Shown: positions 1 through 64,000 of the stretch, one piece after another
Position numbering within the stretch: the first letter of the stretch is position 1
How the letters are laid out: each line of letters starts with the position of its first letter
DNA from: a candidate division FCPU426 bacterium
GTDB lineage: Bacteria; Oederibacteriota; JAAXVQ01; JAUVAV01
Length of the DNA stretch: 64,000 bases
NCBI GenBank assembly: GCA_030637655.1
Contig: DAOWGI010000007.1
Coordinates: forward strand, 1-64,000
Direction of reading: 5' to 3'
Program-made: the position numbers and the translations under genes
The notes under the pieces: generated by a model
Database searches by the model: none
Told to the model about the DNA's origin: nothing
The model's input: only the letters and a program-made list of their open reading frames with translations

Positions 1-1222
1 CTTTGTCAGCAACCACTTTTTTTCTGGGCCGACCCCGTTTTTTTGCTTTCTTCTCAACTACCTGCTTAACTTTTTTCTTTCTTTCACGGCGCTTTTTCGG
101 TTTTTCTTCTGTGATTTCTGAGGCAGAAGCATCTGCGTCTGTGCTCTCACCAGTGCGTGGCGGAACTTCCGGTGTTTAAAGCACTTCATAGTTCCAAGGC
201 TCGCCAGTGGTTGCGGCTGGTTTAGTTTCTTCACTCGGTATGCTTTCTGCGGGTGTTTCCGAAACTATTGGCTTATCCGGTTTAGAGGACATCACCGGTT
301 CTTCTGACTCACTGGTACTGGTATCAAATCCAGGTATAACCGGTTCATCCGCATCTTCAGGAATAGCCTCTCCTTCAGTAACAACCGACGGCTCTTCTTC
401 AAGTATTTTCCTCGGATTAAATTCTTCAGCCTTAGGTATTTCTTCCGCTGCGCCGGGCGGTTCACTCTCTGCCATTACCGGTGGTTCTTCTTCCAATACT
501 TTGCTCGGATCAAACTCAGCAGCAGGCGGCGGCTCGTTCGACAATTTCGCGGTTTCGCTGTCTGGTATGACAGGCGGTTCTTCGACCGGCATTTCCGGCG
601 TTTTGCTATCCGGCATAACAGGAGTCGTTTCTATTAGCATATCCTCGGTTGTATCTGCTTCTTTTGCTTCTGAAGCAGGATACATAGGCAGTGGCGCTGT
701 GTCCCAGTTTGACTCCATTTCTGAAGGCAATTCTGAGATAATCTGATCCACTTCACTGGTTGCTGCTTCTTCAGCAGGAGGCAAAGTGTCTGCTGTATCC
801 GCTGCAGACACTGGTGTATCATCCAACTGAAGTAATTTGTTAGTCTCAGCAGTTAAGGAGGCTGCCATACCCTTGGCTTTATTGGATAAATATTTATAAA
901 TATCATTAAACGCTGATTGGATATTTTCCGGCATGGCATATATTTGTGTCATGCCATCCATCATAACTTTGGTTTCCGCGACTTGTTCTAAGGTAGGATT
1001 ATCAATATCATAACCGCGTTCCCAAAAAACGGCTCCCATAAATCCATCAATATGCGAGAAGAGACCTTCAGCATCCTGCTTCAGGCCCACATCAGAATCG
1101 CCTTCAGTCTGATTGATGCTGCTAATTAATACATATGTAGAGACAATGCCATCTTTGACTTCAACCGGTGTTAATTCTGACTTCGCCAGAATTGCTTGAA
1201 GCCGGTCTACATATTCTCGCAT
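1..1222 (-). CDS. Acidic Pro/Glu-rich hypothetical protein; ORF 176..1222 plus an open in-frame continuation past TAA (176-178) to the window edge
   Basis: GGAGG RBS upstream of 1222. Low-complexity EEPPV repeats. The frame after TAA reads TPEVPP...KKRGRPRKKVVADK with no stop. Confidence 0.65.
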
Positions 1223-1507
1223 CCAACACCCTCCGTAGGAAATACAACCACTCTTATCTTATTACATCCCCCTTTTTCATGCAACATTTGATTGCAAATT
1301 CAAAACAAATTCCAGCCACTGATGCACACGGATATACACGGATAAAATCCAAATAACCGGAATGATGAAAAAGCCCCTAATAAAAATACCACAGGCTCAC
1401 CCCTGTGGTATTTTCGTCCTGCTTGTCCTCGTTTTTCAAGAGAACTATTCGCCTGCTGCGTAGCGTCCTAGTGTCGTGTCTCACAAGTACTTGGAATTTA
1501 TATTTTG

Positions 1508-1596
1508 TCATTCCGGCATGCTTTCAGCCGGAATCCATGAATTTATCAGTAAAAAAAACAATACTTTTCTGGTCCCCGGTTTTCACCGGGGTGACG
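1508..1596. repeat. GTCATTCCGG.../...GGGGTGACG paired palindromic repeat (REP-like)
   Basis: GTCATTCCGGCATGCTTTCAGCCGGAAT and CCCCGGTTTTCACCGGGGTGAC hairpins. Related arms occur at about 42441-42620. Confidence 0.5.
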
Positions 1597-1630
1597 AACA
1601 ATACCTAAAAGAAACTAACTGCTCAAGCTC

Positions 1631-2149
1631 CTAGGGAAAAATAATTTCAATCTGCTTATCACTTAATTTGGTTATTTTCAAATTTGTATTATAATGAATA
1701 CCCACACCTTTCAACAGTCCAACTGCAAAATCAATCAGACCACGATTGGAGGTATAATCAAAAATTAGAGTCTTATCATCCTTCCAAGCATAACTAAATT
1801 TGGGTGGATGGGCGTTCTCCAGATTCGAAGTCATGGCTTCATGCACTTTATCCATACTTAGAATAAAATCTCTGGCATTATCAGTATTTTTATAAAATGA
1901 GGAATAATATTTTTGCGAGTAGACATTGACCCAGTAGTCACCAAATGCATCTGCTGCTTGCTGTAAAGTAATCCCCAGAACATCGCAAGTGGCTTGCACT
2001 GCTTCTATTACTTTTGCATCCGGTACATCCGATATGGGTAAAATCACTCTTGGCATACCCTCCACTTTGGCTGCAACGGCTCGCCATTTATCCACACCAA
2101 ATTTTTCTTCCACTAATTCCTTTAAACATCTCAAAATTGTGCCCTTCAT
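1631..2149 (-). CDS. H-NOX (heme NO-binding) domain protein
   Basis: Starts MKGTI; proximal His (DKVHEAM), conserved Pro (HPPKF), YxSxR motif (YTSNR). Start re-placed at the ATG at 2149. Confidence 0.9.
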   Translation of the reverse strand: MKGTILRCLKELVEEKFGVDKWRAVAAKVEGMPRVILPISDVPDAKVIEAVQATCDVLGITLQQAADAFGDYWVNVYSQKYYSSFYKNTDNARDFILSMDKVHEAMTSNLENAHPPKFSYAWKDDKTLIFDYTSNRGLIDFAVGLLKGVGIHYNTNLKITKLSDKQIEIIFP

Positions 2150-2364
2150 GCCTTTACCCCCATCCCTCACAGATTAAATACGCGTTGTAATGCTCGGAAA
2201 AAGAATACTCCTAAAATTTACTAAATGCAATAAAATTTGTTTTATTATTATTGCATTATTAATATTTATTTTTAATTACTGTTGGCTTTCTTAGCTCTGC
2301 AAAAATAACCAACATAATGATTTTTATTTCCACAATATGCTTTTTTCTATATAATAACTGCATT

Positions 2365-2784
2365 ATGAAAAATAAATTTATACAATATATATATATCATC
2401 GCCGGCTGGTTTTCCTTAAGTGTGGGTATTATAGGTGTCTTCTTGCCCATCCTGCCCACCACACCTTTCATCTTATTAGCTGCCTTTTGCTTTTCACGGG
2501 GATCTGTAAAATACCACCGTTGGCTACGCCAACATCGCTATTTTGGAAAAGCAGTGCGAGATTGGGAAACCTACCGAGGAATGCGTATACCTGCCAAGGT
2601 AATGGCTACTGCCCTCCTCTCAATTCTATTCTCAATATCTCTGATTTTCCTGGGTTTGCCGGGTTGGATAAAAATTAGTTTACTTATCATTGCTCTAGCT
2701 GTGCTTATTTATATTTGGAGTTTACCTACTCCACCTACAAAAAATGATAGTACCACAATCCTACAAAAGAACCGGGTGGCCTAG
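2365..2784 (+). CDS. YbaN/DUF454 family inner membrane protein
   Basis: GIIGVFLPILPTTPFILLAAFCFSRGS signature. Probable start at 2365. Confidence 0.9.
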   Translation: MKNKFIQYIYIIAGWFSLSVGIIGVFLPILPTTPFILLAAFCFSRGSVKYHRWLRQHRYFGKAVRDWETYRGMRIPAKVMATALLSILFSISLIFLGLPGWIKISLLIIALAVLIYIWSLPTPPTKNDSTTILQKNRVA

Positions 2785-3040
2785 AGCGGTCACCCTACGT
2801 CTATTACAGTATACTCATGCGCGGATCTTCTTCGCCTACAAAATCTACTGGTATTTTCTTGAAAATCTTGCTATCATTTTTTTTTTGCCGGCTTATGATT
2901 TCCTCCTGGTGGGGTGTGTTTTTTAGTCACCACTTAGTCTATGCCGGCTTTTTTAAAAATTTAAATCCAAAATCGCGAACTTTAATTTACACTGCTGCCG
3001 GCAGAAAAAAAATACATTTCGTCAAACAGGAGAATTGTAT

Positions 3041-4078
3041 ATGCCCTCCAATAGCGCGAGTAGTAAAAAACCCAAGAAACCCCGGACTCAAAAAACACCC
3101 TTGCCGGAAAACGAATCCAACACGCCGAAAATAATTGCAGCCAAACCAATCATGAACAAGCCAAACGCAATTTCGAAAAAATCCATAACTAAAATTCTGG
3201 TTCTGGCAGGAATTGCTTTTCTGGCTCTGGTTCTCGGATTTCAAATGACCGTCATGATTAAAGCCATGACAGACAAACAATATGCGTTGGTTTTGGAAAC
3301 CACCTACGGCACGCGAGAGGACCGAAGCAGTAAGGAATTTTTTAACGGATCCCGGGTCCTACGAACGGATGGGATGAATCGTCTTTATTTAGTGGATCCG
3401 GATCTTAAAAAAATATTGGTTTGGGACACAAACGAGAAGACCCTTGTTATGTCCATTGATCATGCCAGGGTGGAAGAAAAAGCATATAATCCTGGCGATG
3501 TAGCAGGCGATCAACAAGGGCATATTTATGTTTTGGACAATGGCAAAAACCAGATCATCAGATTATCCGCTGAGGGCAAACGTGAACATCACTGGCCGGC
3601 GCTTCATTATCGCAGTATTGCCATGCTCCCCAACGGAACCCTGGCTGCCCTGGATGCCGGAAAACACCAAGTCGTTATTTCGGATATGAATGGCAAAGAA
3701 TTAAGACGGTTTGGCAAGAAAGGTGAAAAGAAGGGACAGTTTGTTGGGCCGCTGCGATTGACCACAGATGCGCAGAGCCGAATTATTGTGCTGGACGCCA
3801 AATTAAAACGCGTACAAATATTCAGTGTCAAAGGAAAATTACTATACGTTTGGCCAATTGACTTTACTCCTTTAAACATTACTCCGATTGAAGTGTATGG
3901 TGATCAAATTGTAAGTGTTGACTATAGGAATAATAAAATTTGCTTCTATTCGTATAAAGGCAAGTTAAAGAAAACCGTGGCACGACTATATCCCGGAACA
4001 TTTACAGTAGATAGTAAGCAACGGATTTATATGCCCTATGCGAAAGGACTAGGCAGTTATGTGCTGAAAGAGCAATAG
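3041..4078 (+). CDS. Membrane-anchored NHL-repeat beta-propeller protein
   Basis: One N-terminal TM segment; repeats such as PGDVAGDQQGHIYVLD and GEKKGQFVGPLRLTTD; AGGAG RBS. Confidence 0.8.
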   Translation: MPSNSASSKKPKKPRTQKTPLPENESNTPKIIAAKPIMNKPNAISKKSITKILVLAGIAFLALVLGFQMTVMIKAMTDKQYALVLETTYGTREDRSSKEFFNGSRVLRTDGMNRLYLVDPDLKKILVWDTNEKTLVMSIDHARVEEKAYNPGDVAGDQQGHIYVLDNGKNQIIRLSAEGKREHHWPALHYRSIAMLPNGTLAALDAGKHQVVISDMNGKELRRFGKKGEKKGQFVGPLRLTTDAQSRIIVLDAKLKRVQIFSVKGKLLYVWPIDFTPLNITPIEVYGDQIVSVDYRNNKICFYSYKGKLKKTVARLYPGTFTVDSKQRIYMPYAKGLGSYVLKEQ

Positions 4079-4089
4079 GGACGCTTAGA

Positions 4090-4755
4090 TTAATAGCCTT
4101 CAACAGCATTGATGTATTTAGAATTCTTATCCGGCCGCAAAGGCATGGAATTGAGCAAAACCTGGGCCACTGAACGGCACTCCGCTGGAAATTTTACTTC
4201 CACCACACCTGTCCAAGCACTGGTTTGTAAAGAACGAGGCCAGATGGTCTTTCCTAGTAATCTCGCATGATGTAATTTCGTATCGACCGTAAGCCGTATA
4301 GGTTTTTGCCGGAAAACATAATATTCACGATGATATTGATTCAGTACCTCAGGCAGATAGCTTGTATCCAACCATGGTTTGAATGTAAAAGGGAGTAAGG
4401 CACGGAGACGCTGCGTCATGGAATGCATTGGTTGCAAAGGAAAGGCTCTGGTTTTAAAAACATGAGTCAGTTTAGAACTGAGAACGCCGGCTTTGCGTTT
4501 TACTTCAAACTGCAGATAATCGACCGGCAACTCAGAATGATACCAACGCAGCCGGCATTTGAAACGATGTGAAATCCCACCTAAGTTGTCATTAAAATTG
4601 GCAAGTTCCGGTGTGTCAAAATAGAGTGAATGGACTTGCCGGGACGGGTAAGCGGTTTTAAAATCCAGGCCCGCATGTTTGTGCCAGAGACGAAATTGAT
4701 GCAACTGTTCATGGGTAACTGGAAATTTGATTTCACAACGGGTTAATTTATTCAT
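4090..4755 (-). CDS. VTC-domain (polyphosphate polymerase, CYTH-like) protein
   Basis: RxExKF N-terminus, SLYFDT, RFKCRLRWY, FEVKRK, YHREYY, RLTVD, VEVKF and SKY motifs. Confidence 0.85.
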   Translation of the reverse strand: MNKLTRCEIKFPVTHEQLHQFRLWHKHAGLDFKTAYPSRQVHSLYFDTPELANFNDNLGGISHRFKCRLRWYHSELPVDYLQFEVKRKAGVLSSKLTHVFKTRAFPLQPMHSMTQRLRALLPFTFKPWLDTSYLPEVLNQYHREYYVFRQKPIRLTVDTKLHHARLLGKTIWPRSLQTSAWTGVVEVKFPAECRSVAQVLLNSMPLRPDKNSKYINAVEGY

Positions 4756-4759
4756 TTTA

Positions 4760-7423
4760 CTATTTATCCTTTTTCATGCGCTCGGACTGATATAGTGCTT
4801 TGACATTTAATGCTTGTTCCGGCTGTTTCTCGCCCTCTAACCACAAATTGCTGCCATGTTGACAAATTGCCAATTTTTTATACTGCTTTGCTGAGGTGTT
4901 GAAAATCTTTAGCTTACTGGGACCAAAACCGGCTTTTTTTTGATAGGCCATGTAGACCGCTCCAGCGACTTCTTGAATATTACTGTTTCGCAGAGTAACA
5001 AAAGATTGATCTTTGGATGCAATAGCTGTTCCCGCCTGGGCTATAGAGATGTTCTGACCGAAAAAAACGGATCTCTCACCAACGGAGATGCCTTTATCAA
5101 AAATATTTCGTAACGTGATATGCGTGGCAGTGACTGTGCTGCCGCTGGTATCAATGGCATCACCTTGAATATTGGTGAATGTGCATTGCATAATTTTTCC
5201 GATCCCAAAATCAATATCCAAAGCATCGGATTCGGTCTCGTCAAACACTGTGTTGGTTAATGTAAATTGACTACGAACAATATTAAGTCCGTCTTCTGCT
5301 TTGATATGACGAAACGTGCAATTGCGGATTTGAATTGGACTTTCGTGAAAAGTCACTGCTCCGGTAAGCATCCAATCATCTTCTCTGGGTTCTCTGATTT
5401 TTTCAAAAATTACATGCTCTAGCAGCGAATGTTGATCACGGGCATTGAGAACCGCGCATCCAGACCAGAAATCCGAGGCAGCAGTTAATAGAATAGGTAA
5501 TTGTGCTGTGCCGCGCGCTTGTATCGCTCCGCGAACAACCAGACGTTTGCCAGAGGCAAAACGCAATGTCGTCCCCGCAGAGAGATATAAGGTATGCCCG
5601 ACAGGGATAACCAGATGGTCATCAAAATTCCAATCCCCTGCAGGTATGGTGCATTTGTTCTGTTCGCACTGGATAAACGAATAATGACTTTTCAGAAACT
5701 GAGGGTCCAAAGTTTGATATTTAGCTTTTTGAATAGCAGCCTGATATCGCCTGGCTACAAACGTTTGATTCGCATTCAGTGCGTTCAAGGTTGCCGATAC
5801 AATATATTTTTTGTTCCGGTTCTTGCCCAGCGGTGGAACATCGATGCGAATATAGTCTTCATAGGCAATATTGGGAGAGATAATCTTAAACTGGGGCGGG
5901 ATGGTAACTTCAGTAGTGAAATTTTTAGTACGCAAAGCAATTTGGATTAGCTTGACCTTGCGGCCGGAAGTGTTGAAAAATTCCAGGTAGGTGCGCTCGC
6001 CGTCTTCAATATAATAGACCAGCAAAAATCCCGGGAAGCGAACATTGTCTTTAATGACCGGGAAGTGATACACTTGTGGACCGCGCCAGGGGATGCGGCG
6101 CAGTGGACCCAATTTGTCTTTGAGATAAGGAGCTCGAGTTTTAAATTTTTCGATGTTACCAGGAATGGTGAACGTTGGATTTTTGCCTTTAAAATATTCC
6201 GGGACTTGGGCAATCAGCTCTTTTTCCCAGCCGGCAATCCGATCGATAAGAGCGCCGCTTTTAGTTTCTTCTATAAAACGCTCTACCATAGCCCGAACGG
6301 TTTTTTGATATTCTTCTGAGCTATACACGTCGCAAAAAGAAACACCAACAAACCAAGCACCCTTGCTGCCAAAGATCAGGTTATTGTCAAAATTAAAAGG
6401 TTCGAACAAACGCGTGATGGGGTTGTAATAAAACCGGATGTTGCGCCACAACGCGCTGTGATCGCATTGCCAGAGGCTGATGAGTGCGTGGTACTTGGCC
6501 ATATAGTACATATCGAATATTTCAGAAGAATTAAGATAGCCGTAACGGTATCCACGTAGCAGCTGTAATGCTTCCCTGTACTGTGTGGTTAAAAAAGGAC
6601 TCTTGAATACTATTTTCTCTTGAAAGGTTTTGAACGAGGAGCGTTCTTGGCCGATATCCATAGGGCCTTCGGCTAGTTTGGGGTCCTTTTTGGCTTTTAG
6701 ATTTTCAATATGCTGACGCCAGAGGTTGTCCTCGTCAAACGCCATGACCACACTGTCTCGCCGTCCTTGGCTCTCGATGAGCTCTTTGCATAAATGCTCT
6801 TCCAGGATCACTACATTGACTGGTAAATCGTTTAGAGAAAAATAAACAAAACGTTGTTCCGGTGCTAAAACTCCATTAAAACGCATTTGGCGCAGCAGCA
6901 AACTTTCCAAATATCCATGACGACATAAAGGTTTTAGTATAGAAAATTTCCGCATACCCAATACCGCAGAGCCTTTTTTGGGGGTAATTCGCAGGGACCA
7001 GGGATATTCCCCTAAGTGATCCGGGGTGGTGTCTCCTTTTAAGCGGACCTTGACCGGGATAAAGGCCGGCTCATCATTGACATAGAGTCGTGCTGGAACT
7101 TCATCGCCAGGTTTAGTAATCAAGACCTCAACAGCCAGGGCTTTTTCCCGCTTCGCTGCTAATTTTTGCATGTATTGCGGAGCGATATATAATTTTAAGT
7201 ACGGACGGCCGGGCTCGATTATATTGCGCTCATTAACCAGATTGGCTGTAGCTAACGGGTTTTTTTTAATGGGTATCCAGCGTTTTGCGAGAATGATTAG
7301 GTTGTATTTCTGTAATACAGGGACCTTACCCAAGCCAACACCCAGACAGAAAAAAACAAGTGCAAGGGATATTTCTTTCGTATATTTGCCTAGGCTGAAT
7401 AACTTCATGTGTGATCCTCCCAC
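4760..7423 (-). CDS. CotH-family kinase with C-terminal right-handed beta-helix, N-terminally anchored
   Basis: VKVRLKGD..H...SLRI, EE, DH..WRNIRFYYNP..FEPFNFDN; C-terminal EDGLN/SDALDID/GDAID/DKGISVGE beta-helix repeats; N-terminal hydrophobic segment. Confidence 0.75.
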   Translation of the reverse strand: MGGSHMKLFSLGKYTKEISLALVFFCLGVGLGKVPVLQKYNLIILAKRWIPIKKNPLATANLVNERNIIEPGRPYLKLYIAPQYMQKLAAKREKALAVEVLITKPGDEVPARLYVNDEPAFIPVKVRLKGDTTPDHLGEYPWSLRITPKKGSAVLGMRKFSILKPLCRHGYLESLLLRQMRFNGVLAPEQRFVYFSLNDLPVNVVILEEHLCKELIESQGRRDSVVMAFDEDNLWRQHIENLKAKKDPKLAEGPMDIGQERSSFKTFQEKIVFKSPFLTTQYREALQLLRGYRYGYLNSSEIFDMYYMAKYHALISLWQCDHSALWRNIRFYYNPITRLFEPFNFDNNLIFGSKGAWFVGVSFCDVYSSEEYQKTVRAMVERFIEETKSGALIDRIAGWEKELIAQVPEYFKGKNPTFTIPGNIEKFKTRAPYLKDKLGPLRRIPWRGPQVYHFPVIKDNVRFPGFLLVYYIEDGERTYLEFFNTSGRKVKLIQIALRTKNFTTEVTIPPQFKIISPNIAYEDYIRIDVPPLGKNRNKKYIVSATLNALNANQTFVARRYQAAIQKAKYQTLDPQFLKSHYSFIQCEQNKCTIPAGDWNFDDHLVIPVGHTLYLSAGTTLRFASGKRLVVRGAIQARGTAQLPILLTAASDFWSGCAVLNARDQHSLLEHVIFEKIREPREDDWMLTGAVTFHESPIQIRNCTFRHIKAEDGLNIVRSQFTLTNTVFDETESDALDIDFGIGKIMQCTFTNIQGDAIDTSGSTVTATHITLRNIFDKGISVGERSVFFGQNISIAQAGTAIASKDQSFVTLRNSNIQEVAGAVYMAYQKKAGFGPSKLKIFNTSAKQYKKLAICQHGSNLWLEGEKQPEQALNVKALYQSERMKKDK

Positions 7424-7434
7424 ACGCTCAACAC

Positions 7435-8094
7435 CTAGCCTAGTAATTGGTTTTTATTAATCACTGCGAACCGCGCTTCTTTTTTCAATTTCTGTATGGT
7501 CTGGGTTACTTGATCCAACACAGCTAGGGTTGTGGGCTCGAGGTAATAGGTTGCTGACAACCCTTTATCGTGCTCTTCAAAGCGACGAAGTTCACAAGCA
7601 ATTTTGCTCGTTTTGATGGTTTCGGTTAATTTAGCAAGGGTTAATTTTTCGCTTTTGCCAAGAGGAATTTCAATATCCAAAAAGACACCTTTTAGGTCCT
7701 GCTTTTTCCGTTTGAAACTTAGTAGAATCAGTAGAATACACAGCACTACAAAACAGATGGATGTTATGGCAACTTGCCCTGCTCCCAATCCCAAGCCAAT
7801 TGCAATAGCGACAAACAAGTAGGTTAGTTCTTCCGGATCTTTGATTGGAGTACGAAAACGAATGATCGATAAAGCACCTACCAGTCCCAAAGAAAGTGCT
7901 AAGGAAGACTTAATAACACTGATGACTAATACCATCGTTGGAATGAGCAGCGGAAAGATGATCGAATATTGCGATTTGTCGCCCAACAAGGAAGAATATT
8001 TATTAATTACCCAACTTAAGATAAAAGCATAGACAATAGACAATCCTAAGTATTTTAAAAATGTAATGATTTCAAACGTAGTTATTTCTGGCAT
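7435..8094 (-). CDS. DUF4956 membrane protein (MgtC/SapB-like)
   Basis: SLALSLGLVGALSIIRFRTPIKDPEE signature and multiple TM segments. Confidence 0.85.
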   Translation of the reverse strand: MPEITTFEIITFLKYLGLSIVYAFILSWVINKYSSLLGDKSQYSIIFPLLIPTMVLVISVIKSSLALSLGLVGALSIIRFRTPIKDPEELTYLFVAIAIGLGLGAGQVAITSICFVVLCILLILLSFKRKKQDLKGVFLDIEIPLGKSEKLTLAKLTETIKTSKIACELRRFEEHDKGLSATYYLEPTTLAVLDQVTQTIQKLKKEARFAVINKNQLLG

Positions 8095-8396
8095 TGGAAT
8101 AACCGCTCCTTTATCATTGGTTTGCTTTGTAGTTTGACATTAAATAAAACAGAAACACATTTCCAGCACAAAAGACTTAAAAGTGTAGCATTTTGTCGCA
8201 TATTTGACATTAGTTTTTTGGGTCTTTTGGCTTTTTTCGCGAAAATCAGCAGTTAGAAGTCAGAACAACCTTTAATAAGCAAGGCCTATCAGTGTGGTTT
8301 GTTTTATGCCCTCATCCCGGACTTGCGGCAGAAGTGATTTTCGTCAATAAAAATATTTGAGGATTTGTTAAATCAAGAAGATGGATATCATTCGCA

Positions 8397-8801
8397 TTAT
8401 TTTGTCATTATCAGGCTCAAATCCACCTGCAAAACCCCCACCTGGGCACGGATCGCATCAGCCAGTTTCTCAATTTCGCGAGCGCGGCCATGTACTGCAA
8501 TTATCTCCAGACAGTGCACATGGTCCATATGCACATGCTGAGTAGAGATGATCAGCTTCTGGAAATCATGCTGCACATCGAGGAGTTTATTGACTAAGTC
8601 CCGTTTATGATGGTCATAAGTCATGACGATTGCTCCGGCCACAATGCCGTCGCCGGCTATTTTTTTACGGGTCAGGGACTCACGAATCAAGTCTCGGATG
8701 GCTTCAGAGCGATTCTGGTAGGCACTATTATGAATATGGCGGTCAAACGCATCAATCATTTTCTTTTCCAGCGAAACACCGAAACGGCAAAGTCTAGACA
8801 T
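8397..8801 (-). CDS. nikR: Nickel-responsive regulator NikR
   Basis: RHH N-terminus (RFGVSL...NRSEAIRDLIR), YDHH and HVHMDHVHCLE. Confidence 0.92.
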   Translation of the reverse strand: MSRLCRFGVSLEKKMIDAFDRHIHNSAYQNRSEAIRDLIRESLTRKKIAGDGIVAGAIVMTYDHHKRDLVNKLLDVQHDFQKLIISTQHVHMDHVHCLEIIAVHGRAREIEKLADAIRAQVGVLQVDLSLIMTK

Positions 8802-8887
8802 AGCTACATACTCCTTCGATCTATTTGAAACCGACTGATTCTCACTCCACCTCTACATCGTTGATCGGGCGAACATACCCGAAAGAC

Positions 8888-8912
8888 GGGCGAACACAAG
8901 GTTCGCCCCTAC
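8888..8912 (-). repeat. GTAG-REP (GTAGGGGCGAACCTTGTGTTCGCCC) downstream of RAYT
   Basis: Identical to copies at 9159-9183, 9203-9227 and 9549-9573. Confidence 0.9.
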
Positions 8913-8917
8913 GGCAT

Positions 8918-9544
8918 TTATTTTATTATATTGTTTTCATCCGCGTCCCATTTCACCGGATTCTCAACAATATATTCGCGAATTTCTTCTAATTCACGTT
9001 CTGTCCGTATTACGCGTTCGTAATAATTGCGTTGCCACAAGCGTTTGTTGAATTCAGACCATTGATGATTATTTACGCCTATACTGTATTCATGCGTTGT
9101 GATTGATTTGAATCCCTGAATGACCCTACCCAACGAACATTCTTTCGTCCCACTCAACGGGCGAACACAAGGTTCGCCCCTACGGCATTTTAATTGATTG
9201 TTGTAGGGGCGAACCTTGTGTTCGCCCGTCAACGATCTATCACCGCAGGGAAAATTTTTATGATCGCCCGGATCAATAACAACAATCCCGTGCAAATGAT
9301 TGGGCATAATCACAAATTCATCCATCTCAACGAACCCGAACCTTTCCGGCAATTCACCCCATATCCTCCCAACCATTCTACCTGCATCATTCAAAAGCAT
9401 GTTTTCTTCTATTACATCACCCAAATAACTTTCCCGTTCTTGCGTACAAATGGTCACAAAATAATAACCTACCTGCGAATAATCATATCCTGACAAACGC
9501 AATGTCTTTCTTTGTGGCAACCCAAGCATAATTGTCCTCCCCAT
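8918..9544 (-). mobile_element. REP-associated tyrosine transposase (RAYT/TnpA-REP, Y1 HUH)
   Basis: RLSGYDYSQ..YFVTICT, MPNHLHGI (HUH), LWQRNYYERVIR and REYIVENP (catalytic Tyr). Flanked by REPs. The start may be ATG 9529 (GGGAGG RBS). Confidence 0.92.
9159..9269. repeat. Intragenic REP doublet plus a degenerate third REP inside the RAYT gene
   Basis: 9159-9183 and 9203-9227 form an inverted pair and 9245-9269 is degenerate; translated as GDHKNFPC, GEHKVRPY and RRGEPCVRP. Confidence 0.9.
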
Positions 9545-9548
9545 ATGT

Positions 9549-9739
9549 GTAGGGGCGAACCTTGTGTTCGCCCGCCAGACACGGCGTTCGCCCGTCCATT
9601 TGGGTTAGACAATCAAAACGGATTTTACTTTTAATAATTATTTCAATTTCGGCTCACCGGCATTTTCGAACTCCAAAACTTCGGGCGCACTCAGTGCGCC
9701 CCTACGACCTCGGCAGGGCGAGCGACAGCATGCCCCTAT
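9549..9739. repeat. REP cluster upstream of RAYT
   Basis: REP at 9549-9573, GGGCGCACTCAGTGCGCCCCTAC at 9683-9705, degenerate copy at about 9716-9739. Confidence 0.85.
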
Positions 9740-9801
9740 ATTTCACGCAAACAAAAAGCGAACATGTTGGTTAAATTTTTTTGCGCTTTGCGCTGGTTTG
9801 G

Positions 9802-10180
9802 TTATTGATTCTCCAGCCGGTTTTCAACCCACTGGCGGAGCTGCGCAACTTGTCCCCTCAGACGCATTCTTTCCAGCGCCACCGGATTCTCAAGTTCAAT
9901 AAAATCATACCGCCATTCCGTGGCATAGGGCGTTAGTTCGCGAATGGTATCCAATGCAGCCGGCATGTGCTCGCCGTGCTTTTCCAGCAAATGAATCAGT
10001 GCGCCGAAATTCAATCCCCCGGAAAACCAGCAGTGCCTTCAGTAGCTTTTCCGCCGCCTGCTGCAAATGAAAACCGACAATTTCGTCTGCGCTTTCCGGC
10101 ATGGGCGACAATTTGTCCGCCGCCAATTCATCCTGCGCAGCTTTGGCTAGGAATATTTTCCAGCGTTCAGCGGGTTTCAT
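9802..10180 (-). pseudogene. HEPN domain protein, frameshifted at about 9997-10006
   Basis: Frame 1 reads FHLQQAAEKLLKALL..RRT; frame 2 reads LIHLL...LTPYATEWRY. The expected HDL segment is missing. Confidence 0.8.
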
Positions 10181-10484
10181 AAACGATTTTCCCCTCACGC
10201 GCAGCTTCGAACAGCATGGTTCCTGGAACGTCTTTCCAATCTTCGTAAAATTCTTCGCTGGCCACAAAGATGTCCGCAGGTATCTCGTGGGGCTCCAAGA
10301 CCCGCAACAAGCGCACCATTTCTGCACGGCGGTCCTTCACCTCATCCTCCAGGACGACAAAATCCAAATCGCTGTCCGGCCGCGCATCGCCCCGGGCGTG
10401 GGATCCGAAAAGGATTATCCTGCGCGGAGCCGCTGCCGCTGCCAGCAATCGCACTGCCTGATTGATTTTTTTGTCGTTCGTCAC
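10167..10484 (-). CDS. Minimal nucleotidyltransferase (MNT) antitoxin
   Basis: ILFGSHARGD..PDSDLD motif; overlaps the HEPN start. Confidence 0.9.
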   Translation of the reverse strand: MTNDKKINQAVRLLAAAAAPRRIILFGSHARGDARPDSDLDFVVLEDEVKDRRAEMVRLLRVLEPHEIPADIFVASEEFYEDWKDVPGTMLFEAAREGKIVYETR

Positions 10485-10710
10485 GTTGCGTCCTTCCCAC
10501 TCATTTTTTCTTTATACTAGCAAATAAAAAGCTGTTTGTCCAACTCCCGCATAACTTCCGCATTCAGCGGATACCCCATCTCCTTCTACGCGCCGGCGCC
10601 TGGAATCCACACTCGTTTCGGCATGTCCGACTTCCATTCCGGCGATCATACCCAAAAAACGGGCACAGGCAAGGATCGCCCCTCCATTCCGGCCACAGTA
10701 CGCCGTGCTC

Positions 10711-11022
10711 CTACCTTCTCCCCAGCAGCCGGCCCACGCCTGCGCCCAACAACAGGGTCATAATACCTATCGGAATTAAACTGCTCGGTTCTTTCCAGCC
10801 GATCAGAATAGCAACCGGCGAAAGTATTAAAAATGCGAGCACAATGCCTTTGAATATCGGTTTCAGATTAAGGTTGGAGGTTGCAACCACAACGCCGGTT
10901 ACCACCCAAAAGCAAAACGCTGAGAGGTTTGCGTCCCATGAGAGTTTTTGCGCGATCATGGGTATTACATCAATGACACCCGCTCCAGCTCCGACTAATA
11001 TGCCTTTTACAATTTTTGTCAT
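10711..11022 (-). CDS. Small 4-TM hypothetical membrane protein
   Basis: AAGGAG RBS and four hydrophobic segments. Confidence 0.7.
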   Translation of the reverse strand: MTKIVKGILVGAGAGVIDVIPMIAQKLSWDANLSAFCFWVVTGVVVATSNLNLKPIFKGIVLAFLILSPVAILIGWKEPSSLIPIGIMTLLLGAGVGRLLGRR

Positions 11023-11053
11023 GTATTTTCTCCTTTACGCCCCTACTACATCA

Positions 11054-11124
11054 GGCGCACTCAGTGCGCCCCTACAGCGGGCGAACATATTCAAAAGACG
11101 GGCACAGGCAAGGTTCGCCTTTAC
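11054..11124 (-). repeat. Two REPs, the second interrupted by a 21-nt insert
   Basis: GGCGCACTCAGTGCGCCCCTAC, then GGGCGAACA[21 nt]CAAGGTTCGCCTTTAC. Confidence 0.8.
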
Positions 11125-11642
11125 GATTTTTTAAACAATTTTTCTGCCGGGCAGCCCAATTCACGCTGTCGGCAGTAACAGCAGGCCAAAGCACCCCGGA
11201 TGAATCCTTGGCCAGGAAAAGCCACGATCAGTAACCCAACCACCAGCATTAGCATGCTCCCCTTAAATTCCCAGAACATGAAAAAAATGCCAATAGCAAC
11301 CGGAACAAATACCACCAGCATATCCGGCAGCAAAGCCAGCCAACTGATTTCTCTGGCTGTGAATTTTTTCGGGTCCCCAGGTTTGAAAAACCAGGAACTG
11401 ACAACACCTTTTCCGGAAAAGCACAGCCTGCCAAAGTAGTAACAATGCACACAGCCGGTGGCCATTAACTTGAATTCCAGGGACAAACAAAAAGCCAGAT
11501 ATAACAACATGGCCCACAAATTGATTTGCAATATGATCGCAGCACCTAAGATATAAATGATTGCCGACAGTAAATTGGCCGCCACCACCACCCCGGCCGG
11601 ATAGTTTTCAAAGATTTGTTTTTTCGCCTGATCAGAACACAT
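11121..11642 (-). CDS. Cys-rich 4-TM hypothetical membrane protein
   Basis: AGGAGG RBS; CVHCYYFGRLC and CCYCRQRELGC motifs. Confidence 0.75.
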   Translation of the reverse strand: MCSDQAKKQIFENYPAGVVVAANLLSAIIYILGAAIILQINLWAMLLYLAFCLSLEFKLMATGCVHCYYFGRLCFSGKGVVSSWFFKPGDPKKFTAREISWLALLPDMLVVFVPVAIGIFFMFWEFKGSMLMLVVGLLIVAFPGQGFIRGALACCYCRQRELGCPAEKLFKKS

Positions 11643-11685
11643 ATAGTATTCCTCCTTGGAAGATCCGCCCCACCCCTAAAAACAT

Positions 11686-11817
11686 TCACCACAGAGGCAC
11701 AGAGATCACAGAGAAAAGCTAAAGCCAATTAAAGTTAAAAGCTTTAAATCATAAACAACAAAATTGTAAGTAATTACCTTAATTTTTTCCTCTGTGTGCT
11801 CTGTGCCTCTGTGGTGA
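11686..11817. repeat. CACCACAGAG-CACAGAG inverted repeat pair
   Basis: CACCACAGAGGCACAGAGATCACAGAG pairs with CTCTGTGTGCTCTGTGCCTCTGTGGTG. Family members occur at 13030, 15285-15312, 15523-15624 and 44858-44897. Confidence 0.8.
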
Positions 11818-11830
11818 ATCCTGCCGTCTC

Positions 11831-12997
11831 TCACTCCACTTCCGGTCTTAACAAACTCGCCCAGCGGACCGTATCATACCCATACCGCTCTCGTATCTGG
11901 TCTGCCGCGGTCTGCAGGTGCTCCATTTTCTTGTTGTCCTCCACATCCAAAAGCATACCTTGCTCTTTACCCTCCACTAGTTTTTGAGCAGCAAAGCCGA
12001 GCAAACGGATCCGCACGCGACAGGTAAGCACTTTATCTAATAGTTGTGTGCCGGCTTTAAAAAGCACGCGATCCATATCTGTTGCCGGATTTAGCGCTTT
12101 CGATTTCGTGTGCAAGGAAAAATCAGCATAGCGTATTTTTACGCAGGCAGTGCCGGCTTTAAGTCCATGTTTGCGCAGACGGTAGCCTACTTCGCAGACC
12201 AAACGGTGCAAAGCATGACGCAGAAATTTCGGATCGGTCGTATCCAGCATAAAAGTTTCTTCATGACTTATGGATTTGGCCTGCTCGCGCCGGACAACTT
12301 GTGAGTCATCTTTGCCTTGGGCTGCATCTTGCAGCCAATATCCCATGCTCCCCAGCACCTTGCCGACCAAAGCCCTCGGCAATTGGGCTAAGTCTCCAAT
12401 GCTCCGAATCCCCAAAGCACGCAAGCGTGGCTCGGTTTTGGGCCCGACGCCAAACAATTGGCGTATGGGCAGTGGTGCTAATAACGCTGCCTCATGCCCT
12501 GGCCGGACATATAATATGCCGGCCGGCTTGGCCATATCCGAAGCAATTTTGGAAACCACTTTGGCAGTGGAAATTCCAATACTCACATCCAGGCCAAGTT
12601 CTTTTTTAACCCTGGCCTGAATAGCGGTCGCTGCCACCAGAGGCGGGCCAAAGAGTTTCTCGCAGCCTGTGTATTCCAAATAGCCTTCATCCAAAGACGC
12701 CGGCTGCAAATTCGGCGAGTACTCTTCCAAAATGTCAAAAAAAGCACGGGAGTATTTTTCGTATTCCCGAAAATGTCCATGGCACACAATGACCTGCGGG
12801 CAGAGACGCTGCGCCTGCGCAAAGGGCATGGCTGAATGCACGCCGAATTTCCGCGCTTCATAGGACGCGGCGGACACCACGCTGCGGGCCGTGCCGGACG
12901 AAACGATTACAGGTTTACCGTAAAGTGCGGGGTCGAGCAGACGCTCGACCGCGACAAAGAAGGTATCGAGATCCAAATGGAAAACAGAACGAGGCAT
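11831..12997 (-). CDS. dinB: DNA polymerase IV (Y-family)
   Basis: HLDLDTFFVAVE, AASYEARKFGVHSAMP, SLDEGY and SKIASDMAKPAG. Confidence 0.95.
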   Translation of the reverse strand: MPRSVFHLDLDTFFVAVERLLDPALYGKPVIVSSGTARSVVSAASYEARKFGVHSAMPFAQAQRLCPQVIVCHGHFREYEKYSRAFFDILEEYSPNLQPASLDEGYLEYTGCEKLFGPPLVAATAIQARVKKELGLDVSIGISTAKVVSKIASDMAKPAGILYVRPGHEAALLAPLPIRQLFGVGPKTEPRLRALGIRSIGDLAQLPRALVGKVLGSMGYWLQDAAQGKDDSQVVRREQAKSISHEETFMLDTTDPKFLRHALHRLVCEVGYRLRKHGLKAGTACVKIRYADFSLHTKSKALNPATDMDRVLFKAGTQLLDKVLTCRVRIRLLGFAAQKLVEGKEQGMLLDVEDNKKMEHLQTAADQIRERYGYDTVRWASLLRPEVE

Positions 12998-13076
12998 GGG
13001 ACAACACCAGACTTTCGAAGTACAATTTTACCGCTGAGACGCGGAGACTACAAAGAACCGGGTATGATTAAATTCT

Positions 13077-14384
13077 TCAAAAACATTCGTCAGGAGATAA
13101 TAATTTCCAATTATTCGCTTTGTGCCAACAAAGTACCCTTTTAAAAAGACGTTCAAAAATAAGAACCCGATCATAGGGTCCTGTTTCCATAACACGCTCC
13201 AACGCATTAAATGACTCCAATTTTCCACAGAGCTCATCTGCATCTGGTTCACCAAGAGAGCATGACAAATACGGTTCACAGGTTATAAGCAGCCAATATT
13301 CATTCAAATTACGCGGACGTGATTTCTGCATCTTTTTGGTTCTCGCTAAAAACTCTGTCATATTCTGTTCATGCAAGCCCAACCAAGCGGCACTTGCAAT
13401 ATTCCAACTAATATAATGACAGTCTGTTTTCCGAATAATACTTTTGCGCAAATATTTTTTTAAACATTCATACGGTTCAAATCTATTGAATATTTGCTCA
13501 TTCGCAAGTTTTTCCGCCTTTTTATCTGTAAATTCCAACAATTCATTCACAAATTTATCTCTTTCAGACTTATTCACAACTTTATTTAAAAAAACACTAC
13601 AAGAAACGGAATTAAGAGCCGGCTTCGATTTTCTTGCCTTTTCAATTTCACCAAACAAGTTTAACTTTTCCGCCTCATCACGCCTTAAGTTCTCATCCCG
13701 GCAAAATTCCGTTAATTCAATTGCCACACGGCTGTCCCTTGCCACACCCATGAATTCAATGGGCAAACAAACATAAAAATCAGGCGGATCGTCGCCGCGT
13801 TCAATTCTTGCGCCCATGTCCAAACCAAACCAATTGAAAAAATTGTTTATTTGTTCTCTCTCGATGCGTTCTTGTTTTGAGTAATCACCTATAACATCCT
13901 CCACTTCAAGAACTCGAAACAACTTCATTCTGACTTCCTGAGTAATATTCTTTTTCCCTTTCTCAATCGCTGATATATCCGGCTGCCTCATCTTTGCCTG
14001 CTGAGCAAGATCTTTCTGAGTCCATCCTTTCTTTCTCCGCGCACCTTGAATTATTTTACCAAGCGTTTGAAATTCTGGTGGCGGGACACCTTTTATCGGC
14101 TTATCGGCTCCACGAATTTTCCCAACTTGCTCATACACCGTCTCCCACCAATCACGAAAATCCATCGCCTGCCCAATACGATTCCATTCCTTACGGATAA
14201 TTGGCCAAACCTCAACAAACTGTTTCTGATTGATCAGTCCAAAAATTTCTTTGCTCTTGTCACAACGAGACAACAAAGTAACCATACGGCGGACAAATTT
14301 CGGGTGTGCGGGATTACGTAATATTTTCTCCGTCTCCGCCAACGCTGCTTCTGACAGATCCCAAAAATACGGTTTGACATTCAT
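13077..14384 (-). CDS. AbiE-associated XRE-HTH regulator/antitoxin fused to a putative PD-(D/E)xK-like C-terminal domain
   Basis: YFWD N-terminus; HTH (WTQKDLAQQAKMRQPDISAIEKG); later DDPPDF...AIELTE. ATGA-coupled to the AbiEii gene. Confidence 0.6.
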   Translation of the reverse strand: MNVKPYFWDLSEAALAETEKILRNPAHPKFVRRMVTLLSRCDKSKEIFGLINQKQFVEVWPIIRKEWNRIGQAMDFRDWWETVYEQVGKIRGADKPIKGVPPPEFQTLGKIIQGARRKKGWTQKDLAQQAKMRQPDISAIEKGKKNITQEVRMKLFRVLEVEDVIGDYSKQERIEREQINNFFNWFGLDMGARIERGDDPPDFYVCLPIEFMGVARDSRVAIELTEFCRDENLRRDEAEKLNLFGEIEKARKSKPALNSVSCSVFLNKVVNKSERDKFVNELLEFTDKKAEKLANEQIFNRFEPYECLKKYLRKSIIRKTDCHYISWNIASAAWLGLHEQNMTEFLARTKKMQKSRPRNLNEYWLLITCEPYLSCSLGEPDADELCGKLESFNALERVMETGPYDRVLIFERLFKRVLCWHKANNWKLLSPDECF

Positions 14385-15103
14385 TCCACTTCTCCGGCAA
14401 CAAAAGTAGTAATTTCCTCTTCAAGATGCTTAATAATCTCCCGGCTATCCAACTTTTCGTCATATACCTCAAGATCTAAATACGCCAATTTAAACTCTTG
14501 CCGAGAAAACCGCCTGTACCAACTCACTATCCCACGCTGTTGAACATTTGACACGTCGGATAAAAAAGTGTTTAGCGGCTGTATTTTTTTCGATAAATAG
14601 TAAAGATCAACCGCGTCTCTGGACTCATTTCTCCCGCCAAGGGTTGTGTAGCGTCCGGTTTCATCTGTTGTTTGCTGAACACCTGATACAGTCGTTATTT
14701 TCATTCGGTAAATCTGTCTTGCGTCGTATACAGGAACCTTATTTACCCGTTTGATGCGTGGTTTTGTTGTCTGATTATCCTCCACAAAATCCAGCTTGAG
14801 CGGCGTTGCTGTTCCTTTTATTTTCAACGTGTAAAACCGCACCCGAGCCTGCCCCGAAATCCTCAATTCATTTTCCAGAACCGGCATTGTGCCGTATTCT
14901 TTCTTTATTTCATCTGCAATCGTATTGATTTCCCTCTGGTTATAGCGTGACGAAAAAAAATCCAAATCCCGGGAAAAACGGTGATTTAAATAATATATCT
15001 CCAAGGCCGTCCCTCCAGCCAAAGCAAAGCTTCCCGGCTTTCGGGAAAATATTTTCAATATGTCAAATTGAGCTTGCCTTAGTTTCTTATCCATAGTAAA
15101 CAA
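14381..15103 (-). CDS. AbiEii/AbiGii-family nucleotidyltransferase toxin
   Basis: FALAGGTALEIYYLNHRFSRDLDFF, MK and RDAVDLY motifs. The start may be ATG 15094. Confidence 0.88.
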   Translation of the reverse strand: MFTMDKKLRQAQFDILKIFSRKPGSFALAGGTALEIYYLNHRFSRDLDFFSSRYNQREINTIADEIKKEYGTMPVLENELRISGQARVRFYTLKIKGTATPLKLDFVEDNQTTKPRIKRVNKVPVYDARQIYRMKITTVSGVQQTTDETGRYTTLGGRNESRDAVDLYYLSKKIQPLNTFLSDVSNVQQRGIVSWYRRFSRQEFKLAYLDLEVYDEKLDSREIIKHLEEEITTFVAGEVE

Positions 15104-15110
15104 AACACCT

Positions 15111-15170
15111 CTATATTAAATATAGATTATAAACTATATTCAATATAGCTTATAATCTATATTTTGTCAA
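15111..15170 (-). promoter_or_regulatory. Sigma70 promoter with tandem palindromic operators
   Basis: TTGACA (15165-70), 17 bp, TATATT (15142-47). CTATATT-N-AATATAG at 15111-25 and 15134-48, half-site at 15157. Confidence 0.7.
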
Positions 15171-15330
15171 TGGTGATCAGCGTTCCCCTCCGCCGCACAC
15201 CCAAAAACGGACACGCAGAAAAATAAATGATACAAAAACAAAAAACAACACGAATGCCTTTTATGCTTCCAACCCTAATCTTTCCTCTGCGCACTCTGCA
15301 CCTCAGCGGTGAGCATTACCGTTCGAATCC

Positions 15331-15495
15331 TCACCACAAGGACAAAGTAATGGTCTTACGATTCTTATGATCCGCTTTTTTCTTGACCTGCTGTAAACGC
15401 TGAGGATGCCTATCCTTATTACGTTTCCGGTTTACCCCTTTGATCACTGTAACTCCATATTGTTTCTCATCAATGTCCATGGATAACTGTGTCAT
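15331..15495 (-). CDS. Unannotated 54-aa basic small protein downstream of lexA
   Basis: AAGGAGGTG RBS 6 nt before ATG; MTQLSMDIDEKQYGVTVIKGVNRKRNKDRHPQRLQQVKKKADHKNRKTITLSLW. Confidence 0.6.
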   Translation of the reverse strand: MTQLSMDIDEKQYGVTVIKGVNRKRNKDRHPQRLQQVKKKADHKNRKTITLSLW

Positions 15496-15627
15496 GTCAC
15501 ACACCTCCTTAAGAATCGTTATTCACCGCATACCCAAAAAGCGGGCACAGGGAGACTCGGAGAACTCGGAGAAATCCTTATTTGCATTTATTTTATCTCT
15601 GCGTGCTCTGCGTCTCCGCGGTGAACA

Positions 15628-16239
15628 CTACCGCCTTTGCATTTTTCTCAGCACTCCAATCACGATTCCCTGAATCTGCAAGTCTCCTTCAGTGACATAA
15701 ATTGGCTGCATGCCGGCATTGGCCGGTTGGAGACGAACCCGGCCGGCCTCGCGATACAAACGTTTGACCGTGGCTTCATTATTAATAAGTGCCACTACAA
15801 TCTCGCCATTTTGCGCCTGCGAGCGTTTTTCTACAATAATTTGGTCTCCATCCAAGATGTGATCTTCAATCATAGAATCGCCCTTAACCTGCAAAACAAA
15901 GGTCTCGTTTTTGCCCAGCATGTCTTCGGGCAAGACTACACTCTCCGGCTGCTCCAAGGCCTCAATCGGCGCTCCGGCAGCAACCAGTCCCAACAAAGGC
16001 ACCTCCAAAGCGCGCGAGCCACTCTCTTCGCACTCACTCAGTTTCACACAGCGCGCCCTGTTTTCTTCGCGTCTGAGCATTCCCTTTGCTTCCAAGGTCT
16101 TCAAATGTTTATGCACTGTGGCCACAGAAGAAAGTCCGAAATGCTCTCCAATCTCCCGTAGGGTGGGTGCATATCTACAGGTTTTGATATACCCTTGGAC
16201 AAAATCAAGAATCTCTTTTTGTTTTCTGGTAAGTGCCAT
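15628..16239 (-). CDS. lexA: SOS repressor LexA
   Basis: LTRKQKEILDF..APTLREI..SVATVHKHL, VAAG cleavage site, GDSM and ATVKR catalytic dyad. Confidence 0.96.
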   Translation of the reverse strand: MALTRKQKEILDFVQGYIKTCRYAPTLREIGEHFGLSSVATVHKHLKTLEAKGMLRREENRARCVKLSECEESGSRALEVPLLGLVAAGAPIEALEQPESVVLPEDMLGKNETFVLQVKGDSMIEDHILDGDQIIVEKRSQAQNGEIVVALINNEATVKRLYREAGRVRLQPANAGMQPIYVTEGDLQIQGIVIGVLRKMQRR

Positions 16240-16277
16240 GACGTGACTCCTTCGGGGTTAGCCCCAATCTTTTTTTC

Positions 16278-16333
16278 GGGCGGACACAGGGGTCCGCCCC
16301 TACGGTTTTCGGGCGTACTCAGTACGCCCCTAC
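16278..16333 (-). repeat. Two tandem GTAG-REPs
   Basis: GGGCGGACACAGGGGTCCGCCCCTAC and GGGCGTACTCAGTACGCCCCTAC. Confidence 0.85.
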
Positions 16334-16401
16334 AAGAGAGAGTGAGGTATGGTAGTTGGTGTCGCACCCTCTCCCTGTAAGGCGAAAAAGAGGGGGGGCG
16401 T

Positions 16402-16869
16402 CTACTTCTTTTCCGCCAAGACAAACTCTGCCTTGCAACACGCCTGCTCAGCCTCAAAAAATACGATCTCTTGCTGCTGTTTCCAAGAAAGTATTTCCGG
16501 CCTCATATGAATCGTTCCAGACTGCAGTCTGGCTTGCAAAAGATGTTGCCTGGATGTTAAAAACCGCAAACGCTGCTGGGCCGGCGGATTCGCACGGTCA
16601 ACCGGGTATGCGGCTAACAACTCAAAATCCGTCTGTTTCGCATGCAAATGCCGGTGTCTGCGCAAGGCAGCAGATGAACGCCGGCTGGTAAATACGGCAC
16701 GATAAATCTTTGCCCATAAAGAATGTAGAAAAAATTTTACGGGAAGCACCAGATGCCTGTGAAATTCAGCATTAAGTTCTTCGAGGACCTGCGCGGGGCT
16801 TTCCCCCTCACGCCTGCAAGTGGTTAAAAAAAGAGCAATAAGTGTTGGATCTGAATTGCCGAAAAACAT
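16402..16869 (-). CDS. Hypothetical protein, first gene of the putative lexA operon
   Basis: AAAGGAGG RBS; 155 aa; no family recognised. Confidence 0.6.
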   Translation of the reverse strand: MFFGNSDPTLIALFLTTCRREGESPAQVLEELNAEFHRHLVLPVKFFLHSLWAKIYRAVFTSRRSSAALRRHRHLHAKQTDFELLAAYPVDRANPPAQQRLRFLTSRQHLLQARLQSGTIHMRPEILSWKQQQEIVFFEAEQACCKAEFVLAEKK

Positions 16870-16896
16870 CTGGATTGCCTCCTTTGGATTTTTTCC

Positions 16897-16967
16897 GTAG
16901 GGGCGGGTTTTCGACCGAAGGGAGTCCCTTTCCTTTTGATCATCCGATCGGGGAAACCCGCCCCTAC
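16897..16967. repeat. Composite REP: GTAGGGGCGGGTTT...AAACCCGCCCCTAC with an ACCGAAGGGAGTCCCT-containing insert
   Basis: Homologous in inverted orientation to 47940-48007. Confidence 0.8.
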
Positions 16968-17047
16968 ATTATTTACCTCACCTTTTGCAAAAACGAATCC
17001 GCCTGGTCTGGACCGATGCAGACAACTCAAAACTCGTCTTGAAAAGG

Positions 17048-17174
17048 CGAACAAAAAACGAAACTTGGTCTTAAAAAATTTTTAGGACAAACCCTTTGCT
17101 ACTCTTACTCACTTTCCACATCATGTTTACCATTTGTTCGCTTTTATGTCAAGGTTATTTTCGCTTTTTTTTCG
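17048..17174 (-). promoter_or_regulatory. lexA-operon promoter and candidate LexA boxes
   Basis: TTGACA (17147-52), 17 bp, TAAACA (17124-29). Direct repeats with an 11-bp period at 17048-63, 17125-40 and 17160-74. Confidence 0.6.
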
Positions 17175-17210
17175 CTTTTTTACATTCTCTATAAAAACCT
17201 TTAAAAACAA

Positions 17211-17404
17211 GCAATTACTCAGGTAGTCAGAATTCAGGAGTCAGAATAAGAACATCGGCACGAAGTTTTCAAGATTTAATAGTGCGGCAAAAAGTTATCA
17301 GTTTGTTTTAGGCGCAAAGACGCATAACATCAACAAAACGTAGAAGCTTGTTCTGATTTTATTCTGAATTCCGGATTCTGACTATTGGATACCTAAGTAG
17401 TTAC
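17211..17404. mobile_element. MITE-like element with nested inverted repeats
   Basis: Outer IR GCAATTACTCAGGTA / TACCTAAGTAGTTAC; inner AGTCAGAAT-type arms; non-coding. Confidence 0.5.
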
Positions 17405-17429
17405 ATTTATTTCAAATTTTGAGTTTTTT

Positions 17430-17460
17430 AAAAGCCCTGGGAGCGCTCCCAGGGCTTTTT
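17430..17460. terminator. Intrinsic (bidirectional-type) terminator after hsp20
   Basis: AAAAGCCCTGGGAGCGCTCCCAGGGCTTTT, a perfect palindrome with A/T tails. Confidence 0.8.
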
Positions 17461-17482
17461 GCTGTCCCGCCGAAAAACCTAT

Positions 17483-17911
17483 TTAATTAATCTCAATCTC
17501 TTTGGGTTTGGCTTGCTCGGTTTTGGGAATGCTCAATTTCAGAATTCCATTGTTGTACTTAGCTTTGATTTTGTCACGATCCGCGGTATTGGGCAAAGTG
17601 AAGCTGCGGGTAAATGTACCGTAAGAGCATTCACACACCCGGTAGTCTTTTTCCTCACTTTCTCTTTCCGCCTTTTTCTCGCCTTCAATGGTCAAGACAT
17701 TGTCATCCAGTTTGATTCTGACGTCTTCTTTTTCCACACCCGGCAATTCCAGACTGATCTCATAAAAATTCTTTTTCTCCGCGATTTCCGCAGCTGGAAA
17801 CCATTCCCCGCCGGCATAACCGCTTGCATCACCGAACAAATGACCCATCTCTCTTTCAAAATTCCTCAATGCTTTGTAAGGACTCCAAGGTACTAATGTC
17901 ATGATCTTCAT
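17483..17911 (-). CDS. Hsp20/alpha-crystallin small heat-shock protein
   Basis: ELPGVEKEDV, YGTFTRSFTLP and AKYNNGILKLSIPK. Confidence 0.93.
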   Translation of the reverse strand: MKIMTLVPWSPYKALRNFEREMGHLFGDASGYAGGEWFPAAEIAEKKNFYEISLELPGVEKEDVRIKLDDNVLTIEGEKKAERESEEKDYRVCECSYGTFTRSFTLPNTADRDKIKAKYNNGILKLSIPKTEQAKPKEIEIN

Positions 17912-18285
17912 CCCCTTTCTTGAATTAATTTAATTTTTGCTTTCTACTCTTATATAAAGCATCTTTTGTGCCAATTTTTCGGTCTATACGTTAGTCTTGT
18001 TTTCTCATTGTTTTTTAATATTTTTTTAGGCAAGCAGAAAATTAGAAAGGCCTGGGTATAAGAAAAAGTGTTTAATACATCGCAATATAGAGCGTTTTTT
18101 TGTTTCAGGATTATACAGAATGAAACAGTACTTCTAATGTAAGCTATCATTTTTCTCTCAACCTTAAAATATTTACTGTTTTCCTCTTTTTTTACTTCCC
18201 AGGATTAATTTTTATTGATATAAGGGTACATATTTGAGTAAATTATCCTGCGTTTACGCAGGCAAAAATCAAAAGGGGGATTTCT

Positions 18286-18912
18286 ATGAAAAAGATTTTC
18301 AGTATTCTCGTTGTTGCATTATTTGTAGGTTGCATGGTCGCAGCCAACAGCCTGGCAGCTGAGGCCAAAACATCTGGTAGTGAGACCAAAAAATCTGCCT
18401 GCGAAGCCAAAACCGTAGAAGCCAAATCAGCAGAAGCAATTAAACCAGCAGAAGCAGTTAAACCAGCAGAAGCAATTAAACCAGCAGAAGCAGTTAAACC
18501 AGCAGAAGCAATTAAACCAGCAGAAGCAGTTAAACCAGCAGAAGCCAAAGCCGTAGCAGCCAAACCAGCTGAAGCACCGGCTGCCATTGATGCTTCTCTC
18601 GAAATCATTGAAATTGCCATTGCTAAAAGTATTGAGAACCGCGAACCCCAGGAAGTGGCGGACACATTTGCTTCTGATGTAGAACGTGTTTACTGCTACA
18701 CTAAAATCAACGGCGGCAAAGAAGGCGATTCCATTACCCATCGTTGGAAAAAAGGAGATCAGGTCATGGCAGAAATTTCACTCAAAGTGAATGCTTCCCC
18801 CTGGCGCACCTACAGTTCCAAAGCCATCATGAAAGAATGGACCGGAGCCTGGACCGTCGAAATTCTCCAAGGTGATACGGTTTTGAAAGCCAAAACGTTT
18901 ACTATCGAATAA
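18286..18912 (+). CDS. Secreted DUF2914-domain protein with AEA[IV]KP tandem repeats
   Basis: Signal peptide; ENREP, ITHRW, WRTYSSK and WTGAWTVE. Confidence 0.8.
   Translation: MKKIFSILVVALFVGCMVAANSLAAEAKTSGSETKKSACEAKTVEAKSAEAIKPAEAVKPAEAIKPAEAVKPAEAIKPAEAVKPAEAKAVAAKPAEAPAAIDASLEIIEIAIAKSIENREPQEVADTFASDVERVYCYTKINGGKEGDSITHRWKKGDQVMAEISLKVNASPWRTYSSKAIMKEWTGAWTVEILQGDTVLKAKTFTIE
18428..18545 (+). repeat. 18-bp coding tandem repeat x6.5 (36-bp higher-order unit x3)
   Basis: CAGCAGAAGCA[A/G]TTAAAC with strictly alternating A/G. Confidence 0.95.
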
Positions 18913-18924
18913 TATTCCGAAACT

Positions 18925-18953
18925 GTAGAGACGCCCAACTTGGGCGTCTCTAC
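18925..18953. repeat. Double-footed GTAG palindrome
   Basis: GTAGAGACGCCCAACTTGGGCGTCTCTAC. Similar forms occur at 21525-52, 41506-33, 44820-47, 54506-34 and 56848-75. Confidence 0.85.
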
Positions 18954-18989
18954 AAATCCTTGTTCATATTTTTGTTCCTACGGTTATTC

Positions 18990-19018
18990 TTGACAAACCT
19001 TCTATTTACCTCTACATT
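18990..19018 (+). promoter_or_regulatory. Putative sigma70 promoter of thyA-folA
   Basis: TTGACA, 17 bp, TACATT. Confidence 0.5.
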
Positions 19019-19044
19019 TTATTTTACTCTCTTGCATAAGGAGC

Positions 19045-19902
19045 ATGGTTGTGAAACAGTATTTGGAATTAGTTCGAAAAGTACTATCCGAGGGAAAGCT
19101 CAAACTGAACCGCACCGGCGTCTCAGCTCTTTCGCTTGCCGGAGCTATGTTACAACACGATCTGCAAGACGGATTCCCTTTGCTTACTACCAAGAAAATG
19201 GCATTTAAAGCGGTTCGCGTAGAACTGGAATTTTTCATCAAAGGACTTACCGATAAAAACTGGCTCAAAGAGCGCGGCTGCCATATTTGGGACGAATGGT
19301 GCTCACCGGACCGAATTCCGGCCGCTGTGTCTGACGAGGAACGCAAAAAAATTCAGATGGAAGAGAATGATTTAGGTCCTATCTACGGATTTCAATGGCG
19401 GAATTTCGGCAAATCCGATGAAATTCCAAGAGGTGTTGATCAGTTAAAAAGGGTGGTGGAAACCCTAAAAACTAATCCCTCGGACCGGCGCATGCTGGTC
19501 TCAGCCTGGAATCCTTTGGCTCTGCCGCATCAAGCTTTGCCTCCCTGCCATGTCTTGTTTCACCTGGTCGTGATTGAGAACCGTTTGAATCTCAGCTGGT
19601 TTCAAAGAAGCTGTGATCTCATGTTGGGTATTCCCTTTAATCTAGCCTCCTATTCCATACTATTGCACCTCCTGGCCAAAGAATCCGGTCTGGTGGAAGG
19701 TGTTGTGACCGGCATGCTCAGTGATGTGCATATTTATGATAATCATATTGAAGGTGCTAAAGAACAATTGCACCGCGAACCTATGCCTTTGCCTCAAATT
19801 AGGACCAAAGATTTTACTTCTATCTTTGACTGGGAGTACGATCAGACCACCCTGCAGAATTATGCTTCGCATCCTAAAATCGAATTCCCGATTGCGGTAT
19901 AG
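19045..19902 (+). CDS. thyA: Thymidylate synthase
   Basis: GFPLLTTKK, LGPIYGFQWR, ALPPCH, QRSCD and HIYDNH. Confidence 0.97.
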   Translation: MVVKQYLELVRKVLSEGKLKLNRTGVSALSLAGAMLQHDLQDGFPLLTTKKMAFKAVRVELEFFIKGLTDKNWLKERGCHIWDEWCSPDRIPAAVSDEERKKIQMEENDLGPIYGFQWRNFGKSDEIPRGVDQLKRVVETLKTNPSDRRMLVSAWNPLALPHQALPPCHVLFHLVVIENRLNLSWFQRSCDLMLGIPFNLASYSILLHLLAKESGLVEGVVTGMLSDVHIYDNHIEGAKEQLHREPMPLPQIRTKDFTSIFDWEYDQTTLQNYASHPKIEFPIAV

Positions 19903-19904
19903 CC

Positions 19905-20411
19905 ATGGCCTTTAAGATCATTGTTGCAATTGATAAAAACAGAGGCCTTGGGATGGATAACCAATTGCCTTGGCGCTTGAAAGCGGATATGCTGTGGTTT
20001 AAGCAGGCCACCATCGCGCAGAATCCCAAGCAAGAAAATGTGATTATTATGGGCCGAAAAACCTGGGACTCTATTCCGGAAAAATTCAGACCTCTCGCAC
20101 GGCGTAAAAATATTGTGATTACCCGTTCCCCGGAAAAATGCCAGGCGCCCTATACAGCTCAGAGTTTTGAGCAAGCCCTAAAATTAGCGTATTCCCTGGG
20201 CAACGAGGTCTTTGTGGCCGGCGGCGGCAGTATCTACGAACTGGCATTTAAGCATCCGGATTGTAAAAAATTATTAATTACTGAGATTGACCGGAATTTT
20301 CAGTGCGATAGTTTTTTCCCGGACTATAGCCTTTGGAAGAAATATAAAACCATAGCCAGTGGCAACGAAGACGGTTTAGCGTATTCCATTTCTATTTACC
20401 AGCCTGAATGA
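19905..20411 (+). CDS. folA: Dihydrofolate reductase
   Basis: LPWRLKAD, IMGRKTWDSIP..FRPL, GGGSIY and CDSFFP. Confidence 0.95.
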   Translation: MAFKIIVAIDKNRGLGMDNQLPWRLKADMLWFKQATIAQNPKQENVIIMGRKTWDSIPEKFRPLARRKNIVITRSPEKCQAPYTAQSFEQALKLAYSLGNEVFVAGGGSIYELAFKHPDCKKLLITEIDRNFQCDSFFPDYSLWKKYKTIASGNEDGLAYSISIYQPE

Positions 20412-20448
20412 TTTTCAGACCTGCTAATTTTCCTCTCTTGCTTTTTGT

Positions 20449-21393
20449 TCAACCAATAGCTGTGGTATGTGTCTTGGCCCCGCAGTGTTCTTCCAGCCAC
20501 TGCACCAATTTATTTGAATTCAAACCAACATCTCCGATTCGCGGCGGACCATTCACTTCCTCATGCCGGGAAAGTTTTTGCAACAACATTTCAGGATAGC
20601 CGCCCATGCGCAAAATACTCCGGCCTATGTGATACAAACTAATTGGCTCAGCGCCTCCGCAATGAAACAGCCCTTGTGGTTCGGCAACCAAAAGACGCTG
20701 GACAATTTCCGCGATCTCATCGCAGGCAATACAACTTCGCAGTTCATCATAAAAGAGAGTCATCAGTAGTCCGCGTTTGAAGCGGCTCTCAATAAAATCA
20801 ACAGGTCCTTTTTCTCCGGTAATGGAATCCCCGATGGGCAAACCCAGACGAACAATACACTGACGTGCGTTTTTTTGAATTTCCTGCTCAGCTGCCAAAA
20901 ATGTTCGGCCTGCCACACTCACCGGATCCGGAGTATGAAGCTCTGAATACCCATCAGCAGGAGGCGTATTACCGGAAAATACCAGATCTGTGCTCAGAAA
21001 GAGAATATAGGCCTCTTTCCCGAATACCTCAGTTATAGCCTTAGCGCCCAGCTGATTAATCTCTTGCGCCCATTCCGGCCGCTCCTCGCACACATCCAGA
21101 TCACATACCCCGGCACCGTGGATGACATGGGTTGGTTGAAACGTATCCCGTATTTGTCGTAATCCGCGAGTCTCAGTTATGCATAAGGAAACCACATTAT
21201 CCCCAGCCGGGACCTGCATTTTCGGCGGCCGTACGGCAAAAAGCTGTTGCGGAATTAATATTTGACGGAATTTCTGAAATACCGGCCAACCATGGATTGA
21301 GGTTACTCCGGTAATCAAAATTCGCCAGTGTTTTGGTACTTTGGGGGATAAATAATTGCCGATATTTTTATAAAATAAATTATTAAAGCGCAT
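20449..21393 (-). CDS. RmlD-like extended SDR (sugar-nucleotide binding), atypical active site
   Basis: ILITGVTSIHG, VIHGAG, CEERPEWAQEIN and LSTDLVFSG. Confidence 0.75.
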   Translation of the reverse strand: MRFNNLFYKNIGNYLSPKVPKHWRILITGVTSIHGWPVFQKFRQILIPQQLFAVRPPKMQVPAGDNVVSLCITETRGLRQIRDTFQPTHVIHGAGVCDLDVCEERPEWAQEINQLGAKAITEVFGKEAYILFLSTDLVFSGNTPPADGYSELHTPDPVSVAGRTFLAAEQEIQKNARQCIVRLGLPIGDSITGEKGPVDFIESRFKRGLLMTLFYDELRSCIACDEIAEIVQRLLVAEPQGLFHCGGAEPISLYHIGRSILRMGGYPEMLLQKLSRHEEVNGPPRIGDVGLNSNKLVQWLEEHCGAKTHTTAIG

Positions 21394-21638
21394 AAATCAA
21401 TCCCGTTAATAAATTTCCGTTCATTAATAATAGCTGAAAATTGTGAAATAATCAATTCAAGATAAAATAGGTGTCGCAGCAACGTGATAATGTCCTATTA
21501 CAGCAAAATAAAACGGAAGTACTTGTAGGGGCGTTTAATTAAACGCCCCTACTGAGTCGCTGCGTGCCTCGGAATGACTGGGCTTGAAACTTTTTCAGCA
21601 ATCCCTTATTGCTTCGGTTTTTTCTCGTCCGCACAGCA

Positions 21639-22478
21639 CTAATCGCCGGAGAAGCCATTTTTCATATTATCTTCACAAACAGCGATCATCTCTGCAATCG
21701 ACCCGCCGGCTTCACCCTTGGTTTTCACCACTTGAAAGTCTTCCAACGCGCGACTGTATTCCCCACGTTTCATGCGTAGTACCCCTCGGTTGTAAAACGC
21801 CGGGATGTACCCTGGATCAATCTGCAGGGTTTTGATTAAATCGCTAATAGCTTTGTCTTTTTCATCCAAGGCAATAAAGCAGGTGGCCCGATTGCAGTAC
21901 GCTGAAACATTGAAAGGATCACATTCAATGGCTTTGGTAAAATCTTCTGCGGCCAGACAATAATTTTTTTTTCGCATGTAGACCAGGGCCCGGTTGTAAT
22001 ACACCCGCGGATGGTTGGCATCCAATGCTATTAATTTCTCATATAAATGGAGGGCTTTTTCATGTTGCGCCATTTCATTGTAACAATTGCCCAAACTGTT
22101 GTAGGCGGCTGTAAAACCAGGGTCTAATTTCAGGACTTTTTCCAGATCCACCACTGCTTTGCGAAAATCTTTAATACTCTCATACGCGATTCCGCGATGG
22201 TAATAGGCTAACATTAATCCAGGAGACATCTTCAGCTGCCGGGAAAAATCAGCAATAGCCGCTTCTTCTTTGCCGTTCATAAATAGCGCGATGCCACGAT
22301 TCAAATGAGCAGTGGGATGGTCCAAATTAAGTTCCAAGGCTTTGCCAAAGAGCACTATTGCTTCTTTGAGTTTGCCTTTTTCAAAGTGCTTGATCCCCTG
22401 GGTGGCATAGAAATCCGTATCATTTTTCCCCTGTAAACCCAAATACTTTAAAAATTGGTCCAGCGTCAACTGCTTCAC
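21639..22478 (-). CDS. TPR-repeat protein
   Basis: Repeated AYxNRG/AIxDF 34-aa units; GGAG RBS. Confidence 0.88.
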   Translation of the reverse strand: MKQLTLDQFLKYLGLQGKNDTDFYATQGIKHFEKGKLKEAIVLFGKALELNLDHPTAHLNRGIALFMNGKEEAAIADFSRQLKMSPGLMLAYYHRGIAYESIKDFRKAVVDLEKVLKLDPGFTAAYNSLGNCYNEMAQHEKALHLYEKLIALDANHPRVYYNRALVYMRKKNYCLAAEDFTKAIECDPFNVSAYCNRATCFIALDEKDKAISDLIKTLQIDPGYIPAFYNRGVLRMKRGEYSRALEDFQVVKTKGEAGGSIAEMIAVCEDNMKNGFSGD

Positions 22479-22600
22479 CTCCGCTTGTGTGATCTTTTTC
22501 CCAACTTCTGCATAGCAATTTCTTCTGCGGTATATCCTGCGTAATTTAAAAAACCTTTACGCAAAATTTTACTTATCGTCTCTTTGCTTTTATCCCTCAT
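22475..22600 (-). CDS. Unannotated 41-aa ORF coupled to the TPR gene
   Basis: GGAG RBS; MRDKSKETISKILRKGFLNYAGYTAEEIAMQKLGKRSHKRR; its stop overlaps the TPR start (GTGA). Confidence 0.45.
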   Translation of the reverse strand: MRDKSKETISKILRKGFLNYAGYTAEEIAMQKLGKRSHKRR

Positions 22601-22971
22601 AAAACTCCAACAGCTCTCAATTAGGCTTTTCCACTGTTCAAAATAAATAGAGTATGAATCAAAATTATTACAGCTTTTTTATTCCAGCTCACAACAGTAA
22701 AAAAAACTATGCTATCACTGTTGTGAAATATGTGAATTTCAATGTGCTTAAATGCATATGTATTTGTGCAAATCCAGCTTATTTTTATTAATATCTAAAA
22801 TACTATTAAAAATCAAGCATAAAATTAAAAAAATGGAATTAACATTTCAGACATATAATATTACTTATCAATTTATTAGTATTTAATTGAAAACACATTG
22901 TTGGAAAGAAGCAAGAAGTGATAAAAAACCATTTAAATTAAAGAATTTTAGAGAATTCTGCCAAAACCAAA

Positions 22972-23478
22972 TTATATAAATTCAACAATTTTTTGTGCAA
23001 ATTCCTCGGCAGCTTCAGGTCCTGAGCCTGTAATAATTTGCTCATCCTTTTGCACTAATGCCGCAGTATACGTGGCTCCAGCTTTTTCCAGGACTTCTTT
23101 TCCACTCGGAAATACTGTTGCCTGTTTCCCTTGTAAGAGTCCGGCATGTGCCAGGATAACCGGAGCAATGCAAATGGCAGTTACTAATTTTTTTTGTTGG
23201 AAAAAATCATTGGCTATAGTGTGGGCAGCTTCCAGTTTAAAGTACTCATGAGTTCCCGGTCCGCCCACAAACACAATAGCATCAAAATCACTTGCTTTGA
23301 TATCCTCCAGCAAACAATCAACTGGTGTTGTTTTTCCAAATTTGCTGGTGGCCGGAGTTGTATGAGAAGAAACAGTTGTCACCTGAATATTACTTTTTTC
23401 AAAAATATCTTTAGGCGCCCAATACTCCTCATCCCGAAATCCATTATGCGCAATGATAATAGCAATTCTTTTATTCAT
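22972..23478 (-). CDS. DJ-1/PfpI family protein
   Basis: FRDEE, DAIVFVGG.G and AICIAP. Start re-placed at MNKR (GGGAGG RBS). Confidence 0.92.
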   Translation of the reverse strand: MNKRIAIIIAHNGFRDEEYWAPKDIFEKSNIQVTTVSSHTTPATSKFGKTTPVDCLLEDIKASDFDAIVFVGGPGTHEYFKLEAAHTIANDFFQQKKLVTAICIAPVILAHAGLLQGKQATVFPSGKEVLEKAGATYTAALVQKDEQIITGSGPEAAEEFAQKIVEFI

Positions 23479-23692
23479 CTCATCCTCCCTAAAAACATTG
23501 TATCGATATGTATTGCTGGATGATTTATTTGATATTGTTTCAGGATCAACAGACATATCTTCAAACAAATTAAGCACCCCGAAATGAATTCCGGGGTGAT
23601 CTCCAGATTATAAAAATAAATAATATATATTTGAATACGAAAATTTGTTTGCTTCTTCTCATTACGCTACAGCACCTTAAATAATTTTATCT

Positions 23693-24964
23693 TCATCCTT
23701 TCACTCTTTTAATCCTAGCGCCCAGCTGTGCCAATTTTTTTTCCAAATGCTCGTATCCCCGGTCTAAATGATAAATACGGGTAACCGTAGTTTCACCTTC
23801 CGCCACCAGACCGGCCAAGATCAAAGCAGCAGAAGCCCGCAAATCCGAGGCCATCACCTGCGCGCCGGACATGGGATTTCCGCCGCGTACCAAAGCATTG
23901 GGTCCCTCAATCCGGATGTCCGCTCCCATGCGATTTAATTCTGCGACATGCATAAAACGATTTTCCCACACGGTCTCGGTGACCACCGAACGGCCCTGGG
24001 CCAAGCACATTAAGGCCATCCATTGCGCTTGTAAATCCGTGGGAAACCCGGGGTAAGGCAGAGTCACTACATCCACTGGTTTAATTTGCTCAGTTGGACT
24101 CTGAATCCGCACCTGCTCCTCGCCTTCGGAAATCACTGCCACCCCAACCTCATGTAGTTTTCTTTCCAGCGCGGTTAAGTGAGCCAAAGGGAATCCGGTC
24201 ATTTTGATCTCTCCCCGAGTCATGGCCGAGGCCAGAGCTAAGGTCCCAGCCTCAATCCGGTCGGGAATAACCGAAAATTTCACTGCTTTCATTTGCTGAA
24301 CACCCTCAATCTTGATGGTGCTGGATCCTGCTCCCTTGATTTTTGCACCCATGGCTGTCAGGCAATCTGCCAGGTTGACAATCTCAGGTTCACAGGCAGC
24401 ATGAGCAATAATGGTCTTACCCTGGGCCAGCACAGCAGCCAGTAAAATATTCACCGTAGCGCCAACACTGGCCACATCCAGATAAATTTCATTTCCTGTC
24501 AAACCATTGGGAGCTTCAGCGCGAATATAACCATGCTCCAAATATACTTTGGCACCCAAGGCTTCCAAACCTTTAAGGTGTTGATCAATCGGCCGCAAAC
24601 CAATGGCACAGCCGCCGGGTAAAGCAACTTGCGCCTGCCCAAAGCGTACCAACAACGGCACCAGTACGTAAATCGAGGCACGCATGGTCTTTACCAACTC
24701 ATAGGGCGCCGGACGGCCGGTAAATCCTGAAGGATCCAAAGTAAATACATTATCCTTCACTTGTGCTTTGGTCCCAAGAATTTCCAGCATCTCGCACATA
24801 GTTTTACTGTCTTTGACTTCCGGCACATTCTTGATGGTACTCGTACCTTCCGCCAATAAACAGGCCGCCATAATAGACAGTGCGGCGTTTTTCGATCCAC
24901 TGATGTGTACTTGACCCTGCAGCGGAATTCCACCCTGAATTACTATTTTTTCCATAACACTCAT
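23693..24964 (-). CDS. murA: UDP-GlcNAc 1-carboxyvinyltransferase
   Basis: SGSKNAAL, MRAS, LPGGCAIGLRP, GFPTDLQ and DRGYE. Confidence 0.97.
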   Translation of the reverse strand: MSVMEKIVIQGGIPLQGQVHISGSKNAALSIMAACLLAEGTSTIKNVPEVKDSKTMCEMLEILGTKAQVKDNVFTLDPSGFTGRPAPYELVKTMRASIYVLVPLLVRFGQAQVALPGGCAIGLRPIDQHLKGLEALGAKVYLEHGYIRAEAPNGLTGNEIYLDVASVGATVNILLAAVLAQGKTIIAHAACEPEIVNLADCLTAMGAKIKGAGSSTIKIEGVQQMKAVKFSVIPDRIEAGTLALASAMTRGEIKMTGFPLAHLTALERKLHEVGVAVISEGEEQVRIQSPTEQIKPVDVVTLPYPGFPTDLQAQWMALMCLAQGRSVVTETVWENRFMHVAELNRMGADIRIEGPNALVRGGNPMSGAQVMASDLRASAALILAGLVAEGETTVTRIYHLDRGYEHLEKKLAQLGARIKRVKG

Positions 24965-24975
24965 TCCTCATGTTC

Positions 24976-25353
24976 GTAAGGAACGGCCGCAACCGAAGGG
25001 AATCCCTTTTGTAGGGAACAGTCGCGACTGTTCCCTACAATTAATTCCGGTTGGGGAACCATTCCCTACATCCATTAAATATGTATGCAGTATATCACGC
25101 AAATATATATGAAAACAAAGGATAATTAAAAAATGTAATTGGATTGCGACACAGGAGGCGGTCGCAACCGAAGGGAATCCCTTGCGCAGGGAATGGTCGC
25201 AACCGAAGGGAATCCCTTTCGCAGGGAATGGTCGCAACCGAAGGGAATCCCTTTCGCAGGGAATGGTCGCAACCGAAGGAAATCCCTTTTGTAGGGAATG
25301 GTCGCAACCGAAGGGAATCCCTTTTGTAGGGAATGGTCGCGACCATTCCCTAC
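24976..25353 (+). repeat. REP-derived 35-bp tandem array (1 + 5 units) capped by perfect 28-bp palindromes
   Basis: Unit G[T/C]AGGGAATGGTCGC-AACCGAAGGGAATCCCTTT[T/C] at 24976 and 25151-25325. Caps at 25011-38 and 25326-53. Confidence 0.92.
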
Positions 25354-25378
25354 ATTTATTCCGATTAATTGCCGGGAA

Positions 25379-28300
25379 TTATTCCCCGAAAAGACCGTTC
25401 AATATGCCGGGCGCGAGACGCATGTTGTCAATACGTTTGTCTCCGAACATGTCTTTTTCTGCGCCGAATACAAAGGCCTGCTCAGCCAGGGAGCCGTCGT
25501 CTTTGGCCATCTGCTCATATTTCTCAGCTTCTTTACCTTGCGCTGAAATAAGCCGGCCGGAGCCGTCATATTTCAGATAGGTCTTGCCACCGTCTTTATC
25601 TTTAACCTCAGCAGTCACAGCCAATACATTGCCCACACTGTCCGTCATGTAGCTGTATTCCGAAGAACTACCGTCCGCGCCGCGCTTGCTAATCAGTCGG
25701 CCGTTTTTGCAGGAACGTTCCTCGAGTTTCGCGCCATTGGGCCCTAAAATCTGAACAGTGTAAGTATTTGTGCTCTGCCCCTCGTATTTATAGACGCTCT
25801 TTTGGTTACCCTGATCCAGCGCTGTCAAACGTCCCAGACCATCATACTCAAAGACTGTGGAACCATTGACACTGCGCTCCACCATGGTTACCTTGGCCAC
25901 CTGCCGGCCTTCTTCCACATAGGAATACGTGCGGGACATATTGCCCAGGTTCTGGGATAAGAGTTGACCATCCTCATTGTAGTAATTTGTTTCTTTATGG
26001 CCTTTATAATCTACCATGATTTCGGTAAAGCCCTTAGCCTCATATTGATATTTATGCGTGCTGCCATTGGCATCCACCACTTCAATCACATGACCTTTTT
26101 CATCTTTTTTGACGGATTGGGCGTTTTCCAGGTCACGTGCAATCTTGGCTGCCAGTTTCACCTCATTGGAAATAATCGTACCGCCGGCAATAGCAGTCTT
26201 GAGTTCCTCAACAATGGAGGAATAATTTGTCGCCACAGTAATGAGTTTGCCAAGCAAGGAGTTTTGATAAGCTTCGCCAAACAAACTATTATAGGCAGCT
26301 GCCAGGCCATTCATCAGATTCGCGGCTGCGGAATTCTGCCAGGCAGCCAAAATGGCCTGTGAGCTCATCTTGGACGCGACCAATTGCAGGAAGGCCAACA
26401 TGTCATCGGAATTTTTAATGTTGTTAAACGCCGTGACAACTTCATCTTCTTCAGTGACTCCCTCTTCTTCAGCAGCCGGTTTCGCAATTGTTTTACTTTC
26501 TGCCACGCCGGCAGCCTGCACACCGGCGCCGGTTGGCGCATCCGGCATTTCATCCGGCACGTCAATATCTCCCATATCCGGATCACCAACATCAGACGTA
26601 CCACCGGAACCGCTATCGAATCTATAGGAACCACCATTGGATAGAAAATCTCCCAAGCTCACACCGCCGCCCATATTCCTGGCGGAAGTTCGATAAGTAC
26701 GCAGATTCGAGGCAGACCGGGTAAAATCACCGCTCTGCCCAATAGGACCGGCAGTTAATTTGCCGGTATCTAATTCCAGGGTGTCACTATAGGAAGCCTC
26801 CAAAGTAACACTGGTTGGCCACCATTGCCAGCCATCGCTCTCTTTGTACCAGGTTTCCTTCTCAATGGTCCATTTAGTACTATAGACCGGAACCTGACGT
26901 GTGCATTTCGTGTAGAGCGGATTACCTTCAGCATCATATTTTTGTGAAGAATACGTGGTTCTCTTATATTCGTTCGCTTCGGTGTCCGGATCATCAGGAA
27001 TAATTTTCACATAGTAGGTTTCGGTCTTGGTGCCGATCTGTACCCGACATGATCCGGTTACCCGTTTTTTCACACCAATCGTCCCGTTGTAGAAGACATC
27101 ATTGTATTTGCTCATATTGAGATAATCACCGGTTGAAGGTTCGCTTTTCCGGATCATAGTGTAGGAACTGGTTGAATACGTTGGTCTGAAACGATACTTC
27201 TTGGTAAATTGCTTTTCAAAATACTTCATATCGCTGAAGCGCGAGGTAGACCTGCCCTCTTCGTCGATGGTAACCTCAACATCTGCGACACCGATTACAT
27301 CGGAGGACCCGAAATCAACCGTTTTGCATTCTCCCAGTGTCCGGCACTTATCATTCCCCCAACTGAAGGTTTCTCTCTCTGTCTGGTACTTCAGGATCAA
27401 TTTCCGGATGAACGTATACGCGGCCTGGGTATCCAGCTGCACAGTATTGTCCGCGGAGGATGAATTTAAATCCGCGTTAGTGGCCCGCAAGGTCGCGCTC
27501 TCAAAATAGAATCCCTTTCTCTGATACTGCATAGTACCGCTCCAATTCGTGCCATTGGCATCAGTGAAGCTCTCATTGGCGGATGTCCAGATTCCTTTTT
27601 GGGCGGAAGCCGCTGTATAGGAATGGACAACGCCTTGAGTATCAGTCCAGGTATTAACATTCCAATTTTTATCCATAACCACGCTTCCACCGGCTGTCAC
27701 CTCACCGGTAATCCGGGCAACCGCTCCGCCGCTGTAAGTATAGGCAAAGGTACCCAGAAGGCCCTGGGTGCTCAGCATCCGGTTCTCAGCCGGATCCCAG
27801 GTGGTAACTCCTTTATCATCCGAGGACATGGCAATCTCGCCAATACCCGTATGGCTGTATCTTACAGTAACGTTGTCTTCGCGAAAACCGATTGAAGTGG
27901 TTATATATTGCCCGTCATTTTCAAAATAAATGGTTTGATCCCAGCCATTGGTATTATTTAATACCTGCTTCTCCAAAATACCACGCATTGAATAGCTCTC
28001 TGTTCCTGAACCGTCATATTGACCCATTAAATTGGTGTAGGTAATATTGGCTTCTCGGTGGTACCCGAAAATCGGCACGTCAGTATAAGTCCAGGTTATG
28101 GTGCTGCCATCATTATTTACGCGTGAACGGCTGATAATATTGGCATTGCCATAGCCGCTTCCTGTCATGACCCAGTGTTCGGTTCCTTTATCATCTGTCA
28201 CATTCGCGGAAACCGGCCCGTCAGCGGACATAGTGTAGTGAATGGTTAAAAATTTGACGTACTGGCCATAATGAAGTTCCACCTCTTCCCAACGCGGAAA

Positions 28301-31300
28301 ATATTTCAGATTGGTCTGCCCGGCATTGGCAGTGGTCAGATCATGTTGATAAACAGTCATGATCTCGCCAAAACGCTCACCACTATAGTACTTGACCGCC
28401 TCAGTCGGTTGGCTGTGCGGGGTCTCTTTTCCGCTGTATTCCGTCCAGGTGTACATAGCCCCACTGGGTCGCGAAGAATCGGCTGAAGCGCTGGAGCTTT
28501 CCACACCATGCGCGTCATACCAAATTGTCTTGTTTTTAGAATGCTGAATATTTTTACGAACTTCTTTTTTCATCAAACCGGTATAGGGGTTGTACTGATA
28601 CGTGCTGCGGTATTTCTCACGAATCGTATCCTTACCCTGCGCTTTGTCTTGATGTGTCTCTCCAGCCAGCTTCCAGCCGGTTTTAGAATTAAAAGAAGTT
28701 CCCCAACTCTTATAGTTACCGCTGCCAGTACCTTTTGTATATGTGCTTGTGGTTAGACCTGTATTCTTATTAAATTTGATCCAGGTTTCTGTCGGATCTT
28801 GTTCCTTACCCTTGTTATCGCAGCCCCAGCTCTTGGTATAAGTGGCAACACCATAGACTGAGGTTGGAAAAAATATGGCAAAAAGAGAACGACCAAATCC
28901 ACGAGAACGAGAACCACCACCATACGAGGTGAAAGTGCGGCCCCAGGACCTCCCTTTGTGCTTATTGTATTTCCAGGAAGTTCTATTCAGGCCTGTGTTT
29001 TCATTCGGCTCATAATGGGTTACACTCAATTCATCACCCGCAGCGCCATACTTATTGCCAGTAATCGATTTTTCGGTAAATCCCTTCCAACTGGTATAGC
29101 TATCCGTGGTGGAGATCGGGTTCACAGAGCGTGTCATGCCGGCAGCCCCGTCAAAATTCACATCTCCGCAATACACATGCTCCACACGTCCAGCTTCAGA
29201 AGAACTATATTTGTTCCAGCGTTTTTGATACATATTCCCTTTGGATCTCGGCAGACCGTTGGCATCAAACCAGGAATAGGTCTTACTGGCAATACTTTCC
29301 GAATAAGAAGAGGTCTTGATCCCATTTTTGGGATTGTATTTACTCCATTCTGTGGAAACACGGCTATGGTGCGTGCCTACGTAGTTGGTCGCTTTACTCC
29401 AGGTATCAATTCCAAAATTATCCGCTAAAGTCTCTACCTTACTCAATTTAGAAATGGTGGTTGAGCTCTTCTTGGTTCCGGTATTCTGATCATTGACTGT
29501 ATAGGTGGTAGAGTTGCGTCCCCATTTCGCGCCGGTCCGTTTTGTGGTCTTTGTCTTATGATTAATGCCATTGCCATCATAATAAGCTTTTGCCTTGGAT
29601 ATCCACTGATTGGTCCACCCCGGTTTACGTGAATAGGAGGTGGCATTAGAGGTCTTGTTCAGGCCTGTCCAGTTATTCGTTTGATAGGTGGTGATGGTCT
29701 TTTTCACAGAACCATAGGCCGCAAGGTTACAGCTCCAGCTCATAAAACCGTCAGCATTGTAACGGGATTCGGTAACACCCAATTGATTGGTGCCTTTGGA
29801 ATATAACATAGTCCCAAGGTCTTTGCGCATGTGGTACTCATTGTAGGTCAGCCGCGCGTACGGCAGCGTTATGGCCGGATGCGATTTGCTCCACCCGTGG
29901 GTCTGAAATCCATTATCATCATAATAGGTCCAGGACTCACTCAGCTTGGAGATGTTGTAGCTCGCCTTATTAAGGCCGGTATTGTGATCCACTTGCATCA
30001 AACCGTGAGTGACACGTCCGTACACAACACCGCGATAGTTTTTCGTGTAGGTGGATTTCGGCATACGATACTGATCTTGTGAATAATTGGTTCTGGTGTA
30101 ACTCAAGTCATTTCTGGCAATAGTATAATTGGTCATGCCATCCACATGGTCATTATGTAATTCTGTGGTTGTTTTCTTGGCGCCGCCGGCCCCGTAGAAA
30201 TTTTGAGTGATTGATTCATAAGCCAAACGCCATTCATCAGAAGCATATTTGGTGGTCACTTCATTGATACCACTGGTGGCCACGGTCTTATCGGACATGC
30301 CGTCACGGGCATTGGCCGTAATCTTTGTGGTCACCCAACGCGCGGCTGTGGCGCCGCGTTTGTTGTAGCTTCGGCTCCAATCCGGCAGACGCAGATTGTC
30401 ATCCGTGTGATGGAAGGTCCAGGTCTTGTTCAGACCGCTCTCACCAAAAGTCCAGTTGGTCATACCATCATCCTCATCGCAGTGAATATCCGTCCAGGTG
30501 ACACGGCCGTATTCGGCGCCGCGGTTGTTCTCGGTTTTGGACAGATACGGCAGACGCAGATTGTCCGACGTATGCCAGGTTGTGGTTTTGGACAATCCGT
30601 TTTCCGAAATTGACTTGTTGGTCATGCCGTCATAAATACTGGTCTGCGTATCCGTGTAAGTATAGCGTGAGAGTTCCGCGCCCTTGAAATTCCAGGTTTC
30701 CGACTCATCCGGCAGACGGTATTCATCAGCAGAATGCATGGTGTGTTTTACACTCAAGTCATTGAAAGCCCAGCTCTCATCTGTCATACCATCCTGTTTA
30801 TTGGCAATAATCTGGGTCGTTGTATAACGTGAATCCAGAGCGCCCTTGTTGTTCTCAGTGATTGATGCCACCGGCAAGCGCCATTCATCCATGGCATGGT
30901 AGGTTGTGGTCTTGTTCAATACGGAAGTGGCCACGGTTTTTTCATTCATGCCGTCAAATTTATTGGCAATCATCTCCGTGGTGGTCCAACGACCCAGCTT
31001 GGCTCCCAGAAAACTGTAGGCCAAAGTGGATGCCGGCATACGCCACTCATCCTGGGAGTAAACGGTTTTGATAGTGCTCAAATCGCTGGTAACCAGGGTT
31101 GAGTCGGTCATGCCATCATCTTCATTAGAATTAATGACGCTGTTGCTCAAACGGCCGCGCAGCGCTCCGCGATAGCTGAGGGTAATGGATTGACCCGGCA
31201 GGCGGTACTCATCATCATTGTGGATTGTCATGGTGGTATTCAAACTATTTTCCGCCACTGTGATATTGGTCATACCGTCATAGCGATTGCAAAAAATATC

Positions 31301-34300
31301 GGTCTCAGTTTTTCGGCCCAACTCAGCGCCGCGATAACTTTCGGTATAGGATTTTTCCGGCATACGCCATTGATCCTGGGAATAAACAGTCCTTACATTA
31401 TTTAACCAGTTGTACGCATGCGTTTTATTGGACATACCATCATCCTGATTGTTGGTAATAAGGGTATGTGTTAAGCGTCCGCCCAAAGCGCCGCGGAAAT
31501 TCGTGGAGTACGATTCTTTGGCCATACGGTATTCGTCTTGAGCGTATATGGTCAATAGCGTATTCAATTTGCTTGTCGCAAAGGTCGAATCGGTCATACC
31601 ATCCACATGACTATTCTCAATAGCGGTGAGCGTATCACGGCCATAATTCGCGCCTTTTTTATTTTTCATAGATGAACAGACCGGCATGCGCCATTCGTCA
31701 GCAGAGTGCCAGGTGGTCGTGGTGACCAAACCGGTTTCAGCCACAGTCTTGTCGGTCATACCATCATCGAGGTTGGCAGTGATATCCGTATAGGTATAGC
31801 GTCCGTCCAAAGCGCCCCGGAAACTGAGTGACTCAGAATAATCCGGCAGACGGAATTCATCTATTGAATGTACAGTACTGGTCCAATTCAACTGATTAAC
31901 GGCAAACGACGCTGTGGTCATACCGTCCATTTTGTCAGTAAAAATATCCGTCACAGTAAAACGGCCCAAATTGGCTCCTAATTTGTTAAAGGTCTGTGAT
32001 TTCGTGGGCATACGCCACTCGTCTTGGGCATGTATTGTAACCACAGTATTCAGGCCATTTTCCGCAATTGTTTTATCAGTCATACCATCATAATGGTTGC
32101 TGCTTATATCCGTATCCGTCACTCGGCCCAGTAAAGCGCCGCGAAACCCGGTGGTCTCTGAATATTCAGCCATGCGCCATTCATCCCGGCTGTGTACAGT
32201 CTTGATTTTATTCAAGCCATTAATGGCCAGGGTCTCGTTTGTCATACCATCATTTTTACTGGCTGTAATGTCCGTGTAAGTCAAACGGCCATAATACGCG
32301 CCACGGAAGCTCTTGGTTACCGACTCTTCCGGCAGACGGTATTCGTCAGTTCCATGCACGGTCCGGGTCCAGTTTAAACTATTCACACCCAGGGTCTTAT
32401 CGGTCATACCATCTTGTTTGTTGGCGTCAATAATGGTTAGAGTGTCGCGTCCCAACTCAGCTCCACGGAAGGTCTCGGAAAACGAAGCATATGGCAGACG
32501 CCACTCATCAGAGGCATGCAGTGTGGTGGTCCGATTAAGATCGTTTTCAGCCACGGTATTGTCGGTCATACCATCAATATGGTTGGTATCAATTTCCGTA
32601 TGCGTATAACGGCTGCCCAAAGCGCCCTTAAAATTCCAGGTATGTGATTCTTCTGCCATGCGCCATTTGTCCTGTGAATATACGGTCTGGACATTACTTA
32701 GGGCAGTCTTGGCCAGAGTGAAATCGCTCATCCCGTCATCTTCATTGCTCCAGATATCAGTATGAGAGTAACGGGAGAGCAAGGCACCGCGGAAATTCCA
32801 GGATTCGGTAGCTTTTGGCAGGCGGAACTCATCACTTGAATGCATAGAATGGGTCAAGCTCAATCCGCTCAAGGCCCAGGTATCATCGGTCATACCGTCT
32901 TCTGTGTTGGTATTAATCGTAGTCCAGCTCAAGCGGCCTAATTCAGCGCCAAAATTGTTTTCAGTCTTGGAAAGTCCTGGTAAACGCCACTCGTCTTTGT
33001 TGTGCCAAGTCGTAGTTTTGGCCAGACCGGTTTCCGAAACCGTCATATCGGTCATACCATCTACATGATTGGCGGTAATCTCGGTCTTGGTGTACCAGCT
33101 CAGCAACGCGCCGCGCCAGCTCCTGGATTCCGAAGACTTTGGCATACGCCATTGATCAGTGGAATATACGGTCTTGGTAATATTTAAATTATTCCAGGCC
33201 AGGGTTTCATCGGTCATACCATCCATTTTGTTGGAATCAATAAGTGTCTGGGTTTCACGGCCGAAATTCGCCCCAAAATTATTAACGTTCTTAGAACCAT
33301 ACGGCAGGCGCCATTCATTGGAAGAATGCCAGGTGGTGGTGGTGCTCAACTCATTCACACTCACTGTCATGTCGGTCATTCCATCTGAGTGGTTGGAGGT
33401 GATATCGGTCTCAGCATCCCTGCCCATCTCCGCGCCATAGTAATTGTGCACGTAGGATTTGATTGGCATACGCCACTCATCCTGTGAATGCACGGTTCTG
33501 GTTTCACTCAAACCATTGACCGCAAAGGTTTCATTGGTCATACCGTCCTGCTCGTTGCTGTCAATCGTTGCCTCGGTATAACGGCCTTTCAAAGCGCCCT
33601 GCCAACTGAAGGTGCGTGAATCTTCGGGCAGACGCCATTCGTCTTGGGCGTGATTGGTAATAACCAAATTCAGGCCGCTTAAAGTTACGGTTTGGTTGGT
33701 CATGCCATCTTCATGATCAGTAAACATCGCGGTCAAGGTACTACGGCCCAATTCAGCGCCATAGAAATTCTCAGTCTTGGATAATTCCGGCGCGCGCCAC
33801 TCATCCTGAGAGTGATAGGTCGTGGTTTTACTCAATAAATTTTTAGAGCTGGTCACATCGGTCATGCCGTCATTGTGATTGGACTGGATCTGCGTGTAGG
33901 TGTAGCGGCCCATCAAGGCGCCACGGAAGCCCAGGGTTTCGGATTTATAAGGCATACGCCATTGATCCGAGGAGTGTTTGGTTTTCGACCAATTCAATTC
34001 GTTTTTGGCAAAGGTCTCGTCTGTCATACCATCCAATTTATTGCTGGTAATAAAGGTGGTGGTATCTCTGCCCAATTCCGCGCCGAATTCATTCTCGCTC
34101 CGCGATATCCAGGGCAGACGCCATTCGTTCTGCGCGTGAATGGTCGTGGTCTTATTCAATCCATTTTCGGAAATCGAGACATCCGTCATACCGTCTTCAT
34201 GATTGCATTGAATTTCACCGACTGTATGCCGCCCCATCAAAGCGCCGCGGAAGCTCCGGGTTTCTGTAGCGCTTGGCATACGCCACTCATCCTGCGAGTG

Positions 34301-37300
34301 CGTGGTTTTGGTCCAGGTCAGCGAGTTTTTGGCAAAAGACTCATCCGTCATTCCGTCTTGGTGATTGGCTGTGATGTCTGTGTGTGTAAACCGGCCCAAC
34401 AAGGCGCCGCGGAAGCTCCAGGTGAGTGCTTCCTGTGGCAGGCGCCATTTATCCTGGGAGTGCGTGGTTTTAGTAAAAGTCAATTTATTCATAGCAAAGG
34501 TGCTGTCAGTCATACCATCTTGTTGATTGGCTGTAATGCTGCTAATGGTCAAGCGGCCGTATTCCGCACCTTTTTCGTTTTTGGTTTTGGAAAGCCAAGG
34601 CAAACGCCAGTTGTCCTGTTTGTGCCAAGTGATGGTTTTGCTCAGCGCGTTTTTCGCCATAGTCCTGTTGGTCATGCCATCCAGGTGGCTGCAGGTGATA
34701 TCTGTAATGGTATGACGTCTCATCAAAGCGCCCCGGAAGGTCCAATTTTGGGACATCTCTGACATACGCCATTGGTCCTGGGAATAGTTGGTTTGGGTAT
34801 GAGACAATTTATTCCTGGCAAAGGTCTCGTCCGTCATGCCATCAAATATGTTGGAAGTAATATCCGTAGTCGTGTAGCGGCCGAATTCCGCTCCCCGGTA
34901 ATTGTAAGACTCCGACCATTTCGACAGACGGTACTCATCTTGGGCGTACTCGGTCCGGTTCCAGTTCAATTCATTGCGTGCCAAAGTTTCATCATTTATG
35001 CCGTCATCTTCATTGCAATCAATAATAGTCCAGGTCAGACGGCCAAGTTCCGCGCCCCGGAAATTCTCGGTCTTGGACAGGCCCGGCAGACGCCACTCGT
35101 CCTGCCGATTGATGGTCGTAGTCCGGGATAAACCGTTTTCCGACACAACCATGTCGGTTATGCCGTCCACTTTATTGGTGGTAATCTGTGCTTTGGAAAC
35201 ACGTGCCAGCAAGGCGCCGCGGAATGACCAGCTCTTGGAAGCCTCCGGCATACGCCACTTATCCTGCGAGTATTCAGTCAAGGTCCAGCTCAATTTGTTC
35301 ATTGCAAAGGAGGCATCGGTCATCCCATCCTCATGATCCGAGGCCAACAGGGTCAGGTTATCCCGGCCAAAAATTGCGCCATAATTATTGTGGTTTTTGG
35401 AGAGCCAAGGCAGACGCCACTGATCATGCGCGTTGTACGTGGTGGTGGTGCTCAAATCATTCACTGCCACGGTCTTGTCCGTCATACCGTCTAAACGATT
35501 GGTTTCAATAGACGTGGTGGTTTCACGGCTCTTGTTGGCGCCAAAGTAATTCTTGGCAAAAGATTTCATAGGCAGACGCCATTCGTCATCCGCGTGCCAG
35601 GTAGTGGCTTCGTTCAACCCGTTGGTAGAAAAAGTTTTGTTAGTCATGCCATCTTGCTTGTCCGTCTCGATATCCGTCAAGGTGTGCCGACCCAGCAAGG
35701 CGCCGCGGAAACCCCAAGACTCGGAGTGCCTGGGCAGACGCCATTCGTCCTGCGTATGCGTGGTCTTGGTCCAATTCAATTTGTTCATAGCAAAGGTCTC
35801 GTCCGTCATGCCATCTTGCTTATTAGTATTAATAACCGTGATACTATCACGGCCAAATTCCGCTCCATAAAAATTATGTGCGTAGGACATGGCCGGCAGA
35901 CGCCAGGCATCTTGATGATGTACGGTTATTGAATAATTGAGTCTGTTTTTGGACAAAGTTTTGTCGGTCATACCATCATACCGGTTGCTGTCAATCCAGG
36001 TCATGGTATCGCGGCTCCACTCGGCACCAAAGCTATTATGTGTAAAAGATTTTTCCGGCAGACCAAAGGTGTCCTGAGAGTGCCAGGTTGTGGTTTTGTT
36101 CAGATCGTTTTTCGCAAAGGTTTTCTCAGTCAACCCATGGTAAATATTGCCTTTAATGGTGGTCTCGGTTTCACGACCCATTTCAGCGCCACGATAATTT
36201 TTGGTGTAGGTTTTGCCTGGCAAGGCATAATTATCATCATTATGAATGGTCAAGGTCTCGTTTAGGACGGTTTTGGCAAAAGACCATAACGTCATTCCCG
36301 TGTCTGCTTCATATGCGGATTCGGTAGTGGAAATCCGGCTGAGTTCAGCGCCCATATTCGCAAACTGGCGGGACCAAACCGCATCACCATGAATATCAAA
36401 CCGGCTGTAGGTGGTCCCCATAATATCTTTGGCAATGTTGGTCTGCATGCGACCGTGGGCATCATACACATAAGAGGCTGTCATTTTACTGCGGACGTTG
36501 TAAATACCGAAGTTGTCCATCTGATTTTGCAAAACGCAGAGTGAATCTTTATCAAACTCTTTTTTGATATTGGTCATGATGTTTTTACTTTTGGCCACAG
36601 TTATGAAGCCTTTGGAATCGTATTCATTGAAGGTGATGGTATCCCGGCTATAAATAACACTATAGTTATCATAACGCATATTGGCCAGGGCCAGGGCATC
36701 TCTGTTGTAGGTGTTAATGGAGCAGCCTTTGAGATCGGTCTGTTTGCTTAAAGTCATGAAACCTTCACCATCATATTCATTAATGGTCCATTGCTGACGG
36801 GCATGCCCGTATTTATTCTCGCGGAAGGAAACAGTAACCAATTCATCAATATTGTACCAATTCTGGGTGTAGCCGTTCTCATCGGTGGTATCGCTCCAGA
36901 CCATATAGCCGTCTGCGTTATATTCGTAGCTGGAAACTTCCTGGCGCGGATAGCCAAAATACTTTTCCCGGGTGCTCACCCGCATCAAACCGTCAATATC
37001 AAATTCATTGATGGTAAACCCGCGTTCGTCATCCACACGGCTCTCCACCAATTCGCCTCTGGCATATGTATAAGTAGTGATTTTGACCTTGGGGAAACCG
37101 TAAATATCTTTACGAACGCTGAGTGACATCAGCCCATTTTCAGAAAAAGTGTTTTCCGTAAAGCCACGGGAATCAATCTGATAACTCTCGATTAATTCTC
37201 CACTGGCATTATATATATTGGTTACCCAATTCTGGCGTGGAAAACCGTGCAGATTAATCCGATGCACAACCTCGACCTGCTCATTTTCATCATAGGTGGT

Positions 37301-39268
37301 TAGGCTTTTGCCCTTCACATCCCGGGAAATGCTTTTTACCAGAATACCGTCTTTGTAAACGCGTTCCTCAATTGATTTTCTTGGAAATCCAATGGAATTA
37401 TAACGTCCTATTTTCTTGGGTTGTTCATATTTATTATACCCGGTGTTCGAATAGCCCTTTTCATCCACCGCCAAGGTCCTGACCATGCGGCCCTTGGCAT
37501 AGGCATGCGCACTCACAGTTACACGGCCCCATTTGTTCATGACAATGTTTGTCGCCGGTTTGCCAAACACATTGTAATGAGTCTCACTTACAGAATCCGG
37601 TCCCACCTCTTTGCTGTAGACCATGGTGCCACCCACATACTGATAATCCGTAATGGTTTGTTTGCCATTGTGCTTGGTAAAAATTGTCTGCAACGGTTGG
37701 TCGCTCTTGCCGTCACGCATGGTGGTCATGCGCACACCAAAGGCTTCCTGGGTATAGGAGACCCGGCGGCCAACAGCATCCGTCCCGCAGGCTGTGGTCT
37801 CAACCACACCATTATTTAATACTTTAACTTTTTTCGTCGACAATTCGGTTTTAGGATCATGCCAGGTATACAGAGTACTACGATGATTAATGGTGATGGC
37901 AAGGAGCAGCTTGTCACTCTGGTCATATTCATAGAGAGTGGTTTCGTACTCATTAATACTGCTGGTTTTATTGCCTTCGGCATTATAGGTAAACTCGGTC
38001 CGCAATCCATGTGCATCGCTCTTGGCAATTACCTGGCCTTCAATATTATACTCTTTCCTGATGGTTTGAGTATAAGTCTGAAAACCAATGGTGAGGGTAA
38101 TCGTCTCAGTAGAGTAAATGATATTTCCTTTTTCGTCGACCACATAACTGATCTTGACCTTTTTGCCGGCTTCTTCGATACCAATAATTCTTCCGCTCTT
38201 GTCATAATGCGTTACTTTGTGCTTGGGTTTAAAAGAACCATCCGTGCTCCGAACGTCTTCAATCCTGGAGAGAATGCGGCCATCTCTATCCAGCACGTAC
38301 TGATAAGTGTATTCGCCATCTTTGCCGACCTTTTTCCGGATCCGGCCCGATTCATCAAAATATTTCGTAGTTACATCTTCAATTGTGCCGCCGCGGGAAG
38401 GCGAAATTTTCCTCTCTTTTTTACTGATCAGAACACCTTTATTATCCACGACGTTTTCATGCACGGTGCGAATACCGTTTTCAATAACTTCAACCAGTTG
38501 ACCGCCTTTATACCGTTTCTCTTTCCGATTGCCTTGGCTATCCTCTTCAATGCTGGCAATCATTTCGCCATTGTCATCTTTGATGGTAGTAATATCGGTC
38601 CGCACACCATTCTGATCAATCTTGGCAATGATTGCTCCGGTCTTCGGATCCATCATCACGCGGCTGCTCTTGCCGGTATTCATCTCACGCTCGATGTAGC
38701 TGATGGTTTTGCCTTTTTCATTTTTTACATAGTTTCTGAAAAATTTGGTGCCCTGCGGGTTGCTGGACTGGACAATATTGCCTTTGGCATCGTAGTGTTT
38801 GGTTTCAGTGCCCTGCTTGCCGGTTTTCACGGTTTTGCGTAATTTTCCATCCGCATTTTTGAAATATTTGGTCTGTGAAATGATTTCGCCGGCAGCGCTC
38901 TTTTCCATCACCGGCCTGCCGTTTTCATAAATAATGACCTTGCCATCCGGTTTAATGACTTCTTTGAGTTTGCCGTCGCCGTCATACTTGCGGACTTCAC
39001 CGGAGAAAAATTTAATGGTGACCACAACTCCTGCGTCCCCACTCTCGACGACTGTGCTGGCTTTGATCTTAATGCCCTGTTCTTTGAGTTTCTGGATGAT
39101 GTTAGGTAAAAGTTTGTCAGATATCTCCGCCGAGGACATAGTTGCCCCTGCAAATAATAGCAGCGTACCTAACAAGGCAAGGGTTCCTAACCAATTTGTC
39201 TTTTTCATGAGACCAAATCTCCCCCGGACGTTTTTAATATCGAGTTGACTTGAAATTTTTGCAGTCAT
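25379..39268 (-). CDS. Giant (4629 aa) secreted beta-repeat protein: YD/RHS-like ends plus about 39 x 54-aa central repeats
   Basis: Uninterrupted 13.9-kb ORF; AGGAGG RBS; signal peptide (KK..LGTLALLGTLLLFAGATMSSA); YDxxG repeats; 162-bp periodicity. Confidence 0.9.
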   Translation of the reverse strand: MTAKISSQLDIKNVRGRFGLMKKTNWLGTLALLGTLLLFAGATMSSAEISDKLLPNIIQKLKEQGIKIKASTVVESGDAGVVVTIKFFSGEVRKYDGDGKLKEVIKPDGKVIIYENGRPVMEKSAAGEIISQTKYFKNADGKLRKTVKTGKQGTETKHYDAKGNIVQSSNPQGTKFFRNYVKNEKGKTISYIEREMNTGKSSRVMMDPKTGAIIAKIDQNGVRTDITTIKDDNGEMIASIEEDSQGNRKEKRYKGGQLVEVIENGIRTVHENVVDNKGVLISKKERKISPSRGGTIEDVTTKYFDESGRIRKKVGKDGEYTYQYVLDRDGRILSRIEDVRSTDGSFKPKHKVTHYDKSGRIIGIEEAGKKVKISYVVDEKGNIIYSTETITLTIGFQTYTQTIRKEYNIEGQVIAKSDAHGLRTEFTYNAEGNKTSSINEYETTLYEYDQSDKLLLAITINHRSTLYTWHDPKTELSTKKVKVLNNGVVETTACGTDAVGRRVSYTQEAFGVRMTTMRDGKSDQPLQTIFTKHNGKQTITDYQYVGGTMVYSKEVGPDSVSETHYNVFGKPATNIVMNKWGRVTVSAHAYAKGRMVRTLAVDEKGYSNTGYNKYEQPKKIGRYNSIGFPRKSIEERVYKDGILVKSISRDVKGKSLTTYDENEQVEVVHRINLHGFPRQNWVTNIYNASGELIESYQIDSRGFTENTFSENGLMSLSVRKDIYGFPKVKITTYTYARGELVESRVDDERGFTINEFDIDGLMRVSTREKYFGYPRQEVSSYEYNADGYMVWSDTTDENGYTQNWYNIDELVTVSFRENKYGHARQQWTINEYDGEGFMTLSKQTDLKGCSINTYNRDALALANMRYDNYSVIYSRDTITFNEYDSKGFITVAKSKNIMTNIKKEFDKDSLCVLQNQMDNFGIYNVRSKMTASYVYDAHGRMQTNIAKDIMGTTYSRFDIHGDAVWSRQFANMGAELSRISTTESAYEADTGMTLWSFAKTVLNETLTIHNDDNYALPGKTYTKNYRGAEMGRETETTIKGNIYHGLTEKTFAKNDLNKTTTWHSQDTFGLPEKSFTHNSFGAEWSRDTMTWIDSNRYDGMTDKTLSKNRLNYSITVHHQDAWRLPAMSYAHNFYGAEFGRDSITVINTNKQDGMTDETFAMNKLNWTKTTHTQDEWRLPRHSESWGFRGALLGRHTLTDIETDKQDGMTNKTFSTNGLNEATTWHADDEWRLPMKSFAKNYFGANKSRETTTSIETNRLDGMTDKTVAVNDLSTTTTYNAHDQWRLPWLSKNHNNYGAIFGRDNLTLLASDHEDGMTDASFAMNKLSWTLTEYSQDKWRMPEASKSWSFRGALLARVSKAQITTNKVDGITDMVVSENGLSRTTTINRQDEWRLPGLSKTENFRGAELGRLTWTIIDCNEDDGINDETLARNELNWNRTEYAQDEYRLSKWSESYNYRGAEFGRYTTTDITSNIFDGMTDETFARNKLSHTQTNYSQDQWRMSEMSQNWTFRGALMRRHTITDITCSHLDGMTNRTMAKNALSKTITWHKQDNWRLPWLSKTKNEKGAEYGRLTISSITANQQDGMTDSTFAMNKLTFTKTTHSQDKWRLPQEALTWSFRGALLGRFTHTDITANHQDGMTDESFAKNSLTWTKTTHSQDEWRMPSATETRSFRGALMGRHTVGEIQCNHEDGMTDVSISENGLNKTTTIHAQNEWRLPWISRSENEFGAELGRDTTTFITSNKLDGMTDETFAKNELNWSKTKHSSDQWRMPYKSETLGFRGALMGRYTYTQIQSNHNDGMTDVTSSKNLLSKTTTYHSQDEWRAPELSKTENFYGAELGRSTLTAMFTDHEDGMTNQTVTLSGLNLVITNHAQDEWRLPEDSRTFSWQGALKGRYTEATIDSNEQDGMTNETFAVNGLSETRTVHSQDEWRMPIKSYVHNYYGAEMGRDAETDITSNHSDGMTDMTVSVNELSTTTTWHSSNEWRLPYGSKNVNNFGANFGRETQTLIDSNKMDGMTDETLAWNNLNITKTVYSTDQWRMPKSSESRSWRGALLSWYTKTEITANHVDGMTDMTVSETGLAKTTTWHNKDEWRLPGLSKTENNFGAELGRLSWTTINTNTEDGMTDDTWALSGLSLTHSMHSSDEFRLPKATESWNFRGALLSRYSHTDIWSNEDDGMSDFTLAKTALSNVQTVYSQDKWRMAEESHTWNFKGALGSRYTHTEIDTNHIDGMTDNTVAENDLNRTTTLHASDEWRLPYASFSETFRGAELGRDTLTIIDANKQDGMTDKTLGVNSLNWTRTVHGTDEYRLPEESVTKSFRGAYYGRLTYTDITASKNDGMTNETLAINGLNKIKTVHSRDEWRMAEYSETTGFRGALLGRVTDTDISSNHYDGMTDKTIAENGLNTVVTIHAQDEWRMPTKSQTFNKLGANLGRFTVTDIFTDKMDGMTTASFAVNQLNWTSTVHSIDEFRLPDYSESLSFRGALDGRYTYTDITANLDDGMTDKTVAETGLVTTTTWHSADEWRMPVCSSMKNKKGANYGRDTLTAIENSHVDGMTDSTFATSKLNTLLTIYAQDEYRMAKESYSTNFRGALGGRLTHTLITNNQDDGMSNKTHAYNWLNNVRTVYSQDQWRMPEKSYTESYRGAELGRKTETDIFCNRYDGMTNITVAENSLNTTMTIHNDDEYRLPGQSITLSYRGALRGRLSNSVINSNEDDGMTDSTLVTSDLSTIKTVYSQDEWRMPASTLAYSFLGAKLGRWTTTEMIANKFDGMNEKTVATSVLNKTTTYHAMDEWRLPVASITENNKGALDSRYTTTQIIANKQDGMTDESWAFNDLSVKHTMHSADEYRLPDESETWNFKGAELSRYTYTDTQTSIYDGMTNKSISENGLSKTTTWHTSDNLRLPYLSKTENNRGAEYGRVTWTDIHCDEDDGMTNWTFGESGLNKTWTFHHTDDNLRLPDWSRSYNKRGATAARWVTTKITANARDGMSDKTVATSGINEVTTKYASDEWRLAYESITQNFYGAGGAKKTTTELHNDHVDGMTNYTIARNDLSYTRTNYSQDQYRMPKSTYTKNYRGVVYGRVTHGLMQVDHNTGLNKASYNISKLSESWTYYDDNGFQTHGWSKSHPAITLPYARLTYNEYHMRKDLGTMLYSKGTNQLGVTESRYNADGFMSWSCNLAAYGSVKKTITTYQTNNWTGLNKTSNATSYSRKPGWTNQWISKAKAYYDGNGINHKTKTTKRTGAKWGRNSTTYTVNDQNTGTKKSSTTISKLSKVETLADNFGIDTWSKATNYVGTHHSRVSTEWSKYNPKNGIKTSSYSESIASKTYSWFDANGLPRSKGNMYQKRWNKYSSSEAGRVEHVYCGDVNFDGAAGMTRSVNPISTTDSYTSWKGFTEKSITGNKYGAAGDELSVTHYEPNENTGLNRTSWKYNKHKGRSWGRTFTSYGGGSRSRGFGRSLFAIFFPTSVYGVATYTKSWGCDNKGKEQDPTETWIKFNKNTGLTTSTYTKGTGSGNYKSWGTSFNSKTGWKLAGETHQDKAQGKDTIREKYRSTYQYNPYTGLMKKEVRKNIQHSKNKTIWYDAHGVESSSASADSSRPSGAMYTWTEYSGKETPHSQPTEAVKYYSGERFGEIMTVYQHDLTTANAGQTNLKYFPRWEEVELHYGQYVKFLTIHYTMSADGPVSANVTDDKGTEHWVMTGSGYGNANIISRSRVNNDGSTITWTYTDVPIFGYHREANITYTNLMGQYDGSGTESYSMRGILEKQVLNNTNGWDQTIYFENDGQYITTSIGFREDNVTVRYSHTGIGEIAMSSDDKGVTTWDPAENRMLSTQGLLGTFAYTYSGGAVARITGEVTAGGSVVMDKNWNVNTWTDTQGVVHSYTAASAQKGIWTSANESFTDANGTNWSGTMQYQRKGFYFESATLRATNADLNSSSADNTVQLDTQAAYTFIRKLILKYQTERETFSWGNDKCRTLGECKTVDFGSSDVIGVADVEVTIDEEGRSTSRFSDMKYFEKQFTKKYRFRPTYSTSSYTMIRKSEPSTGDYLNMSKYNDVFYNGTIGVKKRVTGSCRVQIGTKTETYYVKIIPDDPDTEANEYKRTTYSSQKYDAEGNPLYTKCTRQVPVYSTKWTIEKETWYKESDGWQWWPTSVTLEASYSDTLELDTGKLTAGPIGQSGDFTRSASNLRTYRTSARNMGGGVSLGDFLSNGGSYRFDSGSGGTSDVGDPDMGDIDVPDEMPDAPTGAGVQAAGVAESKTIAKPAAEEEGVTEEDEVVTAFNNIKNSDDMLAFLQLVASKMSSQAILAAWQNSAAANLMNGLAAAYNSLFGEAYQNSLLGKLITVATNYSSIVEELKTAIAGGTIISNEVKLAAKIARDLENAQSVKKDEKGHVIEVVDANGSTHKYQYEAKGFTEIMVDYKGHKETNYYNEDGQLLSQNLGNMSRTYSYVEEGRQVAKVTMVERSVNGSTVFEYDGLGRLTALDQGNQKSVYKYEGQSTNTYTVQILGPNGAKLEERSCKNGRLISKRGADGSSSEYSYMTDSVGNVLAVTAEVKDKDGGKTYLKYDGSGRLISAQGKEAEKYEQMAKDDGSLAEQAFVFGAEKDMFGDKRIDNMRLAPGILNGLFGE

Positions 39269-39346
39269 CTCGCTCCCTCCTTTTTAGAAAAACATTTTTT
39301 TACAAAAAATGCTCGATTTTTTTTTAAATTCCCACCTTTTGTTTGA

Positions 39347-39375
39347 AGTATATCACATAAAAATGGGCATTGCAA
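39347..39375 (-). promoter_or_regulatory. Sigma70 promoter of the giant gene
   Basis: TTGCAA, 17 bp, TATACT, with an extended -10 TG. Confidence 0.65.
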
Positions 39376-39734
39376 ATTCACCGGGTAAATAATGTCCTTT
39401 AAAACACGAGTTTTTCTAGAAAATATCGGCCTTACCCTCAATTGTAAATTTTTTTAGGTTTTTAGGATTTTTTTAAAAAACAGAAATAAATAAGTGTGCT
39501 GGACAACTGCAATTAGTTGCTCAGGCTCCTAGTTGTTGCTGATACTGAGTAGTGTGTGTGATCTAATCCGCCAGTCTGCGTGTTCCTCCATGACTATATG
39601 AAATTATGAATATGAAAAAAGATTCAGACTGGCAGCCTGATTTTTCGATGTTCGACGTGTCTGCTTTTTCGGAAGAAGATCACCTTTATGCATCTAAAAA
39701 ACACAAAATAATCCCAGCTGTTTTTTTTCATTCA

Positions 39735-40520
39735 TTAAATCTGATAGGCTTCAATTTTATAACCGCATTGCTTGCAAATACATTGGTTACCGTTGGCATC
39801 CAGGACAATATTTCGGCATATAGGACACATGAGTATTTCGTTTAATGATTTTTTTATTTTATGTTTTGCTGAGGTTGTTTTTTTTATAACGCGTTTAATC
39901 TCTTCTTTTTTTCTTATAATATCAGTTGAAGTCTTGTGATTTTTCTCATACTTTTGTCGAAGTTTATAGCTGGAATCCATTTCTTCCTGAAAATCGACAA
40001 AGCTGTCTGTTTTAATCTCAAAGGAAATCTCATTCTCCCATTCAAGGACTGTATAAAACCGGGCACGATGTCTTTTGAAAAACAATTTAAAAATGAAATC
40101 CGTTTTCAACAAATCATGAAATAATCCGCCCAGAGGATTCGACCATTTTTTAGGTGTAAATATCAACTTTCCGTTTTCGACGGAAAGCACCCAACGATGA
40201 AAACTCCAACCGAATATTATTTCGCCGGCCAGACTGGGTGATTCTATATAGCCCCGTTTCGCTACTCGCATCATCTCTTTTATTCCTTTTTCCGGATTTT
40301 CAAGATGCTCCACGACGTGGCGACAAATTATATAATCAAAAGCATGATCTCTAAAAGGAAGATTTTCAAGATCCGCCACAACCAAAGAGCGATCAATAAT
40401 AATTTGTCCGCCGCGTTCTGAATCACCCTGCATATATTTATCCACCAATACATCAGCTCGCGGATGCGGATTATCACCGCTCCCGATTTCTAAAACAATA
40501 TCCGAAGGTCTAATATTCAT
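39735..40520 (-). CDS. Class I SAM-dependent methyltransferase with C-terminal Cys cluster
   Basis: VLEIGSG, LPFRDHAFDYIICRHVVEH and CPIC..CICKQC. Start re-placed at MNIRP (GAGGAG RBS). Confidence 0.85.
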   Translation of the reverse strand: MNIRPSDIVLEIGSGDNPHPRADVLVDKYMQGDSERGGQIIIDRSLVVADLENLPFRDHAFDYIICRHVVEHLENPEKGIKEMMRVAKRGYIESPSLAGEIIFGWSFHRWVLSVENGKLIFTPKKWSNPLGGLFHDLLKTDFIFKLFFKRHRARFYTVLEWENEISFEIKTDSFVDFQEEMDSSYKLRQKYEKNHKTSTDIIRKKEEIKRVIKKTTSAKHKIKKSLNEILMCPICRNIVLDANGNQCICKQCGYKIEAYQI

Positions 40521-40546
40521 TTTCTCTCCTCGTATGTATTTACCCC

Positions 40547-41314
40547 TTACTCCTTCAAACAAAATATCACATTAAAATAACGCGGAACATTTGAGACGGT
40601 ACCCGTTACAATTGAATGGTTGTGTGCCCCGTCAACATTGGTACTTCCACTAACAACATGAGTATGATACTGTCCCGCTGCTTGCATATTGCTTCCCGAC
40701 CCTCGCGGAATATTAACGTACCCAATATTATTCTGAGAAGTAATATTTACACCATGCGAATGGCTCCCGGGAGAAGTTGTATTCCCCCCATGACTATGAC
40801 TATCTGCGCCGCCGGCATGTCCGCCCGAATAGGACGCTGCGCCACGGGGAAATAAGCCGTCGAGTTCGGTCAACCGCCGATAGCCAACCGGGCAGGTTGC
40901 GCCGGTCCACATAATAATCGCTCCCTTGGGTGTTCCATCCTTAGCTCTCATGGCATACGGCACACTCTGAAGCTGTTGCCGGGGTGACATAGGCCGGCTG
41001 TCACCGGCAACATGGACCTCCAAATAATAAGGGTAATCAAAGCTCAGACTGCTCATCGAAGTTTGGCTGCCCAACGCCATGTCAAAATATCCCCCTTGTG
41101 TGTTGATATTTTGCACCTCGCTCCATCCGGTAGGTGTGTTGCCGGTTGCTTGATAATACAACGTAAAAGTAACTCCATAGGTTCCATCAGCCACTGCATT
41201 TCCACTACCATCAGTCAGTCTTCCCTGGTAATTAATCGTACCCGGGATATCCGCCATGGCTATTTGCGAAAAAATTCCTGTTAATATTGCCATAATCATC
41301 ATGATTTTTTTCAT
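40547..41314 (-). CDS. Secreted phage tail-collar/short-tail-fibre-like protein
   Basis: Signal peptide; INYQGRLTD N-domain; PKGAIIMWTG.TCPVGY collar motif; four HxH motifs; NVPRYFNVIFC end. Confidence 0.75.
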   Translation of the reverse strand: MKKIMMIMAILTGIFSQIAMADIPGTINYQGRLTDGSGNAVADGTYGVTFTLYYQATGNTPTGWSEVQNINTQGGYFDMALGSQTSMSSLSFDYPYYLEVHVAGDSRPMSPRQQLQSVPYAMRAKDGTPKGAIIMWTGATCPVGYRRLTELDGLFPRGAASYSGGHAGGADSHSHGGNTTSPGSHSHGVNITSQNNIGYVNIPRGSGSNMQAAGQYHTHVVSGSTNVDGAHNHSIVTGTVSNVPRYFNVIFCLKE

Positions 41315-41529
41315 TTTTTCCGCCTCCTTTTTTGTACCTCAAGCAAAGATACTATGTTAAAAACCGCTTACCATTCCTTAACCATTAGCTTTTCTTTGCG
41401 CCCCTTGCCGGTCCTGCCGGTCCTTTGACGAACTTTTTCAATAGAGCGCAAAGGGCGACTTATCTGCTTAAACACCAAAGAGCGGGGCAGCTTGGCGTGA
41501 TACTCGTAGGGAACGCTCGCGAGCGTTCC

Positions 41530-42105
41530 CTACTTGACCAGGACGATTTTTTTCTTCACGATTGTGGTTCTGCCATCAGCCCCTTTGGCTTTCACCCGCA
41601 TGATATACACACCATTCGCCAGATTCGACATATTCCATCTCCAATAATTCTTTCCGGCAGGCTTCATATCCCAGCGCTTGGAAATCACCAGTTGGCTACT
41701 GGTGGTATAAACTTTGATCTCAATATCTGCGGCTCGAGCCAAATGGAAATAAATATGCGCGATAGACCCCCGGATAGGATTGGGCGCGGCATAGACCCAC
41801 TTCTTGGAAATTATTTCACCGTTAAATGTGCGGATTGGCGTACTGGTCACCGTAATGGTGGGTGTTACCGTTGGGGTCGGAGGCAATATAAAATATTCAT
41901 TGAAAAATCCTGTTTGAATAGAAAAACCCTCTCCCCAGGTCTGACCTATCACAGATTCTCCGACACTGTTGATGATATTTTTACCAGCGCCGGATATGGT
42001 CGTTCCCGAAGCATTCACTACAACCGGTTGCACAACATGCTCTGCCTGTGAATAATGTGAAAATAGCACTAACGATATAACCGTGACGAATAAAATCCGC
42101 CGCAT
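41530..42105 (-). CDS. Secreted protein with P/T linker and T9SS-type-A-like C-terminal domain
   Basis: Signal peptide; SVGE..IG..QTGF; PTPTVTPT; AAPNP..IKVYTTSSQLV..W..NLANGVYI..KKIVLVK. Confidence 0.75.
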   Translation of the reverse strand: MRRILFVTVISLVLFSHYSQAEHVVQPVVVNASGTTISGAGKNIINSVGESVIGQTWGEGFSIQTGFFNEYFILPPTPTVTPTITVTSTPIRTFNGEIISKKWVYAAPNPIRGSIAHIYFHLARAADIEIKVYTTSSQLVISKRWDMKPAGKNYWRWNMSNLANGVYIMRVKAKGADGRTTIVKKKIVLVK

Positions 42106-42440
42106 ATTTCATACCCCTCATTAAACTATTGATATTGCAGTAGCATTAACCATACCACCAAATAACACACTAAATAATCAACAATTGGAGCAAAACTACA
42201 AATATCATAGCATAGTCATCCTTGAATCGAACTATCTTTTTATAATTCCGTTTTATAATTCCGGGGCAATTGCTTTCGTGGGTCTCCGCTCCCAACAAGG
42301 TTCTCCGTGGAGAACGAAGATAAAACGATGGTCTTTACGTCATTGAATTACATCTTGGAAAAGCAATTCAGTAGTTGTGTGACTCATATTAAGTTTAAGG
42401 TTCAAATGCTTCGTAAGCTATCAGTTATGTTTCTTTTTTT

Positions 42441-42620
42441 GTCATCCCCGAATGCTTGTATCCCCGACAAGAGCATTCGAGGACGGATACGGTTTAAAAA
42501 ACCAGATTCCCGATTAAACCCTCGGGAATGACAATCTTTGTTTAACTGCGCAGTTCACTGACTTATTACCTGGTCGTGGGATGCGAAACCATATCCCCGA
42601 TAAAAACATTCGGGGATGAC
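42441..42620. repeat. Nested GTCATCCCCG/CGGGAATGAC palindromic repeats
   Basis: GTCATCCCCGAATG..., ATTCCCGATTAAACCCTCGGGAATGAC and TCCCCGATAAAAACATTCGGGGATGAC. Confidence 0.6.
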
Positions 42621-42794
42621 AAAAAAAGAAAACAACCATAATTCCTACAAATCATTTTATTTTCAATGCTAATGCTTATTTCGCCAATAGAAAATTACCC
42701 ACAGATTCTGCTGAAGAGGCAAATTCAAATTTGAAAGTAAATAAGTATGCTGGAAAACCAGGATTCTGTCTTGTGCTCTCCAGGTCGGGAAGTG

Positions 42795-43304
42795 TTATTT
42801 CCGGGCGTTTCTCTTTTTTATAGGTGTGAGCACTTCGATCAGAGCAACAGCATAGGCAGCCAATCCCTCATTACGGCCGATAGCACCCAACCCTTCATTG
42901 GTAGTTGCTTTGACGGAAACTTGCTCTGCTTTAATTCCCAAAGCCCGAGCTATCCGCCGACACATCACCGGAACCTGGCGGGAAATTTTGGGTGCCTCGG
43001 CCAGCAGCATACAATCAATATTGCTTGGTGAGCAATGATGCCGGTCCAGCTGTTTTTTTACCTCAGCCAGAAATTCCAAAGAATTCCGATTACGCTGGCG
43101 CTGTGACGTATTGGGAAAGAGCCTCCCTATATCTCCTAAACCGGCTGCCCCCAACAAGGCATCACAGATAGCATGACAAATAACATCCGCATCCGAATGC
43201 CCTCTCAACTGAAACCCAGCCTGCGGAAACGCCACCCCTCCCAGGCGCAGCTTTTTTCCAGGCATGGTTTGGTGCACATCATAGCCCAAGCCAATACGAA
43301 TCAT
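42795..43304 (-). CDS. ispF: MECDP synthase
   Basis: RIGLGYDVH, GHSDADV, LGDIG and VKATTNEGLG. Confidence 0.96.
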   Translation of the reverse strand: MIRIGLGYDVHQTMPGKKLRLGGVAFPQAGFQLRGHSDADVICHAICDALLGAAGLGDIGRLFPNTSQRQRNRNSLEFLAEVKKQLDRHHCSPSNIDCMLLAEAPKISRQVPVMCRRIARALGIKAEQVSVKATTNEGLGAIGRNEGLAAYAVALIEVLTPIKKRNARK

Positions 43305-43324
43305 AACCAGCCATCCACCCTTGG

Positions 43325-44023
43325 TTAATGTCCTTGTGTTTCAAGTAATATCTCTGCCAATTCCAGGTCATAGGGTTTGGTGATCTTAAAATTATTCACT
43401 TCACCCTCCACGACTTCAACCGGTTTTTCTAAATATTCCACCAGTCCGGCATCATCCGTGGCAGTCAGCTTTTTCTTCCAGGCATTCTGGTAGGCCGCTC
43501 TTAATACTGAATATTGAAACCCTTGCGGTGTTTGAATGGCCACCATACTGCGCCGATCCACAGTTGTAGATACCATGTTTTTTTCATCCACCCGTTTGAG
43601 TGTATCGACCAAGGTAATCCCCGGTACCGCGGCCCCGGAATTTTGAGCTGCGGTAATCACGCGTTGAATCAGGGCAGGTGAACAAAAAGGACGCGCAGCA
43701 TCATGAATCAAAACAATCTCTGTGTCTGCGTCCAAGCAATCCATTCCGCAGCGAACTGAATCCTGACGCCGGACACCACCGCAAATCACCTCTTTTACTT
43801 TTGCCTCCGGACAGGTCTTCTCACAACTATTTTTAGCGCGTTCCACTTCGCCGGAGGGAACCACCAAAATACAACTTGCTATGCTTTCCATAGTAGCAAA
43901 AGTTTTCAAAACATGCTGAAAAAGAGGATATCCACCCAACCTAAGAAATGCTTTAGGCGTGATGTCACTCATTCGCCGGCCTTGCCCACCGGCCACTAAA
44001 ATGACTTCTGTCTTGATTGCCAT
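43325..44023 (-). CDS. ispD: MEP cytidylyltransferase
   Basis: AGGQGRRM, RQDSV, HDAARP, QTPQ, TDD and KITKPYD. Confidence 0.95.
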   Translation of the reverse strand: MAIKTEVILVAGGQGRRMSDITPKAFLRLGGYPLFQHVLKTFATMESIASCILVVPSGEVERAKNSCEKTCPEAKVKEVICGGVRRQDSVRCGMDCLDADTEIVLIHDAARPFCSPALIQRVITAAQNSGAAVPGITLVDTLKRVDEKNMVSTTVDRRSMVAIQTPQGFQYSVLRAAYQNAWKKKLTATDDAGLVEYLEKPVEVVEGEVNNFKITKPYDLELAEILLETQGH

Positions 44024-44787
44024 CAGCCTTGGCCTGTGCTCTTGCGTTTGGCAAAAACCATACGTCCGGCTGCGGTTTGCAAAACCGAAGTAACACCGAC
44101 CACCTGCTTCTGATTCAGCAACTGGCGTCCGTTTTCTACGACCACCATGGTTCCATCCTCAAGATACCCCACCCCTTGGCCCGGTTCCTTGCCTTCCTTA
44201 ACAATCCGAATCATCATCTCTTCTCCGGGCAGCACTACTGTCTTTACCGCATTGCTCAAATCATTGATATTGAGCACCGGGATGCCTTGCAGACCGGCAA
44301 CTTTATTCAAATTTATATCATTGGTCACTAATTTTCCCTTAAGACGTTTGGTCAAGCGTAATAATTTTTCATCCACTACCGGCACATCTGGAAAATCTTG
44401 GTTGCTAATCTGTACTTTCAGGCCGGGATTTTTTTTCAGATCAGCTAAGGTATTCAAACCACGGCGTCCCCGATTGCGTTTGAGCTCATCCGTCGAATCA
44501 GAAATTCGTTGCAATTCGCGCAACACAAAAACCGGAACAATGAAACTGCCTTCTAAAAATTTAGTTTTACATATGTCCGCAATGCGGCCGTCAATAATCA
44601 CCGAGGTATCCAGTACTTTATAGCCGCAAACCGTGTTTCCTGACCACCAATACTCCAGTCCAGCCAGACCAACAGCTACTAAGCCGCCCAGCACAGCGCC
44701 TATTCCAGAGAACGGCAGAAATTTATAACCCAGCAAAAGGAATGATATAATAAATAAAACCCTGATAAAAACGGAAAAAATATTCAC
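44023..44787 (-). CDS. PIN/TRAM domain membrane protein (YacL-like, short N-terminus)
   Basis: [23 protein letters not shown] and [19 protein letters not shown] start after AAGGAG. Confidence 0.9.
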
Positions 44788-44927
44788 CGCTTGCTCCTTT
44801 CTTCTGTCACTGTAATACTGTAGAGACGCGATTAATCGCGTCTCTACATAGAACAATCCATGTGTCTCCTTGTGCCCGTTTTTTGGGTATGTGGTGAATA
44901 TACCTTTTTGGTTCCGGCTTGTCCGGG

Positions 44928-46301
44928 TTAAGTAAAAATCATTGCCAAAGCATCTGTTAACAAGTTCATCCCCAAACATTCAATCGAACTGTTGGGTTTT
45001 ACTTTTTCCCGGTTACGCTCCGGGAGCAGGCACCGTTTGAATCCTAATTGAGCCGCTTCTTGCACCCGGCGTTCAGGTTGTGAAACAGCTCGGATTTCAC
45101 TTCCCAGTCCCACTTCGCCAAAGATTACCAGATCCGAAGGAAGCGGTCTGTCTTTCAAGCTCGAGGCCACAGCCGCCACAATAGCCAAATCTACCGCCGG
45201 TTCTGTAACCGCCAGACCGCCGGCCACAGAGAGAAAGACATCTTGCGCCCCAAGGTTGAACCCGGCTCTTTTCTCCAGCACGGCCAACATGAGACCGGAA
45301 CGATTGTAATCCAGTCCGGAAACACGCCGCTGCGGCATCCCAAAATACGAGGTCGCGGTCAAGGCCTGTATCTCAATCAACAAAGGACGACTGCCTTCCA
45401 TACTTACAGCAATCGCGGAACCCGGTGTCTGTGCGCGCCGCTCATTCAGAAACAAACGCGAAGGATCACCGATCTGATTTAATCCCCCGGAGCTCATCTC
45501 AAAAACACCCACCTCATTGGTAGGGCCAAAACGATTTTTCACAGTACGGAGAATGCGATATTCATGCTGATTATCACCCTCAAAATATAGCACTGTATCC
45601 ACCATATGTTCCAGAATACGAGGGCCGGCTAAGACACCTTCCTTGGTCACGTGCCCCACAATAAAAACCGCCGGTCCGTTGTTCTTGGCCAAGGTCATTA
45701 AGGTCCCGCCGCACTCGCGGACCTGACTTACTGATCCTGGTACAGAACCAATCTCTTCCTGGGTTAGGGTCTGTATGGAATCCACAATGATGATTTCCGG
45801 GGAGAGTTTTTGCGCTGTGGTCAAGATGCTTTCCATCCGGGTTTCACAATAAATATACATATCGCCAGGCGGTGTACCCAAACGATCAGCTCGCATTTTA
45901 ATCTGAACACTGGATTCCTCGCCACTGATGTACAGAACACGCCGGCCGCTTTTGGCCAACTCAAAAGCTGCCTGCATCAACAAGGTTGATTTTCCAATCC
46001 CCGGATCACCACCCACTAAAATGAGCGATCCCGGTACGATTCCACTGCCCAAGACACGGTCCAGTTCAACTAAACCGGATGGAATCCGTGGTGTTTGGCC
46101 GCTTTGCACCTCAGCTAAACGTTGTGCGGATTCGGCGTTTCCCAGCATTGTCCGGGCTCTGCATTTTCCTGCCCGAGGTTTATTCTCTTCCAGCATTTGA
46201 TTCCAGGCACCGCAATCCGGACAGCGTCCCAGCCATTTGGGCGAGACATGACCGCAGGTTTGGCAGACATATTGAATTTTTGTGTCCGTTTGCCGGCTCA
46301 T
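44928..46301 (-). CDS. radA: DNA repair protein RadA/Sms
   Basis: C4 zinc finger, GDPGIGKST and KNRFG. Confidence 0.97.
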
Positions 46302-47164
46302 TGCTTCCAGAGTAATTTCCAGGGATTTTCTTTGAGTTCTTTAACTAATTTTTTCAAATCTTTGGCCATTTGTTCATCATTGATCAGTGTTCCCAAAGGT
46401 CCGTCGGTTTTCTCCAGTTTTTTAATATGTTGATCCAAACTCGCTGAAGTCGACTGTAAATTGTCCAGGATCTTAGTAATATTCTCTCGATTAGTGTCAG
46501 AAAATAATTTTTCCAATTCCGCGGTCACACTGGCAATATCTTGAGAAAAGCGGTTGATGGCTGCTGTGGAGGCAGCTACGTTGATAAAACTCTGATTTAT
46601 GTGTTGCTCATTCTTTTTCACCAAGCGATCCAGACCCTCGGACAAACTGCCGAAATTTTTCATCATGTCACCCAAAGAGGTTTGCATATCCGGATCCCCC
46701 AGGACGAGTTTGAGCGAATCAGCAACTTGGCCCAGACGTTGGAAGGCTTTGTCCATGTTGGTCGATTCAATACCTTCCACATGTTCATTTTCCTGTAAAT
46801 ACTCTCCGGTATCCTGTTGAGCCACCACGTTGAGGTATTTGTCGCCCATCAAGCCTTTGGAAAGTATTTGAAATTTGGCATTTTTGGGCACCTTGACCTT
46901 GTTGTCCAACATGACTTTCAAGTGTACCCGATCCCCTTCCACCTGGATTTCCGCGACATGACCGATTTTAACCCCGCCGCCAATAACTACATCTGCCTGC
47001 GGCTTTATGGCATCCACAAATTGGAACGATACATCGATTGGATATCCGGCTTGGCCAAAATGAATTTTCTCCACGGTCACAATAGTGATTGCCAACAACA
47101 AGAGGGCAACACCTATTGTGATTCCGACTTTTAATTCCAAAGTTGCAGTTTTACGAGCAGCCAT
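46298..47164 (-). CDS. mlaD: MlaD/MCE family protein
   Basis: ELKVG TM anchor, GGVKIGHV, GLMGDKYL and NPW end. Confidence 0.85.
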   Translation of the reverse strand: MAARKTATLELKVGITIGVALLLLAITIVTVEKIHFGQAGYPIDVSFQFVDAIKPQADVVIGGGVKIGHVAEIQVEGDRVHLKVMLDNKVKVPKNAKFQILSKGLMGDKYLNVVAQQDTGEYLQENEHVEGIESTNMDKAFQRLGQVADSLKLVLGDPDMQTSLGDMMKNFGSLSEGLDRLVKKNEQHINQSFINVAASTAAINRFSQDIASVTAELEKLFSDTNRENITKILDNLQSTSASLDQHIKKLEKTDGPLGTLINDEQMAKDLKKLVKELKENPWKLLWKQ

Positions 47165-47173
47165 GGTAACCTC

Positions 47174-47920
47174 CTAGACCAGCATAATCGGCCCTTTGGC
47201 CGAACCGGTGACAAATTGACGAATCAACGGATTTTTGGTTTTTTTGATCTGGGCAGGTGTCCCTACCCCTACGATTTTCCCTTCATGCAGCATAGCCATC
47301 CGGTCCGCGATTTTGTACGCACTGACCATATCATGCGTTACCGCAATAGAGGTTGCGGACAGTTTTTTATTAAGTTCAATAATCAAGTCATTGATCGCGT
47401 CAGCCATGATCGGATCAATTCCGGTCGTTGGTTCATCATAGAGAATGACTTCCGGATCCATGGCAATGGCCCGCGCCAAAGCCACACGTTTTTTCATGCC
47501 GCCGGACAATTCAGAGGGATATTGCTGCTCAATATTTTTCAATCCCACCATGGCCAGCCGGTCAGTCACAATGCGATTGATCTCCGATTCGGATAATTTT
47601 TTCATGCGCCTAAGACCAAAGCTGACATTCTCTGCCACGTTCAGCGAATCAAACAGCGCTGACCCCTGAAACAACATACCAAAACGCTGGCGAAAGCGGT
47701 CTTGTTCGCTCTCCTTGGCTTGGGTTATATTCTTTTTACCAAACCAGATTTCACCGCGATCCGGCTCAATCAGATTGATAATAGTTTTCAACAGAACGCT
47801 CTTACCCTCTCCTGAGCGCCCGATAATGACCATGGTCTCGCCTTGGCGAATTTCCAGGTCCACTCCGCACAGCACGCGGTTGGAGCCGAAACTTTTATGT
47901 AAATTATTGATACGGATCAA
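47174..47920 (-). CDS. mlaF: MlaF ABC ATPase
   Basis: GRSGEGKS, FQGSALFDS, LSGGMKKRV and YDEPTTG. Confidence 0.9.
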   Translation of the reverse strand: MIRINNLHKSFGSNRVLCGVDLEIRQGETMVIIGRSGEGKSVLLKTIINLIEPDRGEIWFGKKNITQAKESEQDRFRQRFGMLFQGSALFDSLNVAENVSFGLRRMKKLSESEINRIVTDRLAMVGLKNIEQQYPSELSGGMKKRVALARAIAMDPEVILYDEPTTGIDPIMADAINDLIIELNKKLSATSIAVTHDMVSAYKIADRMAMLHEGKIVGVGTPAQIKKTKNPLIRQFVTGSAKGPIMLV

Positions 47921-47939
47921 CGAAAACCTCCGCGGTCCT

Positions 47940-48007
47940 GTAGGGGCGGATTTCCCCGACAGGAAAAGATATATAGGGACTCCCTCCGGTCGAGAACCCG
48001 CCCCTAC
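47940..48007. repeat. Composite REP homologous to 16897-16967
   Basis: The reverse complement reads GTAGGGGCGGGTTCTCGACCGGAGGGAGTCCCT...GTCGGGGAAATCCGCCCCTAC. Confidence 0.8.
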
Positions 48008-48021
48008 AATTTTAATTCACA

Positions 48022-48858
48022 TTAAAACAACGCATACATTTGCGTTAAAAAATAATCCATAATTAATATGGTAATTGAGGCATTCACCACCGCACCGGTA
48101 GTCGAGCGGCCAACACCCACTGCCCCGCCGCGGGTGGTAAATCCACGGTGCAAAGCAAATACACACAGGATAATGGCAAAGAAAAAACTTTTTGAGATTC
48201 CGGAGCATACATCCGCAAATTCAACAGTCGATTGGGCGCCATCCCAATAAATTGTTGAGCTGATCCCTAAATGAAACGAGGCGACTAACCAGCCGCCCAA
48301 AGAGCCCAGCACATCGGCCATAATGGTCAGCAATGGGAGCATAATCACAATACTTAAAAACCGCGGCACGCCGATATATTCAACCGGATTGGCAGCCAAT
48401 GTCCGCAGGGCGTCAATTTGCTCGGTGATTTTCATGGAACCGATTTCCGCGGCCATGGCTGATCCCACCCGGCCGGTCACCAATAATGCGGTAAGAACCG
48501 GCCCTAATTCACGCACGAGTGAAAGACATACTATATTTCCGATAAAAATCGATGAACCTTTTATTTTGGCTTCTATAGTAACACCTGTTTGTAATGCTAA
48601 AACCATACCCGTAAATAAAGCCGTAGTTAATACCACCGGAATGGAATTCACTCCCACCCGGACCATTTGTTCAATAATCGGATAATAGTAAAAGCGGCGA
48701 AATTTTCCCGGATGGGTAAGAATATGAAAGGTAGCGGCCGTTAAACGGCCCAGCAACAGAAATATCTGGCCGATTTCCATAAAAAACCGGATAATTGGAT
48801 CAGCAGTTTTATCAAAAAAGCGCAGCAGGCTCAAATTAAATTTTTTCCAATGCCTCAT
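48022..48858 (-). CDS. mlaE: MlaE ABC permease
   Basis: RELGPVLTAL..GRVGSAMAAEIGSMKITEQIDAL and GVGRSTT. ATGA overlap with alr. Confidence 0.92.
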   Translation of the reverse strand: MRHWKKFNLSLLRFFDKTADPIIRFFMEIGQIFLLLGRLTAATFHILTHPGKFRRFYYYPIIEQMVRVGVNSIPVVLTTALFTGMVLALQTGVTIEAKIKGSSIFIGNIVCLSLVRELGPVLTALLVTGRVGSAMAAEIGSMKITEQIDALRTLAANPVEYIGVPRFLSIVIMLPLLTIMADVLGSLGGWLVASFHLGISSTIYWDGAQSTVEFADVCSGISKSFFFAIILCVFALHRGFTTRGGAVGVGRSTTGAVVNASITILIMDYFLTQMYALF

Positions 48859-49994
48859 TTTGTTTCTCCCTGAATAATTCGTGGCACGCGGTTGCCGATA
48901 ACGCAAGTGATCTCATAAGAAATTGTATCCAGCAGATCAGCCTGATCGTCAGCTGAAATCCGCACTTGGCCCTGCCGCCCGATCAGAACTACTTCATCTC
49001 CCTCAGCCGCCTGATTAAGCCTGGTCACATCCACCAAACACATATCCATACAGACACGTCCGACTACCGGACATCGCTTCCCACGGATCAGCACGTGACC
49101 CTGATTGGAAAGCAGACGTGAAAAACCATCAGCATACCCGACAGGTAAAGTGGCAATGCGGGATTTACGGCGAGTTATAAAGGTATGGCCATATGACAAT
49201 CCGGTTCCAGCCGGAACGGTCTTTAATTGGATAATGCGGGTTTTCCACTGCAAAACCGGTTTCAAGTCCACACGTGAAGCAAAACGCCGGGCTGGATACA
49301 AACCATACAGCATTAGTCCCGGACGGACCATATCTGCGTGCGAGTCAGGCGTATTCATAACTGCTGCTGAATTGGCCGCATGCACTCTAAAGGCAGCCTT
49401 GGTGTTTTTCCGAACCTCAGCAGCAGCCTGCTGCAAGCGTTGCATTTGTCGGCCAAGTAATTTTCGATCCCGGCCGTCAGCCTGCGCAAAATGTGTGAAC
49501 ATGCCCCCTAAAGTCAAATGAGAATATTTCTTTAAACCGGCAACAAATGACTTGGCCGCAGCAGGCTGGATCCCAATACGTCCCATACCAGTATCTAACT
49601 TGAGGTGCACGACTACTTTTTTTCCGAGCTGTTGTGCCGCTTTATTTAACATACGCAGCTGCTTTTGGGAAACCACAGTCGGTTGCACGTTAAGTTTCAC
49701 CGCACGCTTAACTTCATGGGCTTGAACGAGACCAAAAATAACCATGGTCTGCTTGATGCCTGACAGCCTCAACTCTTCCGCTTCTTCCACTGTCGCCACA
49801 CCCAAAGCATCGGCTCCGGCAGCCAGTAAAGCGTGTGAACAGGCTACTGCCCCATGCCCATAGGCATTGGCTTTTACTACTGCCAGAATTTCCACATTTT
49901 TACCAACCATGCGGCGTACTTGGCATAGGTTCCACTTGAGCGCGCGTAAATCAATAGTTACCCAAGTGGGTCGGCCGAGAGGAAGTGATTTCAT
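48855..49994 (-). CDS. alr: Alanine racemase
   Basis: AVVKANAYGHG, HLKLDTGMGRIG, GYADG and GRVCMD. Confidence 0.97.
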   Translation of the reverse strand: MKSLPLGRPTWVTIDLRALKWNLCQVRRMVGKNVEILAVVKANAYGHGAVACSHALLAAGADALGVATVEEAEELRLSGIKQTMVIFGLVQAHEVKRAVKLNVQPTVVSQKQLRMLNKAAQQLGKKVVVHLKLDTGMGRIGIQPAAAKSFVAGLKKYSHLTLGGMFTHFAQADGRDRKLLGRQMQRLQQAAAEVRKNTKAAFRVHAANSAAVMNTPDSHADMVRPGLMLYGLYPARRFASRVDLKPVLQWKTRIIQLKTVPAGTGLSYGHTFITRRKSRIATLPVGYADGFSRLLSNQGHVLIRGKRCPVVGRVCMDMCLVDVTRLNQAAEGDEVVLIGRQGQVRISADDQADLLDTISYEITCVIGNRVPRIIQGETK

Positions 49995-51364
49995 GACACT
50001 CCTCCGCCCGGCATCCGAAGCGACATGCTGTCAAATCGCGTGTATTGCATGTTAAAGATGAGCTTAATGGTCCCGGTTGGGCCATTCCTTTGCTTGGCAA
50101 TGATGACTTCCGCTGTTTTGTCATCTTTTTTTTCCCGGTCATAATAGGCTTCACGATAAATAAACGAAACCACGTCCGCATCCTGTTCAATGGCGCCGGA
50201 TTCGCGCAAATCCGAAAGCTGAGGACGCCGACCCTCGCCGCCGCGTGATTCAGGAGCACGCGACAACTGGGATAGCGCCAAAACTGGAACCCTAAGTTCT
50301 TTAGCCAACGCTTTCAATGACCTTGATATAGAAGCAATTTCCTGTTGGCGATTGTCTGTGCGGCCAACTCCCGGCATCATCTGAATATAATCAATAACAA
50401 TTAAGCCTATATTCTGTTCCGTTTTTAGGCGTCTGGCTTTGGAACGCATTTCCAGCACATTGGCGCTGGGAGAATCATCTATAAAAATCGGCGCGTCAAA
50501 CAATCGTCCGGCAGACATGGAGAGATGTCCCAAATCACCCTCACCCAGCCGTCCGGTACGCACGGCCTGCAGATTGACTCGCGCGTCCGAGCATAACAGA
50601 CGTGTGACCAAAGCTTCGGAACTCATTTCCAAAGAAAAAATAAGAACCGCTGTTTTTTCCTCAATCGCGGCATGTCCGGCCATATTCAAGGCCAAGGCTG
50701 TTTTTCCCATGGAAGGACGGGCTGCCAAAATAATCAATTCCCCGGGCTGCAAACCCGAAGTCATCTGATCCATCTCCGGATAGCCGGAAGACACTCCGGT
50801 AATATGGCTCTCGTGTTTGGAAAGATTCTCCACCATTTCCATGGCATCATGAATCACATCGCGAATTTGCAATACAGAGCCGCGTTGGCGATTTTGCGAT
50901 AATTCAAAAATGGTCTTTTCCGCTTCATCCAGCAGATCATCGGCTTGTTGTTCCCCGGCATAACAGCGCGAAACAATTTGGGTGGAGGCGCGTATGAGAT
51001 TACGCAAAATCGCCTTTTCTTTGACAATTTTCGCATAGTGCTCAACATGCGCTGTGGTGGGAACCGCATCCGTGAGACCGGTCAAGTAGGCTGCTCCACC
51101 CATTTTTTCCAGCTCATTATTTCGCGAGAGCAAATCGGTTAGAGTTATATAGTCCACGGGTTCATTGCGATTGTAGAGGTCCAAGATGGCCCGAAAGACA
51201 ATCCGGTGAGCCTCTTGGTAAAAGGATTTTTCATTTAAGCTTTCCAGCACGCGGGCAATGGCTTCCTGCTCCAGCAGCATGGCTCCCAGGGTAGATCGTT
51301 CTGCTTCTAAATTTTGCGGCGGAAGTTTTTCAGGTGCGGAGACTTGCGAATTGGTAAGTCCCAT
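49991..51364 (-). CDS. dnaB: Replicative DNA helicase
   Basis: AARPSMGKT, DYIQ, LSQLSR, LRESGAIEQDAD and KQRNGP. Confidence 0.97.
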   Translation of the reverse strand: MGLTNSQVSAPEKLPPQNLEAERSTLGAMLLEQEAIARVLESLNEKSFYQEAHRIVFRAILDLYNRNEPVDYITLTDLLSRNNELEKMGGAAYLTGLTDAVPTTAHVEHYAKIVKEKAILRNLIRASTQIVSRCYAGEQQADDLLDEAEKTIFELSQNRQRGSVLQIRDVIHDAMEMVENLSKHESHITGVSSGYPEMDQMTSGLQPGELIILAARPSMGKTALALNMAGHAAIEEKTAVLIFSLEMSSEALVTRLLCSDARVNLQAVRTGRLGEGDLGHLSMSAGRLFDAPIFIDDSPSANVLEMRSKARRLKTEQNIGLIVIDYIQMMPGVGRTDNRQQEIASISRSLKALAKELRVPVLALSQLSRAPESRGGEGRRPQLSDLRESGAIEQDADVVSFIYREAYYDREKKDDKTAEVIIAKQRNGPTGTIKLIFNMQYTRFDSMSLRMPGGGVS

Positions 51365-51483
51365 ATCAAACCTCTCAAATAAAAGAAAAATGAATGAATA
51401 GAATAAATTAGTATCTTAGTTCTCAAATTCGCGCTTTTTATGGCAGAAAATTATTCGCCGTAAAGAACGCAAAATTTTTTTTT

Positions 51484-51575
51484 ACAGGATAACAGGATTG
51501 ATAAGATTTATTTAAAATCCCGTATATCCTGTTAATCTTGTCAAATATTTTTAGTTCCGGCTGGTCCGGGTTAGG
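51484..51575. repeat. ACAGGAT-type inverted pair plus a GTTCCGGCT.GTCCGGGTTA element end
   Basis: ACAGGATAACAGGATTGATAAGATT pairs with AATCCCGTATATCCTGTTAATCTTGT; 51554-75 matches 44910-31. Confidence 0.55.
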
Positions 51576-51590
51576 TATAGTATTAAAATA

Positions 51591-52175
51591 TTAATCCGCT
51601 GCCGGTTCTTCTGTGGAAGCCGGTTGCTCTGCAACAGACGTTTCTGCCTCAGCATTCGGCTCAGCCGTTTCCACTTTTTTTTCTTCAGCTACTTTGTCTT
51701 CCGCTTCTTTTTTCTCTGTGGCTTTTTTTTCTTCTTCACCTTGTACAATCACTGTCAAATTTGCTGTTACTTCCGGATGAATTTTAATCTCTACCAGATG
51801 CGAACCAACGGTTTTAATAGGTTCTTCCAAACTGATCTTGCGTTTGTCCACCTCGATGCCGCGTTTTTTCAATTCTTTTTCAATTTCCGCGGTAGTCACT
51901 GAACCAAACAGTTTGCCGCCTTCACCCACGGACGTCACCATGGTCAATGGTTGTGACGCGATGGCTTCAGCCTGATACTCAGCATCTTTCTGAATGCGAC
52001 GCGTTTGCCCCTTTTTGCTGTTCAATTCCTGTTGCAAACGCTTTAAGTTGGCTGGTGTCGCAACCAACGCTAATTTCTTCGGCAGTAAATAATTACGTCC
52101 AAAACCATCGGCCACTTTCAGGGCATCTCCGGCCCGGCCTAAATTTTTAACATCTTCACATAGTATGATATTCAT
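51591..52175 (-). CDS. rplI: 50S ribosomal protein L9 with acidic tail
   Basis: GFGRNYLLPKKLA and KLFGSVT. Confidence 0.96.
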   Translation of the reverse strand: MNIILCEDVKNLGRAGDALKVADGFGRNYLLPKKLALVATPANLKRLQQELNSKKGQTRRIQKDAEYQAEAIASQPLTMVTSVGEGGKLFGSVTTAEIEKELKKRGIEVDKRKISLEEPIKTVGSHLVEIKIHPEVTANLTVIVQGEEEKKATEKKEAEDKVAEEKKVETAEPNAEAETSVAEQPASTEEPAAD

Positions 52176-52227
52176 AACCTTTTGCTTCCTCCCAAATGAT
52201 TATCCCTTGGCAAAAAGAATAACCCTG

Positions 52228-52986
52228 TTATTCCTGTTTTTGTTTTGGGGCGCGCAATTTCCGCCAATCCCACCAAGTATCAAAAATCCCAGCCAGTGCG
52301 ATGCAAAGCACCAGCACTGGAAAAAACAACAAGAAAAAAATGAGTAAAAACTTGAATGCCCGTGCGATGTTCCGCTTTTCCATAAAAAACTGCACTATTG
52401 CCAAACCAGCCATAAAGTATAAACACCCGATCACAATGGTGCTGTTCAATCCCATCCAAGCGGCCCAGGTAATACCCCGCGATCCCAGCAAAACAAGAAA
52501 CATAGCCGCCATGAGCAGCCAAATTAGTTTTTCACAAATCCGCCATTGCGAGAACGCGGGCAAGGGCGCCATTATTCCCAGCAGGTGTTTCGCCACCTTC
52601 CGCTGAACCAGATAGCTGCTCAGAGAAAGTGCTATGGTCAGCACCAAAATCCACCCGGTGGCGCCCTGCAAAAACAAAACCCGTATCAAACGGGCGGAAC
52701 GTTCGATTTCCGTCGTTTCCAAGCCCAATTCCACATACATGGCAACTGTGGCTTGCAGGCTCATTTCAAACTCTTGTTGCCATAAACCGACAACATCCTG
52801 GTGAAACACAAGCCTGGCAATAATCACTGTAAAAATATATACGCCAATCAAGACCAGTGTACTAAACGTCACACAATATAGCAGTGAACGCCCACTTTTC
52901 AATCCCCACCAGATTGCACGATTGGCCACCACTACCAGGAGACCGAAGACAATCGCCAGTATACCTAAAGCGAACAGTGCATTCAT
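52228..52986 (-). CDS. DUF2232/YybS membrane protein
   Basis: Multi-TM; FSQWR and GIFDTWWDWRK; lies between rpsR and rplI. Confidence 0.8.
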   Translation of the reverse strand: MNALFALGILAIVFGLLVVVANRAIWWGLKSGRSLLYCVTFSTLVLIGVYIFTVIIARLVFHQDVVGLWQQEFEMSLQATVAMYVELGLETTEIERSARLIRVLFLQGATGWILVLTIALSLSSYLVQRKVAKHLLGIMAPLPAFSQWRICEKLIWLLMAAMFLVLLGSRGITWAAWMGLNSTIVIGCLYFMAGLAIVQFFMEKRNIARAFKFLLIFFLLFFPVLVLCIALAGIFDTWWDWRKLRAPKQKQE

Positions 52987-53002
52987 ACCGTGGTTTTAAA
53001 AA

Positions 53003-53272
53003 TTATTCAGCAATATAAGGAAGGAGCGCTAAAGCGCGCGCGCGCTTGATCGCTGTAGTCAATGCACGTTGGTGTTTGGCACAAGTTCCGGAAATACGCC
53101 GGGGAACAATCTTCCCGCGTTCAGTAATGAAAAACCGAACCGTATCCACGGCCTTGTAATCAATCGCAACCACTTTATCTGCGCAAAAACGGCAGCTTTT
53201 ACGATGCGGACGACGCCTTCTTCCGCCACGCTGCTCCTTTGGTCTTCCTCTCAAAGGTGTTGGTTTAGACAA
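53003..53272 (-). CDS. rpsR: 30S ribosomal protein S18
   Basis: [32 protein letters not shown] start after AGGAGG. Confidence 0.97.
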
Positions 53273-53301
53273 TGGTCTTCCTCCTCAAGTCTCTTACTAA
53301 T

Positions 53302-53745
53302 TTAAAATGGAATATCCTCGTCACCTTCTGTGTGCCCAACCGGCATTGAAGGCGCGGTAGATTTTTCACCAGCAGCTCTGTTCTCAGACTCATGGTCCAT
53401 GGCATCACTGGATTTTTTTCTTTCCAAAAATTGCACCCGGTCAGCTACCACTTCCAACACCGAGCGTTTTTGGCCGTCATCGGTCTCCCACTGACGGCTC
53501 TGCAAACGGCCTTCCACAAATATCGGTCTGCCCTTGGATAAATATTCAGCGCAATTTTCCGCTTGTTTTCCCCATACCACAATATTGACGTAAGTTACTT
53601 CTTCTTTGACTTCACCACTTTGATTTTTATACGTACGATTAACAGCCAGACGCAGATTCGCAACAGCAGAACCGTTGGGAATGTATCGCAATTCCGGATC
53701 ACGAGTCAAATTCCCCATTAATAATGTACGATTGTAGTTGGCCAT
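53302..53745 (-). CDS. ssb: Single-stranded DNA-binding protein
   Basis: GNLTRDPELRY, VEGRL and DEDIPF tail. Confidence 0.97.
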   Translation of the reverse strand: MANYNRTLLMGNLTRDPELRYIPNGSAVANLRLAVNRTYKNQSGEVKEEVTYVNIVVWGKQAENCAEYLSKGRPIFVEGRLQSRQWETDDGQKRSVLEVVADRVQFLERKKSSDAMDHESENRAAGEKSTAPSMPVGHTEGDEDIPF

Positions 53746-53748
53746 GAC

Positions 53749-54201
53749 CTACTCCTGGGCTCCGTTCTCCACAGCCGAAGCTTTAGCTTTGACTTCGGCA
53801 TCCGCAGAATCAGTAGTGGTTACTTCCGGTGCAGCTGTATCGACTTCGACTTCCGTGATTGCGGCTTCAACGGCTTGCTCAGCCTTTACTTTACTAGTTG
53901 GCACAACAGGTTTGGTCGTGATTTTAGTGGACAAATACTTTAGCACTTCATCACTATTTTTCAATATACGCTCCAGTTCATAAATCGTCTCACCTGTACC
54001 GCGATATTGCAAAAGAACATAATAAGCGGAATTCACTTTATTCACAGCATACGCGGTCTTGCGCACTCCCATTTTATTAACATTGGTTACTTCACCCTGT
54101 TTTTTCTCCACTACTTCTTGCAGACGATCAATAAAGGCAGCAACCTCATCTTGGCCCAGATTGGGTGGAAGTAAAAACATTGTTTCATAAGGCGTTTTCA
54201 T
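53749..54201 (-). CDS. rpsF: 30S ribosomal protein S6
   Basis: YETMFLL..G.RK.AY; first gene of the rpsF-ssb-rpsR operon. Confidence 0.92.
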   Translation of the reverse strand: MKTPYETMFLLPPNLGQDEVAAFIDRLQEVVEKKQGEVTNVNKMGVRKTAYAVNKVNSAYYVLLQYRGTGETIYELERILKNSDEVLKYLSTKITTKPVVPTSKVKAEQAVEAAITEVEVDTAAPEVTTTDSADAEVKAKASAVENGAQE

Positions 54202-54255
54202 TTTTTCTCACTACCTCCGTCTTTCCAAACAAAAATTTGCGTCTTTAGACCGGAA

Positions 54256-54284
54256 ATAATAGCACACACCCCTTTTCGACGCAA
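54256..54284 (-). promoter_or_regulatory. Sigma70 promoter of the rpsF operon
   Basis: TTGCGT, 17 bp, TATTAT, with an extended -10 TG. Confidence 0.6.
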
Positions 54285-54300
54285 TAGTTTTATTGTCAAT

Positions 54301-54534
54301 TTGTTGCAGCAAAGTGATAATGTCCTATTCCGGCAAAATAGGACATTTCTACCACATACAGGTAATGCCCCGTGGCAAGCCACGGGGATACCGCATACCC
54401 TCTCCCTTAGGGAGAGGGATAAAGGGTGAGGGTCACCTTAACATGCCCTGCGGCTTGCCGCAGAGTAATTGACTTTGCCTTGACACCCTTGCGGTTGCCC
54501 TGGTCGTAGGGGCGCCCGTAAAGGGCGCCCCTAC
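54301..54534. repeat. Cluster of at least five different palindromic micro-repeats
   Basis: TGTCCTATT/AATAGGACA, CCCCGTGGCAAGCCACGGGG, CCCTCTCCC..GGGAGAGGG, CTGCGGCTTGCCGCAG and a GTAG-REP at 54506-34. Confidence 0.75.
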
Positions 54535-54571
54535 GATTGTGTATCCCAAGATGAAATGCTACAATCAACAA

Positions 54572-56323
54572 ATGAAACAGCCGCGGTTTTTACCCATGAC
54601 AAAGCAGGAAATACATGAACAGGGTTGGCAGGAACTCGATGTTCTGCTCATCTCCGGAGATGCGTATGTGGATCATCCCAGTTTTGGTGTCGCTCTCATT
54701 GGGCGGCATCTGGTCCAACAGGGATTTCGTGTGGGTATTATTGCTCAACCCAATTGGCAAGATCCAAAATCAGTGGCAGGCCTGGGACGACCCCGTTTGT
54801 TTGCCGGTATCACTGCCGGTGCCATGGATTCCATGGTTTCCAATTATACGGCCAATAAAAAACTGCGCCGAAACGATGCCTACGCTCCAGAAGGCAATTA
54901 TGGACTCCGGCCCAATCGCGCTTCCATTATATATACCAACCTCTGTAAACAAAATTTTCCCGGCTTGCCGATTGTCTTGGGCGGAATTGAAGCAAGTATG
55001 CGGCGTCTGGCGCATTATGATTACTGGGAAGACAAAATTCGCAGATCCCTGTTGCTGGATTCTAAGGCGGATATCTTAGTATATGGTATGGGAGAACGTC
55101 CGGTTGTTGAGATCGCAAAACGCCTTTCCGTAGGGGTAAATGATATTGTAGGGGCACGATGCTTGTCCGACATCGCTTTAGCGAAGTCGGATGCCGTGCC
55201 CCTACTTGATAACATTCCACAGACGGTTATTGTCCGTTCTCATATTGTAGGGGCGCAGCAAGCAGCGCCCCTACCGTCTTATGAAGACATTTTGAAGGAT
55301 AAAAATCTCCTGGCCAAGGCCGCACTCATTGCGGAAAAAGAACATATAAGGGCACGGCATGCCGTGCCCCTACAGCAAATGCACGGCAACAGATTTGTTA
55401 TAATCCAGCCACCTGCTGCACCTCTCACCACCAAAGAAATGGACAACCTCTACTCACTGCCCTTCACGCGAAAAGCACATCCGATCTATACGAAAAAAAT
55501 TCCGGCTTTGGAACCAGTGGTCAATTCAATTGTCACGCACCGGGGTTGTTTTGGGGGCTGTTCGTTCTGCGCCTTAGGTGCGCATCAAGGAAAGATCATC
55601 CAATCCCGCAGCCAACAATCTATTCTGGCTGAGATTAAAAGCATTACAAAATTAAAAACCTTTCATGGAACCATCACAGACCTGGGAGGACCGAGTGCCA
55701 ACATGTATGCCCTGGTGTGCCAACGGCCGCAAGGCCCCTGTTCCCGGCCCTCATGTCTCTATCCCGGCATCTGCCGGCATTTGTCCACATCGCATCAAAC
55801 TCAGATCAAACTCTTAAAAGCAGCCAAACAGGTGCCCGGTGTAAAACATGTGTTTGTCGCCTCCGGCATCCGCTATGATCTGGCCCTACAGGACCCGAAT
55901 TACATTCGCACCCTGATTACCGGCAAGCATGTCAGCGGTACCATTAAAATCGCGCCCGAGCATACAGAACCAACGGTGTTAAAGCTCATGCGCAAGCCTG
56001 ATATAAAAGTCTGCGAGGAATTCATCACACATTATCGCAAAATTGCCAAGCAACACGGTCAAACGGCATATGCCACTGCCTATTTTATTACCAGCTTTCC
56101 CGGCAGCGATATGAAAGACATGCAACATGTCAGGCAGTTTGCCCAACAGCAACAACTGCGTATCGAACAAATGCAGGACTTTATTCCTTTACCCCTGACC
56201 TTGGCGGGCATTATGTATTATACCGAAAAAAACCCCTGGACAGGCGAACCGCTACGCATTGTCAAAACGCATCAGGCCAGGGCTAAACAGAGACGCATGT
56301 TATTAGACAAAATCCAATTGTAG
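54572..56323 (+). CDS. ygiQ: YgiQ-family (UPF0313) radical SAM protein with intragenic REPs
   Basis: GDAYVDHPSFG, GGIEASMRR.AHYDYW, RGCFGGCSFC, DLGGPSANMY and SGIRYD. Start uncertain (54551 or 54572). Confidence 0.9.
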   Translation: MKQPRFLPMTKQEIHEQGWQELDVLLISGDAYVDHPSFGVALIGRHLVQQGFRVGIIAQPNWQDPKSVAGLGRPRLFAGITAGAMDSMVSNYTANKKLRRNDAYAPEGNYGLRPNRASIIYTNLCKQNFPGLPIVLGGIEASMRRLAHYDYWEDKIRRSLLLDSKADILVYGMGERPVVEIAKRLSVGVNDIVGARCLSDIALAKSDAVPLLDNIPQTVIVRSHIVGAQQAAPLPSYEDILKDKNLLAKAALIAEKEHIRARHAVPLQQMHGNRFVIIQPPAAPLTTKEMDNLYSLPFTRKAHPIYTKKIPALEPVVNSIVTHRGCFGGCSFCALGAHQGKIIQSRSQQSILAEIKSITKLKTFHGTITDLGGPSANMYALVCQRPQGPCSRPSCLYPGICRHLSTSHQTQIKLLKAAKQVPGVKHVFVASGIRYDLALQDPNYIRTLITGKHVSGTIKIAPEHTEPTVLKLMRKPDIKVCEEFITHYRKIAKQHGQTAYATAYFITSFPGSDMKDMQHVRQFAQQQQLRIEQMQDFIPLPLTLAGIMYYTEKNPWTGEPLRIVKTHQARAKQRRMLLDKIQL

Positions 56324-56469
56324 AGGCACCCTGCGGGTGCCCTTCTCGATCTTGCGGGCGCCCTTCCGGTTTTTTCACGCACGCCTATTTTCAGGGCACC
56401 CGTAAAGGGTGCCCCTACGGTTTTTTTACGCATGCCTGTTTTCAGGGCACCCGTAAAGGGTGCCCCTAC
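56320..56469. repeat. REP cluster with a ~51-bp tandem duplication between convergent genes
   Basis: GTAGAGGCACCC...; CAGGGCACCCGTAAAGGGTGCCCCTAC twice (to 56418 and 56469). Confidence 0.85.
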
Positions 56470-56510
56470 AATTAGCGGATATCACGGCTTGAATTTGTTT
56501 CTTCATGTTT

Positions 56511-57491
56511 TTATTTTTCCCTGAAATGCCGGAGTGCTGCCTGCAGTACCTCTTCAGCAGAAAGATCTGTAACAATTCCTGTAGACGCTTTAACCAATGC
56601 ATGCTGTGCGAGCGGATAGGGATGCCATTCAGCAATGGGTTCATCGGTCCACAGGGTCAAAGTCTTGGCGCCCACGGCTACTGCCACATGCTTGGGACCT
56701 GAATCAGCTGTGATCACGCCCTGGCTCCTGGTCATTAAAGCGCCGGCTTCTTTAATCCCATGGTTAAAGACCACAGGACGACACTTGGCTGTACGGCTGA
56801 TGGTCCGGGTCAATTCCTCATCCTCCGGCCCGGACAACAGAATACAGGTAGGGGCACAAAATTTTGTGCCCCTACTGATGTTATCCAAAAATTCAATTGC
56901 CGCCTCGGCGGTCCAGCGTTTACGATCTTTTCCAGCACCAGGTGCCAATATCCAAAACGGTTTATCATTCGCCAGGTTGTTTTGCGCCAAAAAAGAATCC
57001 GCCTTCGCATGATCTTCTTTTTTCAAGGGAAAGACTAAATCCTCACCTGCATCCGGGACACCCAAGGCCCGCACTGCATCCAGATCCCGTTGTATGGTTG
57101 ACTTGGATTCTTTTTTCGCTGTAATCGGAATAGTGCTAAAAAAATTGTTTCCACTGTGATTGTGCGCCACACGCTGTTTAGTTCCAGTGGCGTATGCCAT
57201 CAGGGCAGTGCGAAAAGAAGCGTGCAGAGCAAGTACCAGATCATACTTGGACCGGTTTAATTTAAGTAAATATTTCAGACCATACCACATGCTTTTCCGC
57301 TCATACACAAATATCCGGTCAATGTCCGGATTGCCTTCCAGCACTGCTTTCCCGGCCGGAGAGACCAGCACTGTGATTCTTGCTTCCGGATAAGCACGTC
57401 GCAGGGCACGCAAAGCCGGTGTGGCCAACAGCGTATCTCCCATGGCCCTTACTTTGATCACTAGCATGTTATTACTTAGTATTTTTTTCAT
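56511..57491 (-). CDS. Glycosyltransferase family 9 (heptosyltransferase-like)
   Basis: AMGDTLLATP, APGAG..KRW and ADSGPKHVA. Confidence 0.88.
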   Translation of the reverse strand: MKKILSNNMLVIKVRAMGDTLLATPALRALRRAYPEARITVLVSPAGKAVLEGNPDIDRIFVYERKSMWYGLKYLLKLNRSKYDLVLALHASFRTALMAYATGTKQRVAHNHSGNNFFSTIPITAKKESKSTIQRDLDAVRALGVPDAGEDLVFPLKKEDHAKADSFLAQNNLANDKPFWILAPGAGKDRKRWTAEAAIEFLDNISRGTKFCAPTCILLSGPEDEELTRTISRTAKCRPVVFNHGIKEAGALMTRSQGVITADSGPKHVAVAVGAKTLTLWTDEPIAEWHPYPLAQHALVKASTGIVTDLSAEEVLQAALRHFREK

Positions 57492-57506
57492 GATGTGTGC
57501 AGTGTG

Positions 57507-58553
57507 TCAGACTTTTTTATTTTTCAGCATCTCGTTTACTTTTTCACATACTTGGGCCACAGTGATATTCCGCATGCATTTCATGTTTTTTTTCGGACAC
57601 TCATTCCGGACGCAGGGTGAACAAGCCAAATTCGCATCCCGGATAATAGCGCTATGTTTGCCAAAAGGTCCGGTCACTTGATGGTCTGCCGCCCCTTGTA
57701 AAACCAGGACCAAAACACCTTGAGCATAGGCCATGTGCATAGCTCCGGAATCATTGCTGACCACCAGGTCCATACGCTTTATCATCGCAAGCCCCAGACG
57801 CAAACTGGTCCGGCCGGCAAACACTTGCGGTTTGCGCTCCGATTTTTTAGCCACTTTTTCAGCAATGCTTTGGTCCTGGGGACTTCCCAAGAGCACGACC
57901 TGATGTCCCTGTTTCTGTAAACAATCCGCCAGCTGCGCATATCGCTCCACCGGCCATCTCCTGGACAACGCAACTGACCCCGGCGCCAACCCAATGCGGT
58001 ATTTCTTTTTTTTCTTAGCCAAAAGAGCATCTGCTTGTGCCATTTCTTCAGCGCTTACTCTTACCGTAAAATTCCATTCCTGGCACAAATCCACATCCGC
58101 GCCGGACCTGCGCGCCAGATTTAGATATATTTTCGGTCGCGGCCAATGATACAGACTCTTGCTCCAGGGTACCCGGTTGGTTAATAGCCGGCCCCGTTGC
58201 CCGGTAGCATACCCGATTCTCTTTTTACAACCTGCCCATAGGGCCAACCAGGCAGAAGAAAAAGAATTCGGCAGAATAATACTTAATGTGTATTTCTGTG
58301 CGCGTAAACGGCACACCAGCGCGAACCAGGCCGCAAGCCCCTTCTTTTCCTGTTTATCCTGAACAATTACCTGATCCACTTGCGGATGCAAGGCCCAGAC
58401 CGGCGCTACCCAGGATTTGGCCAGCACATGAATCTGACAAGTTGGATTGGTCCGTTTCAGCGCGTTTGGAACCGGGGTGGCCATAATGGCATCCCCCACC
58501 CAATTAGGACTGCGAAGTAATATTTTCTGCGGCTGTTTCTGATTCAGCAACAT
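57507..58553 (-). CDS. waaF: LPS heptosyltransferase II
   Basis: RSPNWVGDAIM, LPNSFSSA, SNDSGAMH and CSPC..ECP. Confidence 0.85.
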   Translation of the reverse strand: MLLNQKQPQKILLRSPNWVGDAIMATPVPNALKRTNPTCQIHVLAKSWVAPVWALHPQVDQVIVQDKQEKKGLAAWFALVCRLRAQKYTLSIILPNSFSSAWLALWAGCKKRIGYATGQRGRLLTNRVPWSKSLYHWPRPKIYLNLARRSGADVDLCQEWNFTVRVSAEEMAQADALLAKKKKKYRIGLAPGSVALSRRWPVERYAQLADCLQKQGHQVVLLGSPQDQSIAEKVAKKSERKPQVFAGRTSLRLGLAMIKRMDLVVSNDSGAMHMAYAQGVLVLVLQGAADHQVTGPFGKHSAIIRDANLACSPCVRNECPKKNMKCMRNITVAQVCEKVNEMLKNKKV

Positions 58554-58556
58554 GAT

Positions 58557-59354
58557 TTAGTTTTTCCTCTTTAGTAATGTTTGCAAAACCGGCAGAATTT
58601 CACCCTGTTGTTTCCAGTACTCCCAGACCTTGGCCTCGCTACTGAAAATGTATGCCGCTGAGAAACAATGAAAAAGCAGGCCGGGTAATCCATCCAGAAT
58701 CCCTCCCTGGAACAGATAGGCCTTTAAAAAACGGTGAATTGGTTTAAGCAGGATATCATACCCGGTTGGCCGGTGCTGCTGCGTTATTAAGCGCTTGGCT
58801 TCCACGGATGTGTAGGTGTTAAATTTTTGAAAATAATGCTGAATGTCCCGGTAGGAAAAATGTAGAATATCGCCCTGCAAGCGATCCGTTTCACCATCCA
58901 CCTGAATACCGCGATGCAGACCAACTTCCGGATACGATCCCAGTTCTCTCCGAAAAAAACGCAAATGCAAATCCGGATACAGTTTGCCGTGTTTCAACCA
59001 GCGTCCAAAATGATAATTGCGAATCCCTACCCAATAGCCGGCTTTGGCTTGGGAATCGTCCTTTAATTGCAATAGTGTTTTTTGCAATTCCGGAGTTATC
59101 CGTTCATCCGCGTCCAAAATAAAAACCCAGTCCCCTTGCAATTGGGTCAAACCAAAAACCCGCGCCGGCTCCGGATAACCGTAGTAACCGTGATAATACA
59201 CCACCCGGGCACCCGTTGTCTGAGCAATTGCCACGGTCTGATCCGTACTGTCATTGTCCACCACCACGATTTCATCGGCAAACCGCAAGGATTCCAAACA
59301 ATCCGGCAGATTCTTTTCTTCGTTGTAGGTATGCACTACGGCTGTTATAGTCAT
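58557..59354 (-). CDS. GT2 LPS glycosyltransferase (WaaE/KdtX-like)
   Basis: YNEEKN, DNDSTDQT, LDADER, GILDG.PG. Confidence 0.88.
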   Translation of the reverse strand: MTITAVVHTYNEEKNLPDCLESLRFADEIVVVDNDSTDQTVAIAQTTGARVVYYHGYYGYPEPARVFGLTQLQGDWVFILDADERITPELQKTLLQLKDDSQAKAGYWVGIRNYHFGRWLKHGKLYPDLHLRFFRRELGSYPEVGLHRGIQVDGETDRLQGDILHFSYRDIQHYFQKFNTYTSVEAKRLITQQHRPTGYDILLKPIHRFLKAYLFQGGILDGLPGLLFHCFSAAYIFSSEAKVWEYWKQQGEILPVLQTLLKRKN

Positions 59355-59357
59355 CGG

Positions 59358-60511
59358 CTAGGCTTGTATTACTTGAGCATAAAAAGTTTCATACGCTTTC
59401 ACCATAGTGCTGTGATCAAAGCGTTCTTGTACACGTATTCGCGCTGTCTCACCCATTTGCATGCGTTCCATTGGATGACACATCAGATAATGAATGGCTT
59501 CAGCTAAAGCTTCCGGATCTTGGGGCGGTACCAAGAGCCCGGTCTCATGCGGCGTGACAATTTCCGGAGCACCTCCGCAATTAGTGGCAATCACCGGCAC
59601 CCCCCGGGCCATGGCTTCGATCATTACCAGACCAAAGGGCTCACAATCACTGGGTAATACGAAAATATCCAGCGCGGACATAAATTTTCCGATGTCCTCC
59701 ATAAATCCCGTGTATTTCAACGCTCCCATGGTACGTAAAATACTTCCGCGCATCCATAGCAAAGTGGCATAGGCAGCATCCTGCGCATACGCTTTGCCTC
59801 CTAAAAAAAAACGGGTTCCGGGATTCCAATCATGTACCATTTCACAAGCAGCAATAAAATATGGGAAACCTTTATTCGGACGCCAAATGCCTGTGGTTCC
59901 TATGATTGGCACATCATAATCATAACCAAATTCTTCCCGCAAGCTGGAAGGAAACTCACGCTTCACCTGGGTATTAGTACTGCAATAAATCAATTGGCAT
60001 TTTTCCTTAGGAATACCGTAGCCTGACAGCAGCTGTTGCACATATTGGGAAATACAAATAAAAGTATGCGTTTTCTTGGCCAAACGCCGTATGTTACGAG
60101 CTACATATCCGTTTTTTCTTTTGCTCATGGAGCCACCAACCATACCATGGGTATTTTTGCCCGCTTACAGGCATGGGCAGCCAGTTTGGCTTCCTGTAAG
60201 CCGCTCACATGCACCAAACGAGCTGAAATTTCTTTAATATATTTGAAAAATGACCAGATAGCAGGCAGACTGATCCGCAAATACCGCAATTTTCCTTTGC
60301 CAAAGGGAATAATCTTCGGTGTGATACCGCGCAAGCGCACTTGCTCGGCAAATTGACCTTCCTGACAGCAGACTACATGCGGTGTAAAGCAGGTACGATC
60401 AAGCCCGTCAATAATGGTCAACAAATGAATCTGTCCTCCTCCCACGGTCCCATGATAATCAACAAAAACAATAGGTGCCGGCGAGGTAGTATTCTGAACT
60501 GATGTTTCCAT
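59358..60511 (-). pseudogene. GT4 glycosyltransferase split into two ORFs (60125..60511 and 59358..60128)
   Basis: N-part has GGGQ..L; C-part has KG, EPFGLVMIEAMARG. The junction is an ATGA overlap at 60125-28. Split gene versus frameshift is unresolved. Confidence 0.65.
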
Positions 60512-60750
60512 AACTTTTACCCAAAATGATATTTTTTTAATATGCCACCGCGAATTCCCCGGCCTTTAGGCCGGGGACCTTTCCGCGAAAACGAAAAGGC
60601 GGCATTTACCTTACTGTCCTACAGATCATATCCAATTCCCCGCTCTTCAGAGCAGGGTAATTGAACAGTTCGCTGGAATCTGCCAAGTTCCAAAACAAGA
60701 TTAAAAGTGTAGCAAGTATTATTCTGATTCACAAGCAGTGTTTTCATGTT

Positions 60751-61509
60751 TCAGCGTTTCGTCTGACGAGCTATTTCCCAATGTTTAGCGTGTTTTACCA
60801 GAGTATTCAGCGCAGATAAAATACACAGCGCAGTCCCTGGAAAACCATCACGCCAGCCTTGCTTCAATATCCACATTTTTATAAATGTCCACCCCGGATC
60901 GAAAAGCAGTCTGGGCCAGGAAAAACGTTTTCCGCGCGTTTGGCGATCCTGCGCAGCTAAAGTCGTATAGTGGTTGAGACGTGTAAAATAGTCTTCCAAG
61001 GTGGGATAGGTATAATGCTCCATGCGCTGCTTACACCTGCCCGTTTTTCCCTGAACCCGCAAGGCTTCATGTACCTGTTTTTCCTCAAAATGTCCCAGCC
61101 CGGCTCGAAATAAACGCAACTGCCAATCCGGACTCCAGCCACAATAGCGAATAGGCTGTCCCAAAAAATAATTCCTACGCATAATAGCATAGCCGTCTGC
61201 CGCTTCCGGCAGCGCGATTAGACCACAAATTTCCTGGCCCAACTCCGGTGTGATGACCTCATCGGAATCCACCGAGAGAATCCAACCGCTCGGAACGGAT
61301 TGGATAAGTTTGTTTTTTGTCTTTCCATATCCCTGCCAGACAATGGTTCGCACCTCTGCTCCGGCAGCCCGGGCCAAAGCTGCCGTCTTATCCTCGGAAT
61401 TGTTTTCGCCTACAATGATACGCGTACAAAAACGGAGAGCCTCCACGCATTTGGCAATGGTCTTTTCAGCGTCACGCGCTATGATAATCGCGGTCAAGGA
61501 TTCAAACAT
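60751..61509 (-). CDS. GT2 LPS glycosyltransferase
   Basis: IIARDAE, WQGYG, VDSDE, PDWQLRLF, VHE and GWRDG. Start re-placed at MFES. Confidence 0.88.
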   Translation of the reverse strand: MFESLTAIIIARDAEKTIAKCVEALRFCTRIIVGENNSEDKTAALARAAGAEVRTIVWQGYGKTKNKLIQSVPSGWILSVDSDEVITPELGQEICGLIALPEAADGYAIMRRNYFLGQPIRYCGWSPDWQLRLFRAGLGHFEEKQVHEALRVQGKTGRCKQRMEHYTYPTLEDYFTRLNHYTTLAAQDRQTRGKRFSWPRLLFDPGWTFIKMWILKQGWRDGFPGTALCILSALNTLVKHAKHWEIARQTKR

Positions 61510-62542
61510 TTTCTTTTTTTCCGGATCTTTTTTTTGGAATTGATCCCAACAACTCTTTCGCTGCTGCCGCCACTTCTGCCGGCAGAATTCGGCGCAGGCA
61601 ATTGTGATGCTGCAAAGGACAGGCAGCACTGCCATGCACTGAACACGGACGGCAGTCCATATCTCGAGCCAGAACACGGGCTTTGGGATGCGTAAGCGGA
61701 GCAAAACCAAACTGAGAGACGGTCGGGCCAAACAAGGCAATCACCGCGCAACCGGCAGCCAGTCCCAGATGCAGAGGGCCGGAATCATTGGCTACCAGCA
61801 CCGCTGCTGACTGTAGCAGTGCGGCTAAAGTAGGCAGGTTGGTTAACCCCGCCAAAGACAATGCCCTGTGTCCCAAGCTTTGAGCTGCTTTTTCGCATGT
61901 TTCGCGTTCTCTTCCGGTGCCGACAAAAACCGGAATGAGTCCCATATCCTGCCAAAGTTGTTCTGCAGTCTGAATAAAGTAGTCCAAAGGCCATTGCTTG
62001 GTTGCCCACTTGGCGCCTGGCGCAAACACCGCATAACGTTCTGATGGTTTGATTTTTGCTTTGTCCATAATTTGCTGAACTGCTGTTTTTTCCCACTCAG
62101 AGAACTCCAGGCGCGGCCAAGACTTGAGTTTGCCGTACCCGGCCTTAAGCGCTGCCTGGGCATACCAGTCCGTTACCTGTTCTTCTTCGGACAAATTCGA
62201 GAAGGCATTCCAAACCCGCGGTCTGCCTTTGCAGCTTACCAGCAATCGTCTGGCCATAGCTTTTTTATTATAATGAATCACACATTTCGCGGATATTTTT
62301 TGTATGACCCGGCGCGCGCGCAGGGTTCCATGCAAATCCAATATCAGATCGTACTTGGGCTTAGCATCAACTACTGCCGTAATGACCTGCTTAACACCTG
62401 GCAACATTTTTCCCACCGAAGCATAATCCGGATGAACCAGCAAATCCACCGCATGCCCTTTGTTTGCAATACTCTCGATTACCGGTTGTGTGAGTACAAT
62501 GTCACCTAAAGAACTCAGGCGCACAACCAATATATTTTTCAT
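61502..62542 (-). CDS. Glycosyltransferase family 9
   Basis: RLSSLGDIV, PGAKWATKQWP, NDSGPLH, FGPT and CRPCSVHG. Confidence 0.9.
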   Translation of the reverse strand: MKNILVVRLSSLGDIVLTQPVIESIANKGHAVDLLVHPDYASVGKMLPGVKQVITAVVDAKPKYDLILDLHGTLRARRVIQKISAKCVIHYNKKAMARRLLVSCKGRPRVWNAFSNLSEEEQVTDWYAQAALKAGYGKLKSWPRLEFSEWEKTAVQQIMDKAKIKPSERYAVFAPGAKWATKQWPLDYFIQTAEQLWQDMGLIPVFVGTGRERETCEKAAQSLGHRALSLAGLTNLPTLAALLQSAAVLVANDSGPLHLGLAAGCAVIALFGPTVSQFGFAPLTHPKARVLARDMDCRPCSVHGSAACPLQHHNCLRRILPAEVAAAAKELLGSIPKKRSGKKENV

Positions 62543-62548
62543 AGGGTT

Positions 62549-63631
62549 TTACCTTTCCTTGCCATGATACTCATCTTTTTTCCAGGTTTGCAGTTGTGCT
62601 TGCAAGTAGGGTCGAAAACCGTTGACTGGGGTCAAAAATTCAAACCTTACTTCCAAAACCCAACCCAAAAGTCTGGTTTTATCACAGTTTTCAAAGCGCA
62701 CGGCATCTTTGGTCGTCATAACCACTTCCGCTTGCAGTTGTTTTGCCTGTTGTTGCGCGCGCAAACAATCCGCTTCAGAATACCAGTGGTGATCAGGAAA
62801 TTTGATCTGCCCCACCACCTGAGCGCCCAATTTTTCCAGAGTCCGGACAAAACTTTCCGGACGGCCAATTCCGGAGACTGCCAACACACGCCGGTTTTGT
62901 AAATACTCCAATGGCTGACGCGAACTATCACGAAGTAAACTCACGGACTGGGGTGTATGTCCGGCAGTAAAAAAGGACTTACCGGAAAATTGTTTCTCAA
63001 TACGAGCGATTAGCCCGGGAGTCGCAAATTGATCCGCGCGTGTCAGCACAACACAATCCGCTTCTTTTACCAGTGCCAGGGGTTCACGCAGGCGTCCGGC
63101 CGGAAGTACGGCAGAGCCTCCAAACGGATCTGCTGCATCCAGTAGCACCACATCCAAATCACGAGCAACCTGATACCGGCGTTGAAAACCATCATCCAAC
63201 ACCAATACATCACAACCAAATTGTTGCGTTGCCAACCTGCCGGCAGTAATCCTATCCTTGCTTACCACTATTGGAACATCCGGCAAGCGTGTGGCCAGCA
63301 AATAGGGCTCATCACCAGCATCCTTAACATTAACTATTGGACCATCTTCACCCCTGGATACAACTACTACTGCCTCACGGTTTTTACGCCTATACCCCCG
63401 GGAAATAATTCCCGGTTTCCATCCCAGTTGTTGTAATTCTTGGCACAGGTAAGCCGTTAATTCGGTTTTACCGGTTCCGCCCACAGTGATGTTTCCCACT
63501 GAAATCACGGGTACAGCAAGCGCAACCGGCGCTTTACGACGCAACCAGAGACGCCGCAGGGCAATCACCGCGCCATACAACCAGCTTAAGAGAAGCAGCA
63601 GATAATTCACCTTACCATTCCGGCCAATCAT
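62549..63631 (-). CDS. lpxK: Tetraacyldisaccharide 4'-kinase
   Basis: SVGNITVGGTGKT, SRGY, GDEP, LDDGFQ, PAGRLREP and FPDHH. Confidence 0.95.
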   Translation of the reverse strand: MIGRNGKVNYLLLLLSWLYGAVIALRRLWLRRKAPVALAVPVISVGNITVGGTGKTELTAYLCQELQQLGWKPGIISRGYRRKNREAVVVVSRGEDGPIVNVKDAGDEPYLLATRLPDVPIVVSKDRITAGRLATQQFGCDVLVLDDGFQRRYQVARDLDVVLLDAADPFGGSAVLPAGRLREPLALVKEADCVVLTRADQFATPGLIARIEKQFSGKSFFTAGHTPQSVSLLRDSSRQPLEYLQNRRVLAVSGIGRPESFVRTLEKLGAQVVGQIKFPDHHWYSEADCLRAQQQAKQLQAEVVMTTKDAVRFENCDKTRLLGWVLEVRFEFLTPVNGFRPYLQAQLQTWKKDEYHGKER

Positions 63632-64000
63632 CCGGCAATGATTCTGGTTGCGTGTTATAAGCTGAAGCGTGCAGAGATTCCTGCCGCCATTTTCTCACTT
63701 CCCCGGCCCAGCGTTTGATCAACATCAATTTTTGCAGTAATTCTACGGTCTGCGTTGCTGTACCCTGACACGTGGAAACTGCTTGTTTGGCATGTTCACC
63801 CTGTTGTCGGGCTTGCTCAGGAGCTTTGAAAAGCTGAATCACTGCTTGGGCGAGATCATCCGTTTGGGTTACCACCGTAATACCCTGGTGTTGTAAAAGT
63901 ATTTGCGTCACCTCGGCAAAATGCTGCGTATGTGGACCAACCAAAACCGGAACCCCTAAAGCCGCGGGTTCCAATGGATTGTGTCCGCCAAAGGGCAGTA
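63612..64000 (-). CDS. waaA: Kdo transferase, C-terminal part (runs off the window)
   Basis: The frame continues to the edge as LPFGGHNPLEPAALGVPVLVGP; adjacent to lpxK. Confidence 0.88.
   Translation of the reverse strand, partial: LPFGGHNPLEPAALGVPVLVGPHTQHFAEVTQILLQHQGITVVTQTDDLAQAVIQLFKAPEQARQQGEHAKQAVSTCQGTATQTVELLQKLMLIKRWAGEVRKWRQESLHASAYNTQPESLPDDWPEW

Follow-up and report, generated by a model that had tools for sequence, protein, structure and literature searches.

A 21-nt hairpin unit with exact ends lies inside unrelated repeat families of a candidate-phylum bacterium and recurs in other phyla

The repeats of a candidate division FCPU426 bacterium were found to carry a discrete unit of 21 nt, here called E, which has sharp boundaries, empty counterparts of its occupied sites, many different sequence contexts, copies nested within copies, and a distribution that extends across phyla. 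The reading that we favour, at a probability of about 0.6, is that E is a gene-less insertion module that was placed by an enzyme into unrelated sequences, and then became mostly a passenger of the repeats (shells) that hold it. The window, a stretch of 64,000 nt (positions 1 to 64,000 of contig DAOWGI010000007.1), had been described in a sequence-only reading as containing four full copies and two partial ones. All four full copies were recovered, with 0, 3, 1 and 1 mismatches, and none of 100 dinucleotide-preserving shuffles gave a match. The two partial copies were also real, and proved to be of different kinds, one a half unit and the other a decayed copy that falls below detection at ≤3 mismatches. 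The features of the window are as follows.

8876-8887, plus strand: half unit, the first 12 nt of E (TACCCGAAAGAC), read in the sequence
8918-9544, minus strand: RAYT-like (Y1_Tnp) gene, E-value 0.0014, 25.2 bits with neighbours in frame
~10641-10681: shell of the following copy, a REP hairpin loop with E between GGCGATCA and CAAGGATCGCC
10649-10669, plus strand: E copy, 0 mismatches, sequence TACCCAAAAAACGGGCACAGG
11088-11108, plus strand: E copy, 3 mismatches, TATTC start, in a REP loop between GGGCGAACA and CAAGGTTCGCC
~15198-15218, plus strand: decayed E copy that lacks one base and differs at several others, behind CCGCCGCA, read directly
15531-15551, plus strand: E copy, 1 mismatch, between TTCACCGCA and GAGACTCGGAG
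44869-44889, minus strand: E copy, 1 mismatch, in an A1-type half element between TTCACCACA and GAGACACATGG, followed by a GTAGAGACGCGATTAATCGCGTCTCTAC REP

A regular expression gave 59 matches in the 3.28-Mb genome, one of which (C26:8367) was removed as a chance match to leave 58 copies, and a Hamming scan allowing up to 5 mismatches gave 85. The consensus is TACCC-RAA-NNN-CGGGCAC-NNG. It forms a stem of 5 bp, one position of which is G-T or A-C, around a loop of 7 nt, and a tail of 4 nt completes the unit. On the opposite strand E reads CYTG followed by the hairpin (TGCCC-N7-GGGTA), in agreement with the CCTG foot and hairpin first described for it; all 58 copies have CCTG or CTTG as the foot (positions 19-21 plus flank). 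Positions 1-2, 5, 14-18 and 21 were invariant among these copies, while positions 9-11 and 19-20 varied. Taken alone, the hairpin folds weakly as DNA (-1.2 and -1.9 kcal/mol), no better than shuffled sequences.

The ends of the unit were located by excising it, joining 8 + 8 nt of flank, and seeking the exact 16-mer elsewhere in the genome. With 21 nt excised at offset 0, the boundaries first proposed, the joined flank recurred exactly for 36 of the 58 copies (284 matches), compared with 11 copies at offset -1 and 6 at offset +1, and with 20 or 22 nt excised the count stayed at 0-3 across all offsets between -3 and +3. Flanks of 9 + 9 nt with up to one mismatch recovered an empty site for 47 of 58. 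Removal of E does, as had been claimed, restore a host repeat, but the window copies are uneven in this respect: exact 8 + 8 empty sites numbered 4 for the copy at 10649, 28 for that at 11088 (four of them inside the window, at 8889, 9160, 9211 and 9557) and 3 for that at 44869, with 0 for that at 15531. The claim of insertion without target duplication held throughout, as the boundary scan gave one offset peak only, no target-site duplication was found at E, and the terminal bases of E were never repeated in the flanks. E is not a MITE itself, being 21 nt and without duplication, as against 50-500 bp with terminal inverted repeats and a target-site duplication.

Three host contexts were distinguished, namely the dyad centre of GTAG-type REP hairpins and two MITE-like families of tandem 9-mers, and sorting by hand assigned 24 copies to the A1 type, 10 to the A2 type and 24 to the REP type. 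Empty homologues were commoner than filled ones (71 to 21 for A1, 31 to 7 for A2, and 29 to 10 for REP-GAACA), and at least nine different REP stems surround E (GAACA, GATCA, GATTCA, CAATTCA, GATTCG, GTTTTG, GGTTAA, GACGTTG and GGCCGACA). The copy at 15531-15551 lies in a palindromic MITE-like element of 105 nt (15524-15628) and occupies one of its arms, the other (~15596-15625) being without E; the same one-arm arrangement was seen at C11:1696. One element carries E at different 9-mer units of its two arms (C8:25641 and 25717), and contig C110 has E in two successive units. Each full copy in the window follows a CA dinucleotide, as first noted, but across the genome this is a preference and not a rule: CA preceded 45 of 58 copies, with AA before 8, TG before 2, and TA, AG and CG before one each, and in other phyla the pair was GA, AA, CC, TT or AC. 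The base preceding E was A in 54 of 58 copies, again a preference only. E is intergenic in this genome, with 14 of 58 copies in open frames of ≥150 aa compared with 46-55 of 58 for random places; the copy at 11088-11108, for example, is flanked by two minus-strand genes. Two-component proteins were the only protein family found to recur near E.

Placement of E would, on the reading that we favour, be the work of a trans-acting enzyme that cuts and joins single-stranded DNA, and that would set E precisely, without duplicating the target, into many sequences unrelated to each other. The favoured sites would be single-stranded hairpin tips (the loops of REPs, SRM-like loops, and the loop of E itself) as well as short tandem repeats of 7- to 9-mers, and E within a REP or MITE-like shell would be copied mostly as a passenger while the shell spreads.

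Among named enzymes the first candidate for this step is an HUH/Y1 enzyme of RAYT or IS200 type, although we consider it improbable in absolute terms. Such an enzyme would read the CYTG foot and hairpin on single-stranded DNA, cut both ends of E, and join it into a cut target without duplication. IS200/IS605 elements transpose as single strands in one orientation, depend on hairpins, make no target-site duplication, carry unlike left and right ends, and enter the target on the 3' side of a set word of 4-5 nt. E resembles these elements and their gene-less derivatives in its lack of duplication, dependence on a hairpin and single insertion orientation, and the conserved stem, free loop and 4-nt tail 5' of the hairpin also suit a Y1-HUH enzyme. 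The C/T change at position 16 preserves a G-T or A-T pair on the tail strand only, and the combined REP and E hairpin outdoes shuffled sequences on that strand (z -2.2, compared with -1.1 on the other). In most contexts with a single REP foot the CYTG tail shares the strand of the GTAG foot, with opposite polarity in two (C69:2419 and C112:12002). The half unit at 8876-8887 has a copy of the REP 5' arm GGGCGAACA on either side, an arrangement that recurs in contig C112 in the left flank of the copy at C112:12349, and it adjoins the 3' side of the RAYT-like gene. This gene contains in-frame segments derived from REP, and is the nearest candidate for a single-strand transposase.

Against a Y1-HUH enzyme, E has one hairpin and not two different subterminal ones, and its target is no fixed tetra- or pentanucleotide but a mere preference for a preceding A. 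The full copies of E are not on the flanks of the RAYT-like gene, and the expectation of a RAYT or TnpA gene flanked by E was not borne out, since none of 28 Y1_Tnp loci (6 here and 22 spread over five other genomes rich in E) had E on both sides within 1.5 kb, although two had E at 1.3-1.4 kb. Y1_Tnp genes occur in all six E-rich genomes tested, which is weak evidence because they also occur in 6 of 14 control genomes. We infer rather than observe a Y1-HUH mechanism, because CA is only preferred, no Y1 locus is flanked by E, and only shells together with E are polymorphic. No unit as small as E is known to be moved by an HUH enzyme. E shares with the RAYT-moved REP/REPIN repeats a short hairpin whose stem is preceded on the 5' side by a 4-nt tag, an intergenic and multi-copy habit, and toleration in frame within genes, as far as passages in PMC3733652 and PMC3116915 describe them. 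It differs in its tag (CYTG as opposed to GTAG or a close variant), in a stem of 5 bp instead of the 6-13 bp given there for REPs, which are imperfect palindromes of 20-40 bp, in having no RAYT gene flanked by it, and in residing inside REPs and not by itself next to genes.

A second route to the same placement, which we regard as very unlikely, would be an RNA copy with reverse transcription, or else a small hairpin-specific GIY-YIG nuclease of the Ssn type, with its cuts repaired using E. In other phyla E was found in hairpin loops that resemble Ssn-related motifs (GTCATTCCGG...CCGGAATGAC; motif as given in part of PMC11893778), and small GIY-YIG genes (open frames of 71-120 aa) are present in all six E-rich genomes. 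However, GIY-YIG matches were found in 13 of 14 control genomes as well, E lay within 1.5 kb at only 1 of 24 GIY-YIG loci, and a nuclease alone leaves the exact joins unexplained. The NTS/SRM hairpin repeats associated with Ssn nucleases (Chenal et al. 2025, PMC11893778, in the passages concerned) are like E in their conserved hairpin cores, occurrence in many phyla, frequent location within other repeats, directionality, and recognition as single strands, which is putative for E. Their motif is HGTCWY...RNCYNB, whereas no GTC head was present in the E copies.

E is nearly absent from relatives and abundant in a few distant genomes. A strict pattern matched 51 times in this genome (its reversed form, used as a control, 0 times), 2, 1 and 1 times in three relatives within the phylum, and 0 times in the remaining 95. 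Five distant genomes, labelled Nitrospirae, Anaerolineae, Chromatiaceae, Polarisedimenticolaceae and unclassified, were multi-copy, with 16, 52, 16, 20 and 12 copies and 0 in the controls, and each has its own dominant loop variant. Around the Nitrospirae-labelled genome, which holds 16 copies, 4 of 30 relatives hold 1-2. The shells are different ones in the distant genomes, and include other hairpin loops, tandem heptamers and head-to-tail arrays. At L179 and L010 an empty site directly adjoins a filled one. In the Anaerolineae-labelled genome E sits inside E at three places, between bases 7 and 8, one nest comprising four prefixes, an entire E and four suffixes, five deep. Self-nested copies were absent from the candidate-phylum genome, and the nested pattern from the JGI metagenome contigs scanned.

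With its sharp ends and clean insertions in several phyla, E is a candidate to rank among the smallest mobile units of DNA. A stronger proposal, which we advance tentatively, is that E is truly mobile and the smallest such unit known, conserved over at least five phylum-level groups through recognition by one horizontally spread single-strand DNA strand-transferase that aims it at extruded hairpin tips and slipped tandem repeats. Since such a transferase would aim E at the hairpin tips of selfish repeats, E would be a parasite of them, able to enter genes in frame.

Dispersed repeats of very small size have been known since 2008 as a puzzle of a single cyanobacterial family. The closest known kind to E are these small dispersed repeats, SDR1-8 of Nostoc punctiforme and relatives. 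The SDRs of Elhai et al. (2008) are reportedly embedded in tandem heptamers and mini-transposons, self-nested, and furnished with a common hairpin, and spread via an RNA copy and reverse transcription is said to have been proposed for them. E repeats the embedding, in the 9-mer palindromes of this genome and in heptamer arrays of the Anaerolineae-labelled one, and, with its three nests, the self-nesting. In the relevant passages of PMC4390886, PMC5861425, PMC2884548 and PMC3116915, SDRs are units of ~21-27 nt, dispersed in many copies, and SDR5 is inserted precisely between bases 3 and 4 of HIP1. E, of 21 nt and with 58 copies here and 12-52 in the five other genomes, shares with them, so far as those passages go, the size class of ~20 nt, dispersed as well as tandem copies, exact insertion into another short repeat, and suspected mobility with no enzyme assigned. 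SDRs are found in the Nostocaceae, whereas E belongs to a candidate phylum outside the cyanobacteria and recurs, nearly unchanged, in four or more further phylum-level groups, and is best placed as a relative in kind: a unit of the SDR type that is non-cyanobacterial and conserved across phyla.

Populations were compared through the contigs of four metagenome runs at E sites. Empty homologues had been predicted, and they exist elsewhere in the genome, but none of these contigs showed a site from which the 21 nt alone were missing. The sole differences, both in run X6, were a 50-nt skip of 10631-10680, which is the entire REP with E, and a 105-nt skip of 15524-15628, which is the entire palindrome with E. 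The shell is therefore what demonstrably comes and goes, and since shell family and E variant are associated within each genome, most copies derive from few events at the level of E itself. These two patterns could also be expected if E were not self-mobile but a conserved functional hairpin (a protein-binding site or RNA element), carried by several repeat families as a 'long-loop' variant, spreading only along with its shells, and occasionally transferred between them at hairpin tips through recombination or a switch of template. We think this unlikely. It is consistent with the single copy kept at an equal position in two congeneric species (G006 and G009), with arrays of E at 21-bp spacing just 3' of ssb in many Thiobacillus-like and gammaproteobacterial contigs, and with the coexistence of short and long loops, up to 27 bp, in GTAG REP families, as given in part of PMC3733652. 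However, the exact ends recur in at least 15 unrelated contexts and several phyla, and are hard to obtain by recombination because the stems adjoining E differ. The five-deep nest and the palindromes with E in one arm resemble insertion, E has no overall orientation bias to neighbouring genes (23 versus 20 downstream, 23 versus 18 upstream), Rfam gave no match, and E is in frame in ssb in some genomes and intergenic in others.

The question of what moves 20 bases of DNA becomes testable with E, a unit of SDR kind whose ends are exact, whose sites also occur empty, whose copies can nest in one another, and whose sequence is shared by a candidate phylum with Proteobacteria, Chloroflexi and Nitrospirae-labelled genomes; its ~18 conserved bases could be used to profile co-occurrence and as the DNA to be cut in cleavage assays. 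For annotation, it matters that E alters REP and MITE hairpins, that assemblies break at it, several copies in other genomes being ~100 bases or less from a contig end, and that it inserts seven-residue repeats into proteins such as SSB. The codon-multiple length first remarked upon has a counterpart here, as ssb in other genomes reads E in frame within the SSB linker. Rickettsia palindromic elements and in-frame REPs are similar in that their length and freedom from stops allow residence in frame, although the former are 100-150 bp and the latter whole REPs, according to portions of PMC3733652.

Four full copies of E, a 21-nt unit with variable loop bases, were found in the window at the places and on the strands given by the sequence-only reading, and no match to E appeared in any shuffle of the window.

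Full copies of E in the window
10649-10669, plus strand, E copy, 0 mismatches
11088-11108, plus strand, E copy, 3 mismatches
15531-15551, plus strand, E copy, 1 mismatch
44869-44889, minus strand, E copy, 1 mismatch

Both partial copies that had been reported also exist, but they differ in kind: 8876-8887 holds the opening 12 bases of E with a repeated REP arm behind them, while the copy near 15198 is a decayed E. Across the assembly (3.28 Mb, 120 contigs, 45% G+C; the window is C56:1-64000) the count of E was 58, a regular expression having given 59 matches, from which that at C26:8367 was removed as a chance match. Positions 1-2, 5, 14-18 and 21 were constant in 58/58 copies, and the variable positions were 9-11, in the middle of the loop, and 19-20.

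The best-supported reading, to which a probability of roughly 0.6 is given, is that E is a discrete, gene-less insertion module of 21 nt. Its ends were examined by cutting out 20, 21 or 22 bases at offsets of -3 to +3 and seeking the joined 8+8 flank elsewhere in the genome.

Restoration of the joined flank
21 nt cut, offset 0: 36/58 copies restored, 284 matches
21 nt cut, offset -1: 11/58 copies restored
21 nt cut, offset +1: 6/58 copies restored
20 or 22 nt cut, any offset: 0-3 of 58 copies restored

When 9+9 flanks with up to one mismatch were used, 47/58 copies were restored, and lengths of 19, 20, 22 and 23 gave no more than 5. Because the counts peak at 21 nt and offset 0 (36/58), E is exactly 21 nt long and without target duplication, and its ends are those first proposed. 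The further claim that removal of E restores a host repeat, with empty sites to be expected, was likewise borne out, by these 36 exact restorations and by the excess of empty over filled junctions: 71 versus 21 for CACCRCA|RAGRC, 31 versus 7 for CACCACAA|AGG and 29 versus 10 for GGCGAACA|CAAGRTT, in a tally that counts palindromic junctions twice. Empty versions were seen for seven of the nine junction types written out. The base preceding E was A in 54/58 copies; the dinucleotide CA, said to precede every full copy, did so in 45/58 genome-wide, and is therefore a preference, not a rule.

The 58 copies were sorted by us into three groups according to the host repeat, or shell, around them. Twenty-four lie at the centre of the dyad in REP hairpins of GTAG/CTAC type, with varied adjoining stems (GAACA, GATCA, GATTCA, CAATTCA, GATTCG, GTTTTG, GGTTAA, GACGTTG and GGCCGACA). 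Another 24, invariably after CGCA, belong to family A1, MITE-like palindromes whose arms are tandem 9-mers (CGCAGAGNA), and the other 10 to its sister family A2, with units CACAAAGGA. Some palindromes carry E in a single arm (C11:1696, and window 15531, whose other arm, at about 15596-15625, is empty); one carries it in both arms at differing 9-mer units (C8:25641 and C8:25717), and on C110 it occupies two consecutive units. These one-arm, different-unit and successive-unit arrangements speak for insertion of E. In this genome E is intergenic, and ORFs of at least 150 codons contain 14/58 copies versus 46-55 of 58 random places. Overall there was no bias of orientation relative to genes; the 17 versus 5 of the REP class come from few independent events.

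A hairpin census of the genome gave about 534 short-loop REPs, and the same REP shells also hold two other, longer loop modules. The second module, of 43-50 nt (CCCCGACCGGA...GGGATTCCCTTCGGT type), sits within shells of the form GTAGGGGCG...CGCCCCTAC; the third, of 30-36 nt (CTTGTC-CGGCGAAGC...GCGAAGACG type), is likewise found in REP loops and begins with CTTGT, as E does, when read on the strand that shows the REP loop as CTTGT.

Places of the two longer loop modules
Second module: window 16902-16969; C61:4035, C90:6437, C118:26296, C36:9312, C47:38284, C117:6753, C43:65538
Third module: C1:27425, C82:3082, C102:1300, C27:25490, C39:58012, C27:16467, C90:22865, C39:9680, C76:3266, C80:10766

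At C4:40869-41835 dapB is flanked by a pair of A1-type half elements in inverted orientation, both carrying an inward E and a GTAGAGACGCGATTAATCGCGTCTCTAC REP; bracketed in this way, this housekeeping gene resembles cargo carried by a composite element.

Present-day spread of E is mostly as a passenger of its shells. Contigs of four metagenome runs were aligned to 8000-16500, where they often end in E and cover E sites poorly; two of the four runs, which come from the study of the probable source, match the window. Run X6, from a more distant strain, lacks 10631-10680, the whole REP with its E, and 15524-15628, the whole palindrome with its E. An 11-of-12 direct repeat at 10631-10692 (cttccattccgg / cctccattccgg) bounds the 50-nt block missing in X6, and points either to a 12-bp duplication formed as the REP entered or to a deletion between short repeats. 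A skip of 21 nt alone was not seen at 10649, 11088 or 15531 in the contigs of the four runs, at a cover too poor for the absence of such alleles to be inferred. Within each genome the E variant tracks the shell family. Since whole shells differ between strains and the variant goes with the shell, most copies are passengers of spreading shells and events at the level of E itself are few; by our count about 15 such contexts are present in this genome.

Within the phylum, a strict E pattern matched 51 times here (reversed-pattern control, 0), twice in the relative G002 and once each in G006 and G009, all of the same family, and not at all in the other 95 genomes. The G006 and G009 copies share one place behind a gene, and one of the G002 copies has a corresponding empty site 60 nt away. 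The nearest genomes are of other genera; at the 11088 site one (G010) has a different REP and another (G001) is unalignable. When each species was represented by one genome, a scan gave at least 115 matching stretches. Most of the matches listed were single ones within G+C-rich genes, as expected by chance given the amount of DNA scanned, and about 30 among those listed are clearly E in other phyla. Five genomes of other phyla hold 16, 52, 16, 20 and 12 copies (control, 0), each with a distinct dominant loop variant. For the Nitrospirae-labelled one of these five, with 16 copies, four of 30 relatives have one or two and 26 have none. The shells in other phyla are of several kinds: loops of GTCATTCCGG...CCGGAATGAC hairpins, a GTAG REP in a Sulfuricellaceae genome, GTCATCCTGAGCG-AGCGAA|E|GGATC repeats, heptamer arrays (with an empty site adjoining a filled one at locus L179) and a 70-nt repeat in a Polarisedimenticolaceae genome. 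Among 72,556 plasmids a query of a three-unit array, which would miss single copies whose loop differs, had 0 matches. Four stretches in viral contigs matched, one holding two copies; E is rare in viral contigs, and phage are not its main carrier.

In Beta- and Gammaproteobacteria, head-to-tail arrays of two to five units of E lie directly downstream of ssb, the number of units varying among related contigs; over the loci listed here the range is one to five units.

Loci with ssb-linked arrays of E
Thiobacillus-like: L207, L209, L210, L215-L218, L221, L082, L021
Gammaproteobacteria: L019, L121, L211, L220

E also occurs in frame in the SSB linker, with the translation TQxAGTS. The site downstream of ssb may be one that has been kept or one that is repeatedly targeted; the ssb of the present genome (window 53305-53733, minus strand) has no E nearby. 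At three places in an Anaerolineae-labelled genome one E interrupts another between bases 7 and 8, and one of these nests consists of four prefixes, one whole E and four suffixes. If each new unit entered the loop of the one that had arrived before it, prefixes and suffixes would be equal in number; slippage does not predict such equality. The nested pattern had 0 matches in JGI metagenome contigs.

Among described elements, the small dispersed repeats (SDRs) of Nostocaceae are the nearest kind by their described features. They are described as possibly mobile repeats of about 20 bp, both dispersed and in tandem (PMC2884548); one is inserted into the HIP1 octamer exactly between its bases 3 and 4 (PMC4390886). 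E shares those features of SDRs that were examined. Long loops are common to E and REPs, long-loop REPs having been described (PMC3733652), but E is without the GTAG foot and without a RAYT flanked by the repeat. Unlike IS200/IS605, it has neither a fixed target word nor two ends, and it does not show the defining features of MITEs or of the SRM motif. Another shared trait is a hairpin core; such cores are recognised by single-strand nucleases in many phyla (PMC11893778). Four 10-mers of E sought in literature text gave only chance matches in primers. Descent from an rRNA stretch was also considered; an rRNA gene was sought in the assembly, none was found, and the idea was dropped.

A Y1-HUH mechanism for E is a candidate, not a finding. 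Y1_Tnp had six matches in this genome and 22 in five other E-rich genomes, and the RAYT/TnpA gene flanked by E-type hairpins that had been suggested as the enzyme to look for did not appear, 0 of these 28 loci having E on both sides. The one match in the window (8918-9544, minus strand) has a REP and a half unit directly downstream; others in this genome lie on contigs C87, C82, C60 and C57. This RAYT-like gene matches Y1_Tnp weakly (20 bits, or 25.2 bits with its neighbours in frame) and contains REP-derived segments in frame at 9154-9232, the translation including GEHKVRPY, a reading of the REP; this may be a case of a transposase gene that its own repeats have entered. Small GIY-YIG genes occur in 6/6 E-rich genomes (in this one on C86, C82 and C11), with E within 1.5 kb at one of 24 loci. 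That sole neighbourhood, C86:16475-18947, has two such genes (93 and 103 codons open) 1.3 kb apart, with a REP carrying E about 700 bp from one. In a comparison of 1201 ORFs up to 3 kb from E, in this genome and at 31 loci elsewhere, only two-component signalling proteins were widely common, which is taken as chance, and no further protein family recurred. No enzyme moving E was identified among the Y1_Tnp, GIY-YIG and neighbouring-gene comparisons.

By itself E folds weakly as DNA (-1.2 kcal/mol on the plus strand, -1.9 on the minus), and shuffles fold at least as well. Within a REP, the predicted minus-strand fold stacks the E hairpin onto the REP stem and bulges out the CTTGCCT foot, with z of -2.2 versus -1.1 for the plus strand. 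At position 16 this genome has C and some others have T; the minus strand then has a G-T or A-T pair, whereas the plus strand would have an A-C mismatch. The CYTG and GTAG feet share a strand in most single-foot REP contexts and are opposite in two. Rfam gave zero matches to the window at gathering scores; over 8800-15700, at E-values up to 1, E was unmatched and only long palindromes matched microRNA models. A 136-nt palindrome between two genes at window 11684-11822 attracts such spurious microRNA-precursor matches; this foldback repeat is highly abundant, with 230-750-fold summed contig depth in the four metagenome runs.
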